A stretch of DNA of 64,000 nucleotides from a marine bacterium B5-7 (lineage in GTDB: Bacteria > Pseudomonadota > Gammaproteobacteria > Arenicellales > CAJQKF01). Shown in pieces: positions 1-64,000 of the stretch; within the stretch, counting starts at the first letter, position 1; each line of letters starts with the position of its first letter. Made by a program: the position numbers and the translations under genes. The notes under the pieces are model-generated. The model worked only from the letters and a program-made list of their open reading frames with translations. It was not told the DNA's origin and ran no database searches. The stretch is from NCBI GenBank assembly GCA_021604525.1, contig BQJD01000003.1:12242-76241 (forward strand). The letters are read 5' to 3'.

Positions 1-2
1 TC

Positions 3-365
3 AGGGTGGTTGCCGATCAATGTGGCACGCCCACATACGCACCCGACCTGGCCCGCATGACCAGGGATATCGCATTCATACTTGAATCAAAACGTGATGC
101 TGAACATCTTGGGATATTTCATCTCGGTAACGCGGGTGAAACCACCTGGTACGATTTTGCCGCGGAAATATTCAAGCGTAGCGGGCATGGCGATATTTGT
201 ATCGAACCTATTCCAACTCATGAGTATCCAACCCCTGCACGACGTCCTCTGTACTCGGTTCTCGACCATACTCGCGTGACGCAGGCGTTTGCTGTAAACC
301 CGCCGGACTGGTGTGATGGACTCGAGCGCTGTTTAAAGCGACTCGGTCCATTGTCGGGTCAATGA
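3..365 (+). CDS. rfbD: dTDP-4-dehydrorhamnose reductase, C-terminal part (5' end outside window)
   Basis: VVADQCGTPTYAPDLA, GIFHLGNAGETTWYDFA and YPTPARRPLYSVLD are RmlD C-terminal motifs; the frame is open from the window edge. Confidence 0.88.
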   Translation, partial: RVVADQCGTPTYAPDLARMTRDIAFILESKRDAEHLGIFHLGNAGETTWYDFAAEIFKRSGHGDICIEPIPTHEYPTPARRPLYSVLDHTRVTQAFAVNPPDWCDGLERCLKRLGPLSGQ

Positions 366-369
366 ACTT

Positions 370-2316
370 GTGAGCAAAGACCGGCTTTCTGCAAGCGTCA
401 GCGCCCGTGCACTGGCAGAAAATGGCGCCTTTGCCAAGCAGTTCAAAGATTTCCGGGCCCGCCTGGCGCAACAGGAAATGGCGCTCGAGGTCGAGCGTGC
501 AATCCGTGACAAACATGTGTTGGTGGCTGAATCCGGTACTGGCACCGGCAAGACGTTTGCCTATCTGGTGCCGGCACTACTAAGTGGCGGCCGGGTGATC
601 GTGTCTACTGGTACTCGCCATCTTCAGGATCAGCTATTTCTGAACGATCTGCCGGCAGTCAAAAAGATTCTCGGTACCCCCAATCGAACCGAGCGACTTA
701 AAGGTCGATCAAATTATTTATGCCTGTATCGTCTCGATCAGTCTGATTCATTACTTTTTAATGATCGCAATGAGGGTCGTCAACTTGATCAGATTCGTGA
801 CTGGTCGAAGAAAACCACAAGCGGAGATATCTCCGAGGTTCCGGGCATTGCCGACGACGCCTCGATCTGGCCGTCGCTGACAACTCAACGCGATAATTGT
901 CTGGGTACCAAGTGTGACTTTATCGATGATTGTTTTGTTTACAAAGCACGACGTCGTGCCATGGCTGCGGATCTGGTGGTTGTTAATCACCACTTATTCT
1001 TTAGCGATATCGCCCTTAAAGATGAAGGCTTTGGCGAGGTCTTACCGCAGTACGACTGCGTAATATTTGACGAAGCACACTTGATTCCGGAGACCGCCTC
1101 ACAGTTTTTCGGCTTCGGATTCGGCAGCAATGCGATACGCAATTTATGTCGTGAAATACAGGTTGCCGAAGCCGCAGATAAAAGTGGTGTGGTGATGGAT
1201 GCCGCACTGATAGATGTCGAGCGTGCCGTCAACGGCCTGGTTTTGTCGGTCAAGCCGGAGCAACGCGGTGATTTGTCCGAACTGCTGGCGGTCAAGGAAT
1301 TTCGACCGGCGATTGATAAGCTTCGTAGTGAATTGGCAGCGCTTGGCGAATTGCTCGACAATGCCGCAGTTGCCGGTGCTGAGCTCGAATTGGTCCGCGA
1401 CCGATGCCAGTCGTTGGCCGCATCGCTGGAGCCCTTTATCGAAATGTCGGGCGACGACATGGTGTACTGGTATGAGACCGGGAAACGTTCGTTACGGCTG
1501 CAAGCTACACCCATCTCGGTCGCATCCTTGTTGGGTGAGCGACTGTTGAAGGAACCCATGGCGCTGGTATTCACCTCGGCGACATTATGTTCGGATGACA
1601 GCGGCCAGCATTTTCGACGTGCTGTCGGCCTTGATGATGATACCCATGTGAAAATCTGGCACAGCCCTTACGATTACGCGCAGCGGGCGCTTTTGTATGT
1701 CCCGGAAGGCATGCCTGATCCGTCAAATTCAAGCTTTGCCGAGAAAATGCTCGAACGAATCGTGCCAATCTTGACCGCTGCCCGCGGTCGAGCTTTCGTG
1801 CTGTTCACCAGCTATCGAATGATGCATGAGGTTCACGGCCTGCTCGATGCCAAGGGGCTGTTTCCACTCATGCTGCAAGGCGATGCCTCGCGACATCGAC
1901 TAATTGAAGCATTTCGTCAATCAGATAACGCGGTGTTATTCGGTACCAGCAGCTTCTGGGAAGGCGTTGACGTCAAGGGCGACGATCTTATCTGCGTGAT
2001 AATCGACAAGTTGCCATTCTCATCGCCATTCGACCCGGTGAATCGGGCGCGGTTAAAACATATCGAGGACAATGGTGGAAACTCGTTCGCTGAATATTTA
2101 CTGCCACGCGCTGTCTTGAATTTGAAACAGGGTGCCGGACGCCTCATCAGGGATGAAGCAGATTATGGCGTCCTCATGATTTGCGATCCGAGAATTGTCC
2201 AGAAAAACTATGGTCGGGCGTTTCTCGATGCCTTGCCACCCATGCGTAAAACCCGTCGCGAAGAGATTGTCGTACGTTTTCTTCGATACTTTGATCGGGT
2301 CGCAGAGACGGCATGA
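370..2316 (+). CDS. yoaA: ATP-dependent DNA helicase, DinG/YoaA family (Fe-S)
   Basis: Walker A GTGTGKT, DEAH box, Cys cluster (NYLC...DNCLGTKCDFIDDC), FWEGVDV, QGAGRLIR; directly upstream of tsaB as in many Gammaproteobacteria. Confidence 0.88.
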   Translation: MSKDRLSASVSARALAENGAFAKQFKDFRARLAQQEMALEVERAIRDKHVLVAESGTGTGKTFAYLVPALLSGGRVIVSTGTRHLQDQLFLNDLPAVKKILGTPNRTERLKGRSNYLCLYRLDQSDSLLFNDRNEGRQLDQIRDWSKKTTSGDISEVPGIADDASIWPSLTTQRDNCLGTKCDFIDDCFVYKARRRAMAADLVVVNHHLFFSDIALKDEGFGEVLPQYDCVIFDEAHLIPETASQFFGFGFGSNAIRNLCREIQVAEAADKSGVVMDAALIDVERAVNGLVLSVKPEQRGDLSELLAVKEFRPAIDKLRSELAALGELLDNAAVAGAELELVRDRCQSLAASLEPFIEMSGDDMVYWYETGKRSLRLQATPISVASLLGERLLKEPMALVFTSATLCSDDSGQHFRRAVGLDDDTHVKIWHSPYDYAQRALLYVPEGMPDPSNSSFAEKMLERIVPILTAARGRAFVLFTSYRMMHEVHGLLDAKGLFPLMLQGDASRHRLIEAFRQSDNAVLFGTSSFWEGVDVKGDDLICVIIDKLPFSSPFDPVNRARLKHIEDNGGNSFAEYLLPRAVLNLKQGAGRLIRDEADYGVLMICDPRIVQKNYGRAFLDALPPMRKTRREEIVVRFLRYFDRVAETA

Positions 2317-2972
2317 AAATTCTCGCGTTCGATACCGTCACAGAAGGTTGCTCGGCAGCGTTGATGATCGACGATACGATCATGGAACGTGTCGAAGCGG
2401 GCCCCAATCGCCATTCGTCATGTTTACTACCGATGATTGAATCGCTTATGGCAGATGCCGGGTTGATCTTAACCGATCTCGATGCACTGGCCTATGATCG
2501 CGGCCCTGGTGCGTTTACGGGACTTCGTATTGGCGCGGGCGTCGCCCAGGGCCTGGCATTTACCGCTGACATCCCGGTAGTTGGCGTGTCATCGTTACAA
2601 ACCCTGGCAATGGCCGCAGGTGTCGACCATGTGCTTGCTGCCATTGACGCTCGCATGGGGCAGGTGTATTGGGCGATGATCGATGAGCCATCCAATATGA
2701 ATAAGTCATGGCTGGAGCAGCTCGACAATCCGGAAGATGTCCGGGTTGAGGCACCTTGTATTCACGGTGTCGGCAGCGGCTGGGATAATTATGCCAAGGT
2801 CCTTGAAGCGGGTGTGACCGGGGAAATCACCTGGACTTCCGAAGCAATTCCACAGGCAGCATTTGTGGCACGACTCGCGCAAATGGAGCTGGTTGCGCAT
2901 CCAGGAGGATTGAGCGATAAAGCGGTACCTGTCTATTTGCGCGATCAGGTTGCCAAACGTCCTGCCAGGTAG
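2313..2972 (+). CDS. tsaB: tRNA threonylcarbamoyladenosine biosynthesis protein TsaB
   Basis: MKILAFDT, GPGAFTGLRIG, DARMGQVY, PVYLRD; ATGA overlap with the helicase gene. Confidence 0.95.
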   Translation: MKILAFDTVTEGCSAALMIDDTIMERVEAGPNRHSSCLLPMIESLMADAGLILTDLDALAYDRGPGAFTGLRIGAGVAQGLAFTADIPVVGVSSLQTLAMAAGVDHVLAAIDARMGQVYWAMIDEPSNMNKSWLEQLDNPEDVRVEAPCIHGVGSGWDNYAKVLEAGVTGEITWTSEAIPQAAFVARLAQMELVAHPGGLSDKAVPVYLRDQVAKRPAR

Positions 2973-3024
2973 TCACGACTTGTGATTACGACCTGCCTGG
3001 TGCCGATCATTCAATTTCAAGATA

Positions 3025-3603
3025 TCAGCATAAAACATTGAAGGAATCGCGCGCCACCTGCTTTGTATCGATAAATATTCTGATGTCCCACTCGCCGATA
3101 AAATTGCGCATACCCAGAGATGGATCAAAGGCGCGCACCAGACCAGTATCTTCGGGAGGATGCAGACGCATCCATGCCCATACGATTAATGGATCGCCGG
3201 TAGAAGTCGCGTCGAACCGGGTGAGTTCCTGACGATTGCCACGAGGACCCATCCAATGGACTTCTACCCCATGAACACCCGCTTCAAGACCGCCGACATC
3301 CATAAGCAAATAGACCGTATCCGAGCAAGTGAATTCGGTCTCGCCGGTGCGTTTTGGTATCTGCCCATCCAGCTCTGAGCTGAAACCCGTTGTAACCTCC
3401 AGGGCAAATGCCACACGGGTAGCTGCCAGTGCACACGAAAAAACCATGAGAAGCAGCACTATTGGCAAGCGCAGATTGTGAAGAACAGCACATAATTGCT
3501 GTGACTTACTACTGGAACAGTATGCGTGGATTGGTGTCGGGAAAGTCATGGCAATAGTGAAATTGATAATGAACAGTGTCGTCGGTAGGATCAGGGTCGT
3601 CAT
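3025..3603 (-). CDS. hypothetical, probably exported beta-rich protein (start uncertain, possibly 3549 or 3447)
   Basis: 192-aa ORF filling the gap; hydrophobic stretch LPIVLLLMVFSCALAATRVAFA followed by a ~125-aa domain with alternating polar/apolar strands. Confidence 0.6.
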   Translation of the reverse strand: MTTLILPTTLFIINFTIAMTFPTPIHAYCSSSKSQQLCAVLHNLRLPIVLLLMVFSCALAATRVAFALEVTTGFSSELDGQIPKRTGETEFTCSDTVYLLMDVGGLEAGVHGVEVHWMGPRGNRQELTRFDATSTGDPLIVWAWMRLHPPEDTGLVRAFDPSLGMRNFIGEWDIRIFIDTKQVARDSFNVLC

Positions 3604-3788
3604 ACGACACCTGGACTATCTTGGGGCAGACCACTGACCTCATCAAGATCGAATAGTGATTTATTCATGCCAATTATGATGAAACATTACGTAACAGAAA
3701 CTGAACAGATGCTACTGGCGTAATCGTTTCAGGAATTAGCGTTATTCCAGAATGAACACGATATGGGTTAAGCAAGTGGTTATTAAAG

Positions 3789-3816
3789 TTGAGAAGATAG
3801 TCAAAAACCCTATAAT
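3789..3816 (+). promoter_or_regulatory. sigma70-type promoter upstream of the lipoprotein gene
   Basis: TTGAGA (3789-3794), 16 bp, TATAAT (3811-3816); AAGGAG Shine-Dalgarno at 3896-3901. Confidence 0.6.
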
Positions 3817-3912
3817 AAGCGCTTAAACAGGCAGGATATTTTTATTGTGGCGATGTGTCACGCCAAGAATATCACTGATGCCATCAAAACCACTAAAGGA
3901 GGGACGCCCCCG

Positions 3913-4512
3913 ATGCGTCGATTGATTCTGGCGATGAGCGCCGCATTATGGCTGGCTGCCTGTAGTAGCGGGGGAAGTACATCCTCGACTGGTGGAAGTA
4001 TTACCGGGGCCACATCCGGCACGACCGGGCTTTTCATGTTTGTAATACTCACGCCACCAGACTTCAGTTCAGATACAAAAAGTAGCGACTGCACCGTACC
4101 GCCAGATGGCGTGATCGATCAGTTTGTGACCAGCGATATTGGTAGTGTAACCATTACCATTCGTGATAATAGTCTGGTGGCCACCACATCCAACAAGGGT
4201 GTTGTGTTTACGTCATACACCGTCAGCTATACCCCGATTACACCAGGTGGACCAGCTCTTGCGTCACGTCGCCAGAGTGAAAGCATCCCCGTCGTACTCG
4301 GTGACGACGATGAAGCCTCCGCAACAGCCCCAGTCGTTCTGGTGGAACTTGACACTACCAAACCCGAGTTCAATGCCCGTAACCCCGCAGGTAAAGTCTA
4401 TACCTACAATATAACCGTCACATTTCGTGGTAGTCGAATCGACACCGGCGCGCCGGTCGCTGTCAGTGGCAGTACCTCGATGGAGCTTGGCGATTTTTGT
4501 GAAGGCACCTGA
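3913..4512 (+). CDS. hypothetical lipoprotein
   Basis: ATG 3913 after AAGGAG; MRRLILAMSAALWLAA-C lipobox, Ser/Gly/Thr linker, beta-rich mature domain. Confidence 0.75.
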   Translation: MRRLILAMSAALWLAACSSGGSTSSTGGSITGATSGTTGLFMFVILTPPDFSSDTKSSDCTVPPDGVIDQFVTSDIGSVTITIRDNSLVATTSNKGVVFTSYTVSYTPITPGGPALASRRQSESIPVVLGDDDEASATAPVVLVELDTTKPEFNARNPAGKVYTYNITVTFRGSRIDTGAPVAVSGSTSMELGDFCEGT

Positions 4513-4564
4513 TATATCCTTAAAAAATCAATTCGGAAAAATCGGTAATCTCATAATCAACCAG

Positions 4565-4581
4565 GGGCAGTGTGCCTGCCC
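4565..4581. terminator. short hairpin between convergent genes
   Basis: GGGCAG-TGTGC-CTGCCC; no clear U-tract. Confidence 0.25.
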
Positions 4582-4638
4582 GCTGACTGGAAAACCCTTC
4601 AGGATTCATGGCGATACCCATTAGCAGCATTTCGGGTA

Positions 4639-5925
4639 TTAGTGTGACGATGCTGTATCGATCTCCTGTGGCGCCGTCAATGGCGTAATTCGGGCGATCT
4701 CAACTGAATATGCGCCACTTTTAACGATTTCGATAACCAGGTTGTCTACTTTTATTGTAGTTCCGGGGTTGGGCACATCTTCAAGGACTTCAAGCAATAG
4801 CCCATTGAGGGTTTTGGGTCCGTCTGTGGGAAGATTCCATAACATTTTTCGATTCAGGTCGCGAATGTTGGCGCGTGCATCCACGAGATAACTGCCGGCA
4901 TCTTCTACATACACATCGTCTGATACTCCAGGTACATTGCGGGTGAATTCACCGACAATTTCCTCCAGAATTTCATCCAGAGTGACGAGACCACGAATTT
5001 CACCAAACTCATTGACTACCAGCGCCGTCTGACATCGTTTTTCCTGCATCATCAATAATTGTTCAGTCAACTGTGCACTTTCCGGAATGAACATCGGTTC
5101 GCGGATAATTTCCAGAAATTTGGCGAGTGTTGGTTCGCCTTCCTGATATTGGTGCACAACGTTTCGAAGATGCACCTCGCCGACGATGTTGTCGAGGTTA
5201 CCTCGATAAACCGGTAGACGCGTGTGATGGCTGGTAGCAAGTTGATCGATAATGTCGTCCCAATCGTCCTCGAGATCGATACCCTCAATACTGCCGCGTG
5301 GCACCATGACATCTTCCACCGTTATGGTTTCAAGGTCGAGAATCCTCAGCAGCATTTCCTGATGACTCTTGGGAATCAGGGAGGCCGAGTGTTTGACCAC
5401 GGTACGAAGCTCTTGGGGCCCCAACCGATCATCCCGCTTTTTTAAGGAGATACCGAATAGTCGGGGTAACAGTGCGCCAATTCGATTCACTAAAAACACG
5501 ATCGGTTGGGCGATCCGAATAAGGAAGGCGAGGATATAGACTGCCCGAAAAGCAATTTTTTCGGGATACAGTGCGGCTACAGTTTTCGGTGGTATCTCCG
5601 CAAAAATCAGTATTATCAGTGTGATAACACCCGTTGCAAAGGCGATGGCAACCTCACCGGCAATCTCAAGTGCAATTACAGTGGAGACCGCCGCCGCCGC
5701 GTTATTGACCAGGTTATTACCCAACAGGATCGTGCCAAGAAGACGATCGGTTTGACCAAGTAACTTGAGACACAGTCGAGCGGCATTGTTACCGTCTTCT
5801 GCAAGATGTTCCAGGCGATAGCGGTTGAGCGCCATCATCGCTGTTTCCGATGCTGAGAAAAATGCCGACAGAACAAGCAAAACAACCAGTATCGCCAATA
5901 AGGTGAGCAGTGAAACGTCGGTCAT
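4639..5925 (-). CDS. CNNM/HlyC/CorC family Mg/Co transporter (DUF21 + 2 CBS + CorC domain)
   Basis: SAFFSASETAMM, ILIFAEIPPKT, HTRLPVY, GLVTLDEILEEIVG, PKTLNGLLLE. Confidence 0.9.
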   Translation of the reverse strand: MTDVSLLTLLAILVVLLVLSAFFSASETAMMALNRYRLEHLAEDGNNAARLCLKLLGQTDRLLGTILLGNNLVNNAAAAVSTVIALEIAGEVAIAFATGVITLIILIFAEIPPKTVAALYPEKIAFRAVYILAFLIRIAQPIVFLVNRIGALLPRLFGISLKKRDDRLGPQELRTVVKHSASLIPKSHQEMLLRILDLETITVEDVMVPRGSIEGIDLEDDWDDIIDQLATSHHTRLPVYRGNLDNIVGEVHLRNVVHQYQEGEPTLAKFLEIIREPMFIPESAQLTEQLLMMQEKRCQTALVVNEFGEIRGLVTLDEILEEIVGEFTRNVPGVSDDVYVEDAGSYLVDARANIRDLNRKMLWNLPTDGPKTLNGLLLEVLEDVPNPGTTIKVDNLVIEIVKSGAYSVEIARITPLTAPQEIDTASSH

Positions 5926-6134
5926 TATCCCACCCTATGCGCGTCGTCATGACGCAACCTGTCCGTATTGTGATCGTTCCAGTCCGGTGTAACCAGGAGC
6001 TGATTAGTCAGCGAACTTTGTTGAGTCCAGCCGACCGAGGTTGGTGATGAAATGATAGCCGCGAGACTTTCAGGAGAATGTTTCAGGTTTAACGCCGCTA
6101 GCGGCCGGAATAAGGGAGGATCGCTATCGCTCAT
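5925..6134 (-). CDS. possible small protein (69 aa) coupled to the CorC-family gene
   Basis: its TAA overlaps the downstream ATG (TAATG); weak GGA SD; no recognisable motif. Confidence 0.2.
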   Translation of the reverse strand: MSDSDPPLFRPLAALNLKHSPESLAAIISSPTSVGWTQQSSLTNQLLVTPDWNDHNTDRLRHDDAHRVG

Positions 6135-6181
6135 GAAATTATCCGGCTGATATCCTTACGCATGGAACGTTCGATTTGATA

Positions 6182-7615
6182 TTAATCATCGAGTTTACGC
6201 TTGAGTATTTCATTAACCTGGCGTGGATTGGCTTTGCCTTGGCTAAGTTTCATTATTTGTCCGACAAGATATCCGATGACTTTGGTTTCACCCTCGCGAT
6301 ATTGTTGTACCTGAGCGGCAGAGTTCGACAATACTTCATCTACCATCTCCTCGAGCGCTCCGCTGTCGCTGATTTGCCTGAGTCCACGAGCGTCGATAAT
6401 GTTATCGGCAGTATCCCCACTGTCCCACATTGCCTGAAACACGTCTTTAGCTATTTTGCCGGAAATCGTACCATCCTGAATACGATCGAGCAGTTGTCCG
6501 ACTGCCAGCGGCGTGACTGGAATATTTTCGAAGTTAATTCCTTCACGATTGATTCGCGCACTGATATCACCGGTAATCCAGTTTGCGGCCGCTTTTGCTG
6601 TTGCCGCGGTGGATTGCATGATTGCTTCGAAATAGTTGGCGATATCGAGATCGCCAACCAATGCCTCCGCATCGCTGGAGTTCAGGGAATATTCCCGAAT
6701 GAATCGTTCCCGCTTGGCATGAGCAAGCTCCGGTAATGTGCGTCGCACATCTTCTATGAACGATTCCGTGATAACCAGCGGTGGCAGGTCGGGATCGGGG
6801 AAATAGCGGTAATCGTGCGCTTCTTCCTTGCTGCGCATTGATCTGGTCTCGTCTTTGGTCGGATCGTAAAGTCTGGTTTCCTGTACCACAGTGCCGCCGT
6901 CTTCAATAATTTCGATCTGACGCGCGATCTCGAATTGAATCGCCTTATCGACGAATCTGAAGGAATTTATGTTCTTGATCTCTGCGCGGGTACCGAGTTT
7001 GTCCTCACCCCTGCGGCGTACCGAAATGTTCGCATCGCAGCGGAAGGAGCCCTCCTGCATATTGCCGTCGCAAATACCCAGATAGCGAACCAGCGTGTGC
7101 AGTTTACGCAGGTAAACCACGGCCTCAGTGGCTGTTCGCATGTCAGGATCGGAAACCACCTCAAGTAATGGTGTACCGGCGCGATTCAGATCGATACCGG
7201 TCATGCCATGGAAATCTTCGTGAAGTGATTTACCGGCATCCTCCTCGAGATGCGCGCGAGTAATTCCAATACGCTTCGATTTGCCTTCGACCTCTATATC
7301 GAGATAACCCGGGCCAACCACCGGAATTTCGTATTGACTGATCTGGTAGCCTTTTGGCAGATCGGGATAAAAATAATTCTTGCGGGCAAATATCGAACGT
7401 TGATTGATCAGCCCGTTAACCGCCAAGCCAAAGCGGACAGCCATGGTGACCGCCTCTCGGTTCATGACAGGCAATACGCCAGGCAGGGCGATATCCACTG
7501 CATTCGCCTGGGTGTTGGGTTCGGCGCCAAAGGCGATTGAACTGCCTGAGAAAATCTTGCTCGATGTCTTGAGCTGCACGTGAACTTCAAGTCCGATGAC
7601 TGATTCGAAACTCAT
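6182..7615 (-). CDS. gatB: Asp/Glu-tRNA amidotransferase subunit B
   Basis: [51 protein letters not shown]; ATG 7615 overlaps the gatA stop. Confidence 0.97.
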
Positions 7616-9069
7616 GCGAACTCCCCTGGCACGTGGCGGTGCCAATCTGTAGTCTGCTGGTAGCAGTGACCTACATTTAACAATTTCGCCTCGTCAAGAT
7701 AAGGCCCGATGAGCTGCATGCCGATGGGCAGGCCGCTGCCTGAAAACCCCACCGGTATCGACAGGGCAGGCAGGCCGGCAAGATTGACCGAACTGGTGAA
7801 GATATCGTTGAGGTACATGGATACCGGATTGTCCATTTTTTCGCCGATTTTAAAGGCGGTAGTCGGTGTAGTCGGTCCTGCAATCACGTCGCATTGCGCA
7901 AAGGCGCGATCGAAATCAGTAGCGATCAGGCGGCGTATTTTCTGAGCCTTCAGGTAATAAGCGTCATAGTATCCCGACGATAATGCGTAGGTACCGATCA
8001 TGATGCGCCGCTTTACCTCGGCGCCGAATCCCTCAGCGCGGCTGCGTTCGTAGAGATCGGTCAGGTCGACAGGGTCATTTGTGCGATAGCCGTAACGCAC
8101 GCCATCGAAACGTGCCAGGTTGGAGGAAGCTTCGGCTGGAGCGATGACGTAATAACAGGGAATGGCGGCTGCGCTATTGGGAAGTGCGATGTTCACCGCG
8201 CTGGCACCCAGTTCGCACAGACGGGCCACAGCCGCTTGAACGGCTGCGCCTACATCGCTGTCGACTCCACTATCAAAAAATTCGTTGGGCAAACCAATCT
8301 TGAGTCCTTTAAGTGGTTTTTCGAGGCTAGAGGAGGCCGCTTCGAATTTTTTGTCGAGTGAGGTCGAATCGCGTGGATCGAAACCTGCCATGGCGTCGAA
8401 TAACAGGGCAGCATCAGCGGCTGTCTGGGCAATGGGACCGGCTTGATCCAGTGATGAGGCAAATGCAACGATGCCGTATCGGGAAACTCGTCCGTAACTC
8501 GGCTTTAAACCGGTTAATCCACAAAGTGCCGCCGGCTGTCGAATCGACCCACCCGTATCGGTGCCGGTGGCGGCCGGGACCAGGCGTGCGGCGACAGCAG
8601 CAGCCGAACCGCCGGAACTACCGCCGGCTACGCGACTCGTATCCCAGGGGTTTGCGACAGGGCCATACCATGATGTCTCGTTGGACGAGCCCATGGCGAA
8701 TTCGTCCATGTTGGTTTTGCCAAGTGTAATCACGCCTTCTTTGGCAAGACGCTCAACCACTGTCGCGTCGTACGGTGAGATGAAATTATCGAGCATGCGT
8801 GATCCGCAGCTCGTTTTTAAGCCTTTAGTGCAGAAAATGTCCTTGTGAGCGATCGGTAAACCGGTTAATGGTGACGCCGAGCCGGAATTGAGCGCGTCGT
8901 CGGCTACGCGTGCTTGTTGTAATGCCCGTTCGGTATCAGAGGTGATGAAAGCATTAAGCTTAGTATCTCCTTCAATACGGTCAAGAAAATGTGTGCAGAG
9001 TTCGAGCGCGGAAATGTCACGCGAACGCAACTTTTTCGACAGTTCCAGCAAGGTATGATTGTGCGGCAT
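7612..9069 (-). CDS. gatA: Asp/Glu-tRNA amidotransferase subunit A
   Basis: amidase signature [40 protein letters not shown]. Confidence 0.97.
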
Positions 9070-9149
9070 GAAAAACTTACATCAGGTCGGATTGTCTGTA
9101 TCCGGCACGCGGCCGGTTATTGCAGATGTTGGGTTATTGGCTAAACGCC

Positions 9150-9437
9150 TTATTCGATGACTTTGGGGACGAGGTACAGGCCATTTTCAGATGCCGGCGC
9201 GATGCCCATGAATTCGTCGCGATGGTCGGTTTCGCTGACCGTATCATCACGCAATCTCAAGGAAACATCGCTTGGGTGGGCCATCGGTTCGATTCCATCG
9301 GTGTCGACATCGTTCATCTGGGCGACCAGATCGAGAATCCGTGACAAATTGTCGGCGTAGATTTCTACTTCCTCGTCGCTGATACCGAGCCGCGCCAGGC
9401 GGGCGATGTGGTGTACGTCCTGATTGCTGATACTCAT
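9150..9437 (-). CDS. gatC: Asp/Glu-tRNA amidotransferase subunit C
   Basis: VHHIARLARL ... YLVPKVIE; 95 aa, upstream of gatA. Confidence 0.95.
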   Translation of the reverse strand: MSISNQDVHHIARLARLGISDEEVEIYADNLSRILDLVAQMNDVDTDGIEPMAHPSDVSLRLRDDTVSETDHRDEFMGIAPASENGLYLVPKVIE

Positions 9438-9745
9438 AATCGTCTAACGTAGTGGATGAAAAGCTGTTTTAAATGACTTGCAGATCTAATGTGTCGCAAG
9501 ATGGCGTGTCAATATTCGATAACCGGTGTCTGGCCGTCATCAAAGTGTAACCATAATAGGAGTCGAAGATTGATCCAATCCGCTATTTTAGCTAATCCTG
9601 ACAGGCGATATTGTTCCCATTCGGTTTTATATGTGCATTTATCAGGTAACTCATTCGTAGTCGGTTTTGACGGGTTTTTGTTGAACCACGTGAACGAGGT
9701 TGTTACATTACCTCGGTTTGCGTCTCAACCAATTCCTTCCGGTAA

Positions 9746-10792
<1,047 letters not shown>

Positions 10793-10796
10793 ATCT

Positions 10797-10835
10797 CGCC
10801 GATCCGAACAATCGGCGGTATAGCGGTAACGCTAT
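10797..10835 (+). promoter_or_regulatory. two tandem hairpins in the mreB-mreC spacer
   Basis: CGCCGAT-7nt-ATCGGCG (10797-10817) and ATAGCG-GTAA-CGCTAT (10820-10835). Confidence 0.4.
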
Positions 10836-10859
10836 CCCCAGCGGACTCGTCAATCGACG

Positions 10860-11873
10860 GTGCAGCACTCCGGCGTAAACTTAAGATTTCTGGTGTATGT
10901 GTTCGTGTCCGTGTTGATAATCAACATGGATGCGCATACGCATGCCTTGGCACCCGTGCGCGCATTGCTGGGGCTCACTGTCGCACCCCTGCAAGAGCTG
11001 GTGCTTGTGCCACGGCGATTTGCCGAGTGGGTATCGTTGCGAGCAATTTCAGAATCCGAGCTTCTTGACAAGGTTGAGGATCTGCAAGCTGCTAATCTGA
11101 CCCTGTCAGCGCGGCTGCAACGCATCGATGGACTTGATGCTGAAAACCGGCGTTTGCGTGAACTACTTTCGGCATCGAGGCGTGGGCTCGATCGGGTGAT
11201 GTTGGCTGAAATTGAAAATATCAGTCTCGAACCGTTTACGCAGAGTGTACTGGTTAACAAGGGTCTTGCTGATGGTGTGTATGAAGGGCAACCCGTGCTT
11301 GATTCCCGCGGTGTCATGGGCCAGGTAGTACGCACATCCTACTTAAAGAGTGCGGTATCCCTGGTGACGGATCCCGGACAAACCATTCCCGTCATGCTGG
11401 AACGCAACGGCCTGCGTGCACTGACTTCCGGGACTGGATCGAGACAACTTCTCGACGTGCCTTTTCTCGATCGGAATACCGACATCCGCCGTGGCGATCT
11501 ACTGATTACATCAGGCCTTGGAGGTCGATTTCCCTATGGATATCCGGTTGCCATTGTTCGCGAAGTGACCGTAGACGTCAACGAGCCGTTTCTTAATATC
11601 AGCGCCGAGCCGGTTGCGCGACTTGGTTATTCACGAGAAGTATTACTGGCTTGGCCTGGTGCCGAGCCGGATGCTGATTTAACCCCTGTAGATGTACAAC
11701 CGATTCCCCAACCGCCAGTATCTCCGACATCCATCCTGGGTGGATCCATACTGACTCTGCCTGGGCAAATTCCTGAATCCGGCGGCGAATCTGCTCCAGC
11801 GATTTTGCCGCAATCCACACCACAGCCAGCCGTTTCACCGAACCAGGATGCAGTCAATGCTACTCGGCAGTAG
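10860..11873 (+). CDS. mreC: rod shape-determining protein MreC
   Basis: AENRRLRELL, GVMGQV, GDLLITSGLGGRFPYGYPV, Pro-rich tail; operon position. Confidence 0.93.
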   Translation: MQHSGVNLRFLVYVFVSVLIINMDAHTHALAPVRALLGLTVAPLQELVLVPRRFAEWVSLRAISESELLDKVEDLQAANLTLSARLQRIDGLDAENRRLRELLSASRRGLDRVMLAEIENISLEPFTQSVLVNKGLADGVYEGQPVLDSRGVMGQVVRTSYLKSAVSLVTDPGQTIPVMLERNGLRALTSGTGSRQLLDVPFLDRNTDIRRGDLLITSGLGGRFPYGYPVAIVREVTVDVNEPFLNISAEPVARLGYSREVLLAWPGAEPDADLTPVDVQPIPQPPVSPTSILGGSILTLPGQIPESGGESAPAILPQSTPQPAVSPNQDAVNATRQ

Positions 11874-12348
11874 TCAAAGTCGGTCGGTATGGCTGGTTGC
11901 ATTCAGTTTCCTGGTGGCAGCGTGCCTTGACATATTACCGGTAGGCTGGTTGCGAGGATATTTTCAGCCGGATTGGGTCGCCTTGGTGCTGATCTATTGG
12001 TGCATCCATGACCCTGACCGATACGGCGCCGGCATCGGTTGGTTGAGTGGCTTGTTGATGGACTTGCTCGACTATGGAATTTTAGGAAAATATGCTCTTG
12101 GTAAAACGGTCTTAGGATTTCTCGCTAATAAAATATCTCTTCGCCTGCGGGTTTATCCACTGTGGCAACAATGCCTCGGAGTCGCTGTCCTGATCTTCGT
12201 TGACGTTATTGTTCATGCATTGGTACGGTTTCTGCTGGAGCAGCCGACTTTATCAATTGCTCGTTGGTTGACTCCACTTTCCAGCATGGTGATGTGGCCA
12301 TTGGTGGTGGTAATCTTGACTCCCCGCGCGCGGACGCGGCGATACTGA
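11848..12348 (+). CDS. mreD: rod shape-determining protein MreD
   Basis: hydrophobic 166 aa, PDWVALVLIYW, GLLMDLL..ILG; between mreC and mrdA. Confidence 0.92.
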   Translation: MQSMLLGSSQSRSVWLVAFSFLVAACLDILPVGWLRGYFQPDWVALVLIYWCIHDPDRYGAGIGWLSGLLMDLLDYGILGKYALGKTVLGFLANKISLRLRVYPLWQQCLGVAVLIFVDVIVHALVRFLLEQPTLSIARWLTPLSSMVMWPLVVVILTPRARTRRY

Positions 12349-12369
12349 CAGGACGATACGGAAACTGGC

Positions 12370-14373
12370 GTGGCGAATCACGAAATCAAGGACACCAAGC
12401 GCGAATCACGTGTAATCCAGTCGCGCATTCTCATTGCGTTTATCGGCGTTCTGGCGCTATCGGCTATCCTCATTGCGCGGCTGTATTTTCTGCAAATTAT
12501 CGGCCATACACATTACGAAACGCTCTCCAATAATAACCGTATCGACCTGGTGCCAGTTCCACCGGTTCGAGGTCTTATTTTCGATCGTAATGGTGAAGTT
12601 CTGGCGCAAAATTTCCCTGTCTATACGTTGGAAGTCATTCCGGATCAAGTCGAGGACATGCAGCGTACCCTCGACGAAATCGGTCAACTGGTGGTGCTTA
12701 CCCCACACGATCTTGCTCTTTTTAAAAAATCATTGCGCCAGAGGCCCGGATTTGAACGTAGACATTTGAAAACCGAGTTGAGCCCTGATGAGGCATCCCG
12801 GTTCGCGGTTAACCAGTATCGCTTCAAAGGCGTCAAACTCATTGCCCGGTTACAGCGTTTTTACCCCTATGGCAATCTTACTGCGCATGTGCTTGGTTAT
12901 GTCGCCCGTATCGGACCGCGTGATCTGGCCCGTGTCGATGCCGCTGCCTATAAAGGGACGGACTACATTGGCAAGCTCGGTATCGAGGCGTATTACGAGA
13001 ACGAATTGCATGGCCAGGTCGGTTTCGAGCAGGCTGAAACCAATGCCCATGGCCGGGTGGTACGCCGCCTGAATCGCACCCCGGCAGTTGCCGGTGTAAA
13101 TCTGCATCTGAATCTTGACATCAAACTTCAGGAAGTTGCCACGCGTGTGCTTGACGGCCGGCGTGGGTCAATCGTGGCTATCGAACCGGCGACAGGTGGC
13201 GTATTGGCATTTGTCAGCCAACCATCTTTCGATGCCAATTCGTTTGTTAATGGCATTGATACACGCAGATTCCGGGAGCTTAATGAATCCGAGGATCGTC
13301 CGCTTCTGAATCGTGCACTCCATGGGCGGTACGCTCCTGGATCGACAATTAAGGGCTTCATTGCGCTTGCGGGGCTGCAAGCGGGTATCGATCCAGCACA
13401 AACCATCAGTTGCTATGGTTCATTTTCGTTACCCAACAGCCGTCACCGTTACCGCGATTGGAAAAAGGAAGGACACGGTCATGTTGATCTCAAATCGGCG
13501 ATAATGCAGTCATGTGACGTATATTTTTATCGACTCGCCAGCAAGATCGGCATAAGGCAGATTCACGATACCCTGTTGCCGTTTGGATTGGGTCGAAAAA
13601 CCGGTATCGATCTTAACCAGGAACCCAGTGGCCTGGTGCCTTCTCCTGAATGGAAACGGCGCTCGCGCAATCAACCCTGGTATCCAGGCGAGACGGTGAT
13701 CGCCGGGATTGGTCAGGGCTATATGCTGGTTACACCACTGCAACTTGCAGTGGCAACAGCCACATTGGCGAATCGGGGCCTTTATATTGAACCGCGATTG
13801 CTTCATTCGGTAGAAGATCCGCAAACTCGAATCATAGAGCCCGTTGAAAACGCCGGTTCGTCTTACATCGAGATGAAGGACTCGGCGTACTACGACCGTG
13901 TAATTGCCGGTATGGAAGCGGTTGTGCACGGTCCACGCGGTACCGCTCGCCGAATTGGCGCAAAGTCATCGTACCGATTTGCCGGCAAGACCGGTACCGC
14001 GCAGGTTATCGGTATTGCCCAGAACGAGGAATATGACGAAGAAAATACGGCAGAGCGCTTTCGTGATCATTCATTATTTATTGCCTTTGCTCCAGTAGAA
14101 AAGCCGCGAATTGCAATCGCCGTAGTGGTTGAAAATGGCGGTAGCGGGAGTCGTACAGCCGCGCCCCTGGCCAAGGAAGTTCTCGACTACTATCTGATAG
14201 ATCGCCTGCGACGTGCAGATCTCGACGACGAAGAATCGATTGGTATTGGCAGTACTGATACCACACCCGGGAGCGTGTTACGGGGAGGCGATCAGCAAAT
14301 TCCGTATAACGATTCGCAAAAATCCGGTGATACTCACACAGTGCCCCATTGGGACTTGAAACATGCAGGCTAA
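12370..14373 (+). CDS. mrdA: penicillin-binding protein 2
   Basis: RGLIFDRNG, SxxK (PGSTIK), SCD, KTG (GKTGTAQ), RYRDWK; ~55-aa acidic C-terminal tail. Confidence 0.96.
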   Translation: MANHEIKDTKRESRVIQSRILIAFIGVLALSAILIARLYFLQIIGHTHYETLSNNNRIDLVPVPPVRGLIFDRNGEVLAQNFPVYTLEVIPDQVEDMQRTLDEIGQLVVLTPHDLALFKKSLRQRPGFERRHLKTELSPDEASRFAVNQYRFKGVKLIARLQRFYPYGNLTAHVLGYVARIGPRDLARVDAAAYKGTDYIGKLGIEAYYENELHGQVGFEQAETNAHGRVVRRLNRTPAVAGVNLHLNLDIKLQEVATRVLDGRRGSIVAIEPATGGVLAFVSQPSFDANSFVNGIDTRRFRELNESEDRPLLNRALHGRYAPGSTIKGFIALAGLQAGIDPAQTISCYGSFSLPNSRHRYRDWKKEGHGHVDLKSAIMQSCDVYFYRLASKIGIRQIHDTLLPFGLGRKTGIDLNQEPSGLVPSPEWKRRSRNQPWYPGETVIAGIGQGYMLVTPLQLAVATATLANRGLYIEPRLLHSVEDPQTRIIEPVENAGSSYIEMKDSAYYDRVIAGMEAVVHGPRGTARRIGAKSSYRFAGKTGTAQVIGIAQNEEYDEENTAERFRDHSLFIAFAPVEKPRIAIAVVVENGGSGSRTAAPLAKEVLDYYLIDRLRRADLDDEESIGIGSTDTTPGSVLRGGDQQIPYNDSQKSGDTHTVPHWDLKHAG

Positions 14374-15442
14374 ACGACGAAGCGCCATCGATCCCTCGTT
14401 ACTGATGGCGCTACTACTACTGTCATCGCTCTCTTTAGTGGTGCTATATAGCGCTGGCGGTGAGAGCTACGACCTCATCTGGAGACAGTTTGTACGTCTG
14501 TTCGTCGCACTATTGGCACTGATAATCTTCTCCATGATTTCCCCGGATTCACTGCGCCGCTGGTCGCCGCATCTTTTTATAATCGGAACGCTTCTTCTGA
14601 CACTGGTGCTTGTCATCGGATATATAGGCAAGGGTGCGCAGCGCTGGCTTGATCTTGGCGTAGTTCGGTTTCAGCCTGCCGAGATAATGAAGCTTGCAGT
14701 ACCGATGATGATTGCATGGATCTTATCGAGACGATCATTGCCACCAGGTATCTTGTCTATAGTTCTGGCAAGTATTTGCGTTGTTTTGCCAGCAGTTCTT
14801 GTGATCTTGCAACCCGATCTTGGTACCGCGATTCTTATTGCAGTATCGGGATTGCTGGTAATTTTTCTTGCCGGTTTGCGCTGGCAGTATATTGTCGCGA
14901 CCATTGGCCTGGTTATGGCAGCGGCTCCGTTGATGTGGTTTAACCTGCATGCCTACCAACAGCGGCGGATCCTGACTCTCTTCGATCCTTATTCCGATCC
15001 TCTCGGTGCGGGGTATCACACCATTCAGTCCACCATTGCGGTCGGTTCAGGCGGGCTTCATGGCAAAGGCTGGATCGGTGGCACCCAATCACAGCTTGAG
15101 TTTATTCCCGAGCGAAGTACAGATTTTATTTTTGCAGTATTTGCCGAGGAATTCGGGCTGATCGGATCACTGCTGATTCTGTCGATATATTTGTTTATCG
15201 TAGGGCGCACGTTGGTTATCGCATTTAACGCCCGAGATGCTTATTCGAGATTATTGACTGCGAGTCTGTCATTGACATTTTTCTTTTATGTATTTGTTAA
15301 CATCGGTATGGTAACCGGTATATTGCCTGTTGTTGGGGTACCGCTACCGTTGATCAGTTACGGCGGAACATCGATGGTGACCCTGATGGCCGGTTTCGGT
15401 ATCGTCATGAGCGTTAACTCGCGTAAACACTTCATGGCTTGA
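14363..15442 (+). CDS. rodA: rod shape-determining SEDS protein RodA
   Basis: GAQRWL, FQPAEIMK, QPDLGT, GYHTIQS.IAVGSGG, PERSTDFIF, ISYGGTS. Confidence 0.96.
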   Translation: MQAKRRSAIDPSLLMALLLLSSLSLVVLYSAGGESYDLIWRQFVRLFVALLALIIFSMISPDSLRRWSPHLFIIGTLLLTLVLVIGYIGKGAQRWLDLGVVRFQPAEIMKLAVPMMIAWILSRRSLPPGILSIVLASICVVLPAVLVILQPDLGTAILIAVSGLLVIFLAGLRWQYIVATIGLVMAAAPLMWFNLHAYQQRRILTLFDPYSDPLGAGYHTIQSTIAVGSGGLHGKGWIGGTQSQLEFIPERSTDFIFAVFAEEFGLIGSLLILSIYLFIVGRTLVIAFNARDAYSRLLTASLSLTFFFYVFVNIGMVTGILPVVGVPLPLISYGGTSMVTLMAGFGIVMSVNSRKHFMA

Positions 15443-15486
15443 GTGCTATCAGATAGTAATATTTTACGGAGACGATTTATTGGCCA

Positions 15487-16551
15487 ATGAATCGTAATGG
15501 TTGGCAAAATGGAAAAAGACTGGATGCACCGATGAAGATTATTCGATCTGGACAAGACACGATTCGACTTATGATTCTGCAACTGGTAGCTGTAGCTGCC
15601 GGATTGTTGTCATTCTTGCCCCTAACGAGTCATGCGCTTGAACTTGATCAACATCCCGAACTAGTGAAAATTATTGACGACCTTGTTGCAAACGAGGGGC
15701 TTGATCGAAAGACATTGGAACGCTGGCTGGCAGGCGCAGAGTACAAGGAATCGATTATCGAAGCCATTACCCGTCCTGCGGAAGGGCTGCCGTGGAGTCG
15801 GTATCGCGCCTTATTCGTCAATGATGCGGCGATTAGCAACGGAGTCAAGTTTATGAACGATCATCGTGAAACGCTTGAACGGGCGCATCGCGAGTTCGGT
15901 GTTGAACCGCTTATCATAGCTGCCATCATTGGTATTGAAACCCGATACGGAACGGTCAAGGGTAACTACCGCGTGATTGACAGTTTGTCGACCTTAACCG
16001 TCGGCTATCCGCGTCGCAGTCAGTTCTTCGGTAAGGAATTGCGTGAATATCTGGTGCTTGTAACACGCAATAAACTGGATCCATTGGAAACTAAAGGCTC
16101 TTATGCAGGCGCCATAGGCATACCGCAGTTTATGCCAAGCAGTTATCTTGGCTATGCAGTTGATTTCAACAACGATGGCGTTAGCAATCTGGTTAATGAT
16201 TTCGAGGATGCGATTGGAAGTGTCGCTAACTATTTAAAAATCCATCGATGGCGCGTTGGTGAACCCATCGTCACCGAACTAGGCCGGGGTCAATCGGATA
16301 AATTACTCGATGCGATTGTCACCACCGGTCTGAAAACCGATGTTGACATAACCAAACTCAAAGTGCGCGGCCTTGAGGTGTCTCCCGAACAGGCGCAGTG
16401 GAAAGTCGGCGTGATCCGCCTTGAAGATGCAGATGGGTTTGACTACCGTGTGGGTTACCATAACTTCTTTGTTATCACGACCTATAACCGCAGCCAGAAT
16501 TATGCCATGGCAGCATTTGATCTCGCGCGTGCCATTGGCGCAAATATGTAG
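15487..16551 (+). CDS. mltB: lytic murein transglycosylase B (true start probably downstream)
   Basis: IIGIETRYG, GSYAGAIGIPQFMPSSY, ITTYNRSQNYAM. Confidence 0.93.
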   Translation: MNRNGWQNGKRLDAPMKIIRSGQDTIRLMILQLVAVAAGLLSFLPLTSHALELDQHPELVKIIDDLVANEGLDRKTLERWLAGAEYKESIIEAITRPAEGLPWSRYRALFVNDAAISNGVKFMNDHRETLERAHREFGVEPLIIAAIIGIETRYGTVKGNYRVIDSLSTLTVGYPRRSQFFGKELREYLVLVTRNKLDPLETKGSYAGAIGIPQFMPSSYLGYAVDFNNDGVSNLVNDFEDAIGSVANYLKIHRWRVGEPIVTELGRGQSDKLLDAIVTTGLKTDVDITKLKVRGLEVSPEQAQWKVGVIRLEDADGFDYRVGYHNFFVITTYNRSQNYAMAAFDLARAIGANM

Positions 16552-17552
16552 TGATGTTATTTATTGCAACAACGAATATCCGGTATGTTATGACATCCAT
16601 CTGGCGCTTGGTCTTTATAGCTTGTTTAACGATTCTCATTGCTGCTTGCAGTAGCACCGGCACGGATGGCAAGTACTACCAGGATGATGGCCCTCCAAAG
16701 GCTGGTAAAGGCCCGAAACCGGAAGCAGTAGCAGATGCTGTTCCTCGTGATGAGCCGCTGAGTCGAAGCGGGAATAGCCCATATCAGGCGCTTGGTCAGA
16801 ACTTCGTGCCAATGAAAAGCGCACGCGGTTTTCATGAGGAAGGTTATGCATCCTGGTACGGGCGTAAATACCATGGGCGACGTACCTCCAGCGGTGAAAT
16901 CTATGACATGTATGCAATGACTGCTGCTCATCCAACACTGCCGTTACCGAGCTATGTGCGGGTACGCAATCTCGATAATGGTCGTGTGGTTGTGGTGAAG
17001 GTGAATGACCGTGGTCCGTTTCTGAATAACCGTGTCATTGATCTTTCGTATATGGCGGCACTTAAGCTTGGTATTGTCGGCAGTGGCACGGGGCGTGTGG
17101 AAGTGGTGACGGTTTTTGCCGGCGATACGCCCAGCGTAAACCAGATGGCGAATCGCAGTGCCTCGCAAGATACATCAGTCAATGTGCAAACCAGTGGCAC
17201 AACAACGCCAGGCGCCCCGATTATTGCTACCACGATCATTCCCGTTGCCCAGGCTGCAGTGCCGAATACGTCAAGTCTTGTGAGTCAGGACATATCTTCT
17301 CCGGTCACTCAGCGATATGTTCTGCAAGCGGGTAGTTTTGCCAGTCGCGATAATGCTGAACGATTATTGAGTCGTCTGCGTCAGGGTGGTTATAACAATA
17401 TACGGGTAACGCGGGTCAATGTGTCGGGTCGTGAATACCATCGTGTGCAAATTGGTCCCTATACCGACCGCCAGTCTGCCGACCTGATTGCTGCAACCAT
17501 TGAAGAGTTTCTCGGCTCTCCGGTTTCAGTCCTCTCACAAAGTTCCGGATAG
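16551..17552 (+). CDS. rlpA: septal ring lytic transglycosylase RlpA lipoprotein (likely start 16590)
   Basis: lipobox LIAAC, ASWYG, MTAAHPTLP, VNDRGP, C-terminal SPOR domain (LQAGSF...HRVQIGP). Confidence 0.93.
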   Translation: MMLFIATTNIRYVMTSIWRLVFIACLTILIAACSSTGTDGKYYQDDGPPKAGKGPKPEAVADAVPRDEPLSRSGNSPYQALGQNFVPMKSARGFHEEGYASWYGRKYHGRRTSSGEIYDMYAMTAAHPTLPLPSYVRVRNLDNGRVVVVKVNDRGPFLNNRVIDLSYMAALKLGIVGSGTGRVEVVTVFAGDTPSVNQMANRSASQDTSVNVQTSGTTTPGAPIIATTIIPVAQAAVPNTSSLVSQDISSPVTQRYVLQAGSFASRDNAERLLSRLRQGGYNNIRVTRVNVSGREYHRVQIGPYTDRQSADLIAATIEEFLGSPVSVLSQSSG

Positions 17553-17557
17553 CTCTC

Positions 17558-18715
17558 TTGATAATGCGTTATATCCTTATCACCCTGTCTTTTGTATTGG
17601 CACCGCTTGTTGTGTTTGCCGATGTTTATGTGCCTGAGAATTTTAGATCGGCAATTCCTCCGCCCAACCTCGAGGCAACATCATGGGTTTTGCAAGACCA
17701 AAAGAGTGGGTGGATTATTGCTGCGAAAGAACCGGAATTGCAGGTGGAACCTGCCAGTATCAGCAAATTGATGACGGCCTATATCGTTTTTGAGGCGCTT
17801 TCCAAAGGTACGATCAGTAAAGACGATAAAGTCCTCATTAGTGAACGCGCGTGGAAAATGGAAGGCTCGCGTATGTTTGTCAAGGTCAATTCCAAAGTTA
17901 CCGTGGAGGACTTGTTAAAAGGGCTGATCGTACAATCCGGCAATGATGCATCAGTTGCGCTTGCCGAATATGTTGCTGGGTCGGAAGATGGGTTTGTTGA
18001 ATTAATGAATCAGACTGCACAACGTCTTGGTCTGCGTGGCACACACTACGTGAATACCACCGGCCTGCCGCATGCAGATCATTACAGCACGGCACGTGAT
18101 ATCAGTGAACTGACCCGGGCGCTCATAAGGGATTTTCCTGAGGATTATTCACTGTATTCAATCAAGGAATACACATACAACAATATTACCCAGCAGAATC
18201 GCAACGTACTGTTGTTGCGTGATGAAGCTGTCGATGGTGTCAAGACGGGGCATACTTCAACAGCCGGCTACTGTCTGGTCGGTTCGGCCGAGAAAGAGGG
18301 CATGCGTTTGATTGCGACCGTCATGGGAACAGCGAGCAAGAAATATCGTGCGGATGCAGTCTACTCTTTACTACAGTATGGTTTCGCGGCCTATGAAGGT
18401 TTCCTGGTGCACGATACAGATAAACCGGTCGCTTCGCCGACGGTATACAAAGGCGATGTGTCAGAGATAGATGCCATGATCGATGAGCCACTGTATGTCA
18501 CGGTTGCCAAGGGGAGCGCGGAATCTGTCAAGGCGCGAGTATCGATAAATAACCCCTTGATAGCGCCCATTGCTAAAGGTGACAGGATAGGCGCTCTGTC
18601 AGTGTCAATAAAAGGTGAATCAGTCGGTGATTACCCCTTGGTGAGTGACCGTGCCGTTGAGTCGGGTTCATGGATCGGAAATATCTATGATTCCGTGTTG
18701 CTTCTTTTCCAATAA
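17558..18715 (+). CDS. dacA: D-alanyl-D-alanine carboxypeptidase (PBP5/6)
   Basis: PASISK, SGN, GVKTGHT. Confidence 0.92.
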   Translation: MIMRYILITLSFVLAPLVVFADVYVPENFRSAIPPPNLEATSWVLQDQKSGWIIAAKEPELQVEPASISKLMTAYIVFEALSKGTISKDDKVLISERAWKMEGSRMFVKVNSKVTVEDLLKGLIVQSGNDASVALAEYVAGSEDGFVELMNQTAQRLGLRGTHYVNTTGLPHADHYSTARDISELTRALIRDFPEDYSLYSIKEYTYNNITQQNRNVLLLRDEAVDGVKTGHTSTAGYCLVGSAEKEGMRLIATVMGTASKKYRADAVYSLLQYGFAAYEGFLVHDTDKPVASPTVYKGDVSEIDAMIDEPLYVTVAKGSAESVKARVSINNPLIAPIAKGDRIGALSVSIKGESVGDYPLVSDRAVESGSWIGNIYDSVLLLFQ

Positions 18716-18754
18716 TCTACTATTTCTGTTTAACGTCGAAAAGATAAGTCATCG

Positions 18755-19036
18755 ATGAAAGTTATCGACAGTAAAGATACCGATACGCTGATGACTTTTC
18801 CGTGTCAGTTCGAAGTAAAGGCCATGGGTCATAACGACAGTGAACTCGAGCAGATTGTTGTTGGAATCGTTCGTAGACATCTGCCTGTTGATGCACCCTA
18901 TAGCGTGCGATCCCATTTGAGCCGTACAGCAAGATACAAGTCGCTGACTATCAGCTTTACCGCCACCGATCGTGCCCAGCTTGACGCCATGTATCAGGAT
19001 CTGACAGATGAGCCGATCGTGCTTGTCGCCTTATAA
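18755..19036 (+). CDS. ybeD: YbeD / DUF493 protein
   Basis: FPCQFEVKAMG ... YKSLTI ... LYQ-type C-terminus; between dac and lipB. Confidence 0.88.
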   Translation: MKVIDSKDTDTLMTFPCQFEVKAMGHNDSELEQIVVGIVRRHLPVDAPYSVRSHLSRTARYKSLTISFTATDRAQLDAMYQDLTDEPIVLVAL

Positions 19037-19041
19037 CCTGC

Positions 19042-19746
19042 ATGGGCGCAAACATTGAGACGTCGGGGCTTAGAGTAAAACATCTGGGTCGGATCGATTA
19101 CTCTGAAGCGCTTCAGAGAATGCTTGAATTCAATGCTCATCGAACAGCAGATTGCGCTGACGAGATATGGTTGCTGGAACATTTTCCGGTTTTCACTCGT
19201 GGTGTTAGCTGCACACTCGATCCACACTCCAATCCGACTCAAATTCCGGTTATAGATTCCGACCGCGGTGGGCAAATTACTTACCACGGCCCCGGCCAGC
19301 TCATTGCCTACCTGTTGTTCGATCTCAAGCGACATCGGCGTGGTGTAAGGCGACTGGTGCATGATATCGAAGAATCGATCATTGTCACTTTGGAAGACTT
19401 TGGTATCGAAGCAAAGAGACGCACTGGCGCGCCCGGTGTTTATGTTGACGGACGTAAAATTGCGTCACTTGGACTGCGTGTGCGTTCAGGTTATACCTAC
19501 CATGGTTTAAGCTTGAATATCGATATGGATCTTAAACCTTTCACGTTAATCGATCCCTGCGGTATAGAAGACCTGGAAGTTGTGAACGTTGTCGATTGTC
19601 TTGCGACGTCTGAAAAATTACCGGTGGGTTCGACATCCAGAGGATCAATGGAGAAGGGCATGCGCGATGCGCTGATCGATACATTGGTGCGCGAGTTATC
19701 GACACGAGCTGCAAAACCATTGTCCAGCGCTGATCACTATGAGTGA
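19042..19746 (+). CDS. lipB: octanoyltransferase LipB
   Basis: LLEHFPVFT, DRGGQITYHGPGQL, KIASLG, YHGLSLN, PCG. Confidence 0.95.
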   Translation: MGANIETSGLRVKHLGRIDYSEALQRMLEFNAHRTADCADEIWLLEHFPVFTRGVSCTLDPHSNPTQIPVIDSDRGGQITYHGPGQLIAYLLFDLKRHRRGVRRLVHDIEESIIVTLEDFGIEAKRRTGAPGVYVDGRKIASLGLRVRSGYTYHGLSLNIDMDLKPFTLIDPCGIEDLEVVNVVDCLATSEKLPVGSTSRGSMEKGMRDALIDTLVRELSTRAAKPLSSADHYE

Positions 19747-19788
19747 CTGGTCTGAAAAACATACCTCGTATATGACAGACAAACGGTT

Positions 19789-20604
19789 ATGACAAATACA
19801 CCAGGGCCTTACTCGCCATCTGCTTCAACACTACCGTGTATAACGAGTCGCCTGCTTGAGTCAGGTCGGGTTGCGCATGGTTTTTTTACACGTGAGGGCG
19901 GAAAATCAGACGGATTGTATGCATCGCTTAATGCATCATACGGATCTAATGATGATGCCACTTTGGTGTCTGACAATCGGACTCGTGTAGCTACCAGATT
20001 CAAGATCGATGCAACGCAGCTATATACATTGAAACAGGTACATGGAACCGATGTCGTTCATGCTGACCTTAAGACACCTGCAAGAACGACTCCAGGAGAT
20101 GCACTGGTCTGTGCAACTCCCGGTATATTGATTGGAATACTGGCGGCCGACTGTGTTCCACTTTTGCTGGTAGATCAAGACGCGGGGGTCGTTGGCGCAG
20201 CACATGCGGGGTGGCGCGGCGCGGCGACGGGGGTAGTGGAAGCGGTGGTTACCGCAATGGAGGAACGAGGTGCTATTCGCTCGAGAATTCGTGCCGCGAT
20301 CGGGCCGGCTATCTCATCGTCCTCGTACGAAGTTGGCGAGGACCTGATTACCGAGGTCAATAAACTGGTTTCTTTCGATTGCAGCTTTCTGATAAATCGA
20401 CAGGATAGTAAAACATGGTTTGATTTGCCCGGACTGGTGCGCTCGCAGTGTCTTCAATCAGACATTACCCTCATCGATCAACTGGCACATGATACCTATG
20501 CCGATGAAGAGAGGTTTTTCAGCTATCGACGGGCCGTTCATCGCGCAGAACCTGACTATGGGCGACAATTGTCTGTCATAGGATTGCGATTGCCATCCAT
20601 TTGA
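19789..20604 (+). CDS. pgeF: PgeF/YfiH multi-copper-oxidoreductase-like (purine nucleoside phosphorylase) protein
   Basis: HGFFTR, QVHG, AADCVP, HAGWRG, FFSYRR. Confidence 0.92.
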   Translation: MTNTPGPYSPSASTLPCITSRLLESGRVAHGFFTREGGKSDGLYASLNASYGSNDDATLVSDNRTRVATRFKIDATQLYTLKQVHGTDVVHADLKTPARTTPGDALVCATPGILIGILAADCVPLLLVDQDAGVVGAAHAGWRGAATGVVEAVVTAMEERGAIRSRIRAAIGPAISSSSYEVGEDLITEVNKLVSFDCSFLINRQDSKTWFDLPGLVRSQCLQSDITLIDQLAHDTYADEERFFSYRRAVHRAEPDYGRQLSVIGLRLPSI

Positions 20605-20608
20605 GCGA

Positions 20609-20656
20609 GCATTTAACACCGAATTGGCGGGTTGCAGCCAGTTTGAGACAAGTTCT
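20609..20656. repeat. REP-like palindromic element, degenerate copy 1
   Basis: GGCGGGTTGCAGCC-AGTTTGA-GACAAGTTC is colinear with the reverse complement of 46998-47044. Confidence 0.55.
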
Positions 20657-20677
20657 GACACGAAGCTGTTTCAGACC

Positions 20678-21559
20678 TCATGGATTACCCGCACGGGTCA
20701 GTAATTCACGCAGAACATTCAGATATCGCGCCTTCGGGTTTTTAGATGGAGCGACCAACCCAACGACACGATAGGTTGGTAGCCGACCGAAGGGAAAGGT
20801 ACGCACGCTTGAAGGAAAAGGTTTTGCGATATTTCTTCTGGGAACCACAGCCACGCCAAGTCCCTTTGAGACCATGCGTGATATGGCTTCCAGTGAATTC
20901 ATTTCCATGCTCGATTTAACCCGGATGCCTTCGGCAAGAATCTGATTTTCAATCAGTCTCCCGGCATATGCATCGCGGTGAAATCGAATAAACGGATGAT
21001 GACCCAGTATCTCGCGGTAACCCGTTTCACGAACCTCGCGGTGAGCGATGACGACGAGTGGTTCGTTAAAACATGGCATCCAGTTGAGTCCGCGATCGAT
21101 GGAATCCGGCATCGATACAATTGCTGCATCCAGTTCACTGTCGCGAACCCGACGGGTTAATTCGACAGATAAATCGCTGAATAACTCTACCTGAAGTTCC
21201 GGAAGGGCTTGTGCCAGTTTCGAGAGGACATCGGGGAGGACACCGGATGTAACCGTCGCAACCGAGCCCAATTTGAATTGTGTCTCTTGAGAAGCACTGA
21301 TCGCTTGAGAATTCGTACTTTCTCGAATCTCGTCACACAGTGCCAATACTTCCCGGGATTTTTCCACAACCGATCGACCGGTAGCGTTCAATACTTGGGG
21401 GCGACAGCTTCTATCGAATAACGGCACGCCGAATTCGCGTTCCAGTTGACGGATCTGAAGACTGACGGCTGACTGGGTTAATCCGATTTTCTGACCGGCT
21501 GCGGCGAATGTGCCGCTATCAGCTATGGATACCAGCGTTCGAAGATTTCTAAGCTCCAT
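20678..21559 (-). CDS. LysR-family transcriptional regulator
   Basis: MELRNLRTLVSIADSGTFAAAG..LTQSAVSLQIRQLE..G.PLFDR HTH; divergent from the CoA-transferase gene. Confidence 0.95.
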   Translation of the reverse strand: MELRNLRTLVSIADSGTFAAAGQKIGLTQSAVSLQIRQLEREFGVPLFDRSCRPQVLNATGRSVVEKSREVLALCDEIRESTNSQAISASQETQFKLGSVATVTSGVLPDVLSKLAQALPELQVELFSDLSVELTRRVRDSELDAAIVSMPDSIDRGLNWMPCFNEPLVVIAHREVRETGYREILGHHPFIRFHRDAYAGRLIENQILAEGIRVKSSMEMNSLEAISRMVSKGLGVAVVPRRNIAKPFPSSVRTFPFGRLPTYRVVGLVAPSKNPKARYLNVLRELLTRAGNP

Positions 21560-21606
21560 TTTTTAAAGGCCGACCAAAGTTTTGAATCAGGCTTAGTAGT
21601 ATAAGA

Positions 21607-21621
21607 ATTAATCGTTCTAAT
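21607..21621. promoter_or_regulatory. candidate LysR recognition site
   Basis: ATTA-N7-TAAT (T-N11-A dyad) in the AT-rich divergent spacer, ~50 bp upstream of lysR. Confidence 0.45.
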
Positions 21622-21741
21622 TGTTAAAAATATTCGTTTGATTAATGTTAACGGAGTTCCTAGACTGTTCTCATTCACACATTCGTGACAGATTTGCGCT
21701 TTGTGTTGCATTAATTCTCATCTCAACCAGTCACCGAAAAC

Positions 21742-23004
21742 ATGATATCTACAACAGCTAAAGGTCCTTTAGAAGGAATCCGCATTCTCGATTTATCTCG
21801 CATCCTGGCTGGGCCAACCTGCACGCAGGTTCTCGGCGACATGGGTGCGGACGTTATCAAGATAGAAAAGGCGGGTGCCGGTGACGATACGCGCAAATGG
21901 GGCCCGCCTTTCGTCAAGGATGCCAACGGGAACGATACCACCGAGAGTGCGTATTACCTCTGCGCCAACCGTAACAAACGTTCCGTGGAAATCGATATTT
22001 CACTCACAGAAGGTCAGGAACTGATTCGCAAACTGGCTGGCGAATGCGATGTATTTATTGAAAACTTCAAGGTGGGTGGGCTTCGCAAATATGGCCTGTC
22101 CCATGATGATCTCAAGGAATCCCGGCCATCTCTCATTTATTGTTCGATCAGTGGATTTGGGCAGGATGGGCCTTATGCCGCACATCCGGGATACGATTTC
22201 ATGATCCAGGCAATGGGTGGGATCATGAGTATTACCGGGCAACCCGATGGCGATCCGACCAAAGTCGGCGTGGGTATTGCCGATGTAATGTGTGGAATGT
22301 ATGCAGCGGTATCAATCCTTGCTGCACTGCATCATCGCGACAAAACCGGTCAGGGACAGTACATCGATCTGGCGCTTCTGGACTGCCAGGCGTCCTGGCT
22401 AATCAATTCCGGACTGAATTACCTGACTTCCGGCAAGACGCCGACGCGCATGGGCAATAGTCACCCCAATATCGTTCCCTATGAAGTATTCCCGGCAAGT
22501 GATGGATATTTCGCGCTCGCAGTGGGTAACGATACGCAGTTTGCCCGGTTCTGTGATGTTGCAGGTGCCCCCGAACTCGCTGTCGATCCGCATTATGTGA
22601 CCAACTCTCTGCGTGTTGAACACCGTGAAGAACTTGTACCGAAATTACGGCGTATTACGGTCGAGCGGCACGTTGACGATTGGCTGAATGCACTGCAACT
22701 TGCCAAAGTGCCGTGTGGCCCGGTCAACGATATCAGACAGGTATTCGAGGACCCGCAGATCAAGCATCGCAACATGCAAATCAGTATGGCGCACCCGCTG
22801 TCTGGCAGTGGATCAGTTGATTTGATCGGTAGTCCCATTCGTTTCGGGAAAACTCCGGTCACATATCGCCATGCACCGCCGGTCATGGGTCAACATACGG
22901 ACGAGGTTCTTGAAGAGCTATTGAATCTTGATGCGAACGTTCGAAAGTCGTTGCGTGCACGCGGTGTAACCGGTAAACAATCACCAGGCGATGGGGATCA
23001 ATAA
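21742..23004 (+). CDS. class III (CaiB/BaiF) CoA-transferase, likely 3-sulfinopropionate-activating by context
   Basis: ILDLSRILAGP, GADVIKIE, GDDTRKWGPP, NRNKRS, ENFKVG, GYDFMIQAMGG, catalytic Asp in GIADVMCG. Confidence 0.9.
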   Translation: MISTTAKGPLEGIRILDLSRILAGPTCTQVLGDMGADVIKIEKAGAGDDTRKWGPPFVKDANGNDTTESAYYLCANRNKRSVEIDISLTEGQELIRKLAGECDVFIENFKVGGLRKYGLSHDDLKESRPSLIYCSISGFGQDGPYAAHPGYDFMIQAMGGIMSITGQPDGDPTKVGVGIADVMCGMYAAVSILAALHHRDKTGQGQYIDLALLDCQASWLINSGLNYLTSGKTPTRMGNSHPNIVPYEVFPASDGYFALAVGNDTQFARFCDVAGAPELAVDPHYVTNSLRVEHREELVPKLRRITVERHVDDWLNALQLAKVPCGPVNDIRQVFEDPQIKHRNMQISMAHPLSGSGSVDLIGSPIRFGKTPVTYRHAPPVMGQHTDEVLEELLNLDANVRKSLRARGVTGKQSPGDGDQ

Positions 23005-23005
23005 G

Positions 23006-24208
23006 ATGTTCTCGTTACCCCAGGAGCAACTTGAACTACAACAACGCGCACGCGATCTGGCAGTACGGGTTATCGCCCCTCGCGCGGCCGATATCGATAT
23101 CTCTCAGGAATATCCATGGGATAACGTCAAGGCGTTGACCGATGCCGGTTTCATGGGGATGACCATTGCCGAGAACCATGGCGGACCGGGTCTGTCCTTT
23201 CTTGATGCCGTGGTCGTGATCGAAGAAATGGCCAGGGTATGTGCTGTCACGGCGCGAATTGTCGTTGAAGGCAACATGGGCGCTATCAGCGCAATCATGA
23301 AGTATGGTAGCGATAAGCAAAAACGCATGGCTGCCGAACGCGTTCTGACGGGGGATAAGCCGGCTATATGTATCACTGAACCGGAAGCGGGAAGCGCCGC
23401 TTCGCATATGACAACACGGGCAGATAAAAAAGGCGATCGCTATGTGTTGAATGGTTTTAAACACTGGATTACCGGCGGCGGAGTATCTGATCTTCACCTG
23501 GTTTTTGCGCGCGTATTTGATGACGGTAAGGAACTTGGTATCGGCGGGTTTATAGCGTTTCGTGAAGAGGATAAAGGACTGATAGTCGGTCGTCGCGAGC
23601 CTACCATGGGGTTACGAGGCATTCCCGAGACCGAGATTATTATCGAAAATCTCGAACTTTCCAGCGATCGCTTGATCCAACCGCCTGAAGGTCTTGCGCG
23701 TGGATTTGCCGGGTTAATGAATGCATATAATGCCCAACGCGTTGGTGCCGCTACCGCAGCCATAGGTATCGCACAAGGCGCCTATGAAAAGGCGCTTGAG
23801 TACAGTCAATTGCGCAATCAGTTTGGCAGACCAATCAGTGAATTTCAGGGTTTGCAATGGATGATGGTCGATATGAGCATTCAGCTGGCTGCGGCACGTG
23901 GTTTAATTTATCAGGCAGCATCTAGTGGCTCGAAATTCCCTGATGCCACACTGGCAGCACAGGCAAAAATTCTTGCCTCTGAATCGGCAATCAAGATAAC
24001 CAACGATGCGTTGCAGATATTCGGCGCAGCCGGTTATTCAAGGAACCTGCCCATGGAACGAATGGTGCGCGATGCGCGTATGTTTACTATTGGTGGTGGC
24101 ACTGTGCAAATTTTACGTACCATGGTCGCAGGACAATTACTGGGCCGGAAACTACCGCAAACAAGAGACGGCTATGTTGACCCGGTCAAAGTAGAAACGG
24201 CAATATGA
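23006..24208 (+). CDS. acdA: 3-sulfinopropionyl-CoA desulfinase-like acyl-CoA dehydrogenase-fold protein (alternative start 22991)
   Basis: closely recalls Advenella/Variovorax Acd: YPWDNV..L.DAGFMGM, GDKPAICI.EP.AGSAAS, WITGGGVS.LHL.FARVFDDG, AYNAQRVGA, RDARMFTI.GGT.QILRT, KLPQTRDGY; Arg (TARI), Cys (AICI) and Gln (NAQR) at the desulfinase active-site positions as recalled. Confidence 0.82.
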   Translation: MFSLPQEQLELQQRARDLAVRVIAPRAADIDISQEYPWDNVKALTDAGFMGMTIAENHGGPGLSFLDAVVVIEEMARVCAVTARIVVEGNMGAISAIMKYGSDKQKRMAAERVLTGDKPAICITEPEAGSAASHMTTRADKKGDRYVLNGFKHWITGGGVSDLHLVFARVFDDGKELGIGGFIAFREEDKGLIVGRREPTMGLRGIPETEIIIENLELSSDRLIQPPEGLARGFAGLMNAYNAQRVGAATAAIGIAQGAYEKALEYSQLRNQFGRPISEFQGLQWMMVDMSIQLAAARGLIYQAASSGSKFPDATLAAQAKILASESAIKITNDALQIFGAAGYSRNLPMERMVRDARMFTIGGGTVQILRTMVAGQLLGRKLPQTRDGYVDPVKVETAI

Positions 24209-25845
24209 TTGCTGCTGAAGTAATTGCACGACGCCTTGCTCTGGCTGGCGTTAAAGAAGCCTACGGGATACCTGGAGGCGAAGTACTGACATTCGTAAAC
24301 AGCCTTGCCGATGCCGGGATTCGGTTTGTCCTGTGCAAACATGAAAATGCCGGTGGCTTCATGGCCGAGGGTGCCTACCATGCGAGTGGTGCACCCGGTG
24401 TGCTGGTTGCAACACTCGGCCCTGGCGTTGCCAATGCGGTTAACGTTATGGCGAATGCCTTGCAGGATCGGGTGCCGATGCTGTTGATTACGGGTTGTGT
24501 CGATTCATCTGAAGCTGCGACTTACACCCATCAGGTTTTCGATCATGGTGCGTTATTGTCCTGTGTCACCAAAGCGACGATGACCATTGCTGACGGTGCA
24601 GTGGACGTCATGATCGATAAGGCACTGGCCATAGCCATGCAGGATCCTCCAGGGCCTGTACATCTTGATCTGCCGATATCGGTCGCTCACAAGGAACAAA
24701 AGGACCCTGCATATCAAATTGAAAAGGCCATGCCACTGCGTGGCACGCCGCGTGTTGGCGAGTCGCTTGAGACAGCCTCTAAATGGCTGGCCGAGGCTCG
24801 TCGGCCGATAATCATAGCCGGGCTCGAGGTGTTGTATCAGGGTGCGGAGGAAGCTGTTTCTGCGTTTGTTAAGACTAATTCCGTACCACTTATTACCACG
24901 TATAAAGCCAAGGGAATTCTCGACGAGGAACATCCTTTGAGTCTGGGTGCAGCCGGTCTGTCTCCTAAAGCTGATGATCTTCTTCTACCTCTGGTAAGCG
25001 AAAGCGACTGTATTATCCTCGCCGGCTACGATCCAATCGAAATGCGCAGTGGCTGGAAAAATCCATGGCCGGAAGATGCCCGTGTCATCGAGTTCTCAGC
25101 AGTTCCAAACGTCCATTACATGCATCATTCGCGATTTGAATTTATTGGCGATATCGGTGCTGGCCTTGAAGCATTAACGAAGTGCGTTACCGATCTGGAT
25201 ATCGTTGTCACTGATAATTCGCGGCCCAGTCCAAAGGTTGATGACGCCGTAGTATTAATACAAAAGAAACTGGCCTCATACTTTGGCGCCGGCCTTGACG
25301 ATTGGGGACCGCGCGCCGTGATAGACGTCGCCCGATCCGTACTTCCGCGAAACACCGTTGCAACGGTTGATTCAGGCGCTCATCGGATACTGCTGAGCCA
25401 GATGTGGACATGTTACACACCACGGACATTATTGCAGTCGACCGGGTTATGCACCATGGGCTGTGCCTTGCCGATGGCAACAGGCTACAAACGCCTGAAT
25501 CCACAGACACCTGTTGCGGCTTTCATGGGTGACGGCTGTCTTGAAATGGTGTTGGGTGAGCTTGCCACATTGCGGGACAGCGGTTTGCCCGTGACGGTGA
25601 TCGTGTTTGTCGACGAATCCCTCGCACTCATCGAATTGAAACAGCGCAAACTTAACTATCAAAATGTTGGTGTGGATTTTACCGGCACCGATCTTGCTGC
25701 AGTCGCTGAAGCGATGGGTGGCCGAGGTGTGACTGTCGATACTCGCGACTCGCTTGTCTCGGCCATTAATGAATCTCTTGATGCCACGACCTTCACTCTG
25801 ATCGCTTGTATCATCAGCCGCAAAGCCTACGATGGTCTGTTCTGA
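24205..25845 (+). CDS. thiamine diphosphate-dependent enzyme (acetolactate synthase-like fold), function unknown
   Basis: GIPGGEV, catalytic HE (KHENAGGFMAEG), LGPGVAN, GDG motif; ATGA overlap with acd. Confidence 0.88.
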   Translation: MIAAEVIARRLALAGVKEAYGIPGGEVLTFVNSLADAGIRFVLCKHENAGGFMAEGAYHASGAPGVLVATLGPGVANAVNVMANALQDRVPMLLITGCVDSSEAATYTHQVFDHGALLSCVTKATMTIADGAVDVMIDKALAIAMQDPPGPVHLDLPISVAHKEQKDPAYQIEKAMPLRGTPRVGESLETASKWLAEARRPIIIAGLEVLYQGAEEAVSAFVKTNSVPLITTYKAKGILDEEHPLSLGAAGLSPKADDLLLPLVSESDCIILAGYDPIEMRSGWKNPWPEDARVIEFSAVPNVHYMHHSRFEFIGDIGAGLEALTKCVTDLDIVVTDNSRPSPKVDDAVVLIQKKLASYFGAGLDDWGPRAVIDVARSVLPRNTVATVDSGAHRILLSQMWTCYTPRTLLQSTGLCTMGCALPMATGYKRLNPQTPVAAFMGDGCLEMVLGELATLRDSGLPVTVIVFVDESLALIELKQRKLNYQNVGVDFTGTDLAAVAEAMGGRGVTVDTRDSLVSAINESLDATTFTLIACIISRKAYDGLF

Positions 25846-25997
25846 ATGTGGTTTTAATCTTACCAGTCTTCAAGTTGGTAAAGTGACTGTAAGGTGTTGG
25901 CAAATCAGTCTTGCGCATCTATGATCTGGGGCAGGGCGCGTTTACAACAATGTGCCTCATATAAATCGCGTAATCGTCGACTGGACACACGCCGCCC

Positions 25998-27014
25998 ATG
26001 AACAGTGTTTCACCTTTTGGTCGGGCTGAGGGCAACGCCCTCTGCAACGTTGGCTTTTTTCTCATCGAATCTTTTTCGATGATGGCGTTTGTCTCGGCGC
26101 TTGAGCCTCTTCGCATCGCCAACCGTATGTCCGGGCAATCACTTTACGACTGGCAGGTTATCAGCGAAGATGGCCGACCGGTGATGCCAACCAATGGCGT
26201 CACCGAAGTGCCGGCGATGTATTCCATTGATAATGCACCGGATTTTGAAGTGTTATTTGTTTGCGGTGCATTTGATCCTCTCGACTATCGCTCCCCCCGT
26301 GTATTCAGTTGGCTGAATCACCTCGCAAGAAACAATACCTGTTTAGGCGGGGTCGATACCGGTAGCCACGTACTTGCACGAGCCGGCTTGCTGAAAGATA
26401 AACGCTGCACCATTCACTGGGAAAACATGCAGGGCTTCGTGAGTGAATTTGCAGATCTCAAGGCGTCCCACGAAATTTATGAGTACGACAGTTATCGATT
26501 GACCTGCGCCGGTGGCACTGCGGCAATGGACATGATGCTTTACTTCATTGAACAGCAGCAGGGTCTTGAACTTGCTGCATCGGTATCGGATGTTCTTATC
26601 CATCCCAATATTCGTCATGGTCACCATCCACAGCGAATGAGCGTTGAAGCACGAACCGGTGTTCGCCATGCGGGTTTATTGGAATGCATCGAGTTAATGG
26701 AGGCTAATCTTGAGCAACCATTAACACCTAGTGAGTTATCGACGATGATCAACGTATCGAAACGACAACTTGAACGACTGTTTCGGCGTTACCTTCACTC
26801 TACTCCGGCCAGATACTATCTGTCGTTGCGTCTCAATGAAGCAAAACGACTCCTTGAACAATCCTCCATGCCGATAATTGATGTCGCTATTTCCTGCGGA
26901 TTCAATTCTGCCGGCCATTTCTCTTACCGATATCGTTCCTATTTCGGAGTGAGTCCACGGACAGCGCGTTCACGTGCCACGCGAGGAACATCGGAAATTG
27001 CTGCGGCAGTTTGA
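25998..27014 (+). CDS. GlxA-family (GATase-like + AraC) regulator, GbdR/CdhR-like
   Basis: FSMMAFVSALEPLRIANR, GGVDTGS..LARAGLL, CTIHWEN, TCAGGTAAMD, RQLERLF, GFNSAGHFS. Confidence 0.93.
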   Translation: MNSVSPFGRAEGNALCNVGFFLIESFSMMAFVSALEPLRIANRMSGQSLYDWQVISEDGRPVMPTNGVTEVPAMYSIDNAPDFEVLFVCGAFDPLDYRSPRVFSWLNHLARNNTCLGGVDTGSHVLARAGLLKDKRCTIHWENMQGFVSEFADLKASHEIYEYDSYRLTCAGGTAAMDMMLYFIEQQQGLELAASVSDVLIHPNIRHGHHPQRMSVEARTGVRHAGLLECIELMEANLEQPLTPSELSTMINVSKRQLERLFRRYLHSTPARYYLSLRLNEAKRLLEQSSMPIIDVAISCGFNSAGHFSYRYRSYFGVSPRTARSRATRGTSEIAAAV

Positions 27015-27060
27015 AGGCAACGGTTTCTACCTGTCTTAGGTGATACATCGGCGCTGTTCT

Positions 27061-27087
27061 TGACGCGTATTTGCTAATTCGTGTCGC
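27061..27087 (+). promoter_or_regulatory. candidate GlxA-family regulator box A
   Basis: TGACGC-N15-TGTCGC, 21-bp period, 73 bp upstream of mttB1; 18/27 identical to 48789-48815. Confidence 0.55.
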
Positions 27088-27159
27088 CAATACGCCACGT
27101 CTTAATGGGGCAGCGGGCAAACTTTGATCTTTCAATGTACGTAATCGTGGGGTACCCGC

Positions 27160-28764
27160 ATGGGACATGAAAGTTCGAGTACTGTGAAGAAACGACCAGG
27201 TGGTCGTAGTGCCAGGCATGAATTGCGCAGTCGACAACTGCCGCAGGATGAACAGCCTGTGCGGCCGGGGTTGCCTGGCGGTGGACGCTATCACCCACTG
27301 ACCGATACAGATGTTGTCCGAATTCACAATGCCGCTCTTGATGCTTTGGAAAATATCGGCATGGCCAATTCCATTCCCTCATGCATTGACTTACTCACTG
27401 GCGCAGGCGCACGCCTTGCTGATAATGGTCGCATCCTGTTTCCCCGTTCATTGGTGGAAGATGTTATTGCCAATTCTGCGCATGAGATCACCCTGTATGC
27501 ACGAAACCCGGAACAACATGTTCATGCAGGTGATAACCGTGTGTACTTTGGTACGGCCGGCGCTGCAGTACATATGGTGGATGCGGTTAGTGGGATGTAT
27601 CGGGAATCAACACTGAAAGATTTATATGATGCGGGTCGCATCGTCGATCGCCTCGACAATATTCATTTCTTCCAACGGTGCATGGTCGCGCGTGATGTCC
27701 CGGATCCGCGAGAGATGGATCTTAACACCTGCTATGCCTCGATCAGCGCGACAAGCAAGCACGTCGGTACGTCGTTTGTCGATCCGGAACATGCTGAAGA
27801 AGCGCTCAGGATGTTGCATCTCCTGGCGGGGAGCGAAGCACAGTGGCGGGCACAACCCTTTGTCAGTTGTTCCTGCTGTTTTGTAGTACCACCGTATCGC
27901 TGGGCAGAGGACGCCTGTCGGGTACTCGAGACAGTCGTTCGTGGGGGGATGCCGATCCTGCTATTGGCTGCAGGGCAGGCAGGTGCAACCAGTCCGGCGT
28001 CATTGGCCGGGGCGGTGGTTCAGGAAGTCGCTGAAGTTTTGGCAGGACTCGTATATGTTCACGCAATCAAACCGGGTCATCCTGCAATATTCGGGACCTG
28101 GCCGTTTATATCCGACCTTAGAACGGGCGCCATGAGTGGCGGAAGCGGCGAACAGGCGGTGCTAATGGCGGCCTGTGGTCAAATGGGTCGTTTTTATAAC
28201 CTGCCGACCGGAATTGCTGCCGGCATGGCGGATTCAAAGGTGCCTGATACGCAGTCGGGATTTGAGAAAGGCTATACCGATGTACTGGCGGCTCACAGCG
28301 GGGCAAACCTGATTTATGAATCGGCTGGAATGCAGGCGAGTTTACTCGGCATGTGTCACGAATCGTTGGTTATCGATAACGACATGCTGGGAGCAATCAA
28401 TCGAACCGTGCGTGGCATTGAAGTCGATGACGAGTCGTTATCGCTTGAGAGTATGCGCAATGTCTGTCTGGAGGGGCCAGAGCATTATCTCGGGCATCCG
28501 CAAACGCTGTCATTGATGCAGAAAGATTACATCTACCCCGATGTCAGTGATCGGCTCAGCCCAAATGAATGGGCGGAGCAGGGCAGACTGACGATTGTGG
28601 ATCGTGCCCGGATACGTGTGAGTGAAATACTGGATAACCACTTTCCGGCGCATATCGACCCTGCGGTGGACCGAAAGATACGTGAGAATTTCCCGATAAA
28701 ATTGCCCGTTGAATCCATGCGACCCGCATCTGATACGATCGCCTCATCTGTCATTGAAAAATGA
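27160..28764 (+). CDS. MttB-family (non-pyrrolysine) methyltransferase, paralog 1
   Basis: RVYFGTAGAA, AGQAGATSPASLAGAVVQ, KPGHPAIFG, DLRTGA, DSKVPDTQSGFEK, GANLIYESAG; no in-frame TAG. Confidence 0.9.
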   Translation: MGHESSSTVKKRPGGRSARHELRSRQLPQDEQPVRPGLPGGGRYHPLTDTDVVRIHNAALDALENIGMANSIPSCIDLLTGAGARLADNGRILFPRSLVEDVIANSAHEITLYARNPEQHVHAGDNRVYFGTAGAAVHMVDAVSGMYRESTLKDLYDAGRIVDRLDNIHFFQRCMVARDVPDPREMDLNTCYASISATSKHVGTSFVDPEHAEEALRMLHLLAGSEAQWRAQPFVSCSCCFVVPPYRWAEDACRVLETVVRGGMPILLLAAGQAGATSPASLAGAVVQEVAEVLAGLVYVHAIKPGHPAIFGTWPFISDLRTGAMSGGSGEQAVLMAACGQMGRFYNLPTGIAAGMADSKVPDTQSGFEKGYTDVLAAHSGANLIYESAGMQASLLGMCHESLVIDNDMLGAINRTVRGIEVDDESLSLESMRNVCLEGPEHYLGHPQTLSLMQKDYIYPDVSDRLSPNEWAEQGRLTIVDRARIRVSEILDNHFPAHIDPAVDRKIRENFPIKLPVESMRPASDTIASSVIEK

Positions 28765-28785
28765 CTTGAACCTATTTAAAAATGG

Positions 28786-29742
28786 CTACTGACTCTCGTC
28801 CAGGCCGATAAATGTGCGCATGGCGGGTAACGCTGATGCGCCATCGCGCGTGGTAACTCCTTTGAGCCATGACTCGAGAATCTTCGGCTGCTGCCTCATC
28901 CAGGCAATGGCTGCAACCAATGGCTGCGCCTTGAGATCGAGGATGGCAGTCATGACTTCGTTAATCATCGGCAGGCTGAACTCAAGGTTGCCGAATAACA
29001 GGGCAAGATTCGGGCAGTTTTGTGCGAAGTTCGATCCGAGTCCGGTATAGGCATCGGCTCCACCAAACGAAGGTCCGAACACGTCATCTCCTCCGTCGAG
29101 ATAATAGATGTCGAATCGGACATTCATGGGATGTGGTTCGAAGGCCAGGAACACCATGGGTTTACCCGTCTGATTAGCTTCGGCAATTCTTTGCACAAGA
29201 TCGGCTTCGGATGATTCGACGAGTTTGAACTGCGCGAGGTGAAATTTGTTTTCGTCGATCATTTTTTGAATGAGAAAATTTCCGTCAGAACCCGGCTCGA
29301 CTCCATAAATCCTGTACGATAACGCCTCTTGCTGTTGGCTGATGTTGCTAAAGTTTTCTATGCCAAGGGTATGGCCATGACTGTTAACAGCCAGGGTGTA
29401 TTTCGTACCATGCAGATTTTGACGGACCAATTCCAGCGAGTTGTCAATAATATAAGGTCGTAGCGATGCACCCATGGTCGGTACCAGGATGTCCAGGGAT
29501 ATATCCAGATCCTGGTTTTTAATGCTTGCAAAAATGGTTGGAGGTGAAAGTACCTGGTGACTCGTCTCATAACCGAGTCCGCGTAGAAGAGCGGTTGCGA
29601 TTGCCAGTGATGCACCGGCATCCAGCCAGCCGACAGTGCCGAACCGTACCCTCTCGCAGCGATCTGTATCCTGGGCATGGACCGGCAATATCGTAATCAT
29701 CAGTACGTATGCCAGTAGTACTATCGAAGCAAATGCTTTCAT
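28786..29742 (-). CDS. quaternary amine ABC substrate-binding protein, ChoX-like
   Basis: signal peptide; VGWLD, KYTLAV, YGVEPGSDGN, EPHPMN, YLDGGDDVFGP. Confidence 0.88.
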   Translation of the reverse strand: MKAFASIVLLAYVLMITILPVHAQDTDRCERVRFGTVGWLDAGASLAIATALLRGLGYETSHQVLSPPTIFASIKNQDLDISLDILVPTMGASLRPYIIDNSLELVRQNLHGTKYTLAVNSHGHTLGIENFSNISQQQEALSYRIYGVEPGSDGNFLIQKMIDENKFHLAQFKLVESSEADLVQRIAEANQTGKPMVFLAFEPHPMNVRFDIYYLDGGDDVFGPSFGGADAYTGLGSNFAQNCPNLALLFGNLEFSLPMINEVMTAILDLKAQPLVAAIAWMRQQPKILESWLKGVTTRDGASALPAMRTFIGLDESQ

Positions 29743-29771
29743 TTGTCAGAGTACGATGTGGTTCACGCCAG

Positions 29772-30479
29772 TTACAGAAAATCGCGAAGTCGAGTTGCAT
29801 CGCTGATGATACAGTCTGCCAGCGGCTCAAGTTCTTCGATGCCGTGGGCACCGCTCAACACGCCGACCACAAGGCCGGCACCGCCCACGCGTCCCATGGC
29901 AAGATCGTGAGGACTATCGCCGATAACAACAACATCTTCAGGATTAATCATCCCGTGGCGGCAAAATGCATCGAGCATACCTGTCGATGGTTTGGCTCCA
30001 AATCCACTGTCGGCGCCAGCAATAAAGGTTGTATGCTGATTGATATCCAGTAACTCGGCGGTGGCACGCGCGGTTCGTTCCGCATCATTCGTGGCGATAC
30101 CAAGGAGATAACCTTGCGAGCTTAAGTAATTGAATAAGCTATTTATACCGTCGAACGGTACGGGCGATGCACCGGCATGATCGTGAAACAGGTTCAATAC
30201 CAGATTATCAAAATCCACGCGATCCATAACCGGTGCGATTGCATACCAGAGATCAAGAATTTCATCGTTACCTGCCGCCGCCAACACAGCATCGGTTTGC
30301 CATGACTGGTTGGACTCGTTCCAGCCGCCCTGGTGCATCAGGGTCAAGGCGATATCAGGATCGTTTGCCAGTTCGGCTATTTTTTTGGCCGCCGCATGAT
30401 AGGCTGGTAGCCAGGTCGCATTAAAATCGATCAAGGTGCCATCCTTGTCGAACAAGACGCCACCGAGTCTCATGGTCAC
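29772..30479 (-). CDS. HAD-family hydrolase/phosphatase
   Basis: LFDKDGTLID, IATND, KP..GM, IGDS..D; GTGA overlap with the upstream gene. Confidence 0.9.
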   Translation of the reverse strand: MTMRLGGVLFDKDGTLIDFNATWLPAYHAAAKKIAELANDPDIALTLMHQGGWNESNQSWQTDAVLAAAGNDEILDLWYAIAPVMDRVDFDNLVLNLFHDHAGASPVPFDGINSLFNYLSSQGYLLGIATNDAERTARATAELLDINQHTTFIAGADSGFGAKPSTGMLDAFCRHGMINPEDVVVIGDSPHDLAMGRVGGAGLVVGVLSGAHGIEELEPLADCIISDATRLRDFL

Positions 30480-31648
30480 AAGACTTTAAGAAGATCGAGA
30501 TGGTTTAACATGTCACCGCTCTGCCGGTACTTATCAAACCACTGATCGATCAATTCAATATCATTCGGGGCCGCTGATACGCCATTGGCTATACGATCAT
30601 CGAGTACCGCCTCCACCGCCAACGCGACGGTGCCGGAAACCAGTCTGCCCATGGCACTTGATTCCTTGTTGCCGACTGCATCGATGGCATAAGCCTGGTG
30701 CCATACCGGCACATCATCACGCTGCGCCTGAAGTTCAACGCTTAACACCACCCGGTCCGGTTCGTCATCGGAGTAAGCGTATTGTTGCCAGAGAGTTTTA
30801 CTCATTTCCTTCAGTGTGTTTTCACCGGATGGTCCTTCAAGCTGTTCAATCGTATTGAAAATATTTTTCCACGCATTGGCCCAACCTTGTAATCGAAGTG
30901 TGCCGCGCACGAATTCGTTTACCTGCCAGTCGGGTTCGAAATGATAGTCCTTCATGAAGGGCAGCGAGTCACGGTTAGGATATGCCTCGAAAGTTTCCTG
31001 GCCATGACCGAGATGGACATTATGCTCGACAATGTCATGCCAGGGGCGTTGCGTAATGTATTCCGCACCCTCTCGAATACTCCGTGAAGGTGATTTCAAT
31101 GCTTTCAGGACACCCAGTGGTGACCAGCTGAATTTGTATCGAAAGTCGTTGGCAACGGCGGGAAATCCACCACAGTATGACCTGAATGACAGAATATTAT
31201 CGTCGGCGTACGCTGGATCGTTGCGATAGGCATTTACAAGCTTATGCGCCATCAGGTGATCGATTCCAGGGTCGAGTCCCACCTCGTTAACAAGACACAG
31301 GCCTTTATCCGATGCATCACTGTTGAGGGCACGCATCTCATCTGTCAGGTATGAGCTCGAGACAAAATGAGCATTGCGTTCGATACAGACCTTCGCCAGT
31401 GGTACGTGCCAATCGCCCGGTAACATCGATACCACGACATCTCCCGGTGCAAGCTCGCTTTCCAGTGACTCCTGACTGAATACGCGTGCTTTGGTGCTGG
31501 AATCGACATTACCAATCGCATCTTTTGCTTTTTGAAGTGTCCGATTCCAGACGATCAGGGGTCTATCCGTTTGGGCCAGGTATCTGATTCCGGGAACTGA
31601 TGACAGTCCTGCTCCAATCCAGTGGATGACTGATTGTCTTTGATTCAT
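30476..31648 (-). CDS. saccharopine dehydrogenase (Lys9-like / Glu-forming type)
   Basis: IHWIGAGLSS, VVVSMLP, HFVSSSY, EVGLDPGIDH, FRSYCGG, YKFSWSP.GVL, AYPNRDS, RGTLR. Confidence 0.88.
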   Translation of the reverse strand: MNQRQSVIHWIGAGLSSVPGIRYLAQTDRPLIVWNRTLQKAKDAIGNVDSSTKARVFSQESLESELAPGDVVVSMLPGDWHVPLAKVCIERNAHFVSSSYLTDEMRALNSDASDKGLCLVNEVGLDPGIDHLMAHKLVNAYRNDPAYADDNILSFRSYCGGFPAVANDFRYKFSWSPLGVLKALKSPSRSIREGAEYITQRPWHDIVEHNVHLGHGQETFEAYPNRDSLPFMKDYHFEPDWQVNEFVRGTLRLQGWANAWKNIFNTIEQLEGPSGENTLKEMSKTLWQQYAYSDDEPDRVVLSVELQAQRDDVPVWHQAYAIDAVGNKESSAMGRLVSGTVALAVEAVLDDRIANGVSAAPNDIELIDQWFDKYRQSGDMLNHLDLLKVL

Positions 31649-31984
31649 GATAATTACCGGATAGCTAAATGTTTTTCGTTGTAGTGCAAGATGCCAATAC
31701 ATTACCAATCCTCAAAGGAATAAGGTATTGATCCATCTTTTTAAAAAGTTCAATGTCCTTCCAAAGATGATTTAATCAACCCGGCCCAGAGATTAACTCA
31801 TTTACTGCGGAAGTCGATACGAGATGGACGTGTACCAGTTGCTCATGTCCGATCGCAGGCAAATCCATTAACTGCTATCGAGGGGGTGAGTGCGGTAATT
31901 CAGATAGCCGTCGTACGCTCACCACACAAGAAGCAGTTTTGTCATACTTGTCTGATAGATATTGATGATCGCCTCATGGCGAAG

Positions 31985-34117
31985 TCAGTGCATTGGCGAT
32001 GAGGGTTGATTATCTGTGGGATCAATAGGTGCCGCGTAATCGTCCGCATGGGCATCGCCAAGCGAGATGATTGGATCCATGTCATCGAATACCGATTGCG
32101 GTAGATGACACAGCACGCTATGGCCAGTTGCCAACTCACGCATGGGCGGTAATTCGCGTTCACATAAATCACCTTCCACCTGTGACTTTCGTGGACAGCG
32201 TGTCTGGAACGGACAGCCGGGTGGTGGATACATGGCAGAGGGAATATCCCCCTCCAATACAACATGTTTCTTCTTGACCGACGTATCGGCTATTGGCACT
32301 GCCGATAATAACGCCTCGGTATAGGGATGATACGGTGGCGAAAATACCTGGTCGGTGGAGCCTTGTTCGACAACGTATCCAAGGTACATTACAACAATCC
32401 GATCGGACAAATACCGAACCACAGACATGTCGTGACTGATAAACAGCATGGTGGTTCGCGAATCTCGCTGAATATCCATCAGCAACTCGGTCACTGCGGC
32501 TTGTACCGACACGTCCAATGCCGACACCGGTTCGTCGGCGACGACGACACGAGGATGACCCGCGAAGGCGCGAGCAATACCGATACGCTGTTTTTGACCG
32601 CCGGATAATTGTCGCGGTTTACGCTTCTCAAATTCCCGCGGCAGTTTGACCAGGTCGAGCAACTCAAGCATTCGCTGACGTCGTTCCTCGTTGTTATTGC
32701 CCATGCCGAACTTTTCCAGCACGCGAATGATTTGCCCGCCAATGGTGTGGCTTGGGTTCAGCGTATCGAAGGGGTTCTGAAAGACCATCTGCACCGAGCT
32801 GACCGTGTTCGTATCACGCTCGTGGATGATGACCGAGCCAATTTCCTTGTCGTTTAAAAACACTTCGCCAGATGTCGCTGTTTCAAGACCCAGGAGTATC
32901 TTGGCAAGGGTCGATTTGCCGCAGCCGGATTCACCGACAATTGCCACTGTCTCGGCTTCACGGGCCTCAAGCGTGACGGATTCGTTGGCCTTGACGACGC
33001 GTTTTTGAATCCCGCCAAAAATGGCATTGGCTGCGACCTGATAATGCTTTTTAAGGTTGTTAACCCTGAGTACGATCTCTCCGGCTGTCACTGATTCCTG
33101 TTTTTTGATATTGGCCGGTGGCGCGTTCCAGTCGATTTCGCGCGACCGAACACAGCGGATTTCATGGTCGGGTTCTTCGGCTACCGGTTGCATCGGCAAA
33201 TCGCCTTTGTCACAAACACCGCCAACGAAATAGTCGCAGCGTGGGCCGAAGTTGCAGCCGGGCGGTCGCAGGTGGGGAAGGGGAAACTGACCGGGTATGG
33301 CAATCAGCGGTCGGGCATTTTTATCAGCACCGGGCAAAGGTATGGAACGGAACAAACCTTGAGTATAAGGGTGACGCATACGGTCAAAAACTTCTTTAAC
33401 CGTGCCGGATTCAACCGCCTCACCCGAATACATAACCGTGATCCGATCGCAGGTTTCGAGAATCAATCCCAGGTTATGGGATATAAACAGCATGGATGTG
33501 CCGAACTCTTTCCCCAGATCCTTGACCAAATCGACAATTCCTGCTTCAACAGTTACATCCAAAGCAGTGGTTGGCTCATCCAGCAATAACAAGGCGGGCT
33601 TTGAGAGCAATGCCATGGCTATGACGATTCGCTGTTGTTGTCCCCCGGATAACTGATGCGGATAGGAGTTCGCAATTCGATCCGGATCAGGCAGGCGCAC
33701 AGCGTCAAGCAGGTCGATGGAACGTTTGCTTGCATCTGTTTCAGACAAACCTTCATGAATCATGGTGACTTCATTGAGCTGCTTGATAACCTTCATGGCC
33801 GGATTGAGGCTGGCCATGGGCTCCTGGTAAATCATGGATATCTGAGAACCGCGAATTTTGCGCAACTCTTCATCAGACATATCGACCATATCGCGGCCGC
33901 GGAATTTGATCGACCCGCCGACGATACGACCGTTCTTGCCAAGATCGCGCATGATCCCGAGTGCAACAGTGGACTTGCCACAACCCGACTCACCAACCAG
34001 CCCCATGGCTTCTCCGGGCATGACCTCGCAGGAGAAATCCATGACCGCCGGGATCTCACCAATTCGTGTAAAAAATGAGATACACAAGTCGTCAATTTTT
34101 AAAATGGGTTCGCTCAT
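31985..34117 (-). CDS. Dpp/Opp-type ABC ATPase, two fused domains
   Basis: two GESGCGKS Walker A motifs, two LSGGQ signatures, two HPYT motifs, two Cys-rich C-terminal motifs. Confidence 0.95.
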   Translation of the reverse strand: MSEPILKIDDLCISFFTRIGEIPAVMDFSCEVMPGEAMGLVGESGCGKSTVALGIMRDLGKNGRIVGGSIKFRGRDMVDMSDEELRKIRGSQISMIYQEPMASLNPAMKVIKQLNEVTMIHEGLSETDASKRSIDLLDAVRLPDPDRIANSYPHQLSGGQQQRIVIAMALLSKPALLLLDEPTTALDVTVEAGIVDLVKDLGKEFGTSMLFISHNLGLILETCDRITVMYSGEAVESGTVKEVFDRMRHPYTQGLFRSIPLPGADKNARPLIAIPGQFPLPHLRPPGCNFGPRCDYFVGGVCDKGDLPMQPVAEEPDHEIRCVRSREIDWNAPPANIKKQESVTAGEIVLRVNNLKKHYQVAANAIFGGIQKRVVKANESVTLEAREAETVAIVGESGCGKSTLAKILLGLETATSGEVFLNDKEIGSVIIHERDTNTVSSVQMVFQNPFDTLNPSHTIGGQIIRVLEKFGMGNNNEERRQRMLELLDLVKLPREFEKRKPRQLSGGQKQRIGIARAFAGHPRVVVADEPVSALDVSVQAAVTELLMDIQRDSRTTMLFISHDMSVVRYLSDRIVVMYLGYVVEQGSTDQVFSPPYHPYTEALLSAVPIADTSVKKKHVVLEGDIPSAMYPPPGCPFQTRCPRKSQVEGDLCERELPPMRELATGHSVLCHLPQSVFDDMDPIISLGDAHADDYAAPIDPTDNQPSSPMH

Positions 34118-34128
34118 AAGGGATACCT

Positions 34129-35331
34129 TTAGTCTCTTAACGACTCCTCGCGCAGCCCGTCAGCCAGGAGATTGAGGCCCAGAACCAGGGTCATTAACGC
34201 AAGCGCCGGGATTAACGACAAGTGAATCGAAGAGGCTACGCGTACAAATGGCCGACCGTGGTTGATCATCGAACCCCAGTCCGGACTTTCCGGTGAAAGC
34301 CCAAGACCGAAGAAGCCCAGCGTGCCGAGCAGTATGGTGGTATAGCCAATGCGTAAACAGCCGTCGACTATTAGTGGGCCACGTGCATTGGGTAGAATCT
34401 CCCACAGCATGATGTACCAGGGTCGTTCACCACGGGTTTGCGCCGCCGCCACATAATCGCGTGTACCGATATCGAGCGTCAGACCGCGTACGATTCGAAA
34501 TACACCGGGGCTCGATCCGAGTACTACCGCTGCAAATACATTCAACTCGTTTGGTTCAAGATTGAACGGTGCAAAGTCGGCGCCGAAGACCAGACCGGCG
34601 TAAATCCACAAACCAATAATGACTGTAGCGCCGATATACATTGCCAGTTTTTTAGGCGCATGGTCAAATCGGGTTAACCATAGCGTGCATAGAAAGATGA
34701 TCGGAAAAAGAAAGAAGAATCCGGCGAGGCCGATGGGTATTGACCAGGGTAGGGAGAAAAGTCCGAGATCATAGTAGACCGGTTGGCGAATCTCCGGCGT
34801 CACCAATAGATAAAAAAGCAGGATGACCGGAAATGCCAGAATCAGGTTGGCCAGGAACGACAGTACGGTGTCGATGCGCCCACCGAAATAACCTGCTGGC
34901 AAACCGAGGGTAATCCCCACCATGTAGGCAACAGCAGTCGCCGCCGGTGCAATGATCAATACAATCTGGCTGCCCCAGACGACGCGTGAGAATATATCGC
35001 GGGCGAGGTTATCGGCACCCCATATCATGATGATGTTGTTACCGGCATCAATAATACCGGGACCGCCCTTTTTAATGCCCGGCGTGAAACTTGCGGCATC
35101 GGAAGGCATGACAGCGATGATGTCAGCGAAAATCGCGGTAAAGATCCAGAATAATACGATGATAAGACCGGTCATGCCGACCGGCGAATCAAACAGCCGC
35201 CCGAACAAGCCGAGTTTTGATCGTGTAATCCAGCCACCGATCAGAACTACTGCAATTGCAGACCATGTTGGCCAGAACCGAATGATTGATGTGGTAAAGA
35301 TCTCGAATGTCGAGATGTATTCGTTTTCCAA
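34129..35331 (-). CDS. Dpp-type ABC permease (DppC-like, with internal insertion)
   Basis: GADNLARDIFSRV, YVAAAQTRGE, EILPNARGPL, GLSPESPDWG. Confidence 0.92.
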   Translation of the reverse strand: MENEYISTFEIFTTSIIRFWPTWSAIAVVLIGGWITRSKLGLFGRLFDSPVGMTGLIIVLFWIFTAIFADIIAVMPSDAASFTPGIKKGGPGIIDAGNNIIMIWGADNLARDIFSRVVWGSQIVLIIAPAATAVAYMVGITLGLPAGYFGGRIDTVLSFLANLILAFPVILLFYLLVTPEIRQPVYYDLGLFSLPWSIPIGLAGFFFLFPIIFLCTLWLTRFDHAPKKLAMYIGATVIIGLWIYAGLVFGADFAPFNLEPNELNVFAAVVLGSSPGVFRIVRGLTLDIGTRDYVAAAQTRGERPWYIMLWEILPNARGPLIVDGCLRIGYTTILLGTLGFFGLGLSPESPDWGSMINHGRPFVRVASSIHLSLIPALALMTLVLGLNLLADGLREESLRD

Positions 35332-35350
35332 TGCGTGATCCCCCGTTAAC

Positions 35351-36286
35351 TCAATTGACGCGAATGCGCGGATTGAGATAGGCGTAACCGATATCGGATA
35401 TGAGCTGGGTGCTCAACACCACGAAAACTGCGACCACTGAACAGCCGAGAAGGAGGTCGATGTCGTTGTTGGCAGCCGCATTGACCAGCAACCAGCCGAA
35501 GCCCTTGTAGTTAAACATTGCCTCTACGATAACAACACCGGTCAATAGCCAGGGAAATTGCAGCATGATGACTGTAAAGGGTGCGATGAGTGCATTGCGA
35601 AGTGCATGTTTAACAACAATATTCTTGAAACTGACGCCTTTCAGTCGGGCAGTTCGAATGTACTGGGAGCTCATTACTTCAACCATAGAAGCGCGAGTCA
35701 TGCGAGCGATATAACCCATGCCATAGATCGCCATGGTGATTACTGGCAGGGTAAAATTTTCAATAGTGATATTGTTAACGGACGACACCCCTTTAAGCCA
35801 TCCCAACGTCGATGCGAAGATAACGGTAAAGATAATACCGGTGACATACTCGGGTGCAGATGTCGTGGTGATCGATGCAACCGAGAGAGCCCGATCGAGC
35901 TTCGTACCCTCCCGCATGCCCGCCAGCACACCTATCAACAGTGCCATGGGAACCATGACGACCATTACCCAGAACATCAGTATGCCGGTGTAACCAAGAC
36001 GTTGCCCCAGTTCACCAGTTACCGGTTTTTGCATGCGCAGGCTATAGCCCATGTCGCCTTGCACGGTATTGATGAGCCACTCACCGTAGCGTTTTATGAG
36101 CGGTTCACGATAACCGTTACTTTCAAGCCATGATTCGACCTGTTCGTCGGTCATCCGCATGTTGCCCTGGGTTTTGGCGATTTTTTCCAGGTTGGGATCG
36201 AGATTGACGAGGTAGAAGACGATGAACGTCAGACAGATCGCCGTCAGTACCATGACGCCAAGGCGTTTTAGGATGAACGAGAACAT
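35351..36286 (-). CDS. Dpp-type ABC permease (DppB-like)
   Basis: GDMGYS, ARMTRASMVEVMSSQYIRTARLKG, HALRNAL, VEAMFNY.GFG. Confidence 0.94.
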   Translation of the reverse strand: MFSFILKRLGVMVLTAICLTFIVFYLVNLDPNLEKIAKTQGNMRMTDEQVESWLESNGYREPLIKRYGEWLINTVQGDMGYSLRMQKPVTGELGQRLGYTGILMFWVMVVMVPMALLIGVLAGMREGTKLDRALSVASITTTSAPEYVTGIIFTVIFASTLGWLKGVSSVNNITIENFTLPVITMAIYGMGYIARMTRASMVEVMSSQYIRTARLKGVSFKNIVVKHALRNALIAPFTVIMLQFPWLLTGVVIVEAMFNYKGFGWLLVNAAANNDIDLLLGCSVVAVFVVLSTQLISDIGYAYLNPRIRVN

Positions 36287-36362
36287 CTGATTTCCCCTGT
36301 CGTACTATGGTTTTTATGCAAATCGAAGTGAATGACGATTCGCTTAAAACAAGTGCCTGTTC

Positions 36363-36389
36363 AGGTAGCCCCACACGGGGGCCACCTGT
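36363..36389 (-). terminator. stem-loop between the SBP and permease genes
   Basis: minus-strand CAGGUGGCCCC-CGUGU-GGGGCUACCUG, 11-bp stem with one G-U, 14 nt after the SBP stop; typical of an mRNA-stabilising element in ABC operons. Confidence 0.6.
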
Positions 36390-36402
36390 TGGAGACTTAC
36401 TG

Positions 36403-38049
36403 TCAGGTATTTAGCCAGATTTTGTCATGGTGATGTTCGAAGGCTTGATGAACCTCGAATCCCATAACGTAGTCGCGAGTATTTCTAAACAACGCGCGCC
36501 AGTAAGGTTGAATGATGATGCCCGAATCCTGTAACGTTTGTTCGATATCTTTCATCAGCGCACGGCGTTCGTCTGCGTCGGAGACTGACAATGCTTTTTC
36601 CAACATTGCATCGAACTCGGGATTGGAATAACCGCTCTCGTTCCATGCTTCGCCGGTCCGATAGGCTAATGCGAGTACCTGCACACCCAATGGGCGAGGG
36701 TTCCAGTTGGTTGTGGAGAAAGGATACTTTGTCCAGTCGTTCCAGAATGTCGAACTTGGGATGATTGTGCGTTTGACATTAATTCCGGCATCACGCATTT
36801 GTGCGGCGATAGCGTCGGATGTGTTGCGGCGCCAATCGTCGTCAATCGAGATCAACTCGAACTCATGATCACTCATGCCAGCTTCAGCCAACAACGCCAT
36901 TGCGCCCTCAACATCACGTTCGATCAGCGGTAGTTCGTAGTATTCGATATGCACCGGTCCGACGTGATGATTCTCGGCCTTGGTGCCAAGACCATTCAGA
37001 CCCAATGATAAAACGACATTATTGTCGACCGACTTCTGGATGGCCTGACGGACTCGAACATCGTCGTAAGGCGGATTGTTCACATTCATGCGGGCAACGA
37101 TGGTTGCACCGGTGGCAACCTTGGTTTTCACCCAGCCATCCAGTGCATCGACCTGTTCATGCATATCGGCGCGAGTATCGTGAACGGCATCCACTTCCTC
37201 GGCTTCCATCGCCGAAATCCATGCATTGATGTCTTCGCCGTAATCAACGTAAATGATGCCATCAAGGTGAGCATCGCCACCCCAGTAACCCTCGCGACGG
37301 CGTAGTTCGGCGCCAACACCCGGTTCCCAGGAAACAATGTCGAAAGGGCCGGTGCCGATATTCATTTGCTCCAGTAAATCGCCGTCCGGATCGAAACTTG
37401 GGTGAACGAGCGCCGCGGGATAGTCTGATATGCCGGGGATGATGGTGATGTCGGAGGTCGAAAGATTCAGGACAACCGTATGGTCATCCTTAACTTCGAT
37501 AGCTCCATCTATGGCCTTGTTGGTATCCGGGTCAATCAGTGAACTGACACGGGCCGCCATGGAGTTTCCTTCAACGGCCTTGTCGCACCAGCGATCAATA
37601 TTGAAAGCGACATCTTTCGCGGTAAAGTCATCACCATTTGACCACTTGATACCTTTGCGGACGTTGAGGGTAAATTGGGTCGCATCGTCGTTCGATTCCC
37701 AACTCTCGAGAAGCTGCGGTGAAAATGTTAAATCATTCTCCCAGCGAACCAGATATTCCAGGGAACCGCGTGCAACGTTAGCCATTTCTGACCAGTCGAA
37801 ATTTCTCGGATCCTTCATTTCCTTGACTACCATCTGCACCCGCAGGACACCACCCATCTTCGGTTCCTGTGCTTCAGCAATTGGTACATTAAGGCCAATT
37901 AGTCCATAAGCAGTTGCAGCGGTCGCACCAAGTGCTGATGCGCGTGCGAGAAATTCGCGTCGACTCATACCGCCTTTGATTGTTTCGGCGGCCATTTCGG
38001 GAATTCGTTTATGGAGGGGTTTACCATTAATAGTTTGCTTAAACTTCAT
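36403..38049 (-). CDS. Dpp/Opp-type ABC substrate-binding protein with Tat signal
   Basis: SRREFL twin-arginine motif, [39 protein letters not shown]. Confidence 0.93.
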
Positions 38050-38561
38050 TGTTCAGTCTCATATGTGTGAGTGACTTGGAGCACAGTCGGAAGAATTTTC
38101 CGATCAGGCATCATTTACCACAGGTGCGAATTTTAAAAGCACTCCGACATGGCGCGAAGCGCTCTTTGTGGCCCTTCTTATAAAAAATAGTTGGACGAGA
38201 GCACGGTAAACCGCATCAATTGGGATGTTGACAGGTAACGATTTCTCCTCAATTAGTAGCAGAAAGACGTGTGCGTACAATTAAAGGCTACTTGATTTTA
38301 GAATCGAATGAAACCTTAACCATGCGAACACGGGGTTTTAACCAAATGCCAGACGATAATAATATTCTTATATGTTTGGTTGCATTTTCTCAATTACATG
38401 TACACGTACGGCACATATACAAAGGTAATGGAAGGTTTTGCTTCCCGTATGGTTTCAATGCGTATAAACATGTCCGATAAACGACGTCACCATTTTGCTC
38501 ATTTGTTGACCGATTAAACATTACGACCGATCAATCCACACCATAACTGTGAACTTTTAAT

Positions 38562-38680
38562 ATGCAAACCCTGTTGATAGGTTGCGGGCTATGGGGCACC
38601 AAGATTCTCCGCAACCTGTGGTTGCCAGGTTGCGAAGTTGATGTGGTTGATACATCTCCAGCCCGACGATTCGTAGCAGA
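38562..38680 (+). pseudogene. N-terminal remnant of a Gfo/Idh/MocA-type oxidoreductase
   Basis: MQTLLIGCGLWGTKILRNL...EVDVVDTSPARR = Rossmann beta-alpha-beta (GxGxWG) only; no SD; runs into the 3' end of the opposite-strand gene. Confidence 0.5.
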
Positions 38681-38691
38681 TTGGTTCAGAT

Positions 38692-39522
38692 TCAAGACTC
38701 ACCTTGTTTATTTAGCGTCGCGATTATCTGGTAGTCGTCTGGTTGTGTTCGGGCAATATCGCTCAGCATCAGTCGTTTGACCTCCTTGCTAATTGAAGTG
38801 TCTGTAACTGCTGTAGCAAATGCCTCGATAAGATGCTCAATGTCATCAGCCATAGTGCGCCTGGATGTAATAAGCGGTAACCCCGGTAACAGCGGTCCTT
38901 GCGCAAAAATTCGTATATCGTCAATTTCTTCCGGACGGTAATGTTTGATCAACCCGAATGTCACGCAATCGATTGCCGCGATATCGGCAGCGCCGGAACT
39001 AACTGTTTTGATACTTTGCTCGTGTTTGCCGGTTACTATAATCTTCGAAAAAATATTTTCCATGGATTCGTTTTCTGACAGCAGAAATTTCAGTACGTTG
39101 TAACCACTCAGGGAATCCCGGGAATTGATGGCCAGCGTGCGACCGCGAAAATCATCAAGACTTGTACCGTATTCATTCTCGCGGGTAATGAGCCACGATC
39201 GATAGAAGTGACCTTCGCATCCATCCACCCCATAGCACGGTGTACCCACCAGTTGGACCTTGTTGTGAAGTTTCGTTGTTAGTGGATAACCGCACGTCTG
39301 GCTCAACAATAGATCAGGATCGAGCCAGCTCGCATAATTTTCCTCGGCATGATCGAGTGTGTCAGGCAATCTCTGTACGCCACGTCGAATCAGTTTCCGT
39401 CGGACTACTTGGAAAAATTTGTCATGGTCCAGGCGAGTCTCCGGCAGTTCGTACATGGGGAGCTGAACTGGACGGGGTTTATCTTCAGGATATTTTTTGT
39501 CGGGCACGCTATGTACATTCAA
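38692..39522 (-). CDS. PhnD/SsuA/transferrin-fold binding protein without a signal peptide
   Basis: LPMY, LLLSQTCGYP, AINSRDSLSGY, TGKHEQSI..V..G.ADIAAIDCVTF, PGLPLIT. Confidence 0.82.
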   Translation of the reverse strand: MNVHSVPDKKYPEDKPRPVQLPMYELPETRLDHDKFFQVVRRKLIRRGVQRLPDTLDHAEENYASWLDPDLLLSQTCGYPLTTKLHNKVQLVGTPCYGVDGCEGHFYRSWLITRENEYGTSLDDFRGRTLAINSRDSLSGYNVLKFLLSENESMENIFSKIIVTGKHEQSIKTVSSGAADIAAIDCVTFGLIKHYRPEEIDDIRIFAQGPLLPGLPLITSRRTMADDIEHLIEAFATAVTDTSISKEVKRLMLSDIARTQPDDYQIIATLNKQGES

Positions 39523-39836
39523 AGTGGTTTAAATAATTAGTTGTAAGTCGACCTATCCCTTAAGTCTGGTGCTTGACTCAAGTACGTCACCTGATATGTT
39601 CACATACGTGAATTTGACCGGCACGCGATTTCAAAGGAGTAGAACCCAGACTGGCATTCATCAATTCATCGTTAAAACTGGAATCAGGATTGCTTGTCCC
39701 TCGATAATATTCAAGCACCGCGAGATTGTATCAAGTCACCCCGTTGCTGATTATTGACGTGCCAACCAATCCTGTATGTCGAAATCGCTGATCAATTATA
39801 TTAACCAGTCACACAACGAACCTCCAGGAGATCTCA

Positions 39837-42800
39837 ATGAGCCTTGAAACGCACCACCCGGGAGATCCAGAGGATTGTGTATCCACAACGTTGCGTGAAC
39901 AAATTCGCGCGGCATACCTACCTGATGAAGCGCAAATTGTTGCAAAGAGGGCGGTCGAGGCGGATCTTGATATAGACGCCCGTCAACGGATTTCATCACA
40001 TGCTGCGCAACTGATCGAAGCAGTACGTGAGCGTTCCGATCCTGGCCTGATGGAGGTTTTTTTAGCCGAATATGGTCTGTCAACACGCGAAGGTGTGTCA
40101 TTGATGTGCCTGGCCGAGGCTTTGCTACGTGTGCCCGATGCCGAGACCATCGATGCCCTTATCGACGACAAGATAGCCCCTTCGGATTGGGGGCAACATC
40201 TCGGCCATTCGAGTTCATCTTTGGTTAATGCATCAACCTGGGCACTGATGCTGACCGGAAAAGTGCTGTCCGACAACGACGGCAGTTTGATCGGTACATT
40301 GCGATCGGCAGTGCGGCGTCTGGGCGAGCCGGTTATTCGGACCGCTATCGGACAGGCGATGAAAGAACTGGGTCGGCAGTTTGTTCTTGGGCGATCGATC
40401 GAAGAAGCAATGGAACGCGCCAGGGGAATGGAATCACGCGACTATGTTTATTCCTACGACATGCTGGGTGAAGCGGCGCGTACCGAGGCTGACGCCCGCC
40501 GGTATCATTTATCCTATTCTGATGCTATTACCGCGCTTGCCCCTGCCTGTCGATCAAGCGATATCCAGCGGAATCCCGGGATCTCGGTAAAGCTGTCCGC
40601 ACTGCATCCACGATATGAAGAATCCCAACGCGAACGGGTTATGGAAATCCTGGTCGCCAGGACCCGCTCTCTCGCACTGATTGCGAGATCGGCCGGAATG
40701 GGCTTCAACATCGATGCCGAGGAAGCAGATCGACTCGACTTGTCCCTCGACGTCATCGAGATGGTGTTATCGGACCCGGCATTGAAGGGTTGGCATGGTT
40801 TTGGTGTGGTCGTTCAGGCCTACGGTCCGAGAGCCTCACTGGTCCTCGACTGGCTGTATGCGTTGGCCGAACGACTGGATCGACGAATCATGGTGCGTCT
40901 GGTCAAGGGAGCTTACTGGGACACGGAAATCAAGCGTGCGCAAGTACTCGGACTCGATGGCTTTCCTGTATTTACCCGAAAAGTCAGTACCGATGTTTCC
41001 TATATTGCCTGCGCGCGTAAATTGCTTTCAATGACTGATCGCATCTATCCGCAATTTGCTACGCATAATGCGCATACCATGGCGGCGGTTCTTGAGATGG
41101 CATCGGATAATGATGCGTACGAATTCCAGCGACTACACGGCATGGGGGAGGCGCTCCACGACATCGTGAAGACTTCCAACAATGCTCGCTGTCGTATTTA
41201 TGCGCCGGTGGGCGCGCATCGTGATCTGCTTGCCTATCTGGTTCGGAGATTACTCGAGAATGGCGCCAACAGTTCTTTTGTGAATCAGATAGTGGACGAA
41301 AGCGTACCGGCTGAAGAGATCGCTCGAGACCCGTTCGATGTAGCGATAAATTCAGGTGCGGCAATCGTCAATCCGTCAATTACGCATCCCTTTAACCTGT
41401 TCGGTGAGTCGCGGCGAAATTCAAAAGGTTACGACCTGACTTATCGATCTCATCTCGATCAAATCGAAATCGAACGTGAAACGTTTAATAACACCATCTG
41501 GCAGGCCGGTCCCATGATAGCCTCGTCGGTAACCGGTGATCGGCGAGTCAAGGTGGTAAACCCGGCCGATAATTCGCAAACGGTTGGTGAGGTTATCGAA
41601 ACAAGCGATGCGGATGTTGATGCGGCTCTCGATAATGCGATTGATAGCGTGGCCAGATGGAGCGGTTTGTCTGCTTGCGAGCGTGCCAACCGGCTTCGCC
41701 TGACAGCGGATTTGTTTGAGGAGAATGCCGTCGAATTGTTTGCTCTCGCCTCGCGCGAGGCTGGCAAAATTATGCTTGATTGTGTCGGTGAAGTACGTGA
41801 GGCGGTCGATTTTCTGAGATTCTATGCGAGTGAGGCTGAACGGCTCGGGGATGGTGCTACTTCAAGGGGCGTGTTTGTATGTATCTCACCATGGAATTTC
41901 CCCCTGGCAATATTCACCGGACAGGTTGCCGCCGGGTTGGCGGCGGGTAATGCAGTTATAGCCAAACCTGCCGAACAAACGCCACTGATTGCAGCTCGTG
42001 CAGTCGCATTGATGCATGAGGCAGGCGTGCCGGTCGATGTTCTCCAGTTACTTCCGGGTGATGGCGCCACGGTGGGTGCGCGCCTTGCCGGCGATGCGCG
42101 AATCCAGGGGCTTTGTTTCACAGGATCTACTGCTACGGCGCAATTGATAAATCGTTCCATGGCGGCAAAGGTAACGCCGGATGCACCGTTGATTGCAGAG
42201 ACAGGTGGTCTCAATGCAATGATCATTGATTCCACGGCGCTACCCGAACAGGCGGTTCGCGACGTCGTTGTTTCAGCCTTTCAAAGCGCTGGCCAGCGTT
42301 GCTCAGCACTTCGCGTCTTGTATGTTCAAAAGGATGTCGAAGCCCGGTTCATGGAAATGTTGTTCGGTGCCATGGATGAGTTGGTAATCGGTGACCCATG
42401 GCAACTTGCCACGGACGTTGGGCCGGTTATCGATGCCGAATCGCGCCAACGAATCAATCAGCATGTGGATTCCTATGCAGCCCGCGGACGATTGATGAAG
42501 CGGCTCGATGCACCGACTGATGGCTTGTTCGTCGGTCCGGCTGTCCTCAAGGTGGACGGCATTGCAGAACTCGAAGAGGAAATATTCGGACCGGTGCTGC
42601 ACGTGGCGAGTTTTGCCGCCGACGATATAGACAAGGTGGTGGACGACATAAATCAGAGTGGCTATGGACTGACATTCGGACTTCACACTCGCATTGACGA
42701 CCGTGTTCAACAGGTGGTGGATCGAATTAGGGTCGGCAATGTTTATGTTAATCGTAACCAGATCGGCGCTATTGTTGGCTCCCAGCCATTTGGTGGTGAG

Positions 42801-43409
42801 GGTCTTTCCGGTACCGGGCCCAAGGCAGGCGGTCCACACTACGTTGAACGTTTCATGCGCCATTTAATGCCGCAATATGAGAATGTCAGCGGCCCACCCG
42901 CACTGTTGGATGAAGTGCGGGCAGCATTGGCCACCTTTAACAATACCGATGACATCCTGGTCGAAGTCACTGATCTGCCGGGGCCTACGGGTGAATCGAA
43001 TCGTTTATCAGCCTACGGACGTGGAGTCGTTCTATGTCTTGGACCTGGCGTTGAGGTGGCGTTTACACAGGCGAATGAGGCAATGGCAGCAGGCTGCAAG
43101 GCGGTCGTGGTGGCTCCTGGTGCAAGTGACTCGGTGGATATTGCAAACGAGAGTTTGAAAGTGTGCGATGGAATTCTGGGTCCGCAGGAGGTAGCCGGTC
43201 TTGATGGTATCGATGCAGTGATTCTATGGGGGAGGGAGCAGGATATGCGCGAGATGCGAATGGCCCTGGCATCGAGAGGTGGAGCGCTTATTCCGCTGAT
43301 AGCCGAATCAGGTGTACGCTCCCGCTACTTGATCGAGCGTCACTTGTGCATCGACACCACTGCAGCCGGAGGCAATGCTTCATTGTTGGCGGTTGCCGGC
43401 GATGTTTGA
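39837..43409 (+). CDS. putA: bifunctional proline dehydrogenase / P5C dehydrogenase PutA (no N-terminal RHH)
   Basis: MCLAEALLRVPD, SYDMLGE, IDAEE, RLVKGAYWD.EIK, FATHNAHT, YLVRRLLENGAN, ISPWNFP, ETGG, SAGQRCSA, GPKAGGP. Confidence 0.97.
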   Translation: MSLETHHPGDPEDCVSTTLREQIRAAYLPDEAQIVAKRAVEADLDIDARQRISSHAAQLIEAVRERSDPGLMEVFLAEYGLSTREGVSLMCLAEALLRVPDAETIDALIDDKIAPSDWGQHLGHSSSSLVNASTWALMLTGKVLSDNDGSLIGTLRSAVRRLGEPVIRTAIGQAMKELGRQFVLGRSIEEAMERARGMESRDYVYSYDMLGEAARTEADARRYHLSYSDAITALAPACRSSDIQRNPGISVKLSALHPRYEESQRERVMEILVARTRSLALIARSAGMGFNIDAEEADRLDLSLDVIEMVLSDPALKGWHGFGVVVQAYGPRASLVLDWLYALAERLDRRIMVRLVKGAYWDTEIKRAQVLGLDGFPVFTRKVSTDVSYIACARKLLSMTDRIYPQFATHNAHTMAAVLEMASDNDAYEFQRLHGMGEALHDIVKTSNNARCRIYAPVGAHRDLLAYLVRRLLENGANSSFVNQIVDESVPAEEIARDPFDVAINSGAAIVNPSITHPFNLFGESRRNSKGYDLTYRSHLDQIEIERETFNNTIWQAGPMIASSVTGDRRVKVVNPADNSQTVGEVIETSDADVDAALDNAIDSVARWSGLSACERANRLRLTADLFEENAVELFALASREAGKIMLDCVGEVREAVDFLRFYASEAERLGDGATSRGVFVCISPWNFPLAIFTGQVAAGLAAGNAVIAKPAEQTPLIAARAVALMHEAGVPVDVLQLLPGDGATVGARLAGDARIQGLCFTGSTATAQLINRSMAAKVTPDAPLIAETGGLNAMIIDSTALPEQAVRDVVVSAFQSAGQRCSALRVLYVQKDVEARFMEMLFGAMDELVIGDPWQLATDVGPVIDAESRQRINQHVDSYAARGRLMKRLDAPTDGLFVGPAVLKVDGIAELEEEIFGPVLHVASFAADDIDKVVDDINQSGYGLTFGLHTRIDDRVQQVVDRIRVGNVYVNRNQIGAIVGSQPFGGEGLSGTGPKAGGPHYVERFMRHLMPQYENVSGPPALLDEVRAALATFNNTDDILVEVTDLPGPTGESNRLSAYGRGVVLCLGPGVEVAFTQANEAMAAGCKAVVVAPGASDSVDIANESLKVCDGILGPQEVAGLDGIDAVILWGREQDMREMRMALASRGGALIPLIAESGVRSRYLIERHLCIDTTAAGGNASLLAVAGDV

Positions 43410-44410
43410 TTCATCGCATCACAATTTATTGCATCACGCGATAACGATTCGCCAGGCCATATCGGTGAAGTCCACGGACTGAACGAAAAACGCCGGGCGA
43501 TATTCGCGTAACCCGCATACCAGGGTCCACCAACGACATTGCGTGATACCTCAGGTTGCTTATCTGACGATGTGCCTGAGAGCTGCCAGTAGACATCGGG
43601 AATGCGATACCAGGGCAGGGATGGATACCGATGGTGAACAACATGGTAGTTGTTGTTGAGAAATAACAGGCGCATGGCAGCACATCCTTCAACTATCGCG
43701 GTACGTGCTTCCGGATTGTTGTCATAGCGGTGTTCGACAAAGGAACGAATCAACAGAAGACTGGTTGCTGGCCATACGAATGCCAGCAGGTAAATATGAA
43801 TCGGCATAACAGCAATTTTCCAAAGCCAGCCGATAACCAGCAGCACTCCGATGAGATGAAGCGCGTTTTGCGTTAGAGCGTCAATAACGGACCGCGATGA
43901 TCCTGGCGTGCCGAACACCATTTCCTTGAATGTCACGTATGCTGTCAATAGCGGCCCGATGATCATACGTCCAGCAAACGTATTGTTTATAACGGACAGC
44001 AAACGATTAAACGTTGACATACGTTGCCAGCGTTCAGCCGTTACGTACCATGATTCCGGATCGACATCAGGACGTGTCAGTTCATTGCGATGATGAGCGC
44101 GATGGTTTTTCTCATAGTGTGATATCGGCAACCACAATAAGAGTGGCAATCCCACCAGGACGAGATTGAATCGACGGTTACAGGTTGGATGACCATGAAT
44201 CGCTTCATGTTGTAGTGAGCTGTAAAAGGCGAGGCATAGTCCACCTGCAATTGGCAGCAGATAGATCGGTATCGATTGCCACACAAGGGTTAGCGAAATC
44301 CAGCTAGCGAGGGTCGCGGCTATCATCAGACCGGTTAACCATTCGCCGGCAAATTGCCACGAATTGCTCTTGAGATTCGATAATGTCGGTGGTCGATAAG
44401 TTCGTTGCAT
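43340..44410 (-). CDS. fatty acid desaturase-like membrane di-iron enzyme (start uncertain 44410-44458)
   Basis: His boxes HEAIHGH, HRAHH, EH, NNNYHVVHH; several TM segments. Confidence 0.87.
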   Translation of the reverse strand: MQRTYRPPTLSNLKSNSWQFAGEWLTGLMIAATLASWISLTLVWQSIPIYLLPIAGGLCLAFYSSLQHEAIHGHPTCNRRFNLVLVGLPLLLWLPISHYEKNHRAHHRNELTRPDVDPESWYVTAERWQRMSTFNRLLSVINNTFAGRMIIGPLLTAYVTFKEMVFGTPGSSRSVIDALTQNALHLIGVLLVIGWLWKIAVMPIHIYLLAFVWPATSLLLIRSFVEHRYDNNPEARTAIVEGCAAMRLLFLNNNYHVVHHRYPSLPWYRIPDVYWQLSGTSSDKQPEVSRNVVGGPWYAGYANIARRFSFSPWTSPIWPGESLSRDAINCDAMNQTSPATANNEALPPAAVVSMHK

Positions 44411-44490
44411 ACAGTACATGTCCAAAATATTGAACGGACTATACGAACCGTTTTTCATGCTGGCGACGTTTTTTCCGTAAGCACAAACGC

Positions 44491-44520
44491 ACAATTGTTT
44501 ACTATAATCAACAATTGTTG
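44491..44520. promoter_or_regulatory. tandem palindromic operator flanking a -10 box in the desaturase/XRE spacer
   Basis: ACAATTGT at 44491-44498 and CAACAATTGTTG at 44509-44520 (20-bp period); TATAAT at 44503-44508. Confidence 0.55.
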
Positions 44521-44552
44521 TATAAATGAACAACTAGCGTTTAAATGAAACC

Positions 44553-45395
44553 ATGAACAAGAAATATCTGGTGACGGTATTCAGGCAACGTTTGCATGAA
44601 TCCATGACAATGCGTGAGATGAGTCAGTCGGCACTTGCCCGCCAGGCAGGTATCGATCGCTCGACCCTGTCGCAACTCCTTGCAGAAGATGAAGTCAGAA
44701 TGCCGCGGGCTGACACCGTGGCAGGAATCGCCAGCGTATTACAGGTATCCAGTGACTGGTTACTCGGCTTGACTGCGGATCGACGCTTCGGTGCTGAAAT
44801 TCTCAAACAATCGCTTGAAGTTGCGCCTCATGAGGCGAGTCCAGCGGATGCCAACCTGGCCCGTTGGTATGCCGAAGCAGCCGGGCTGAAAGTGCGTTAC
44901 GTGCCGACGAATATTCCAGACATATTCAAAACCGAAGAATTAATCGAGTACGAATATGGCAGCATAACTGAACGGCCCGTGGACCGGGCCATCGAGGAAT
45001 CACGGCAGCAATTGCGTTTTGGGCGGATGGTCGATAACGACATGGAAATCTGTATGTCGGTGCACGCTATAAACGATCTGTGTGCCGGACATTCTCTATG
45101 GAGTAACTTACCTGCACCTATCCGTCGTCGTCAGGTACAGCAGATAGTTAATATTGTCGAAGAATTGTATCCGCGTGTTCGTATTTACTTGTTCGATGGC
45201 CTCAAGCGTTATGCTGCGCCGTACACAATATTCGGCAACAAGCGGGCGGTGTTGTATCTCGGGCAGATGTTTTTTGCTTTCAACACCAGCGAATATGTCA
45301 GCATCCTGATCCGTCATTTCGATGATCTCATACGCAACACGGTGATCAATGCGCATGAGGCTGCTGATTATCTGCGTCAACTCGATGTTAAATGA
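44553..45395 (+). CDS. XRE-family HTH regulator with an uncharacterised C-terminal domain
   Basis: MSQSALARQAGIDRSTLSQLL ... SSDWLLGL. Confidence 0.85.
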   Translation: MNKKYLVTVFRQRLHESMTMREMSQSALARQAGIDRSTLSQLLAEDEVRMPRADTVAGIASVLQVSSDWLLGLTADRRFGAEILKQSLEVAPHEASPADANLARWYAEAAGLKVRYVPTNIPDIFKTEELIEYEYGSITERPVDRAIEESRQQLRFGRMVDNDMEICMSVHAINDLCAGHSLWSNLPAPIRRRQVQQIVNIVEELYPRVRIYLFDGLKRYAAPYTIFGNKRAVLYLGQMFFAFNTSEYVSILIRHFDDLIRNTVINAHEAADYLRQLDVK

Positions 45396-45546
45396 GATAA
45401 CGGTTGCCGGTAGTGATTAGATGAAATCAATATTTAAACGATTGAACAGTTATAATCAGCCGCGCCGATAAGTGGTCGTGACGCGCCCAAGTGCGCCGTG
45501 GCTTCGGCAAGTCGGCCGATTATTATCCCTGAAGTGGAGGTACTGA

Positions 45547-45885
<339 letters not shown>

Positions 45886-46059
45886 CCTGAATACGATCTG
45901 TTCATCTGTATTCCCGTTGGTCATTGAAATAAACCGTGTCGCGTTCTGCTCAATAGAGAATTAACTTCAAGCAAGACCGATTAATTTGTGAGTTCGTCGG
46001 TACAAGTAAGCTCCTTTACACAAAATAGGCCTCCACCAACACATCTATCTCGACAACTT

Positions 46060-46998
46060 ATGCTAGCCAGACGAATAACATCTATCGCGGGCGGGTTACT
46101 GGCTTTGTTTGCCAGTAATGTTTTCGCTGCCGCTTCCGATGCAGTCGATTTCTACCTCGCGGGTGATTATGACAGGGCGCGTAAGGAATGGTCTGAATTG
46201 GCTAATGGTGGCGATGTCCACGCCCGCTACAACCTGGGTATGTTGTATCTGGATGGGTTGGGCGTGCCTCGTCAGCCGACCCGGGCGATGGAGTTGATAA
46301 GTGAAGCCGCTGTTGCCGGTTATGCCCCTGCACAATACCGCTTTGCCATGATTAAACTGGACATGGATGCCGTTGCGGCGCTGGAAATGGCACGTTTCTG
46401 GCTCACCAATGCAGCGCGACAAGGCTATCCGCGAGCGGCATTGGAGCTGGGCAGAATTTATTTGGGCGTCTATGGTGGCGAGCAAGATCAAGTTCGTGCA
46501 TTGACATCATTAGACCAGGCAGCGTCGGCCGGTATTATCGATGCACAAGAGATGGTGGATTCCGTCAATGCCAGTTTGCCAGGCGGTCAGGATGACGATG
46601 AATTGGCTGTCGCGATAATAAAGGAAGGACGTGGCACTCTCGAACAACGTAAAGCGGTGTACGAGGGGCAAAAGGCATTCATCAAACAGGATTATGCGCG
46701 TGCCGTCGAGATCTGGGCGCCATTGGCAGAAGCCGGTGTTGCCCGTGCACAATACGGTATCGCATTCATGCTGGAATCAGGTTGGGGAGTAGTCCAGGAC
46801 TATCGCGAGGCAGCGTACTGGTACGCACGCGCAGCACAACAGGGTCATCGCAAAGCGCAGTTCAATCTTGGCATCATGTATCTTGAAGGCCGTGGCCTTG
46901 AGGCGAATCGAGGCATTGGACTTTACTGGGTGCAAACCGCTTCTGACCTTGGCGAACCACGGGCACTTGAATACATGACCGCGTTAAAAGATCACTAG
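46060..46998 (+). CDS. exported Sel1-repeat protein
   Basis: signal peptide MLARRITSIAGGLLALFASNVFA; repeats ARYNLGMLYLDGLGV, AQYGIAFMLESGWGV, AQFNLGIMYLEGRGL. Confidence 0.88.
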   Translation: MLARRITSIAGGLLALFASNVFAAASDAVDFYLAGDYDRARKEWSELANGGDVHARYNLGMLYLDGLGVPRQPTRAMELISEAAVAGYAPAQYRFAMIKLDMDAVAALEMARFWLTNAARQGYPRAALELGRIYLGVYGGEQDQVRALTSLDQAASAGIIDAQEMVDSVNASLPGGQDDDELAVAIIKEGRGTLEQRKAVYEGQKAFIKQDYARAVEIWAPLAEAGVARAQYGIAFMLESGWGVVQDYREAAYWYARAAQQGHRKAQFNLGIMYLEGRGLEANRGIGLYWVQTASDLGEPRALEYMTALKDH

Positions 46999-47044
46999 AA
47001 CCTGTCGGAAAACGGCTGCAACCTGCCAAGTTTGAGACAGGTTC
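46998..47044. repeat. REP-like palindromic element, copy 2
   Basis: GAACCTGTC ... GACAGGTTC terminal inverted arms around GGCTGCAACCTGCC; lies between convergent genes. Confidence 0.6.
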
Positions 47045-47132
47045 CAACCTACCCGAATATTTTATGGATGGACAATCGGCGGGCAGCGATAGTGTTTACC
47101 CGGCGCTACCTTGCATCAACTGCAGTTTGGCT

Positions 47133-48674
47133 TCAGTTGTTTGAATCCGGCAGCGATGCCTTGCGCTGTTCGATAAATGCCAGCAACGCCTCATCGATAC
47201 CCGGATCAATTGGCGGTGCCTGGTACTCGCGCAACATCTTTTTGTAGACCGCATTGGCGCGCGCGCTGGTGTCGAGACTGCCCTCGCTGCTCCACTGCTC
47301 GAAGCTGTTATTGTCGGTGACATTCGACCTGTAAAAAGCCTGTTCGAAGTTTGCCAGGGTATGGGCACATCCAAGAAAATGCTTACCCGGTCCCACTTCT
47401 CGCAACGCATCCATTGCCTGGCCGTTTTCCGATGTATCGATGCCACCAAGGAATACGCCAACCATCGCAGCCTGGTCGGCGTCCATGATGAATTTTTCAT
47501 AGCCCATAACCAGACCACCTTCCAGCCAGCCGGCGGTATGCAGCATGAAATTGACGCCTGCCATTGCCGCTGCCTGCATGGTATTCGCGGATTCGTAAGC
47601 GGCTTGGGCATCCGCAATTTTCGATCCGCACAGTCCGCCGCCGGAACGAAATGGGACACCTAGTCGTCGCGAAAGCGCGGCGCAGATATTCAGCACTAAT
47701 GACGGTTCCGGCGTGCCGAATGTCGGTGCGCCGGACTGCATGGAAATGGAGCTTGAGAATGTGCCGAAAACCACTGGTGCGCCGGGCTTGACCAATTGCA
47801 CGAAGCATATCCCCGCCAGCGCCTCGGCGAGTATCTGGGCACAGGTGCCAAGGGTGGTCACCGGTGACATGGCACCGGATAAGATAAACGGCGAAATCAC
47901 GGTTGCCTGATTATGTTTGGCGTAGACCCGTGCCGCACCGAGCATGGTGCTGTCAAATGTCATTGGTGAATTGGCGTTGATGAGATTAATCAATACGCAG
48001 TGCTGTTCGACGAATTCATCGCCAAAGACAAGCTTCGCCATCTGTACCGAATCCTCGGCTCTCTCCGGCGCTGTGACCGAACCCATGAAGGCCTTGTCGC
48101 TATAGCGGATATGGCTATAGACCATCTCAAGGTGACGCTTGGTCACCGGCAGGTCCACCGGCTCGCATAAGGTACCGCCATTGTGATGCAGACCAGGTGA
48201 CATGTAGGCGAGCTTGGCGAAGTTGCGAAAATCCTCGATATTTGCATAACGTCGGCCTTCGTCCTGATTGCGAATGAAGGGCGGTCCGTACGCCGGTACG
48301 AGTACCGTATTGTTGCCGCCTATTACAACATTTCTCTCAGGATTACGGGCGTACTGGATGAATTCGGCAGGCGCGCTGCGGGTAATGATTTCACGACACA
48401 TGCCCTTGGGGAACCGCACCCGGTCGCCGTCGATGTCACAGCCTTCGCGACGAAATAATTCAAGGGAATCAGGGTCGTCATGAAAATCGATCCCGATTTC
48501 GGCGAGAATAATCTCGGCGTTATGCTCGACAAGTTCGAGAACCTCCTCCGAGGCAATTTCATAAGTCGGCACCTGGCGCTTGATGTAGGGCGGGCTTACC
48601 GGTTTGGTTTGTTCCCGGGTGATACGCCTTGCATCGCGTCCGCCACCGCGGCGCCGTCCTGTATTCTCAGCCAT
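47133..48674 (-). CDS. MttB-family (non-pyrrolysine) methyltransferase, paralog 2
   Basis: RRRGGGRDARR N-terminus, VPAYGPPF, CEPVDLP, FMGSVT, INANSP, GAMSPVT, GAPTFGTPE, HTAGWLEGGL, YEKFIMD; no in-frame TAG. Confidence 0.92.
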   Translation of the reverse strand: MAENTGRRRGGGRDARRITREQTKPVSPPYIKRQVPTYEIASEEVLELVEHNAEIILAEIGIDFHDDPDSLELFRREGCDIDGDRVRFPKGMCREIITRSAPAEFIQYARNPERNVVIGGNNTVLVPAYGPPFIRNQDEGRRYANIEDFRNFAKLAYMSPGLHHNGGTLCEPVDLPVTKRHLEMVYSHIRYSDKAFMGSVTAPERAEDSVQMAKLVFGDEFVEQHCVLINLINANSPMTFDSTMLGAARVYAKHNQATVISPFILSGAMSPVTTLGTCAQILAEALAGICFVQLVKPGAPVVFGTFSSSISMQSGAPTFGTPEPSLVLNICAALSRRLGVPFRSGGGLCGSKIADAQAAYESANTMQAAAMAGVNFMLHTAGWLEGGLVMGYEKFIMDADQAAMVGVFLGGIDTSENGQAMDALREVGPGKHFLGCAHTLANFEQAFYRSNVTDNNSFEQWSSEGSLDTSARANAVYKKMLREYQAPPIDPGIDEALLAFIEQRKASLPDSNN

Positions 48675-48743
48675 TGTCGAAACCTCATTGTCGATTAATG
48701 CAGCGAATGATTCAGTATCAACCGGTTTGGTGCTGACTGTGCT

Positions 48744-48770
48744 GCGACACCGATAGTGTTGCCCGCGCCA
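48744..48770 (-). promoter_or_regulatory. candidate GlxA-family regulator box C (faces mttB2)
   Basis: minus strand TGGCGC-N15-TGTCGC, 21-bp period, ~70 bp upstream of the mttB2 start. Confidence 0.45.
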
Positions 48771-48788
48771 ACGGATGATATAAACCCT

Positions 48789-48815
48789 CGACGCAATTCA
48801 GATAATCCGAGTCGC
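48789..48815 (+). promoter_or_regulatory. candidate GlxA-family regulator box B (faces the GcvT-family gene)
   Basis: CGACGC-AATTCA-GATAATCCG-AGTCGC; 18/27 identical to box A. Confidence 0.5.
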
Positions 48816-48938
48816 GCCAGATTGCGGCGCCGATCTTTCTGACGAATACACTTCACGGTTGGGGTGCGAGGCGTTAAAGTCGCGTCTCCCGATTGAGAAA
48901 AACGTACCCATAATTGCATAAAGACTTCGAGGATCAGC

Positions 48939-51452
48939 ATGAAAACACACGCCCGGGTAGTTGTTATTGGCGGTGGAGTCGTTGGCGCGAGCACACTCTT
49001 TCATTTGGTTAAAAAAGGAGTAAACGACGTCGTTCTGGTGGAGCGGAACGAGTTAACCTCGGGATCGACCTGGCATGCAGCCGGTTTGTTGCCGTTGTTC
49101 AACATGAGCTACTCGGTTGGCCAGATTCATAAATACTCGGTCAATCTGTATGAATCACTTGAAGCGGAGACAGGTCAGAACGTGGGCCTTCGACAGGTAT
49201 CGAATATTCGTCTGGCACGAACCGCAGACCGAATGGACGAATATCGTTACTACGCAGGTGTCGCCAGGACAATCGGTGTCGATGTGCGTTTTCTCACGCC
49301 TGACGAGATCAAGGAAGTGTGGCCGTTGTGTCGTACGGATGATTTACTGGGCGCCATCCAGCATCCCAACGACGGTTATGTGCAGCCAGCCGATCTGACC
49401 CAGGCATTTGCCCGCGGCGCGCGTGCCGGCGGCGCCGAAATTTACCGCCAGACCAGAGTCACGGCGATCAGCCGGGTTGCCTCCGGTGAATGGCGGGTGA
49501 CGACTGACAAAGGTGAGATCATCGCCGAGCACATTGTCTCCTGTAGCGGCAATTTCGTTCGTCAGACCGGTCGCATGGTGGGTCTGGATATTCCGGTCAT
49601 TCCGGTCGAACACCAGTACATTGTTACCGAGCCCCATCCTGAGATATTAAAGCGTCGCGAGCAGGGGCTACCGGAGATGGGTGTGTTGCGCGAGTCGGAT
49701 GCTTCATATTACATGCGTGAGGAAAACGGCGGTCTGCTGTTAGGTCCGTATGAAGTCGGTGCGCCATGCTGTTATGTCGACGGCCCAAGCGATACGGCCG
49801 AGTATGAACTTTTCGAGCCGGACCTCGATCGGCTTGAGCCCTACATCGAGGCTTGCATGCACCGGGTGCCGGCCTTCGGCGAAGTCGGGGTCAAGAATAT
49901 TTACAACGGCGCCATCTGTTATACCCCGGACGGTTCACCGATTATCGGTCCGGCATGGGGACTTGAGAATTTTTGGCTCAACGAGGGTCACAGCTTCGGC
50001 ATCACCGCAGCCGGTGGCGCGGGCTGGCAAATTGCCGAATGGATAGTCGAAGGTGAGCCAAGCATCGACATGATGGGCGTCGATCCTCGACGCTTCGGCC
50101 CATATGCATCGCAAGGCTACCTGAAAGAGAAGAATGAAGAAGCCTATCGCAGCGTTTTTACCGTTCACTATCCTGACGAAGAACGCTCAGCCGCACGACC
50201 GTTGAAACGCGCACCGTGCTATGACCGCATGGCGGCGCTCGGCGCGGTGTTCGGTACCGTATATGGTTGGGAGCGACCTAACTGGTTTGCACCCATTGGC
50301 TATGGCCTGTCAGAGGCCGATCTGAACAAGCCAGACACGCTGGTGAATGAAAATCATCCAGCCATAGTCGATGGTAAACCGCCACGTGAAAAGTGGAGTT
50401 TCCGACGCTCCAACTACTTTGAATTTGTAGGGAACGAATGCCGTCACGTTCACGAAAAAGTCGGCATGCTCGATATGAGTGCGTTCTCCAAATTTATTGT
50501 CGAAGGCAAAGGCGCTGAAGCGTGGTTGGAATCCCTTGTCGCCAACAAAATACCCAAACGGATCGGCCGTATTGCACTGACTCATATGCTGTCGAAAAAT
50601 GGCGGAGTGCGCAGCGAGTTTACGATCTACCGATCCGGTCCGGAATCATTCTATATGGTGTCCGCCGGTGCGCAGGAACGTCACGATTTCGACTACCTTA
50701 AGAAGTTAAGGCCGCTCGACGGCAGTGTCGATCTTCAAAAGGTCACCACCCAGTACGGCGTACTGGTGATCGCTGGACCGGATTCGCGCCGACTGTTACA
50801 GAAGCTCACCGATAGTGATTTATCGAACAAGGCATTTCCATGGCTCACCGGCCAGCACATCAGTGTCGGCTGGGCCAGGACACTGGCAATTCGGGTGAAC
50901 TTTGTTGGTGAACTCGGCTTCGAGCTCCATCATCCAATTGAAACCCAGAATTACCTTTTTGATCTGTTAATGGAAGCGGGGAAGGAATTTGATCTGAAAC
51001 CTTTCGGCATTCGCGCCATGGACAGCCTGCGGCTTGAAAAATCCTATCGACTGATTCCACGTGAATTATCCATTGAATATTCTGCGCTTGAATCCGGCCT
51101 CGATCGATTCGTTCGACTCGACAAGGAGGCCGATTTCATCGGCAAGAGCGCCTTGGCCGAATGGGCGGAGCGTGGCTTCAAGTATCAATTCGTCACCCTT
51201 GAAGTAGATGATATTGATGACACAGATGCCCGGGGTTCCGAACCCATCTACCGGGATGGCAAACTGGTGGGGCGTTGCACTTCAGGCGGTTTTGGCTTCA
51301 GGGTTAACAAGTCCATCGCCCTCGGTATGGTTCCGCCGGAGCTGTCTGCGATCGGCAATACCTTTGAAGTCGAGATACTGGGATCGCGTCATCGCGCCAC
51401 AATTATTCCCGAATCACCGTTTGATCCGGATAATGAACGACTTCGAACTTGA
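48939..51452 (+). CDS. FAD-dependent GcvT-family oxidoreductase, dimethylglycine/sarcosine dehydrogenase-like
   Basis: GGGVVG, TSGSTWHAAG (flavinylated His), GAICYTPDG, AGGAG, WERPNWF, GFRAMDS-type LRLEKSY folate-binding C-terminal domain. Confidence 0.92.
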   Translation: MKTHARVVVIGGGVVGASTLFHLVKKGVNDVVLVERNELTSGSTWHAAGLLPLFNMSYSVGQIHKYSVNLYESLEAETGQNVGLRQVSNIRLARTADRMDEYRYYAGVARTIGVDVRFLTPDEIKEVWPLCRTDDLLGAIQHPNDGYVQPADLTQAFARGARAGGAEIYRQTRVTAISRVASGEWRVTTDKGEIIAEHIVSCSGNFVRQTGRMVGLDIPVIPVEHQYIVTEPHPEILKRREQGLPEMGVLRESDASYYMREENGGLLLGPYEVGAPCCYVDGPSDTAEYELFEPDLDRLEPYIEACMHRVPAFGEVGVKNIYNGAICYTPDGSPIIGPAWGLENFWLNEGHSFGITAAGGAGWQIAEWIVEGEPSIDMMGVDPRRFGPYASQGYLKEKNEEAYRSVFTVHYPDEERSAARPLKRAPCYDRMAALGAVFGTVYGWERPNWFAPIGYGLSEADLNKPDTLVNENHPAIVDGKPPREKWSFRRSNYFEFVGNECRHVHEKVGMLDMSAFSKFIVEGKGAEAWLESLVANKIPKRIGRIALTHMLSKNGGVRSEFTIYRSGPESFYMVSAGAQERHDFDYLKKLRPLDGSVDLQKVTTQYGVLVIAGPDSRRLLQKLTDSDLSNKAFPWLTGQHISVGWARTLAIRVNFVGELGFELHHPIETQNYLFDLLMEAGKEFDLKPFGIRAMDSLRLEKSYRLIPRELSIEYSALESGLDRFVRLDKEADFIGKSALAEWAERGFKYQFVTLEVDDIDDTDARGSEPIYRDGKLVGRCTSGGFGFRVNKSIALGMVPPELSAIGNTFEVEILGSRHRATIIPESPFDPDNERLRT

Positions 51453-51678
51453 TGGTTAGCGCCCGGGATAATTGACGTCTGTTGATCCGGATTAGAAGAT
51501 TCATGCACTATAGATCGTAGAATTGCCTTTGAAATTCCAACCCGGTTGCTGTAAAACGCGGGTCGGCCGGGAAACCAAACTGATCCTTAAGAATTGGCAT
51601 CATTGAAGGTACGCACGGCTGAATCGGACGGGTGATATTTGCTGAGTACGTAACAAGACGGAGATGTAAAGAGAATCC

Positions 51679-52428
51679 ATGAAAATTCTGGTACCGGTTA
51701 AGCGCGTCATTGACGCCAACGTCAAGGTGAGAGTCAAGTCGGATCAATCCGGCGTGGAGCTCGCCAATATCAAGATGGCCATGAACCCGTTCTGTGAAAT
51801 TGCGGTGGAAGAGGCTTTGCGGATGAAAGAAGCCGGTCACGCCGACGAGGTCATCGTGGTGAGTGCCGGTGTGGCCCAGGCGCAGGAAACCCTGCGAACC
51901 GGTCTTGCCATGGGGGCCGATCGCGGAATTCTCATCGAATGTGAGAACGACCCGGAGCCACTTGCTGTCGCCAAGTTGTTGAAGGCGATATGTGAAAAGG
52001 AAGAGCCAGGTGTCGTGTTGCTCGGCAAACAGGCCATTGATGGGGACAACAACCAGACCGGGCAAATGCTGGCGGGATTGCTAGGCTGGGCGGTGGCGAC
52101 ATTTGCATCGCGTATTGAAGTCAGCGATGACACATTCAGAGTGACCCGCGAGATTGACGGTGGACTTGAAGCGGTCAAAACACCGCGTCCATCCGTGATT
52201 ACTGTCGACCTGCGGTTGAATGAGCCGCGCTACGCGTCATTGCCTAACATCATGAAAGCCAAGAAAAAGCAGGTGGATAAATACACGCCAGCAGATCTTG
52301 GTGTGGATATTTCTCCGCGCCTGGAGATATTGAAGGTGGTTGAACCGCCTGCCCGGGATGCGGGCGTGAAAGTGTCCAGTGCTGCAGAGCTGGTCGACAA
52401 ACTCAAGAACGAAGCAAAGGTTATATGA
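51679..52428 (+). CDS. etfB: electron transfer flavoprotein beta subunit
   Basis: [48 protein letters not shown]. Confidence 0.97.
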
Positions 52429-53384
52429 TGTCAATCCTAGTTATTGCCGAACACGACAACCAGGAACTGAAACCTGCTACATACAACGCCATTGGTGCCG
52501 CACTACAAATCGGCCTAAGTGCCGGGGAAGGCGCTGAGGTGGATGTTCTGGTGGTGGGGTCGGATTGCAAACCGGTTGCCGAAGCCGCCGCGGCTGCTGA
52601 TGGCATTCGCACTGTTCGGGTTGCAGATTCTGCAGAGTACGCAAACTTCATTGCAGAGAATGTGGCACCACTAATTGTCAATCTGGTTTCGGAATATACC
52701 CATATCCTCGTGCCCGCCACGACGTTCGGTAAGAATATCCTGCCGCGTGCGGCTGCGCTTCTTGATGTACAACAAATATCCGATATCAGCTCGGTTGTAT
52801 CGGATGACACATTCATCCGCCCCATCTATGCGGGCAACGCCATGGCGACGGTGAAATCAAGCGACTCGGTGAAGCTGGTTACCGTGCGTACCACGAGCTT
52901 TGAAGCCAGTGCCGACAGCGGTGGCTCAGCCGCAATCGAAGCACTGGATGCAACCGGAGACGCCGGTCTGTCGGTATTTGACGGTGCCGAGATCAGTTCC
53001 TCGGAACGCCCTGAGCTGACCAGTGCGGACATTGTCATATCAGGCGGTCGAGGTATGCAGAGCGGTGAAAACTTTGCCATGCTGGAACGCATTGCCGACA
53101 AGCTTGGTGCCGCGGTAGGCGCTTCGCGCGCGGCTGTTGATGCCGGCTACGTGCCTAATGATTACCAGGTCGGTCAAACCGGCAAGGTGGTCGCTCCAAA
53201 TCTGTATATCGCAGTCGGGATATCCGGCGCCATCCAGCACCTGGCGGGAATGAAGGACTCCAAAGTCATTGTTGCTATAAACAAGGATGACGAGGCACCG
53301 ATTTTTCAGGTGGCAGATTATGGTCTTGTTGCCGATCTGTTTGAGGCGATACCTGAATTTGAAGCCGCACTGGATAACGATTGA
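52425..53384 (+). CDS. etfA: electron transfer flavoprotein alpha subunit
   Basis: [52 protein letters not shown]. Confidence 0.97.
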
Positions 53385-53701
53385 GCGCCATAGCCAACAC
53401 ACCCCGACCACCGTATTACGCGGTTATATTTACCTCGGTCCTTAGTAACGATACAACGGCCTATAACGAAACAGCCGAACGCATGATGGTGCTTGCCGCC
53501 CAGCAGGCCGGGTTTCTTGGGGTCGAAACGGCCCGTGGTGAAATCGGTATGACGGTCTCGTATTGGCGCGATCTCGAATCAATAAAGGCCTGGCGCGAAC
53601 AGGCCGAGCACAGAGAAGCAAGACGTCTTGGCCGTGAGCGCTGGTACAGCGCTTACTGTTTGCGCATCGCCCGTGTCGAACGGGATTATCAAGGCCCATG
53701 A
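53381..53701 (+). CDS. antibiotic biosynthesis monooxygenase (ABM) family protein
   Basis: PPYYAVIFTS, GFLGVE, TVSYW...I.AW....H, WY..Y..RIARVER; overlaps the etfA stop. Confidence 0.88.
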   Translation: MSAIANTPRPPYYAVIFTSVLSNDTTAYNETAERMMVLAAQQAGFLGVETARGEIGMTVSYWRDLESIKAWREQAEHREARRLGRERWYSAYCLRIARVERDYQGP

Positions 53702-53822
53702 AATTCTCGTGGGGTTAGACGCTTAGAACCAGATTCTAAATTCGGATTCATGGAGAGCTTAGTGTACCCCCGAGCGTTTACGACCCTGATAATATCGCCC
53801 CACGTCACATGAGTACGATTTA

Positions 53823-54620
53823 ATGATTCAAATTGCTGTGGCCGGTGCCGCCGGCCGAATGGGCAGGGCGATAATCACCGTCTGCCAATCCGAAAAGGGA
53901 CTGCGGATATCCAACGCCATTGAGCGCGCCGGGAGCGATACCATCGGGGTCGACGCCGGGCAACTGGCCGGCGTTGGTAATATCGGTGTCCCGGTGGGTG
54001 ATGATATTAACGTGTCACCGTTTGATGTCCTGATTGAATTTACCAATCCCGGTGCGACCTTGAGTCATGTTAACTATTGTCGTGAGCAAGGCCGCGCCAT
54101 GGTTATTGGTACCACGGGCCTCGAAAACTCCGACCGTAAGGAAATCGAGCAGGCTGCTCGGGAAATATCCATCGTGTTTGCCGCTAACATGAGTATCGGT
54201 GTAAACCTGACTCTGCGAATGTTGCAGATCGCCGCGAGCGCACTTGGAGAATCTGTTGATGTGGAGGTCATCGAGGCTCATCACCGACACAAGGTAGATT
54301 CACCGTCCGGTACCGCCCTTGCCATGGGTGAGGCCGTGGCCACAGCCTGGGGTCGGAATCTTGACGACATCGGCGTGTTCACCCGACATGGCCAGGTCGG
54401 ACCGCGTGTCGACGGCTCCATTGGTTTTGCCACCGTTCGCGCCGGCGATATCGTTGGCGAGCACACTGTGATGTTCGCGTTGGAAGGTGAACGGGTCGAG
54501 ATTTCTCATAAAGCCTCTGACCGAATGACGTTTGCCAACGGTGCAATTCGAGCCGCTCGCTGGTTATCGTCCAGGACGCCGGGTCTGTACGACATGCAGG
54601 ACGTTTTAGGACTAAGATAA
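53823..54620 (+). CDS. dapB: 4-hydroxy-tetrahydrodipicolinate reductase
   Basis: GAAGRMG, IGTTG, ANMSIGV, EAHHRHKVDSPSGTA, RAGDIVGEH. Confidence 0.97.
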   Translation: MIQIAVAGAAGRMGRAIITVCQSEKGLRISNAIERAGSDTIGVDAGQLAGVGNIGVPVGDDINVSPFDVLIEFTNPGATLSHVNYCREQGRAMVIGTTGLENSDRKEIEQAAREISIVFAANMSIGVNLTLRMLQIAASALGESVDVEVIEAHHRHKVDSPSGTALAMGEAVATAWGRNLDDIGVFTRHGQVGPRVDGSIGFATVRAGDIVGEHTVMFALEGERVEISHKASDRMTFANGAIRAARWLSSRTPGLYDMQDVLGLR

Positions 54621-54632
54621 CCATACGATAAA

Positions 54633-54662
54633 TTGAAACCGGGTAGTGAAAACGGGTAGAAT
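54633..54662 (+). promoter_or_regulatory. sigma70-type promoter for carAB
   Basis: TTGAAA (54633-38), 18 bp, TAGAAT (54657-62). Confidence 0.5.
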
Positions 54663-54710
54663 CGCGTGCACTGAGGCGGGAGCCAGACAGGCCCATTGAA
54701 TCCCGTAGTC

Positions 54711-54745
54711 GAGGGGGAAACCGAACAAGGTTTCTCCCTTTTTTT
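54711..54745 (+). terminator. intrinsic terminator/attenuator in the carA leader
   Basis: GAGGGGGAAACC-GAACAA-GGTTTCTCCCTT, 12-bp stem (2 G-U), then T7; 22 nt before the carA start. Confidence 0.7.
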
Positions 54746-54767
54746 GAGTTCAGATCCGGAGAGTGTT

Positions 54768-55925
54768 TTGATCCATCCTGCCGTGCTGGTTTTGGAAGAC
54801 GGGACTGTCTATAAAGGCCGGTCGATCGGCGCCAGTGGCAAATCTACTGGTGAGGTAGTCTTCAATACGTCGATGACCGGTTATCAGGAAATCCTCACCG
54901 ATCCAAGCTATGCCCGCCAATTGGTGACGCTGACGTATCCGCATATTGGTAACACCGGTACAACCGATGAAGACGAGGAGTCGCGCCAGGTCTTCAGTTC
55001 AGGGCTTATTATTCGTGACCTGCCATCTGCCCCCAGTAATTTCCGATCGCAATCATCACTTGCCGATTTCCTGGCCAAGCGTGGCGTTGTCGCGATAGCC
55101 GACATCGATACTCGCGCACTGACACGCAGAATTCGTCAAAAAGGTGCCATGGCCGGTTGTATCCTGACTGCTCGTGACAGTGATACAACGCCTCCCGATA
55201 TTGATGAGGCACTTCTGGAAGCGAAATCCTTTCCGGGACTTGCGGGCATGGATCTGGCACGCGAGGTAACCATCGATAAAGCTTATGCCTGGCATGGCGG
55301 TACGTGGAAGCTTGGCCAGGGCTATGCCGATTCATCCGCTTCACCCGCATCATATCGCGTAGTGGCATACGACTTTGGCGTCAAGCGCAATATTCTGCGG
55401 CTGCTTGCCGATCGTGGCTGCGAAATCGAAGTGGTGCCGGCAATGACGTCGGCGGCCGACGTCATGGAGAAAAATCCGGATGGGATTTTTCTTTCAAATG
55501 GTCCCGGTGATCCTGAGCCGTGTGACTACGCAATCGAGGCGATCAAGGAATTTCTGCATCGCGATATACCTGTCTTTGGTATTTGTCTTGGTCACCAGTT
55601 GCTGGGGCTCGCTGCCGGCGCGCGTACCATGAAAATGAAATTCGGCCATCATGGCGCTAACCATCCGGTGCAGGATGTCGAAGATGGCAGGGTCTATATC
55701 ACCAGCCAGAATCACGGCTTCGCGGTTGACGATTCGTATTTGCCGGATACTCTGAAAGTCACGCATCGCTCCCTGTTTGACGGCAGTGTTCAGGGTCTCG
55801 CCAGCACGCAACATCCAGCGTTTTCATTTCAGGGACATCCCGAGGCGAGTCCCGGACCGCACGATATTATCAACCTGTTTGATCGCTTCATTGATCTTAT
55901 GCGTGAGGCGAAACAGAACAACTAG
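54768..55925 (+). CDS. carA: carbamoyl-phosphate synthase small subunit
   Basis: TTG start after GGAG ([12 protein letters not shown]); [38 protein letters not shown]. Confidence 0.97.
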
Positions 55926-55982
55926 ATCGACTCAAATCGTTGATTACCTCATCCGCCTTAAACGACAGAAAAAACACCGGCA

Positions 55983-58900
55983 ATGCCCAAACGTACCGAC
56001 CTTAAAAGTATCCTCATCATTGGCGCAGGCCCGATCATCATCGGCCAGGCGTGCGAATTCGACTATTCGGGTGCGCAGGCGTGCAAGGCTCTTCGTCAGG
56101 AAGGCTACCGGGTGATTCTGGTGAATTCCAATCCGGCAACGATCATGACAGATCCGGAATTTGCCGATGCAACCTATATCGAGCCGATTCACTGGCGTGC
56201 GCTGGAGAAGGTAATCGAGCGCGAGCGACCAGATGCCGTTTTGCCAACCATGGGTGGTCAAACTGGTCTTAACTGCGCGCTGGATCTTGCCCGTCACGGC
56301 GTATTGGAAAAATACGGCGTAGAGATGATCGGTGCAACCAAAGAGGCAATCGACAAGGCTGAAGATCGGGAAAAGTTCAAAACTGCGATGAATGACATTG
56401 GTCTCGAGACGGTACGCGGAGACCTGGCTCACAGCATGGAAGATGCCTACCGGGTCCTTGACGATATCGGTTTCCCGGCCATTATTCGCCCGTCGTTTAC
56501 CATGGGCGGGAGTGGTGGTGGTATCGCCTACAATCGTGAAGAATATACCGAGATTTGCCAGCGCGGTCTGGATGTTTCACCCACTCAAGAACTGTTAATC
56601 GAAGAATGTGTTCTCGGTTGGAAAGAGTTCGAGATGGAGGTAGTGCGCGACTGCCGTGATAATTGCATCATCGTCTGCGCCATCGAGAACTTTGACCCGA
56701 TGGGCATTCATACGGGTGATTCGATTACTGTCGCGCCCGCACAGACGCTCACTGACAAGGAATACCAGATCATGCGCGACGCCAGTATAGCGGTGTTGCG
56801 TGAAATTGGTGTGGATACCGGCGGCTCCAACGTCCAGTTCGGTGTCGATCCGAATACGGGTCGCATGGTTATTATTGAAATGAATCCGCGGGTGTCGCGA
56901 TCCTCTGCGCTGGCATCCAAGGCGACCGGTTTCCCGATTGCCAAGATTGCGGCCAAGCTTGCGGTAGGTTATACCCTCGATGAGTTGCGCAACGACATTA
57001 CCGGTGGCGCCAGTCCTGCGTCGTTCGAGCCGTCCATCGATTATGTCGTAACGAAAATACCGCGTTTTGACTTCGTCAAGTTTCCGCAGGCAAATGCTGA
57101 ACTCACCACTCAGATGAAGTCGGTGGGCGAGGCTATGGCAATAGGCCGGACGTTCAAGGAATCCCTGCAAAAAGCCATTCGTAGCATGGAGATGGGAAAC
57201 TACGGGCTCGAACCGATTCACACTGGAACCGAAGATTCCGGCGAAGATCTCAAAGTCATTGCAGCCCGTTTACGCAATGCAGGCGCTGATCGACTCTGGT
57301 ATGTTGCGGACGCGTTCCGCTACGGCCTTGAATTGACCAAGGTGCAATCACTGACGGGTATTGATCCCTGGTTTTTATCGCAAATTCGCGAGCTGATCGA
57401 GGTCGAATCAACGGTTGCTGAAACAACCCTCGATAACATTGATCATGATTTGCTGCGTCGTTATAAGCGAGATGGTTTTTCCGATCATCGACTGGCAGCC
57501 TTACTCGGCTGTAGCGAAGACGAAGTCAGGGCGCATCGTCACGCCCTCGGCATCCGTCCGGTTTATAAGCGAGTCGATTCCTGTGCCGCGGAGTTTGCGA
57601 CTCCCACCGGTTATATGTATTCCACATACGAAATGGAATGCGAAGCCGAGCCTGCATCGGATCGTAAAATTATTGTTCTGGGTGGCGGCCCAAACCGTAT
57701 AGGTCAGGGAATCGAGTTTGACTATTGCTGTGTGCATGCATCCCTGGCACTCAAGGAAGATGGTTTTCAGACCATCATGGTCAACTGTAATCCTGAGACG
57801 GTGTCGACTGATTACGATACCTCGGACCGGCTTTATTTCGAGCCGCTGACGCTTGAAGATGTGCTCGAAATCATTCACGTCGAGAACCCGACCGGTGTTA
57901 TCGTCCAATTTGGCGGGCAGACTCCTCTGAAGCTCGCTCGCGAACTTGAAGCCGCCGGCGCACCTGTCATAGGTACCTCACCATCGGCGATTCATGGCGC
58001 CGAAGACCGTGAACAGTTTCAATCTCTGCTGGTCCGTCTTGGCCTCAAGCAACCACCCAACCGCATTGCCACCGATTCACTCAAAGCGCTCGAGCTTGCA
58101 GAGGAAGTTGGATATCCGTTGATTGTTCGGCCGTCCTACGTGCTGGGTGGACGTGCGATGGAAATTGTTCATACGCGACAGGATCTCGAAAATTATATGC
58201 AGGCGGCGATAAACGTTTCCAACGACTCCCCTGTATTGCTCGATCGTTTCCTCGATGACGCAATTGAAGTGGATGTCGATGCGATTTGTGACGGTAGAGA
58301 TGTTTTGATCGGCGGAATCATGGAGCACATTGAGGCTGCTGGCGTGCATTCCGGCGATTCTGCCTGTTCACTGCCTCCTTTCAGATTGACCAGCGATATA
58401 CAGGACGAGATGCGCCGTCAGACCGCAGCCATGGCCCTGGCGCTCGGTGTTGTCGGGTTAATGAATGTGCAGTACGCCATCAAGGAAGGTACCATTTACG
58501 TTCTCGAAGTTAATCCGCGAGCGTCACGTACCGTGCCATTCGTTTCAAAAGCGACATCCCGCCCGCTGGCGAAGATTGCCGCGCGAGTGATGGCCGGTCG
58601 CACGTTGGCCGAATTGGGTCAGCTTGAAGAAATCACGCCACCTTATTACAGTGTCAAGGAAGCGGTTTTCCCGTTCATAAAATTTCCAGGTGTCGATACA
58701 ATACTTGGACCAGAGATGAAAAGTACTGGTGAGGTGATGGGTATCGGGCAAACCTTCGCCGAGGCTTATAACAAGTCGCAACAGGCGACAGGATTATTTT
58801 TGCCAACAGGCGGTACGGTATTGTTCAGCGTCAAGAAATCCGATCAGCTTCTTGCAGTTGATATTGCCCGATGTTTCAACGAAGCGGGATTCAAGCTGGC

Positions 58901-59207
58901 AGCTACCCGCGGAACGGGCGAAGTGCTCGGCAATGCGGGTCTTGAAGTGACATTGATCAACAAGGTTGCCGAAGGTCGTCCTCATGTTGTCGACAGCATT
59001 AAAAACAACGAGTACAGTTTAATAATCAATACCACCGCCGGCAGGAAAAGCCTCAAGGATTCCTATACGATCCGGCGACAGGCATTGCAACATAATATTA
59101 CCTACTTCACGACTCTTGCGGGCGCACGAGCCGCCGCCGAGGCGATTAACTCTCAAGGAGAGATACAAGTGGAACGACTGCAAGAACTTCACAAGGCACT
59201 GGTATGA
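55983..59207 (+). CDS. carB: carbamoyl-phosphate synthase large subunit
   Basis: [16 protein letters not shown], two ATP-grasp domains, C-terminal MGS domain. Confidence 0.98.
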
Positions 59208-59683
59208 GCGAGCGAGTTGTTCTAACCAAGGGAGGCGCTGAGCGTCTTCGCGATGAACTGAACCGGCTTAAGCGGGTTGAGCGACCGAGAATCATCCAGG
59301 CTATTGCAGAAGCGCGCGCCCATGGCGACTTGTCCGAGAATGCCGAGTACCATGCAGCACGTGACGAACAGGGTTTTATGGAAGCCCGCATACGGCAGTT
59401 AGAGGGTTGTTTGTCGGCAGCAGAGATCATCGATCCACTGCGTCTTAATGCCGGCAATAAAGTGGTATTTGGAGCGTATGTGACATTATTCGATGTCGAT
59501 ACCGAAGCGGAGATCAGCTACCAGATCGTTGGTGAGTTGGAGGCAGACCTCAACCAGGGTCAGATATCTATTGGATCCCCCATTGCCAAGGCATTACTCG
59601 GCCGTTCTGAAGATGATGAAATTTCCGTGCTCGTCCCGGCCGGTGAAAAAACCTATGAGATCATGAAGGTCGAATATCGATAG
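59204..59683 (+). CDS. greA: transcription elongation factor GreA
   Basis: [23 protein letters not shown]; follows carB with ATGA overlap. Confidence 0.96.
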
Positions 59684-59706
59684 GTTCCAATTAATTCACT
59701 AGCGCG

Positions 59707-60624
59707 TCAGTAAACCGATGGCTGACCTTCCGGGCGGGTCTTGAATCGTTTATGCACCCAAAAATACTGTGCCGGCATCAACCGTATGGCCTCTTCGATA
59801 CAGGTATTCATGCGGCGAGTATCTTCGATTTCGTCATCACCTGGAAAATCCGTTAACGCCGGAAGCAGAGTCAATTTGAATCCTTTGCCCTTGTCGAGTT
59901 GCTCAGTCAAACAGGGGACGACGCGAGCGCGACTCATCTTTGCGAAGCGTGACAACATGGGAAAGGTAGCTGTCTCGATTCCGAAAAATGGCACGAATAC
60001 ACCTTTGCGTCTGCCTGGATCCTGGTCAGGCAGGTAGTAAAACAGGCGGCCGCTGCGAATAGTCCGAATCAGGTTACGCATAGGCGCTTTTCGTTCCACC
60101 AGTTCGGCGCCGAATCGACAGCGCCCGGTTCGAATGGTTTCATCCATTATCGGGTTTTTCACAAACTGATACATGCTGACTGTGGGATATTGACGCGACA
60201 GATAGATGCCACCAATCTCCAATGCAATGAAATGCGGTGCAAGCAGAATAACGTTATCGCCATCATTAAGAACCGCTTCGAGGTTTTCACGTCCTTCAAC
60301 AGTGAACAGCTTATCGAGTCGCGATGTTGATGCGAACCAGTTAAGCCCGGTACTCATAACAGAGCGGCCAAGTTCGATGAAGTGCTGGCGCGTGAGATCG
60401 GTATGTTCCGCTTTTGACAATTCCGGAAAACACAGCTCGATATTACGATTGGCAATTCGGCGCCGCGAACTGAACAGCCGATATACCAATAAACCCAGGC
60501 CGCAGCCGATGGTGTGCAGCCAGCGTAATGGTAACAGGGATAGCACCCGTATTAATCCGATGCCAAAAAGAGTTGGCCAGTAACGTGGATGGTAGCGGTT
60601 TATAGCGGTGGGGCTTTCTGCCAT
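59707..60624 (-). CDS. lpxL: lipid A lauroyl/acyltransferase (LpxL/HtrB family)
   Basis: HPRYWP, PHFIALE, LPDQD, FFG, PAQYFWVHKRFKTRP. Confidence 0.9.
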   Translation of the reverse strand: MAESPTAINRYHPRYWPTLFGIGLIRVLSLLPLRWLHTIGCGLGLLVYRLFSSRRRIANRNIELCFPELSKAEHTDLTRQHFIELGRSVMSTGLNWFASTSRLDKLFTVEGRENLEAVLNDGDNVILLAPHFIALEIGGIYLSRQYPTVSMYQFVKNPIMDETIRTGRCRFGAELVERKAPMRNLIRTIRSGRLFYYLPDQDPGRRKGVFVPFFGIETATFPMLSRFAKMSRARVVPCLTEQLDKGKGFKLTLLPALTDFPGDDEIEDTRRMNTCIEEAIRLMPAQYFWVHKRFKTRPEGQPSVY

Positions 60625-60799
60625 GAAATTCGATAGTGCACTGGCATATTGATGGTGTGGAATTATAGCAGTGATCAAGATTATATTTGACGGCTGACCG
60701 TGTTGGGGTTTGCCCGGTAATCTTGTACAAATGGATCGAAAGGAGCGCTGGGCAGTCGTGATGACGGCGTAGTCCACCAACTGATGCAAGAGATTCGAG

Positions 60800-61990
60800 A
60801 TGACTTTGGATATTGAACAAATCAGGGCTGACACGCCGGGTTGTATCAACCGGATACATTTTCATAATTCCGGTTCGTCGCTGATGCCAAAGGCGGTTTA
60901 CGATGCCACAGTAGACCACCTGCAACTCGAACTCAACATTGGCGGCTATGAAGCGGCAGCACAGTCTGCGGAGCGCATCGATCAATTCTATAGCGCAACG
61001 GCACGCATGTTGGGCTGCGCACAAAGTGAAGTCGCATACATGGAAAATGCGACTGCTGCATTTAACAGCGTTTTTTACGGTTTTGCCAGAAAGTTGGGTG
61101 TTGGGGATCGCATTCTTACGGCAAACGCCGAGTACGCCTCGAACTTCATTGCCTATCTGCATGTGGCATCCATTACCGGGTGCGAGATTGATGTTATCCC
61201 GAATGATGCTAACGGTCAGATTGACTGCGAGGCGTTGGAGACCATGATTGATGAACGCGTCAAGCTCATCAGTATCACTCACGTACCGACTAACTGTGGA
61301 CTGGTTAATCCGGCGGCTGCGGTGGGTGAGGTAGCGTCACGTCATGGGATACCTTATCTGCTTGATGCCTGTCAGTCCGCCGGTCAAATGCCCTTGGATG
61401 TTGCAACCTTGAAAGTGGATGCCATGACCGTAACCGGACGCAAATACTTGCGCGGGCCGAGAGGAACCGGATTTTTATACATTCGAGAAAGCGCCATGGA
61501 TCACTTTCCACCCGCATCCCTGGATCTGCATGGTGCGCGATGGGTTGAGCTGGATCGATTCGAGATGTCGGCAGGCGCCAGTCGCCATGAAAACTTCGAG
61601 AACAATGTTGCCGGGCAAATCGGACTGGGTGTGGCGATAGACTACGCCTTAGCGCTTGGGCTCGATAACATATACCAACGCATACAATATCTCGCTGATA
61701 GGCTCCGCCAACGACTTGGTTTTATTGATGGTATCACCCTGGCGGACCAGGGTATCGAAAAATGCGGGATCGTAGCGTTTGCTCACAGGCAGATCGAGCC
61801 GGCTGTGTTTCGCGCCAGGCTCGGCGCAATGGGAATAAATGTCGGCACGTCCAATGCGCGCTCGACACTACTCGACATGCGTTCGCGCGGAATCGAGTCG
61901 GTGGTCCGCTGCGCGGTGCATTATTTCAATACGGAAGAGGAAATAGACCGATTAATGGAGTCGATTAAGTCGGTCATCTCGAATAAATAG
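60800..61990 (+). CDS. class V PLP enzyme (cysteine desulfurase-like / C-S lyase)
   Basis: RADTPG, GGYEAA, DACQSAGQ, PLP Lys in TGRKYLRGPRGTG, HYFNTEEE. Confidence 0.85.
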   Translation: MTLDIEQIRADTPGCINRIHFHNSGSSLMPKAVYDATVDHLQLELNIGGYEAAAQSAERIDQFYSATARMLGCAQSEVAYMENATAAFNSVFYGFARKLGVGDRILTANAEYASNFIAYLHVASITGCEIDVIPNDANGQIDCEALETMIDERVKLISITHVPTNCGLVNPAAAVGEVASRHGIPYLLDACQSAGQMPLDVATLKVDAMTVTGRKYLRGPRGTGFLYIRESAMDHFPPASLDLHGARWVELDRFEMSAGASRHENFENNVAGQIGLGVAIDYALALGLDNIYQRIQYLADRLRQRLGFIDGITLADQGIEKCGIVAFAHRQIEPAVFRARLGAMGINVGTSNARSTLLDMRSRGIESVVRCAVHYFNTEEEIDRLMESIKSVISNK

Positions 61991-62021
61991 ATTCGAAAAC
62001 AGGTTATCGATTATTCATCAC

Positions 62022-62885
62022 TCAAGTTTTATCTGTAGATATCTCATCTGTAAGATCACCTTCATCGGTATCCCTGGCAATCCGATGATCCATGTTGAGA
62101 GCAGGTTGGCCGCCACATCGTCCAACACGTTTTGCAGGAACACCCGCTACCGTACAATGAGCTGGTACATCTTCAAGAACGACACTGCCAGCGCCAATCT
62201 TCGCGTTTTCTCCGATAGATACATTGCCGAGAATCTTCGCGCCAGCGCCAATAAGAACACCACTGGCCACCTTCGGGTGCCGGTCTCCACAATCTTTTCC
62301 GGTGCCGCCCAGGGTGACTTCGTGCAGCATGGATACATTATCGCCAACCACTGCCGTTTCACCAATTACGAGACCGGTGGCATGATCCACCAGAATACCA
62401 GAGCCAATTATTGCTGCCGGGTGAATATCGACGGCAAAAACTTCGCTGCTTCGGTTTTGCAGGAATAATGCAAGTTCACGACGGCCTTGCTGCCACAGAA
62501 AATGCGCTGCCCGATACGTCTGAATAGCCTGGAATCCCTTGAAATAAAGGAATGGGAGTGAATATCGATCACAAGCCGGGTCGCGTTCACGTATGGCTTC
62601 AAGATCATTGCGAATTGCAAGACCCACGGCTTTTGCCGACGTGAGTCCTTCCTGCAAAATTTCCTTGATGAATACGTCGCCCAAGGCGGGTGAACCGAGT
62701 TTTTGTGCGAGATGCAGGCTCAATGATTCTTCCAGGGTGTCATGACGAAGCACAACCGCGTGGAGGAAGCTTGCAAGCAGTGGTTCGCTCGCAATTTGCA
62801 GCTCTGTTTCACGCCGGATTTCCTCCCAGGTGGGATCGGAATCCTCGTGGACTCGTAACAGCTTATTGGTCTGATGTTCGTTCAT
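62022..62885 (-). CDS. cysE: serine O-acetyltransferase
   Basis: ERDPAC, KGFQAIQTYR, VDIHPAA, DHATGLVIGETA, LGGTGK..GDRHPK. Confidence 0.95.
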   Translation of the reverse strand: MNEHQTNKLLRVHEDSDPTWEEIRRETELQIASEPLLASFLHAVVLRHDTLEESLSLHLAQKLGSPALGDVFIKEILQEGLTSAKAVGLAIRNDLEAIRERDPACDRYSLPFLYFKGFQAIQTYRAAHFLWQQGRRELALFLQNRSSEVFAVDIHPAAIIGSGILVDHATGLVIGETAVVGDNVSMLHEVTLGGTGKDCGDRHPKVASGVLIGAGAKILGNVSIGENAKIGAGSVVLEDVPAHCTVAGVPAKRVGRCGGQPALNMDHRIARDTDEGDLTDEISTDKT

Positions 62886-63145
62886 ACTACGGCTCCGAAA
62901 GCCGGGATAATGGAATTTTATACAGATGTCCTTATTTCGAGCAGTTCTACGAGCGTGTTAAAACTGACAACCACCCAAGTTTACAGCATCAGATATAGTC
63001 AGACTAAGTGTGGTGATACTTTCTACGAAACCAAGCAATAAGAACTATCACACCAACATGTAACATGAGTCGATGGGGCAGGCGGCGAGTGGTGGATTCT
63101 GTACCGCCAACATCCAATAATACCAGGCGATATCGGTTTGAAGTT

Positions 63146-64000
63146 CTAGACCGCGATCAGTTGTGATGGTTCGCTGCGAACAGATTCCTTCAAAATCATC
63201 ATGGTTTTGGTGCCGGGACCCCAGCGATAATCGCCGATCAACCCGTTCGAACGAATGACTCGATGGCAGGGAATTAGCCAGGCAACAGAATTACAACCGA
63301 CGGCGCTGCCCACTGCACGACTTGCCCGAGGCACATCAATTGCCCTTGATACGTCGCCGTAGGTTGATATGGCGCCTGCCGGGATTTTCAACAAGGCCTG
63401 CCAAACGCGAATCTGAAAATTGGTACCTTTAACGAGAACATGTACCGGTTCGTGTCGATCAATCTCGCCAAAAAGTTGCCTGGAAAGTCTGGCAATTCGC
63501 TGGTCGTGACGCACCAGATGAGAACGAGACCATTCCTGGCGTAACTGCTCAAGACCAGAATTCACGCCATTTGTCATGGAGTCTTCGAGGTGAAACGACA
63601 GCCAGCATATACCTAAATCGGTGGTTGCAATGAGCGCCGTACCGAACGGTGATACGCAGGTGCCGTAGGTTATTTCAATATCGGACCCGCTGTCGCGGTA
63701 TGCCGCCGGACTCATGCCGTGAATAGTCACAAAAAGATCATGCAATCGACTGCCACCGGACAGTCCGACTTCAAGGCTGGCATCCAGCACCGATACTCTT
63801 TTGCGCAGCAACTCGCCGGCATCGAGCGCAGTCAGATGTTGCAGTACGCGCTTTGGACTGACGCCTGCAAAACGACTGAACATTTTCTGGAAATGCCACG
63901 GGCTGACGCCCACATGGCGAGCCAGTTCCGGCAGTGTGGGTTGGTTGCGCCGATTTTCGGAGAGATAGTTAAGCGCATCGGCTATCAGCGTAAACTCATT
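63146..64000 (-). CDS. AraC-HTH / methylated-DNA-protein-cysteine methyltransferase (Ada-like), 5' end outside window
   Basis: frame open to the window edge (NEFTLIADALNYL..PTLPELA), SPWHFQKMF, GTNFQIRVW, active site PCHRV. Confidence 0.92.
   Translation of the reverse strand, partial: NEFTLIADALNYLSENRRNQPTLPELARHVGVSPWHFQKMFSRFAGVSPKRVLQHLTALDAGELLRKRVSVLDASLEVGLSGGSRLHDLFVTIHGMSPAAYRDSGSDIEITYGTCVSPFGTALIATTDLGICWLSFHLEDSMTNGVNSGLEQLRQEWSRSHLVRHDQRIARLSRQLFGEIDRHEPVHVLVKGTNFQIRVWQALLKIPAGAISTYGDVSRAIDVPRASRAVGSAVGCNSVAWLIPCHRVIRSNGLIGDYRWGPGTKTMMILKESVRSEPSQLIAV

Follow-up and report, generated by a model that had tools for sequence, protein, structure and literature searches.

A ThDP-dependent enzyme inherited with 3-sulfinopropionyl-CoA desulfinase: a possible feeder route into 3-sulfinopropionate catabolism

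The window analysed here, a 64 kb stretch of DNA on contig C3 of a marine bacterial genome, carries a small operon in which the genes for a class III CoA-transferase (Act) and a predicted 3-sulfinopropionyl-CoA desulfinase (Acd) are followed by that of a ThDP-dependent enzyme. Homology to characterised enzymes places Act and Acd at the known final stage of 3-sulfinopropionate (3SP) catabolism. In many bacteria the ThDP gene is passed on together with that of the desulfinase. We propose, as a reading about as probable as its contrary, that the ThDP enzyme could be a non-oxidative decarboxylase of a C4 2-oxo acid that feeds 3SP. If true, this would be a route from a C4 sulfur compound into 3SP that nobody has described.

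The first-pass annotation had described a minus-strand LysR gene divergent from act, acd and the ThDP gene on the plus strand, and the open reading frames in the window confirm exactly this order, with the regulator facing three tightly coupled genes (Table 1). The 1-nt gap that it claimed at the act/acd junction (TAA at 23002-23004, a G and the ATG at 23006) and the ATGA stop/start overlap at the acd/ThDP junction (24205-24208) are both present in the sequence. A further in-frame ATG for acd lies at 22991; the 23006 start is also that of an independent gene call on a public contig, with a product of 400 aa. In addition, a contig piece from a putative RNA run (24093-24379) bridges the acd/ThDP junction. 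Control of the three-gene operon by the LysR protein would be the best explanation for the locus.

Table 1. Coordinates of the features of the locus within the window.
Feature	Positions	Strand	Basis
LysR-type transcriptional regulator	20678..21559	-	PF00126 HTH_1 and PF03466 LysR_substrate domains
ATTA-N7-TAAT dyad (T-N11-A type), ATTAATCGTTCTAAT, candidate LysR site	21607..21621	.	motif match
Second T-N11-A box, ATTCGTTT(GATTAAT) / ATTCGTTTGATTAAT	21632..21646	.	carries conserved ATTCG(C/T)TT core
Act, class III CoA-transferase	21742..23004	+	PF02515, 442 bits
Acd, predicted 3-sulfinopropionyl-CoA desulfinase, acyl-CoA dehydrogenase fold	23006..24208	+	NF042439
ThDP-dependent enzyme, uncharacterised ALS/IlvX-like subfamily	24205..25845	+	three TPP_enzyme domains

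The LysR protein reached no NCBIfam equivalog cut-off; many related loci have an orthologue of it (38-46% identity) in divergent orientation ahead of acd or act. The ATTA-N7-TAAT dyad previously noticed in the 182 bp LysR/Act spacer is indeed there and is the single match in the window; since 0.66 matches are expected by chance and 49 of 100 shuffles contained at least one, the motif by itself is not significant, and it is its position in the spacer that makes it a plausible LysR site. The dyad coincides with part of a promoter-like minus-strand site (21627-21598) for lysR. Of 15 orthologous LysR-acd/act spacers, taken from Thalassobaculaceae, one Rhodobacteraceae MAG and others, 13 contain the core ATTCG[CT]TT of the second box, always equally far from lysR.

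Several lines of evidence identify Acd, by its sequence, as a genuine 3-sulfinopropionyl-CoA desulfinase. It scored 646.1 bits against the NCBIfam equivalog NF042439 (cut-off 600) and 520 bits, with 61% identity, against AcdDPN7 (5AF7), whereas the next acyl-CoA dehydrogenase (ACAD) reached 254 bits. The Arg, Cys and Gln positions that the annotation had pointed out are conserved as Arg84, Cys122 and Gln244 (in AYNAQR, equivalent to Gln246 of AcdDPN7), and the Glu that marks the MCAD catalytic-base position is missing from the corresponding motif, FTIGGGT. In the tree that had been suggested as a check, Acd groups with AcdDPN7 in a 100/98 clade, separate from seven ACAD paralogues of the same genome. 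Regarding Act, its top NCBIfam match was succinate--glutarate CoA-transferase (504 bits, under the cut-off of 750), its best PDB matches were 4ED9 and SUGCT 9BR6, and its orthologues (57-78% identity) adjoin acd in 13 of 80 loci. Profiles, structure matches and tree thus uphold the earlier assignment of Act and Acd as the pair that activates and desulfinates 3SP. Act would transfer CoA, probably from succinyl-CoA, onto 3SP, and Acd would then release sulfite and leave propionyl-CoA. Such a release agrees with the TauE and YeiH exporters found nearby in other loci.

This arrangement resembles the DTDP/3SP cluster of Advenella mimigardefordensis DPN7, which consists of a LysR gene (MIM_c31370), a class III CoA-transferase gene (MIM_c31380), acd (MIM_c31390) and the thiol dioxygenase gene mdo (MIM_c31400) (PMC5373536). 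Besides the close similarity of the two Acd proteins in identity, active-site residues and equivalog membership, both clusters have the order LysR, CoA-transferase, Acd, with Act in the position of MIM_c31380. However, the ThDP gene holds the exact position of Advenella mdo, the fourth gene, and no AhpD-like, TctC or methylcitrate genes come after it; the Mdo gene of the genome is on another contig. An ALS-like ThDP gene near acd and act is also found in the TDP cluster of Variovorax paradoxus TBEA6 (acdA VPARA_05440, act 05450, ilvX 05550, semialdehyde dehydrogenase 05570, mdo 05600), where ilvX and the semialdehyde dehydrogenase gene are both induced on 3SP, and ilvX also on TDP; deletion of ilvX left growth on TDP unchanged and the authors left its function open (PMC6370202). 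A ThDP gene near acd had therefore not gone entirely unseen, although it was never explained. Unlike the gene studied here, of which it may or may not be an orthologue, ilvX lies about ten genes from acdA, among enoyl-CoA hydratase genes.

The ThDP enzyme has its catalytic Glu in HEN (residues 46-48) and a GDG motif at residue 442, and it belongs to no curated family, being under all NCBIfam cut-offs: the best model was PRK08322 (336 bits against 509), and AlsS (275 against 510), Xsc (167 against 676) and the AruI subfamily (224 against 500) were missed as well. Its best PDB match is a catabolic ALS (186 bits), and no ALS small subunit was found near the gene. ALS-like enzymes may be carboligases instead of plain decarboxylases. 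Nevertheless, the model NF005712 (5-guanidino-2-oxopentanoate decarboxylase), which we take to be AruI, acting between a transaminase and an aldehyde dehydrogenase, has the same ALS-like three-domain ThDP fold, which shows that decarboxylation of 2-oxo acids is within the range of ALS-like proteins; cassettes with the aminotransferase gene before the ThDP gene and the aldehyde dehydrogenase gene after it reproduce this order. The window and Acidovorax enzymes are not members of this family (224 and 258 bits, cut-off 500), and their proposed substrate would differ in being an anionic sulfur 2-oxo acid. Xsc (sulfoacetaldehyde acetyltransferase) and ComDE (sulfopyruvate decarboxylase) are likewise ThDP enzymes, acting on C2/C3 sulfonated carbonyl compounds, but the window enzyme scored 167-178 bits against Xsc models with cut-offs of 620-676, and ComDE, from a different subfamily, is split into two subunits. 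For M. jannaschii, ComDE and ComC together have been proposed to act on 4-mercapto-2-oxobutyrate. One paper credits this chemistry to ComC only (PMC5695019).

The recurrence of the acd-ThDP synteny, proposed earlier as a test, was surveyed in 80 acd loci, many of them from related MAGs, so that counts are not of independent events. In 31 of the 67 informative loci (at least 1.8 kb of downstream sequence) acd is immediately followed by the ThDP gene; these 31 are from alpha- and gammaproteobacteria, SAR324, Burkholderiales and one actinomycete. Furthermore, in a class-level sample of 400 genomes a ThDP orthologue occurred in five and Acd in seven, and all five ThDP genomes carry Acd (Fisher p = 2.5e-10), three of them with the two genes on different contigs. 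Among 44 Acd genomes without ThDP beside acd, 42 lack the enzyme genome-wide, as one would predict for an optional feeder. Roughly half of the close homologues of Acd do without the ThDP enzyme.

As the annotation had claimed, no thiol dioxygenase is encoded in the window, but this does not extend to the genome. PF05995 matches occur there on contigs C6 and C28 only, and that on C28 is a strong Mdo orthologue, which scored 233 bits against 4QMA and 219 bits against Azotobacter 3MDO 6XB9 and forms a pair with a four-rhodanese protein; the absence is hence true of the window only. The classical 3-mercaptopropionate entry should remain available in this genome, and the ThDP enzyme need not be required. 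Across genomes, no Mdo gene was found within 8 kb of acd in any of the 80 loci, and a close Mdo was found in none of the 36 other ThDP-bearing Acd genomes and none of the four in the class sample (0/40 together), against 6 of the 44 ThDP-less ones (p = 0.03). Mdo is not the usual partner of ThDP/Acd.

In support of the proposed direction of the reaction, four different 2-oxo-acid-forming enzymes accompany ThDP/Acd across loci: an AspC-like aminotransferase (Comamonas, Acidovorax, Burkholderia diffusa, Saccharopolyspora), a sarcosine-oxidase-like flavoenzyme (SAR324), a D-2-hydroxyacid dehydrogenase (Thalassobaculaceae) and a CuyA/D-Cys-desulfhydrase-like enzyme (G262, G304). Burkholderiales cassettes have the order aminotransferase-Act-Acd-ThDP, which in Acidovorax forms part of a nine-gene operon (AT-Act-Acd-ThDP-TctC-TctC-ArgE-like-SSADH-YeiH exporter) whose ArgE-like product is of the deacylase type and whose succinate-semialdehyde dehydrogenase (SSADH) exceeds the TIGR01780 cut-off (658.8 against 646). 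In the tree, the Acd of this operon branches as sister to the characterised AcdDPN7. Some of these cassettes are IS-flanked.

The identity of Act and Acd, the Advenella-like layout, the synteny, the unlinked co-occurrence, the aminotransferase/SSADH cassettes and the absence of a close Mdo together speak for a distinct route that feeds 3SP. The ThDP enzyme would probably act on 2-oxo-4-sulfinobutanoate, formed by transamination from homocysteine sulfinate or a conjugate of it; decarboxylation would yield 3-sulfinopropanal and CO2, and a succinate-semialdehyde-type dehydrogenase would oxidise the aldehyde to 3SP. The whole route would be a sulfinate copy of the sequence from glutamate through 2-oxoglutarate, succinate semialdehyde and succinate to succinyl-CoA. 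As a precedent, 3-mercaptopropionate arises from 4-mercapto-2-oxobutyrate in M. jannaschii, according to work cited in PMC5695019. No report was found in which homocysteine sulfinate supports bacterial growth or occurs as an environmental metabolite. The window operon contains no aminotransferase, aldehyde dehydrogenase, transporter or exporter gene, so the proposed route here needs unlinked genes; candidates for the aminotransferase and aldehyde dehydrogenase supplied from outside lie at C27:27405-28607 and C20:12287-13753. The earlier suggestion that the operon degrades a different organosulfur precursor is thus favoured by ThDP recurrence, co-occurrence, cassettes and Mdo scarcity, but qualified by the Mdo of its own genome; since this can still give 3SP from 3-mercaptopropionate, the operon probably serves two entries.

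The same Mdo lends some weight to two other explanations. The operon could serve 3-mercaptopropionate and 3SP only (C28 Mdo, Act, Acd), the ThDP enzyme being peripheral and not making the C3 sulfinate skeleton; it might instead handle propionyl-CoA-derived or pyruvate/2-oxobutyrate carbon or an aldehyde by-product, or act as a carboligase. The Variovorax ilvX findings (induced on 3SP and TDP, dispensable on TDP), the acetolactate synthases as nearest curated models, and the PrpB-like and CuyA-like genes (products 2-oxo acids such as pyruvate) beside ThDP in G132, G262 and G304 agree with this. We consider it unlikely, as a helper acting downstream should accompany Acd as a rule, yet about half of the Acd genomes lack ThDP, the ThDP gene moves with aminotransferase and SSADH in mobile cassettes, and every ALS equivalog cut-off is missed by a wide margin with no small subunit nearby. 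Alternatively, the enzyme could decarboxylate 4-mercapto-2-oxobutanoate, from homocysteine transamination, to 3-mercaptopropanal, which would be oxidised to 3-mercaptopropionate and then turned into 3SP by Mdo for Act/Acd; the operon would be the last part of a pathway that breaks down homocysteine or methionine by way of the classical Mdo step. This has the same aminotransferase/ThDP/aldehyde dehydrogenase logic and the same archaeal precedent, 4-mercapto-2-oxobutyrate being a precursor of 3-mercaptopropionate in M. jannaschii according to work cited in PMC5695019. It is made rather improbable by the lack of a close Mdo in all 40 of the ThDP-bearing genomes above, some of which have only CDO-family homologues (25-37% identity), and by the Acidovorax and Burkholderia cassettes without a dioxygenase.

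A sulfonate variant would share this gene logic, starting from homocysteate or a C4 sulfonate related to it and leading by way of 2-oxo-4-sulfobutanoate and 3-sulfopropanal to 3-sulfopropanoate, with Acd desulfonating 3-sulfopropionyl-CoA. TauD-family genes adjoin acd in 8 of 80 loci and in SAR324, and sulfate/sulfite exporters are nearby; yet Acd is over the cut-off of a sulfinate-enzyme equivalog and keeps the active-site residues, the Acidovorax Acd is the sister of a sulfinate enzyme, and we know of no desulfonation by an ACAD fold, all of which leaves this variant with very little probability. It is just as hard to credit, and already disfavoured, that the ThDP gene has no part in the pathway and has stayed beside acd through descent, even if many loci come from related marine MAGs and the window operon has no other feeder enzymes: the two genes are neighbours in several phyla and classes and on IS-flanked cassettes, they co-occur even on separate contigs, and Acd and ThDP are translationally coupled here.

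The layout described in the first-pass annotation, a LysR-type gene divergent from three tightly coupled genes, was recovered in full, with the same ORFs and junctions. The stop codon of act, encoding the class III CoA-transferase (TAA, 23002-23004), is separated from the ATG of acd at 23006 by a single G, leaving a 1-nt gap, and the stop of acd overlaps the start of the ThDP gene in an ATGA at 24205-24208. Matching boundaries were given by an independent gene call on a public contig of identical sequence. Additionally, a probable-RNA run from another study yielded contig pieces that match act, acd and the ThDP gene almost exactly, and one of these pieces spans the acd/ThDP junction (24093-24379); because the library type was guessed and DNA carry-over is possible, these pieces are a faint hint of co-transcription of the operon.

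Features of the LysR-act-acd-ThDP region (positions in the window)
Feature	Position	Strand	Remarks
LysR-type regulator	20678-21559	-	HTH_1 and LysR_substrate domains; divergent from operon
ATTAATCGTTCTAAT (ATTA-N7-TAAT), candidate LysR site	21607-21621		LysR-operon spacer
ATTCGTTTGATTAAT, second box, candidate operator	21632-21646		11 nt beyond the first dyad
Class III CoA-transferase (Act)	21742-23004	+	PF02515, full-length
ACAD-fold gene (Acd, 400 aa)	23006-24208	+	NF042439
Three-domain ThDP enzyme	24205-25845	+	PF02776, PF00205, PF02775 (N-terminal, middle and C-terminal TPP_enzyme domains)

The domains of the regulator, its divergent orientation and a T-N11-A box in the spacer are those of a LysR-type protein, which is thus a predicted regulator of the operon. 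The ATTA-N7-TAAT motif has a single match in the window and 0.66 would be expected by chance, so that position alone argues for it. A promoter and terminator scan across the operon returned about as many sites as shuffled sequence does, and its one informative result was a promoter-like site for lysR that overlaps the ATTAATCGTTCTAAT dyad. Of 15 orthologous LysR spacers, 13 contain the core of the second box, ATTCG(C/T)TT, at a constant distance from lysR, and ATTCGTTTGATTAAT is the better candidate for the conserved operator.

The protein starting at 23006 had been taken from the sequence for a 3-sulfinopropionyl-CoA desulfinase (Acd), and both profile and phylogenetic analyses agreed with this. 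It scored 646.1 bits against the equivalog NF042439 (3-sulfinopropanoyl-CoA desulfinase, cut-off 600), the second-best NCBIfam family being acryloyl-CoA reductase with 300 bits. Among solved structures the best match was AcdDPN7, the characterised desulfinase of Advenella mimigardefordensis DPN7 (5AF7/5AHS; 520 bits, 61% identity), and the next acyl-CoA dehydrogenase (ACAD) reached 254 bits. In the alignment to 5AF7, Arg84 and Cys122 are kept; the position of Gln246 is occupied by the Gln within AYNAQR and the C-terminal F-T-I-x-G-G-T stretch (FTIGGGT) is free of Glu, so that the dehydrogenase base is missing, as in the characterised enzyme. Grouping with ordinary ACADs, the outcome named in the first-pass annotation as refuting its reading, was not what the maximum-likelihood tree gave: the protein formed a clade with AcdDPN7 (support 100/98) whose long stem measures 2.37 changes per site, and seven ACAD paralogues from the window's own genome fell outside it. 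Homology thus identifies the predicted protein as a desulfinase of the AcdDPN7 type. Act has the class III CoA-transferase fold (442 bits to its Pfam domain); its nearest curated model, succinate--glutarate CoA-transferase, gave 504 bits with a cut-off of 750, which leaves it outside that equivalog. By homology, it is the putative CoA-transferase of the 3-sulfinopropionate (3SP) system, in the position of MIM_c31380 of Advenella, where the order is LysR (MIM_c31370), family III transferase (MIM_c31380), Acd, the 3-mercaptopropionate dioxygenase Mdo, an AhpD-like protein and TctC (PMC5373536). The window differs from Advenella in that the ThDP gene takes the Mdo slot.

What the ThDP enzyme could be was considered against several families. 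All three of its TPP_enzyme domains were matched, the catalytic Glu47 lies in HEN (residues 46-48) and the metal motif is GDG-X25-DE with GDG at residue 442, which places the predicted protein in the POX/ALS-type three-domain ThDP-dependent superfamily. Within this superfamily it passed the cut-off of no curated NCBIfam family. A true acetolactate synthase (ALS) or acetohydroxyacid synthase large subunit was rejected on the scores (PRK08322, 336 bits with a cut-off of 509; AlsS, 275 with 510; TIGR00118, 258 with 538), although the best PDB match was a catabolic ALS (186 bits). An Xsc-like desulfonating role was likewise rejected (TIGR03457, 167 of the 676 bits needed; PRK07525, 178 of 620). 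The pairing of a class III CoA-transferase with a ThDP enzyme also recalls frc-oxc, in which the ThDP enzyme would work on a CoA ester, but NF058623 gave 168 bits with a cut-off of 600, and the PDB chains of 2-hydroxyacyl-CoA lyase and oxalyl-CoA decarboxylase 102-118 bits, so both identities were set aside. The 5-guanidino-2-oxopentanoate decarboxylase subfamily gave 224 bits (cut-off 500). The search returned 5372 database proteins at E <= 1e-30; the named ones are labelled just 'acetolactate synthase' or 'thiamine pyrophosphate-binding protein', and in the literature we found no function assigned to this clade.

To our knowledge, 3-sulfinopropionyl-CoA desulfinase is known only from bacteria isolated on synthetic DTDP and TDP. 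Bacteria growing on these compounds form 3SP from 3-mercaptopropionate through Mdo. The first-pass annotation had noted that the window holds no thiol dioxygenase, which is correct, and had read the operon as feeding a different organosulfur precursor into 3SP. In the window's own genome an Mdo orthologue is encoded on another contig (C28:10197-10784, 195 aa; 233 bits to 4QMA, 219 to the Azotobacter 3MDO, 6XB9, and 211 to the Pseudomonas 3MDO, 4TLF), and the next gene codes for a four-rhodanese protein of 543 aa, so the classical entry from 3-mercaptopropionate is available there. The feeder reading, which is drawn from sequence, is therefore weakened for this genome by the unlinked Mdo; comparative genomics strengthens it.

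We fetched 80 genome loci with an Acd that shares 66-79% identity with that of the window. An all-against-all ORF clustering of these loci served just for picking representatives, since shadow ORFs from high-GC contigs contaminated it and families without relation were lumped together, and was replaced by targeted tblastn and Pfam/NCBIfam scans. The recurrence of acd-ThDP synteny was borne out: of the 67 loci with enough downstream sequence, 31 have a ThDP orthologue (50-65% identity) immediately after acd, and in five further loci the start of the ThDP gene is visible before the contig ends, so that nearly half of the 80 closest Acd relatives carry the arrangement. Among the carriers are gammaproteobacteria (Arenicellales-like, Poriferihabitaceae, Acidiferrobacterales, Ectothiorhodospiraceae) as well as numerous alphaproteobacteria (Thalassobaculaceae, Sneathiellales, Rhodobacteraceae, Hyphomicrobiales), to which protein look-ups added SAR324, Burkholderiales and an actinomycete. 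Furthermore, in an even class-level sample of 400 genomes the ThDP orthologue was found in five and Acd in seven, all five ThDP genomes having Acd (Fisher's exact p = 2.5e-10, with two of the five from one family and only a few candidates scored per genome); in three of them (G132, G304 and G262) the two genes are on separate contigs. Conversely, only two of the 44 Acd genomes without an adjacent ThDP gene have one elsewhere, which indicates that ThDP implies Acd and Acd is independent of ThDP. Such a distribution is what one expects of an optional, substrate-specific module attached to a core.

The distribution of Mdo is different. It was absent within 8 kb of acd in all 80 related loci. The canonical enzyme is absent from the genomes of 74 of these 80 close Acd carriers, and a close Mdo (at least 40% identity) occurs in 6 of 80, that is in none of the 36 ThDP-bearing Acd genomes vs 6 of the 44 ThDP-less ones (p = 0.03); likewise, none of four class-sample genomes with both ThDP and Acd has a close Mdo. 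The window's genome is an exception in having Mdo in addition to ThDP and Acd. The ThDP module would answer where 3SP comes from in about half of the Acd carriers without a canonical Mdo. The Act-Acd pair belongs to the known 3SP system; the proposed feeder module attached to it is undescribed and widely distributed.

The genes around ThDP and Acd point to a ThDP step upstream of 3SP. Depending on the lineage, four unrelated kinds of enzymes forming 2-oxo acids are found beside them: an AspC-like aminotransferase directly before ThDP or Act in Comamonas, Acidovorax, Burkholderia diffusa and Saccharopolyspora; a sarcosine-oxidase-like flavoprotein in SAR324; a D-2-hydroxyacid dehydrogenase in Thalassobaculaceae, where a gamma-glutamyltransferase and a TauE sulfite exporter are encoded as well; and a CuyA/D-cysteine-desulfhydrase-like enzyme near ThDP in G262 and G304. 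The most informative case is a nine-gene operon of Acidovorax sp. NCPPB 4044, with overlapping or abutting genes beside a LysR gene, in the order aminotransferase, Act, Acd, ThDP, TctC, TctC, M20, aldehyde dehydrogenase and a YeiH-family putative sulfate exporter. Its Acd (670 bits, cut-off 600) is the sister of AcdDPN7 in the tree, its aldehyde dehydrogenase passes the succinate-semialdehyde dehydrogenase (SSADH) subfamily cut-off (658.8 vs 646.35) and its M20 protein, of the acetylornithine-deacetylase family, that of acetylornithine deacetylase (452.8 vs 412). Transporters encoded next to the pair (TAXI-TRAP, DctPQM, TctC) belong to types that carry dicarboxylates or acidic amino acids. In B. 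diffusa the core, a LysR gene and aminotransferase-Act-Acd-ThDP, has transposase genes on both sides, and in Comamonas an aminotransferase-ThDP pair lies between IS21 copies. The window's operon has no aminotransferase, aldehyde dehydrogenase, transporter or exporter of its own; elsewhere in the genome, an AspC-like gene (C27:27405-28607) is 46-48% identical to the cassette aminotransferases and an SSADH-like gene (C20:12287-13753), which adjoins a glutaryl-CoA dehydrogenase gene, is 53% identical to the Acidovorax operon enzyme, and both look like general enzymes.

Taken as a series of reactions, the cassette would be a copy of the sequence glutamate, 2-oxoglutarate, succinate semialdehyde, succinate and succinyl-CoA. 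Its nearest curated matches are an aspartate/glutamate-type aminotransferase, SSADH and a succinate/glutarate-type CoA-transferase, of which only SSADH is above cut-off; the ThDP enzyme matched no 2-oxoglutarate decarboxylase model, and we only infer that it fills the corresponding step. Acd would act on the sulfinate analogue of succinyl-CoA, and by analogy the simplest reading is that the pathway substrate would be the sulfinate analogue of glutamate, homocysteine sulfinate. Transamination of homocysteine sulfinate would give 2-oxo-4-sulfinobutanoate, which would be decarboxylated by the ThDP enzyme to 3-sulfinopropanal and then oxidised to 3SP; CoA transfer and desulfination would yield propionyl-CoA and sulfite, and the sulfite would then leave the cell through an exporter or be oxidised. 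To judge from the deacylase and the gamma-glutamyltransferase, the compound taken up may be a conjugate. What the data show is that Act and Acd are recognisable by homology, that the ThDP gene is genetically linked to them and which kinds of genes surround them; we have medium confidence in the reaction type of the ThDP enzyme, a putative decarboxylase, and lower confidence in its substrate. As a whole we put forward tentatively, and judge somewhat less probable than its failure, that the ThDP clade is a dedicated 2-oxo-4-sulfinobutanoate decarboxylase which, together with the aminotransferase, the SSADH-type dehydrogenase, Act and Acd, would make up a complete undescribed route for homocysteine sulfinate or its N-acyl or gamma-glutamyl conjugates, mirroring the 2-oxoglutarate-decarboxylase/SSADH route and present in marine alpha- and gammaproteobacteria, in SAR324 and in the IS-flanked cassettes of soil Burkholderiales and actinomycetes.

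We found no description of bacterial catabolism of homocysteine sulfinate or sulfinobutanoate in the literature. A precedent for the C4-to-C3 step, at the thiol level, comes from M. jannaschii, in which oxidation of 2-hydroxy-4-mercaptobutyrate yields 4-mercapto-2-oxobutyrate, from which 3-mercaptopropionate derives (Allen and White 2016, as cited in PMC5695019). In Variovorax paradoxus TBEA6 grown on 3SP, the ALS-like IlvX (VPARA_05550) and a semialdehyde dehydrogenase (05570) of the same cluster were 6.8-fold and 6.7-fold up, respectively (PMC6370202). Deletion of ilvX left growth on TDP normal and the authors credited IlvX abundance to genetic vicinity (PMC6370202), a result that fits a feeder enzyme which is needless when TDP is converted to 3SP via Mdo. 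In a homologue search seeded with the Comamonas protein, no match among the best 120 was named Variovorax.

The cassettes with aminotransferase, SSADH, deacylase and exporter offer a concrete hypothesis both on a new catabolic route for a sulfur amino acid and on what a large orphan ThDP clade does. If true, most Acd-bearing bacteria would not derive 3SP from 3-mercaptopropionate, and C4 sulfinates would be an unrecognised currency of environmental organosulfur. It would also add a sulfite-releasing pathway to marine and soil sulfur cycling and correct a widespread misannotation.

Several further observations concern the mobility and the surroundings of these genes. Transposase genes flank the aminotransferase-Act-Acd-ThDP core, and ThDP orthologues of Streptomyces, Saccharopolyspora and Kibdelosporangium are 71-77% identical to the Comamonas protein (loci L121, B. 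diffusa; L085, Comamonas; L120, Saccharopolyspora; protein entries P0137 and P0159), which points to a probable horizontal spread of the cassette between Burkholderiales and actinomycetes. The gene pgeF (Cu-oxidase_4 family; 19789-20604 in the window, and in L002, L003, L013 and L104) directly precedes the Act-Acd(-ThDP) block in several gammaproteobacteria, whereas in G304 its neighbour is ThDP without the other two; a common ancestral insertion site with later rearrangement is suggested by this. In G152 a 251-aa ORF between acd and ThDP (L109:10341-11096) may be a gene remnant, since its sole match is to the C-terminal domain of PLP-dependent Orn/DAP/Arg decarboxylases. In about 13 alphaproteobacterial loci an MsrB-like gene (L046:10229-10753 and equivalents; recognised by eye from CxxC and RYCINS) follows acd or ThDP at a distance of one or two genes, which may be plain conserved synteny. 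Another recurrent neighbour of acd, with or without ThDP, is a protein of about 440-460 aa with faint TPR matches and no NCBIfam match (14 of 80 loci; L114:10919-12304, L116:12859-14193, L119:5214-6530). An AhpD/CMD-like 'peroxidase-related' gene near acd-ThDP (L114:5509-6111; L115:10654-11202) recalls the AhpD-core gene after mdo in Advenella. In addition, a TauD-family Fe/2-oxoglutarate dioxygenase gene adjoins acd in 8 of 80 loci (L012, L031, L043, L046, L048, L050, L077, L078) and in SAR324 (L087:6990-7820); it could represent another entry or a side reaction of the 3SP pathway.

Lastly, on contig C4 (57546-60453) of the window's own genome there is a module of a deaminated-glutathione-amidase-like nitrilase-family protein, a PrpB-like lyase and a CuyA/D-cysteine-desulfhydrase-like PLP enzyme, parts of which adjoin the ThDP orthologue in G262, G304 and G132, where acd is on another contig (L102:8372-12573; L104:7753-8928; L106:2310-3203). 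Genes for a LysR protein, an M20 peptidase and a TAXI-TRAP transporter come before the Mdo gene (C28:3122-12421, L113); this is a second locus for organosulfur compounds, and it has no linkage with the operon. The stretch immediately after the operon (25998-29742) encodes an AraC regulator resembling GbdR, an MttB-family methyltransferase that is free of pyrrolysine and an OpuAC binding protein. In an Arenicellales MAG whose genome has the best Mdo (68% identity), an MttB orthologue (67%; L001:1053-2591) is found some 4 kb upstream of Act-Acd, and four loci of the Thalassobaculaceae group (L011, 2278-3183; L014; L015; L019) have an AraC homologue (50%) at about 5 kb from acd. A link with the demethylation of DMSP-type compounds towards 3-mercaptopropionate would be conceivable.

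Follow-up and report, generated by a model that had tools for sequence, protein, structure and literature searches.

An ALS-like ThDP enzyme linked to 3-sulfinopropanoyl-CoA desulfinase: a candidate 2-oxo-4-sulfinobutanoate decarboxylase in a marine gammaproteobacterium

Introduction

To our knowledge, 3-sulfinopropanoyl-CoA desulfinase has been studied only within the breakdown of the synthetic or industrial compounds DTDP and TDP. The DTDP cluster of Advenella mimigardefordensis DPN7 comprises a LysR regulator (MIM_c31370), a family III acyl-CoA transferase (c31380), the desulfinase Acd (c31390) and the 3-mercaptopropionate dioxygenase Mdo (c31400) (PMC5373536). The mdo/act/acdA thiodipropionate cluster of V. 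paradoxus TBEA6 also includes a putative ALS large subunit, 'IlvX' (VPARA_05550), whose gene adjoins those of a semialdehyde dehydrogenase and a 2-hydroxy-acid dehydrogenase; 3-sulfinopropionate induces IlvX 6.8-fold, and a mutant that lacks it grows on TDP unimpaired (PMC6370202).

Here we describe an operon in a 64,000-nucleotide stretch of DNA from a marine bacterium, called the window throughout, in which the desulfinase gene is followed by that of an ALS-like ThDP enzyme. We consider what this enzyme is, what it is not, and which substrate it may deliver to its neighbours.

Results

The operon runs in the order family III CoA-transferase, 3-sulfinopropanoyl-CoA desulfinase and ThDP enzyme, the last of these being translationally coupled. 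Its features, and those that flank it, are as follows.

20678..21559, minus strand: divergent LysR-family regulator (Pfam HTH_1 and LysR_substrate), the likely activator of the operon
21606..21622, no strand assigned: candidate LysR box AATTA-N7-TAATT (T-N11-A), read from the sequence of the 182-nt divergent intergenic region
21627-21598, minus strand: predicted sigma-70-like site TTAACA-18-TATACT for lysR, a consensus match overlapped by the candidate LysR box
21742..23004, plus strand: family III CoA-transferase (Pfam CoA_transf_3, E 3e-132)
22991..24208, plus strand: 3-sulfinopropanoyl-CoA desulfinase of ACAD fold (NF042439, 646 bits against a cut-off of 600)
24205..25845, plus strand: gene under study; its 546-aa ThDP enzyme, from an ALS-like family so far uncharacterised, is a candidate 2-oxo-4-sulfinobutanoate decarboxylase
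25897..25925, plus strand: promoter-like site TTGGCA-17-TATGAT (10/12 in a consensus scan), within the 152 nt that separate the ThDP gene from the next one
25998-27014: GbdR-like regulator, the next unit after the ThDP gene

The regulator passes no NCBIfam equivalog model, and 36 of 151 related loci have an orthologue of it (41-46% identity) beside the module. The CoA-transferase finds its best NCBIfam match in succinate-glutarate CoA-transferase, at 504 bits under a cut-off of 750, and scores 368 bits against human SUGCT (9BR6). The desulfinase gene overlaps that of the CoA-transferase by 14 nt; its product scores 520 bits against the solved Advenella AcdDPN7 (5AF7) and keeps both Arg84 (Arg89 here) and Gln246, with Gly in its GGGT motif in place of the catalytic Glu. 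The identities that a sequence-only reading had given these two neighbours therefore hold, and a desulfinase with this signature, a CoA-activating enzyme and a divergent LysR gene together make up a 3-sulfinopropionate module. Since the promoter-like site at 25897..25925 starts the next unit, the operon ends at the ThDP gene; scans of the gap 3' of it called no terminator-like site. The operon contains no CDO_I-family gene (Mdo), for which the genome's only matches lie on contigs C6 and C28, and neither an aminotransferase nor an aldehyde dehydrogenase gene.

The ThDP open reading frame is real, as first read, and its ATG start overlaps the TGA stop of the desulfinase gene (ATGA; gcaatATGAttg). 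The protein carries the Pfam domains TPP_enzyme_N (E 7e-33), TPP_enzyme_M (E 2e-21) and TPP_enzyme_C (E 3e-31), all above their cut-offs. Its one chain, about 550 aa long, unites the PYR, middle and PP domains and places it in the POX/ALS superfamily. An AlphaFold2 model (pLDDT 88.4, pTM 0.90) superposes on catabolic ALS, AHAS, CEAS and HACL structures with TM 0.84-0.87 at 22-27% identity; domains and superposition thus agree with the ALS-like fold proposed earlier. The cofactor-activating Glu is E47 (in KHENAGGFMAEG), which aligns with the same residue of the Klebsiella catabolic ALS (KpALS), and the GDG-X26-(N/D) Mg2+/diphosphate motif is present as G442-D443-G444 ... V469-D470-E471-S472. 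These residues (E47, G442-D443-G444 and D470) match those of KpALS and are invariant in 84 and in 40 members of the ThDP family. The VFVDES ending of the motif had been singled out as a departure from the usual NN; the motif is there, but it does not distinguish the protein, because KpALS reads GDG...IWVDNG at the aligned position and likewise uses Asp as its second Mg2+ ligand. The middle domain, with its GYDPIEMR, resembles the GYSPVEYE of FAD-free catabolic ALS and not the RFDDR of AHAS, a likeness that argues for non-oxidative chemistry.

The residues that never vary within the family are E26, E47, H109-Q110, H393-R394, C416, M418, D443, D470, L475 and K479-Q480-R481. Lys36, Gln420 and Gln483 function in the pocket of KpALS. 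In the alignment, the pocket-lining K36, Q420, M479 and Q483 of that enzyme are invariantly replaced by E26, C416, L475 and K479, and we take the pocket roles of E26, C416 and K479 to follow from this correspondence and from known ALS structures. Alignment further suggests that the invariant R394 and R481, with K479, provide positive charges by which a distal sulfinate could be bound.

At every curated NCBIfam cut-off, assignment to a known class fails. The protein scores 258 bits against 538 for the biosynthetic AHAS large subunit (TIGR00118), 247 against 551 and 275 against 510 for catabolic ALS AlsS/BudB (TIGR02418 and NF006378), 168 against 600 for Oxc/HACL (NF058623) and 167-178 against cut-offs of 620-676 for Xsc (167 against 676 for TIGR03457). 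The motifs MLGMHG and RFDDR are tied to the FAD-type middle domain of AHAS; where the genome's AHAS paralogues have MLGMHG and (V/A)RFDDR, the ThDP protein has GAAGLSP and GYDPIEMR. No AHAS small subunit or ilv gene adjoins the ThDP gene, as had been noted from the start, its neighbours being the LysR regulator, the CoA-transferase, the desulfinase and the GbdR-like regulator. ComDE consists of two short PYR and PP subunits, or a fusion of them, and lacks a middle domain, whereas the ThDP protein has a full TPP_enzyme_M domain in its 546-aa chain; nor do its 25 best NCBIfam matches include a ComDE model. These comparisons lend no support to the Xsc- or ComDE-like alternative offered by the sequence-only reading.

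In this context, we regard it as very improbable that the protein is a genuine carboligase (a catabolic ALS or an acyloin synthase akin to it) or a desulfonating enzyme like Xsc or ComDE, co-located by chance or for reasons of sulfite stress. Catabolic ALS does supply both the closest solved structures and the closest models, and the HQ motif and an Asp as Mg2+ ligand are common to the protein and KpALS. Against this stand the failed models, the invariant loss of the ALS pocket residues, the lack of an acetolactate decarboxylase gene (alsD/budA) among the ThDP gene's neighbours at this locus and 151 related ones, the presence in the same genome of two true AHAS genes (852 and 671 bits, TIGR00118) and a genuine Xsc (C32:7180-8922, 1061 bits), and a desulfinase linkage far beyond chance. 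The context supports an extra, non-biosynthetic ThDP paralogue that is tied to the CoA-transferase/desulfinase module.

That linkage extends well beyond this genome. The ThDP family is large and uncharacterised, with members at 50-66% identity in Alpha-, Beta- and Gammaproteobacteria and SAR324. With the ThDP protein as seed we collected 151 non-redundant loci, which form 51 groups at 68% identity; among them, a desulfinase gene lies within 5 kb of the ThDP gene in 76 (30 groups) and a CoA-transferase gene in 80 (25 groups), and on the family tree desulfinase linkage is found all over, basal branches included, the window's protein sitting in a clade in which all are linked. Searches seeded on the desulfinase agree: the ThDP gene is directly downstream in 37 of 80 loci, which makes it the commonest neighbour, ahead of LysR (16), the CoA-transferase (14), MsrB (13) and a TTC38-like protein (11). 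Of 61 relatives, 8 encode the ThDP enzyme and 22 the desulfinase, and all 8 ThDP carriers also have the desulfinase (Fisher p = 1.1e-4).

The CoA-transferase, whose orthologues (55-69% identity) adjoin the ThDP gene in 80 of the 151 loci, raises a different scheme of the Oxc/HACL type, in which the transferase activates an acid such as 2-hydroxy-4-sulfinobutanoate, the ThDP enzyme cleaves or decarboxylates the CoA ester, and formyl-CoA is recycled via the transferase. The two genes form a tight pair, often overlapping or abutting, that persists without the desulfinase; the transferase also matches CoA:oxalate and formyl-CoA transferase models (253-286 bits), and HACL structures are as near in fold as ALS (TM 0.84-0.85). 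Nonetheless, we consider this scheme improbable. The ThDP sequence is ALS-like, its best ALS-type model reaching 336 bits, itself below the curated cut-off; sequence and profile searches alike rank ALS above the Oxc and HACL chains, and a profile of the family places catabolic ALS first, at 260-285 bits. Adjacent alpha-aminotransferases (see below) point to a free 2-oxo acid, thirty-odd loci carry desulfinase and ThDP genes with no CoA-transferase nearby, and the use of CoA esters is not known to us from any enzyme of the ALS clade.

A second challenge comes from genomes that lack the desulfinase. In 12 of 20 genomes with no adjacent desulfinase gene there is none anywhere (Roseibium, Stappia, Pseudovibrio, Breoghania), the ACAD paralogues of these genera being without the Arg84/Gln246 signature, and yet the same ThDP active-site residues and the same CoA-transferase are kept. 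The link between ThDP enzyme and desulfinase is therefore not obligatory, and the common substrate of the family may not be a sulfinate. The enzyme might instead decarboxylate a dicarboxylic 2-oxo acid (2-oxoadipate or 2-oxoglutarate) and pass glutarate or succinate to a SUGCT-like CoA-transferase, the desulfinase linkage being secondary and due to a shared CoA-transferase. The best curated match of the CoA-transferase fits this possibility, as do the ThDP/CoA-transferase pair of Roseibium and other Stappiaceae and an SSADH-like neighbour in Comamonas, and cyanobacteria are known to have ThDP enzymes, annotated as ALS, that decarboxylate 2-oxoglutarate. We nonetheless think it rather unlikely, for desulfinase linkage is the most widespread state over the family tree, the ThDP gene outranks the CoA-transferase as the desulfinase's neighbour, and every ThDP-positive relative has the desulfinase; in addition, glutaryl-CoA dehydrogenase does not recur near the ThDP gene in the 151 loci, and succinate has no need of a CoA-transferase route.

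Other neighbours in related genomes bear on the substrate more directly. In Pandoraea, Achromobacter, Comamonas, Cupriavidus, Bradyrhizobium, Streptomyces and three gammaproteobacterial lineages, the ThDP gene directly adjoins a class I aminotransferase gene that has aspartate transaminase as its best match. These aminotransferases are of two Asp-type kinds, only about 28% identical to each other, and their genes lie upstream or downstream depending on the locus; the SAR324 cluster has an FAD amine-oxidase-type gene. In Comamonas, a LysR gene is followed by aminotransferase, ThDP and TctC genes and, about 1.4 kb on, by an SSADH-type aldehyde dehydrogenase gene. Aldehyde dehydrogenases are near the ThDP gene in just 3 of 167 loci, so that any oxidation of an aldehyde product must fall to a housekeeping enzyme.

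The same decarboxylase chemistry might act on another 4-substituent, the substrate being 4-mercapto-2-oxobutanoate (from homocysteine) or 4-methylthio-2-oxobutanoate (from methionine), and we judge this unlikely, if worth keeping in view. The thiol would be converted to 3-mercaptopropanal, 3-mercaptopropionate and, by a CDO-type dioxygenase, 3-sulfinopropionate; the thioether would yield methional and then methylmercaptopropionate. Several observations point this way. At C28:10197-12421 the genome encodes a cupin of the CDO_I family and, after it, a rhodanese partner, which could provide 3-sulfinopropionate from 3-mercaptopropionate without the ThDP enzyme; the genome's homologue of the gamma-type aminotransferase adjoins metF; and 22 Rhodospirillales loci have MsrB just 3' of the ThDP gene. 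Moreover, the 3-mercaptopropionate of marine sediments is thought to derive partly from homocysteine and methionine. On the other side, CDO/Mdo genes recur neither in the 151 loci seeded on the ThDP protein nor in the 80 seeded on the desulfinase; the linked aminotransferases, aldehyde dehydrogenase and CoA-transferase are all similar to enzymes that handle acidic, dicarboxylate-like compounds; the invariant K479, R394 and R481 suggest an anionic tail; and a methylthio acid would leave the desulfinase needless. The methionine keto acid that the sequence-only reading had entertained thus fits these acidic-substrate signals poorly.

Discussion

Overall, we tentatively favour a model in which the ThDP enzyme is a non-oxidative 2-oxo acid decarboxylase that converts 2-oxo-4-sulfinobutanoate, derived from homocysteine sulfinate, to 3-sulfinopropanal, a reading we hold with a little less than even confidence. 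It would be ThDP- and Mg2+-dependent, FAD-independent, and a distinct, uncharacterised branch of the ALS/POX superfamily. In the pathway as we imagine it, an Asp-type aminotransferase would act on an acidic amino acid containing sulfur, of which L-homocysteine sulfinate is the likeliest, to give 2-oxo-4-sulfinobutanoate; the ThDP enzyme would then remove C1 as CO2 and release 3-sulfinopropanal, and an aldehyde dehydrogenase of the succinate-semialdehyde type would oxidise this to 3-sulfinopropionate. The co-transcribed family III CoA-transferase would form 3-sulfinopropanoyl-CoA, from which the co-transcribed desulfinase would produce sulfite and propionyl-CoA. We infer the decarboxylase chemistry, the substrate, and the first and third steps, neither of whose enzymes is encoded in the operon here. 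The C4-to-C3 decarboxylation upstream of the desulfinase, first suggested from the sequence, stands in part: the Asp-type aminotransferases and the one SSADH-type dehydrogenase fit an acidic 2-oxo acid, while the Roseibium pair that does without a desulfinase does not speak for a sulfinate. Nor did the literature searched yield a natural marine source of homocysteine sulfinate.

A bolder and more doubtful proposal, possible in our view, is that the family is specific for 2-oxo-4-sulfinobutanoate and that, with the Asp-type aminotransferase, the SSADH-type dehydrogenase and the CoA-transferase/desulfinase module, it makes up an undescribed pathway from homocysteine sulfinate, a sulfur analogue of glutamate, to propionyl-CoA and sulfite; this pathway would have a wide distribution among marine Alpha- and Gammaproteobacteria and SAR324 and would be the main natural feed of the desulfinase. 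Such a route for the breakdown of oxidised sulfur amino acids would be worth knowing, for an enzyme studied only with DTDP and TDP occurs commonly among marine bacteria (in 22 of the 61 relatives), and its commonest genomic partner is neither the textbook CoA-activating enzyme nor a dioxygenase; it is an uncharacterised ThDP enzyme. The substrate of that partner, once known, would reveal which natural compound these bacteria desulfinate, and would extend both the range of reactions catalysed by ThDP enzymes and, by a branch that produces sulfite, the marine cycling of organosulfur compounds.

Comparison with known systems

Among ThDP enzymes, catabolic ALS (Klebsiella pneumoniae BudB, 1OZF; Bacillus subtilis AlsS, 4RJJ) is similar in its three-domain fold (TM 0.86-0.87), FAD-free type of middle domain, catalytic Glu, HQ motif and GDG...(V)D Mg2+ site. 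It differs in sequence (about 25% identity, with the ThDP protein under both AlsS cut-offs), in its pocket residues and in setting, the gene described here having no acetolactate decarboxylase neighbour and being linked to organosulfur CoA enzymes. The systems of Oxc with formyl-CoA transferase and of 2-hydroxyacyl-CoA lyase likewise pair a ThDP enzyme of this fold with a family III CoA-transferase, but here the ThDP sequence groups with ALS and the transferase is SUGCT-like, not Frc-like. Xsc, a ThDP enzyme that also belongs to this superfamily, has its role in organosulfur catabolism and sets sulfite free; on mechanistic grounds, however, Xsc-style elimination of sulfite from the ThDP enamine should be impossible for a sulfinate on C4 of a 2-oxo acid.

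A further parallel in gene context may be IlvX of V. paradoxus TBEA6, which, compared by its published description, is a putative ALS large subunit clustered with the desulfinase AcdA, the CoA-transferase Act and Mdo. Its induction by 3-sulfinopropionate and its dispensability on TDP are what might be expected of an alternative entry enzyme; an orthologue of the window's ThDP protein occurs in just 1 of 151 genomes of Variovorax's bacterial family. The Advenella module matches ours in regulator type, in the order of LysR, CoA-transferase and desulfinase (MIM_c31370-c31390), with LysR in the same position, and in desulfinase family (PMC5373536). It differs in that methylcitrate-cycle genes are not adjacent in the window, and in its fourth gene, a cupin dioxygenase (Mdo) in Advenella and a ThDP enzyme here. 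The ThDP gene would thus stand in the slot of the 3-mercaptopropionate dioxygenase as an alternative supply of substrate to the desulfinase, whose precursor in this marine bacterium is presumably a 2-oxo acid and not 3-mercaptopropionate.

The operon and its surroundings

The ThDP gene, its partners and the genes around them are laid out in the window as follows.

20678-21559: LysR gene, divergently transcribed
182-nt LysR/CoA-transferase intergenic region: candidate box AATTA-N7-TAATT (T-N11-A) at 21606-21622, read from sequence
21742-23004: CoA-transferase, first gene of the predicted transcription unit
22991-24208: ACAD-like gene (desulfinase), between the CoA-transferase and ThDP genes
24205-25845, + strand: ThDP enzyme, 546 aa; all three Pfam domains that make up the ThDP decarboxylase/carboligase fold are present
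27160-28764 and 47133-48674: two pyrrolysine-free MttB-family methyltransferase genes
39837-43409: PutA
48939-51452: DAO-GcvT fusion dehydrogenase

The CoA-transferase and ACAD-like genes overlap by 14 nt, and the ATG of the ThDP gene overlaps the TGA of the ACAD-like gene as ATGA; these three genes would thus form a single transcription unit, with co-transcription predicted from the overlapping reading frames. A 152-nt gap follows the ThDP gene, where a sequence scan finds a good promoter-like site; the gene that it would serve encodes a GbdR-like AraC regulator belonging to a betaine/MttB region. This regulator, MttB-family genes, an OpuAC binding protein, PutA and the DAO-GcvT fusion flank the operon (25998-29742 and 47133-51452), and the surroundings are a quaternary-amine and compatible-solute catabolic neighbourhood. 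No other sulfur genes are found in the remaining window, whose genes serve the transport and breakdown of compatible solutes and amino acids. Two fetched loci (L084 and L085), which are the operon's closest relatives, share the synteny of LipB, Cu-oxidase_4, CoA-transferase, desulfinase, ThDP and GbdR-like genes and lack the LysR gene.

The earlier assignment of the two neighbours as a CoA-transferase and a desulfinase is borne out. The ACAD-like protein passes the curated 3-sulfinopropanoyl-CoA desulfinase model (646 bits against a cut-off of 600), and it matches the solved Advenella desulfinase (5AF7) at 520 bits, keeping Arg84 and Gln246 as well as a Gly in place of the catalytic Glu. The CoA-transferase belongs to family III; its nearest matches are succinate-glutarate/SUGCT-type transferases, yet it falls under their cut-off, and its type is that of the Variovorax succinyl-CoA:3-sulfinopropionate transferase (PMC6370202).

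Class of the ThDP enzyme

The sequence-only observation on the ThDP gene, an ALS-like enzyme with neither a regulatory small subunit nor ilv context, is confirmed, but not the weight it gave to the VFVDES motif as a functional clue: the aligned catabolic ALS of Klebsiella pneumoniae (KpALS, PDB 1OZF) itself reads GDG...IWVDNG, which makes D470, the second metal-ligand Asp, an ordinary feature of enzymes of the catabolic-ALS type. Among solved relatives, catabolic ALS comes nearest in both the sequence and the family-profile comparison. The middle domain is of the FAD-free ALS kind (GYDPIEMR versus GYSPVEYE in ALS), unlike the AHAS form of the genome's own AHAS paralogues. At the same time, no curated family model is passed by the ThDP enzyme. 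The best match, a generic 'ALS large subunit' model, gives 336 bits against a cut-off of 509; two AlsS models give 275 and 247 (cut-offs 510 and 551), AHAS 258 (538) and Xsc 167 (676). Other contigs of the same genome encode two true AHAS large subunits (852 and 671 bits) as well as a true Xsc, the sulfoacetaldehyde acetyltransferase (C32:7180-8922, outside the window; 1061 bits), so the ThDP gene is an extra paralogue. Taken together, we regard true ALS or Xsc-like chemistry as very improbable.

The AlphaFold model (pLDDT 88, pTM 0.90) resembles ALS, AHAS, CEAS, HKA synthase and HACL about equally (TM 0.84-0.87, 22-27% identity), and fold search was for that reason rejected as a class discriminator. 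Within the superfamily, the ThDP enzyme thus forms a branch of its own. A reaction of the Oxc/HACL kind, with a CoA ester as substrate, would accord with the HACL fold match and the adjacent CoA-transferase, and we consider it improbable; the HACL model scores 168 bits against a cut-off of 600.

Four KpALS pocket positions are altered and invariant in the family (84 and 40 sequences): K36 becomes E26, Q420 becomes C416, M479 becomes L475 and Q483 becomes K479. H393-R394 and R481 are likewise invariant. This residue reading combines the alignment with the pocket-lining positions of ALS structures. An acidic residue by the cofactor could serve as a proton donor and a cationic cluster could hold an anionic tail; either feature would be in keeping with decarboxylation of a 2-oxo acid that is acidic.

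Linkage to the desulfinase

More than 5000 database proteins match the ThDP enzyme at E <= 1e-20, and the best 120 of these, 55-67% identical, belong to organisms that include marine Alpha- and Gammaproteobacteria, SAR324 and Comamonas. We fetched 167 genomic loci, which reduced to 151 non-redundant loci in 51 identity groups, and counted neighbours within 5 kb; antisense shadow ORFs had crept into the initial ORF clusters at high-GC loci, and tblastn served as a cross-check on the counts.

Neighbours of the ThDP gene (loci; identity groups)
CoA-transferase orthologue: 80/151; 25/51
Desulfinase orthologue: 76/151; 30/51
LysR: 36/151; 17/51
OpgC-like membrane protein: 17/151; 11/51
TTC38-like TPR protein: 16/151; 11/51
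Class I aminotransferase: 14 to 19 of 151 loci

Linkage to the desulfinase is found in every major branch of the family tree, basal ones included, and the window's protein sits in a clade whose members all link to both partners. The Roseibium/Stappiaceae and Rhodobacteraceae clades, with no adjacent desulfinase, are nested inside linked clades. An independent search that started from the desulfinase and covered 80 loci gave the ThDP gene as the desulfinase's commonest neighbour, directly downstream in 37, followed by LysR (16), CoA-transferase (14), MsrB (13) and the TTC38-like protein (11). Among 61 relatives of the window's genome, 8 carry the ThDP enzyme and 22 the desulfinase, with the desulfinase present in all 8 ThDP carriers (Fisher p = 1.1e-4); the ThDP enzyme therefore behaves as a frequent yet optional accessory of the desulfinase route.

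Other neighbours recur as well. The TTC38-like TPR protein (~450 aa; L173:3084-4466, L087:8919-10304, L064:5235-6620 and, outside the window in the same genome, C2:2820-4166) adjoins the ThDP gene, at times overlapping it. Independently of this, 54 desulfinase-seeded loci include 11 in which it neighbours the desulfinase, and 10 of these 11 have no ThDP gene; it looks like a third, wholly unexplained partner of the module. In 17 loci of Alphaproteobacteria, from 11 ThDP groups and mostly without an adjacent desulfinase, an OpgC-like polytopic membrane protein (for example L037:9654-11030, L044:9666-11192 and L010:3524-4711) is encoded beside the genes for the ThDP enzyme and the TTC38-like protein. 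Pfam and NCBIfam searches of both proteins gave no match. In 22 loci from 6 groups (L031:10867-11292 and 21 other Rhodospirillales loci), the ThDP gene is closely followed by the gene for MsrB, a methionine-(R)-sulfoxide reductase, with a GST-like gene next in 17. Synteny within the lineage could account for this, or it could hint that oxidised sulfur amino acids are a common theme.

Direction of the pathway and substrate

That the ThDP step acts on a 2-oxo acid is indicated by several independent lines of observation. A class I aminotransferase, with aspartate transaminase as best match, lies directly upstream of the ThDP gene in Pandoraea, Achromobacter, Comamonas, Cupriavidus, a Bradyrhizobium and a Streptomyces; three gammaproteobacterial lineages have an aminotransferase directly downstream, in two of them of a different type (~28% identical to the upstream one). 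The Comamonas unit runs LysR | aminotransferase-ThDP-TctC, then an SSADH-type aldehyde dehydrogenase. A SAR324 metagenome contig (L086:1-8644) carries, in this order, an ABC transporter, an FAD amine-oxidase-type gene, CoA-transferase, a TauD-like dioxygenase (226 bits, under the taurine dioxygenase cut-off), a DNA_alkylation-domain protein, desulfinase and ThDP gene. L018, L030, L153 and L154 likewise have TauD-like genes close to the module. DAO-family oxidases were considered as a general 2-oxo-acid source and found at 13 loci, but all are generic sub-threshold amine-oxidase matches (in L040 an accA gene intervenes), and only the SAR324 cluster was counted.

Overall, we believe it somewhat more probable than not that the ThDP enzyme decarboxylates a free 2-oxo acid upstream of the module. 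The Asp-type aminotransferases, the SSADH-type dehydrogenase and the dicarboxylate-type CoA-transferase all suggest that the substrate is acidic, a mimic of glutamate, 2-oxoglutarate and succinate. Dicarboxylic 2-oxo acids themselves would answer to these signals, and we hold them to be a distinctly unlikely substrate; other 4-substituted 2-oxobutanoates, which would undergo the same C4-to-C3 step, are also unlikely. The sulfinate series fits the acidic-substrate signals exactly, and its endpoint is the known substrate of the desulfinase. In this series, homocysteine sulfinate would yield 2-oxo-4-sulfinobutanoate, which the ThDP enzyme would decarboxylate to 3-sulfinopropanal, and this would be oxidised to 3-sulfinopropionate. 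C4-to-C3 decarboxylation feeding the CoA-transferase and desulfinase is thus the best-supported explanation, with the sulfinate as its specific substrate a tentative choice that we rate slightly below even. In the literature searched, neither a bacterial homocysteine-sulfinate pathway nor a characterised member of this ThDP family turned up.

Several observations do not fit. The window's operon contains no aminotransferase or aldehyde dehydrogenase; homologues lie elsewhere in the genome, among them one next to metF, at a distance of 130 kb, that matches the gamma-type aminotransferase at 53%. Only 3 of the 167 loci have an aldehyde dehydrogenase clustered with the ThDP gene. Among the 20 genomes that lack an adjacent desulfinase, 8 encode a desulfinase at another site and 12 have none. 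A hidden desulfinase in Roseibium, Breoghania and Pseudovibrio was rejected, the aligned best ACAD paralogues having neither Arg84 nor Gln246 and most having the catalytic Glu. Desulfinase-free genomes keep the ThDP/CoA-transferase pair with identical active-site residues, often by TTC38-like and OpgC-like genes; either its substrate range is broader or the product is disposed of differently. In Roseibium, Stappia, Pseudovibrio and Breoghania, which have no desulfinase-signature ACAD genome-wide, the paired genes often abut (L038, Roseibium aggregatum, 6713-9605, and ~25 related Roseibium/Labrenzia loci), and the pair would have to serve another purpose in these bacteria.

The genome also encodes, outside the window (C28:10197-12421), a CDO-family cupin directly followed by a 543-aa multi-rhodanese protein. 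The cupin is a possible 3-mercaptopropionate or cysteine dioxygenase, and with its rhodanese partner it could supply 3-sulfinopropionate from 3-mercaptopropionate; in that case two entries would exist, with the ThDP route as one of them.

Comparison with the Variovorax and Advenella clusters

In Variovorax paradoxus TBEA6, a cluster of the same type contains a putative ALS, 'IlvX', beside a semialdehyde dehydrogenase and a 2-hydroxy-acid dehydrogenase; IlvX is induced on 3-sulfinopropionate, and its deletion has no effect on growth on TDP (PMC6370202). Such behaviour would be expected of an alternative entry enzyme. Orthology with the ThDP enzyme was set aside, a single orthologue being found among 151 genomes scanned in Variovorax's bacterial family, and the proteomic and knockout data on IlvX therefore serve only as a parallel.

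The characterised Advenella cluster comprises LysR, a family III CoA-transferase, the desulfinase and the 3-mercaptopropionate dioxygenase Mdo. An AhpD/CMD-family gene beside the module in two distant loci (L087:3509-4111 and L088:8654-9202) recalls the AhpD-domain gene MIM_c31410 that follows mdo in Advenella. In the window, the ThDP gene sits in the slot that in Advenella is held by the dioxygenase producing 3-sulfinopropionate.

Follow-up and report, generated by a model that had tools for sequence, protein, structure and literature searches.

ArgR of Pseudomonas aeruginosa controls arginine uptake and catabolism and has the tandem consensus TGTCGC-N8-AA-N5. In the same species, the operator of the regulator CdhR, at caiX-cdhR, is a direct repeat of GGTCGC half-sites with a 15-bp spacer, described as "very similar" to the sites of GbdR, SouR, and ArgR (Meadows and Wargo 2018, PMC5806209). 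CdhR sites are also recognized, in an overlapping manner, by its paralog GbdR (PMC5806209). According to the account of Hampel et al. 2014 given in PMC5806209, P. aeruginosa GbdR belongs to the GATR activators and governs the catabolism of glycine betaine and dimethylglycine, and a CG in its distal half-site (GCCGC) is essential; the genes under Pseudomonas GbdR include gbcAB, dgcAB, sox, and plcH. Our literature search found no paper that ties MttB genes mechanistically to GbdR-type regulation.

We analyzed a stretch of 64,000 nucleotides (the window) from the uncultured marine gammaproteobacterium B5-7, in which three boxes of this architecture precede genes for two MttB-family methyltransferases, mttB1 and mttB2, and for a flavoprotein (Table 1). 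We consider it probable that the boxes are operators of GATR activators, S1 serving the regulator encoded at 25998, and we lean towards two paralogous regulators acting on the three sites.

Table 1. Genes, boxes, and promoter elements of the window (positions count from its first letter).
Feature	Position	Strand	Sequence or role	Evidence
GATR-type AraC regulator, clade I	25998..27014	+		PF01965, PF12833, PF00165
S1 box	27061..27087	+	TGACGC-N15-TGTCGC direct repeat, putative operator facing mttB1	sequence
Inferred -10 hexamer, mttB1 promoter	27118..27123	+	CAAACT	+31 to +36 after S1
mttB1, pyrrolysine-free MttB-family methyltransferase	27160..28764	+		PF06253, E 4e-116
mttB2, MttB-family methyltransferase of glycine-betaine type	47133..48674	-		PF06253, E 1.8e-222
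Inferred -10 hexamer, mttB2 promoter	48714..48719	-	GATACT	+25 to +30 after S3
S3 box	48744..48770	-	TGGCGC-N15-TGTCGC, faces mttB2	sequence
S2 box	48789..48815	+	CGACGC-N15-AGTCGC, faces DAO-GcvT gene and etfBA	sequence
Inferred -10 hexamer, flavoprotein promoter	48847..48852	+	TACACT	+32 to +37 after S2
DAO + FAO_M + GcvT flavoprotein, dimethylglycine/sarcosine dehydrogenase-like	48939..51452	+		PF01266, PF16350, PF01571, PF08669
etfB + etfA	51679..53384	+		PF01012, PF00766

The boxes and the genes that they face

The boxes had been noticed in a sequence-only reading of the window. Its coordinates and strands for S1, S2, and S3 proved exact to the letter, as did the half-site period of 21 bp in all three; each box points at its own downstream gene, as claimed, and a hand count reproduced the 18/27 identity between S1 and S2. 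The half-sites have GNCGC or GTCGC cores in direct repeat, the architecture of a GATR-type operator. Besides the core, the three boxes have in common an A-T-Y-S-G stretch that precedes the proximal half-site, and the G..CG and GTCG columns are invariant across S1–S3 and about 60 orthologous sites. A hairpin check of the S1–S3 half-sites gave direct repeats and no hairpin, and an Rfam search of the intergenic regions found no RNA family.

Both MttB-family proteins match PF06253 over the full length, and their frames are open under table 11 and have no in-frame amber codon, which makes them pyrrolysine-free. In an alignment, the mttB1 residue at the Pyl position of 7XCL is Met. Among solved structures, mttB1 comes closest to the glycine betaine methyltransferase 2QNE/9YCE, with a score of only 219 bits; mttB2 reaches 741 bits to 4YYC and 437–439 bits to 2QNE/9YCE. 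An NCBIfam equivalog search with the DAO-GcvT flavoprotein found none at or above cut-off. The S2 promoter probably also drives etfB and etfA further downstream; in most relatives, etfB itself lies divergent to mttB2, with the boxes in the intergenic region between them.

A sigma-70 consensus scan of the box promoters found no consensus promoter, which fits activator dependence. Sixteen mttB1-type promoters share a -10-like hexamer, RATACT, at +32 to +37 counted from the end of the box, and the mttB2 orthologous promoters have GATACT or TATCCT-like hexamers at +25 to +37. Each site consists of a distal (T/C)GRCGC and a proximal NGTCGC half-site. Judging from sequence conservation, the latter would end ∼31 nt before a weak -10 hexamer. 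The proximal half-site would thus be placed at roughly -44, just 5′ of a poor -35, an arrangement that would make the promoters activator-dependent. Transcription is predicted to start near 27130, 48707 (minus strand), and 48859. Since 21 bp corresponds to two helical turns, the two DNA-binding domains would contact one face of the DNA.

Chance likeness and conservation

Could the boxes be functionless look-alikes, picked out post hoc from GC-rich intergenic DNA? The pattern GNCGC-N16-GTCGC is not enriched genome-wide (78 copies versus 58–96 at other spacings); only 10 of the 78 copies are intergenic, three of which are S1–S3. A strict 12-position pattern was fitted to S1–S3 themselves, which also speaks for this reading. 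The case for the boxes therefore rests on comparative evidence. We scanned the genome with a weight matrix made from 30 sites, all from other genomes and none of them an S1 ortholog. S2, S3, and S1 ranked 1, 2, and 9 among 8.8 million positions, and they were the three best among the upstream regions of 3485 genes, S1 being third.

In the promoters of orthologous genes, half-site pairs at the 21-bp period numbered 16 in 17 mttB1 upstreams and 17 forward plus 13 reverse in 29 mttB2 upstreams, on a background of ∼0.04 per kb-strand. Across both sets, each of 11 other spacings gave 0–1 matches versus 46 at the 15-bp spacer. The sequence-only reading had proposed a look at orthologous promoters, and the box is indeed kept there, at the 21-bp period only. 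An S1-equivalent box occupies the same place in G001, G002, G004, G026, G034, G060, and L101–L113; of 29 other genomes with an mttB2 ortholog, from many families, about 22 have an S3-orthologous box; and at least 13 other genomes have a divergent S2-type box pointing at etfB or a DMGDH-like gene. The boxes also keep their orientation and their distance to the start codon, mttB2 orthologs starting 61–74 nt (up to about 109 nt) after the box. Position, orientation, and spacing are thus kept across families despite diverging flanks; as far as computation allows, chance likeness is refuted, and we give it next to no credence.

Further candidate sites fared less well. The sequence-only reading had pointed to a near miss upstream of putA (39755–39782), which scores at most 3.4 bits and is absent from six putA promoters, those of this genome and five relatives; its 22-bp spacing is never seen in orthologous sites, and we rejected it. 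Of the two next-best intergenic matches, one (contig C18, 28475–28504) precedes a large glycosyltransferase/hydroxylase-like ORF, and the other (contig C28, 18340–18369), before NAD-formate dehydrogenase genes, is in fact an inverted repeat, GACGC...GCGTC; both are probably no sites. No strong box lies upstream of the other three MttB paralogs of this genome (contigs C1, C25, and C27); a degenerate AGTCGA-N15-GGTCGC precedes the C1 copy. The mttB1-like paralogs of two other genomes, G005 and G006, have no box upstream, and there is none between the single GATR of G007 and its MttB neighbour.

The regulator at 25998 is a relative of GbdR

The 25998 protein combines a DJ-1/PfpI-like (GATase-1-like) N-terminal domain (PF01965, residues 48–186) with two C-terminal AraC HTH motifs (PF12833/PF00165, residues 247–325) and belongs to the GATR subfamily. 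Its best NCBIfam match is GbdR (NF052371), at 353.8 bits and under the cut-off of 480: it is a relative or paralog of GbdR and no GbdR equivalog. The genome encodes four GATR paralogs. The copy on contig C17 scores 358.3 bits against the same model and the copy on contig C1 (180813–181730, outside the window) 444.6 bits; the latter belongs to clade II and is closer to GbdR than the 25998 protein is.

In the GATR tree, clade I (support 100/98) contains every regulator that adjoins an mttB1 ortholog. At least 15 further genomes have the regulator, the box, and mttB1 side by side, and the unit is kept in several Arenicellales families, sponge symbionts included. Because its clade adjoins mttB1 with the box in between, S1 is very likely the site of the 25998 protein, by which it would be bound as the adjacent clade I regulator. 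More generally, in many genomes a GATR regulator adjoins an mttB1 or mttB2 gene that carries a box.

One regulator or two

Since more than one protein family may use short GC-rich cores such as GTCGC, the boxes might be conserved operators of a non-GATR protein whose likeness to ArgR, GbdR, and CdhR sites is coincidental. We think this very unlikely: the boxes agree with published GATR sites in half-site sequence, in direct-repeat geometry, and in the exact 15-bp spacer, GATR genes adjoin the boxed genes in many genomes, and the presence of the box follows that of a GATR. The mttB1 box is restricted to genomes that encode a clade I regulator; the mttB2 box accompanies GATRs of any kind and is missing from four GATR-free genomes, all of one genus. 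The sequence-only reading had assigned the boxes to a GlxA-type regulator, and this is supported; they are predicted GlxA/GATR-type sites. Its comparison with ArgR-like TGTCGC half-sites at a 21-bp period agrees with PMC5806209.

The same reading went further and had the 25998 protein co-activate genes 22 kb apart. For S1 and mttB1 the claim is supported by the adjacency in other genomes; for mttB2 and the flavoprotein it is not, since such boxes also occur without clade I. The S2/S3-type boxes would then be older than clade I and would go with the second, more GbdR-like paralog, here the one on contig C1. As a divergent pair, S2 and S3 would drive mttB2 and the DAO-GcvT/etfBA genes. We lean towards these two paralogous regulators, with overlapping specificity like that of CdhR and GbdR in Pseudomonas, because mttB2-type boxes occur in genomes without clade I, alongside a GbdR-like paralog. 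By analogy, the inducers would presumably be quaternary amines or their demethylation products.

A regulon in which the 25998 protein would be the sole binder of S1, S2, and S3, and would activate mttB1 together with mttB2 and the flavoprotein/etf genes, appears rather unlikely to us, and yet several observations speak for it. The core and the A-T-Y-S-G stretch are common to all three boxes, and the recognition helices of clades I and II are nearly identical. In G005, a single conserved block of synteny holds both the regulator and mttB2 (regulator, OpuAC, HAD, PhnD-like, Sel1, mttB2, etfBA, dapB). In both G005 and G006, the clade I regulator and mttB2 belong to one conserved cluster and there is no mttB1 ortholog; the mttB2 box is the only one near the regulator, which favours clade I also acting at that box. 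Against a single regulator, mttB2-type boxes are found in families without clade I, where the neighbouring regulator, if any, is of clade II, and the clade II paralog of this genome is the closer one to GbdR. In addition, S2 and S3 score 10–17 bits higher with an mttB2-type matrix than with an mttB1-type matrix. The GATR tree counts for two regulators as well, and so do the recognition helices, which for all their likeness carry three clade-specific substitutions. For same-genus S1-type boxes, the scores from the mttB2-type matrix equal or exceed those from the mttB1-type matrix, and the separation of the sub-motifs may in part reflect common descent of the sites and not specificity.

The sequence-only reading had also tied both MttB paralogs and the flavoprotein into one pathway. 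This part found no support: elsewhere, mttB1 is paired with a DAO-GcvT gene of its own, which suggests parallel pathways.

Discussion

Marine and host-associated aerobes are rich in pyrrolysine-free MttB methyltransferases. To our knowledge, most of these enzymes lack both an assigned substrate and a known mode of regulation. The conserved operator, together with a dedicated regulator that senses a ligand and is encoded next to each MttB clade, would be a practical handle on these substrates: the regulator/operator pair could be moved to a laboratory host as an inducer-screening reporter, from which the substrate of each MttB paralog of uncultured bacteria could be inferred.

The mechanism itself is an ordinary, known one, on a gene set not previously described for it. 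The module of clade I regulator, box, and mttB1 is found in sponge-symbiont and free-living Arenicellales. It is possible, if speculative, that this module, mostly followed by its own DAO-GcvT gene, is a self-contained sensing and demethylation unit for a quaternary amine other than glycine betaine, tied by overlapping operators to a GbdR-like glycine-betaine module. If so, the two would form a two-tier network resembling that of CdhR and GbdR, with aerobic MttB enzymes as its basis. The proposed operators also extend the regulatory logic of GbdR and CdhR from Pseudomonas and Burkholderia to the Arenicellales, sponge symbionts included, and to a different enzymology of betaine demethylation.

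How does the locus compare with the described systems? As in ArgR sites, a TGTCGC half-site is repeated at 21 bp, and a conserved A or AA follows ∼8–9 nt past the distal hexamer (matrix columns 15–16); unlike for ArgR, no arginine genes carry the box here. The GCCGC distal half-site of GbdR corresponds to GNCGC here, and the C1 paralog comes nearly to the NCBIfam GbdR cut-off, although both this paralog and the 25998 protein stay below it. The boxed genes differ from the GbdR regulon as given in PMC5806209: here the boxes precede genes for MttB-type methyltransferases and for a DAO-GcvT dehydrogenase, along with etfBA.

The distal half-site here, (T/C)GRCGC, departs from the GGTCGC of CdhR. 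The box lies near the promoter (about -70 to -44, as judged from the inferred promoter elements), whereas the CdhR site lies >100 bp upstream; the regulator is upstream of its target and co-directional with it, whereas cdhR is divergent; and the target is an MttB-family methyltransferase in place of the carnitine dehydrogenase genes (PMC5806209). What the locus has in common with CdhR is the GTCGC-core direct repeat with its 15-bp spacer, a GATase-1-like AraC regulator encoded beside catabolic genes, in the case of CdhR a quaternary-amine operon, and, as we propose, operators whose recognition by two paralogous regulators would overlap (PMC5806209).

Three boxes face methyltransferase and flavoprotein genes

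The sequence-only reading had placed three 27-bp boxes (S1, S2, S3) ahead of mttB1, the DAO-GcvT flavoprotein gene and mttB2, and all three locations proved exact. S1 lies 47 nt past the regulator stop codon and 73 nt ahead of the mttB1 ATG; S3 and S2 lie 70 nt upstream of mttB2 and 124 nt upstream of the DAO-GcvT gene. Pfam analysis assigned the regulator, hereafter the 25998 protein, a DJ-1/PfpI domain and a double AraC HTH, the domain pair of GATase-1-like AraC regulators (GATRs). It also found two full-length MttB proteins, DAO, FAO_M and GcvT domains in the flavoprotein, and etfB and etfA 3' of the flavoprotein gene.

Features of the window
Feature	Position	Strand	Sequence	Basis
25998 regulator gene	25998-27014
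S1	27061-27087	+	TGACGC-GTATTT-GCTAATTCG-TGTCGC	sequence
-10-like hexamer, S1	27118-27123	+	CAAACT	position after box
mttB1 ATG	27160
PYLIS_3 match in mttB1	28225-28324	+		Rfam
putA near miss (rejected)	39755-39782
mttB2	47133-48674	-
-10-like hexamer, S3	48714-48719	-	GATACT	position after box
CAGTCAG(A/C) motif, mttB2	48725-48739	-		conserved within family
S3	48744-48770	-	TGGCGC-GGGCAA-CACTATCGG-TGTCGC	sequence
S2	48789-48815	+	CGACGC-AATTCA-GATAATCCG-AGTCGC	sequence
-10-like hexamer, S2	48847-48852	+	TACACT	position after box
DAO-GcvT gene	48939-51452

Aligned without gaps from the end of the box, the downstream sequences show a conserved -10-like hexamer, RATACT, at +32 to +37 from that end. 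With the hexamer so placed, the proximal half-site would end near -44, beside a poor -35. A scan of the boxed promoters found no consensus sigma-70 promoter, and this, together with the putative geometry, would fit activator dependence. Rfam detected no RNA element in the boxed spacers, and the half-sites are direct repeats that form no hairpin. Between 5 and 12 nt past the box that faces mttB2, the window and loci L032-L035 share a CAGTCAG(A/C) motif conserved within the family; it falls at the expected -35 region, where other families carry GGCAGA, GAGCAGA or similar.

mttB1 also matches PYLIS_3, the Rfam family for the pyrrolysine insertion element of mttB (54.8 bits versus a gathering score of 38), despite which its ORF holds no amber codon. 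The match begins at a Met codon, which aligns with the pyrrolysine position in 7XCL, a TMA methyltransferase; it is probably due to conservation of the coding sequence, not to a functional element.

The boxes are conserved in orthologous promoters

Judged on the B5-7 genome alone (4.41 Mb, 51.7% G+C), it is unclear whether the boxes exceed chance. GNCGC-N16-GTCGC occurs there 78 times and other spacings 58-96 times, showing no enrichment genome-wide; 10 of the 78 copies are intergenic, matching the non-coding fraction, and three of these ten are S1-S3. A stricter 12-position pattern matches only S1-S3, the sites to which it was fitted.

We aligned the regions upstream of orthologous mttB2 genes in 29 further genomes of Arenicellales, the order of B5-7. 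These relatives are uncultured Gammaproteobacteria, including Candidatus Spongiihabitans and Poriferihabitaceae sponge symbionts and Granulosicoccaceae. In most of the 29, a box (A/T)TGRCGC-N15-NGTCGC faces mttB2, 61-74 nt ahead of the start codon. Many carry a second, oppositely oriented box facing a divergent gene, usually etfB, elsewhere a DMGDH-like gene. A weight matrix built from 30 sites in the relatives' mttB2 upstream regions, none from B5-7, ranked S2 first, S3 second and S1 ninth among all 8.8 million B5-7 positions; the three are the top intergenic matches and, in gene orientation, the top three among 3485 gene-upstream regions. S1 is a truly independent match, since the training set held no mttB1 promoter.

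The 21-bp spacing is strict. In the 29 mttB2 upstream regions, a GNCGY/GTCGY pair with this period is present in 17 forward and 13 reverse copies, and 17 mttB1 upstream regions contain 16 forward copies; every other spacing within 16-27 bp occurs 0-1 times in these regions (background ~0.04 per kb-strand). The shared box of the sequence-only reading is thus upheld by orthologous promoters of both genes and by the intergenic and upstream ranking, but not by the frequency of the bare pattern in B5-7.

Two regulator clades, one or two regulators

The GATR protein tree splits into two clades. Clade I (support 100/98) contains the 25998 protein with its same-family orthologs (71-82% identical) and every regulator directly upstream of an mttB1 ortholog. 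The order regulator-box-mttB1 recurs in at least 15 further genomes, usually followed by a DAO-GcvT gene, and the mttB1 box is confined to genomes with a clade I regulator. Because clade I adjoins mttB1 and the mttB1 box tracks clade I, we predict that the 25998 protein very probably binds at S1. Clade II contains the regulators beside mttB2 orthologs in other families, the sole GATR of several genomes that keep mttB2 boxes, and a B5-7 paralog (C1:180813-181730) closer to GbdR (444.6 bits) than the 25998 protein, whose best NCBIfam match is also GbdR (353.8 bits, short of the 480 required for an equivalog). In four genomes, all from one genus, both a GATR and a box before mttB2 are missing.

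Does the 25998 protein also act alone at S2 and S3, as the sequence-only reading proposed? Its part at S1 is supported by adjacency. Sole control of all three boxes we regard as doubtful, and a model with two paralogs as somewhat more likely: clade II regulators stand beside mttB2 orthologs in other families, and S2 and S3 score as mttB2-type sites. Separate mttB1-type and mttB2-type matrices discriminate in leave-one-out tests; S2 and S3 fit the latter better by 10 and 17 bits, and S1 is ambiguous. A single regulator is favored by two genomes (G005, G006) that lack an mttB1 ortholog and any other box nearby and join a clade I regulator to mttB2 in one conserved block (regulator, OpuAC, HAD, PhnD-like, Sel1, mttB2, etfBA, dapB), a block that B5-7 shares, with insertions. 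Cross-binding between the clades, as known for CdhR and GbdR, is plausible because their recognition helices are almost identical, with three clade-specific substitutions (K/R, G/P, R/C).

Comparison of window 25998-54620 with G005:C52 (L091) shows the block conserved from regulator to dapB, with four B5-7 insertions: mttB1; a saccharopine-dehydrogenase-like gene with an Opp-type ABC transporter; putA with a desaturase and an XRE gene; and the DAO-GcvT gene. In L101-L113 (Arenicellales MAGs, including Candidatus Spongiihabitans), a DAO-GcvT gene of their own, ~40% identical to the window flavoprotein, directly follows the mttB1 orthologs, which suggests a distinct operon for two-step demethylation that the clade I regulator controls.

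Extent of the regulon

Beyond S1-S3, the matrix scan found no convincing site in B5-7. Matches of at least 8 bits are not enriched in its non-coding DNA (141 of 1299, versus 14.7% non-coding DNA in the genome), and the next two intergenic matches are probably chance or something else. The second of these two, the fifth-best intergenic match (C28:18340-18369, outside the window), lies 180 bp before genes for NuoE/F-like and alpha subunits of NAD-dependent formate dehydrogenase; because it is an inverted repeat, GACGC-N17-GCGTC, it is probably another factor's site.

The 22-bp-period near miss upstream of putA is no site: it scores at most 3.4 bits with either matrix, nothing similar precedes putA in five relatives, and no orthologous site uses that period. 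In relatives (L127, L129, L130, L131), an Lrp/AsnC-type regulator gene lies divergently next to putA; B5-7 (window 39523-39836) lacks it, and putA there faces the PhnD-like gene.

An upstream scan found no strong box at the other three MttB paralogs of B5-7. Outside the window, C1:180655-184810 (L093 4655-8811) groups the GbdR-like GATR paralog, a Cys/Met-metabolism PLP enzyme and a third MttB gene, preceded in its 84-bp spacer by a degenerate box, AGTCGA-N15-GGTCGC (L093 7148-7174).

Comparison with known systems

A full-text literature search found no paper linking MttB genes mechanistically to GbdR-type regulators. What is new is the predicted set of targets, MttB-family methyltransferase genes with DAO-GcvT dehydrogenase and ETF genes, and likewise the lineage. 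The finding would mainly help in matching MttB paralogs of uncultured bacteria to their substrates. From Pseudomonas and Burkholderia, the mechanism is already known, as are the architecture of the site and the family of regulator. CdhR binds a direct repeat whose half-sites each contain GGTCGC, separated by a 15-bp spacer, and this site is very similar to those of GbdR, SouR and ArgR, all of them, like CdhR, GATRs (PMC5806209). S1-S3 share both geometry and core sequence with the CdhR site.
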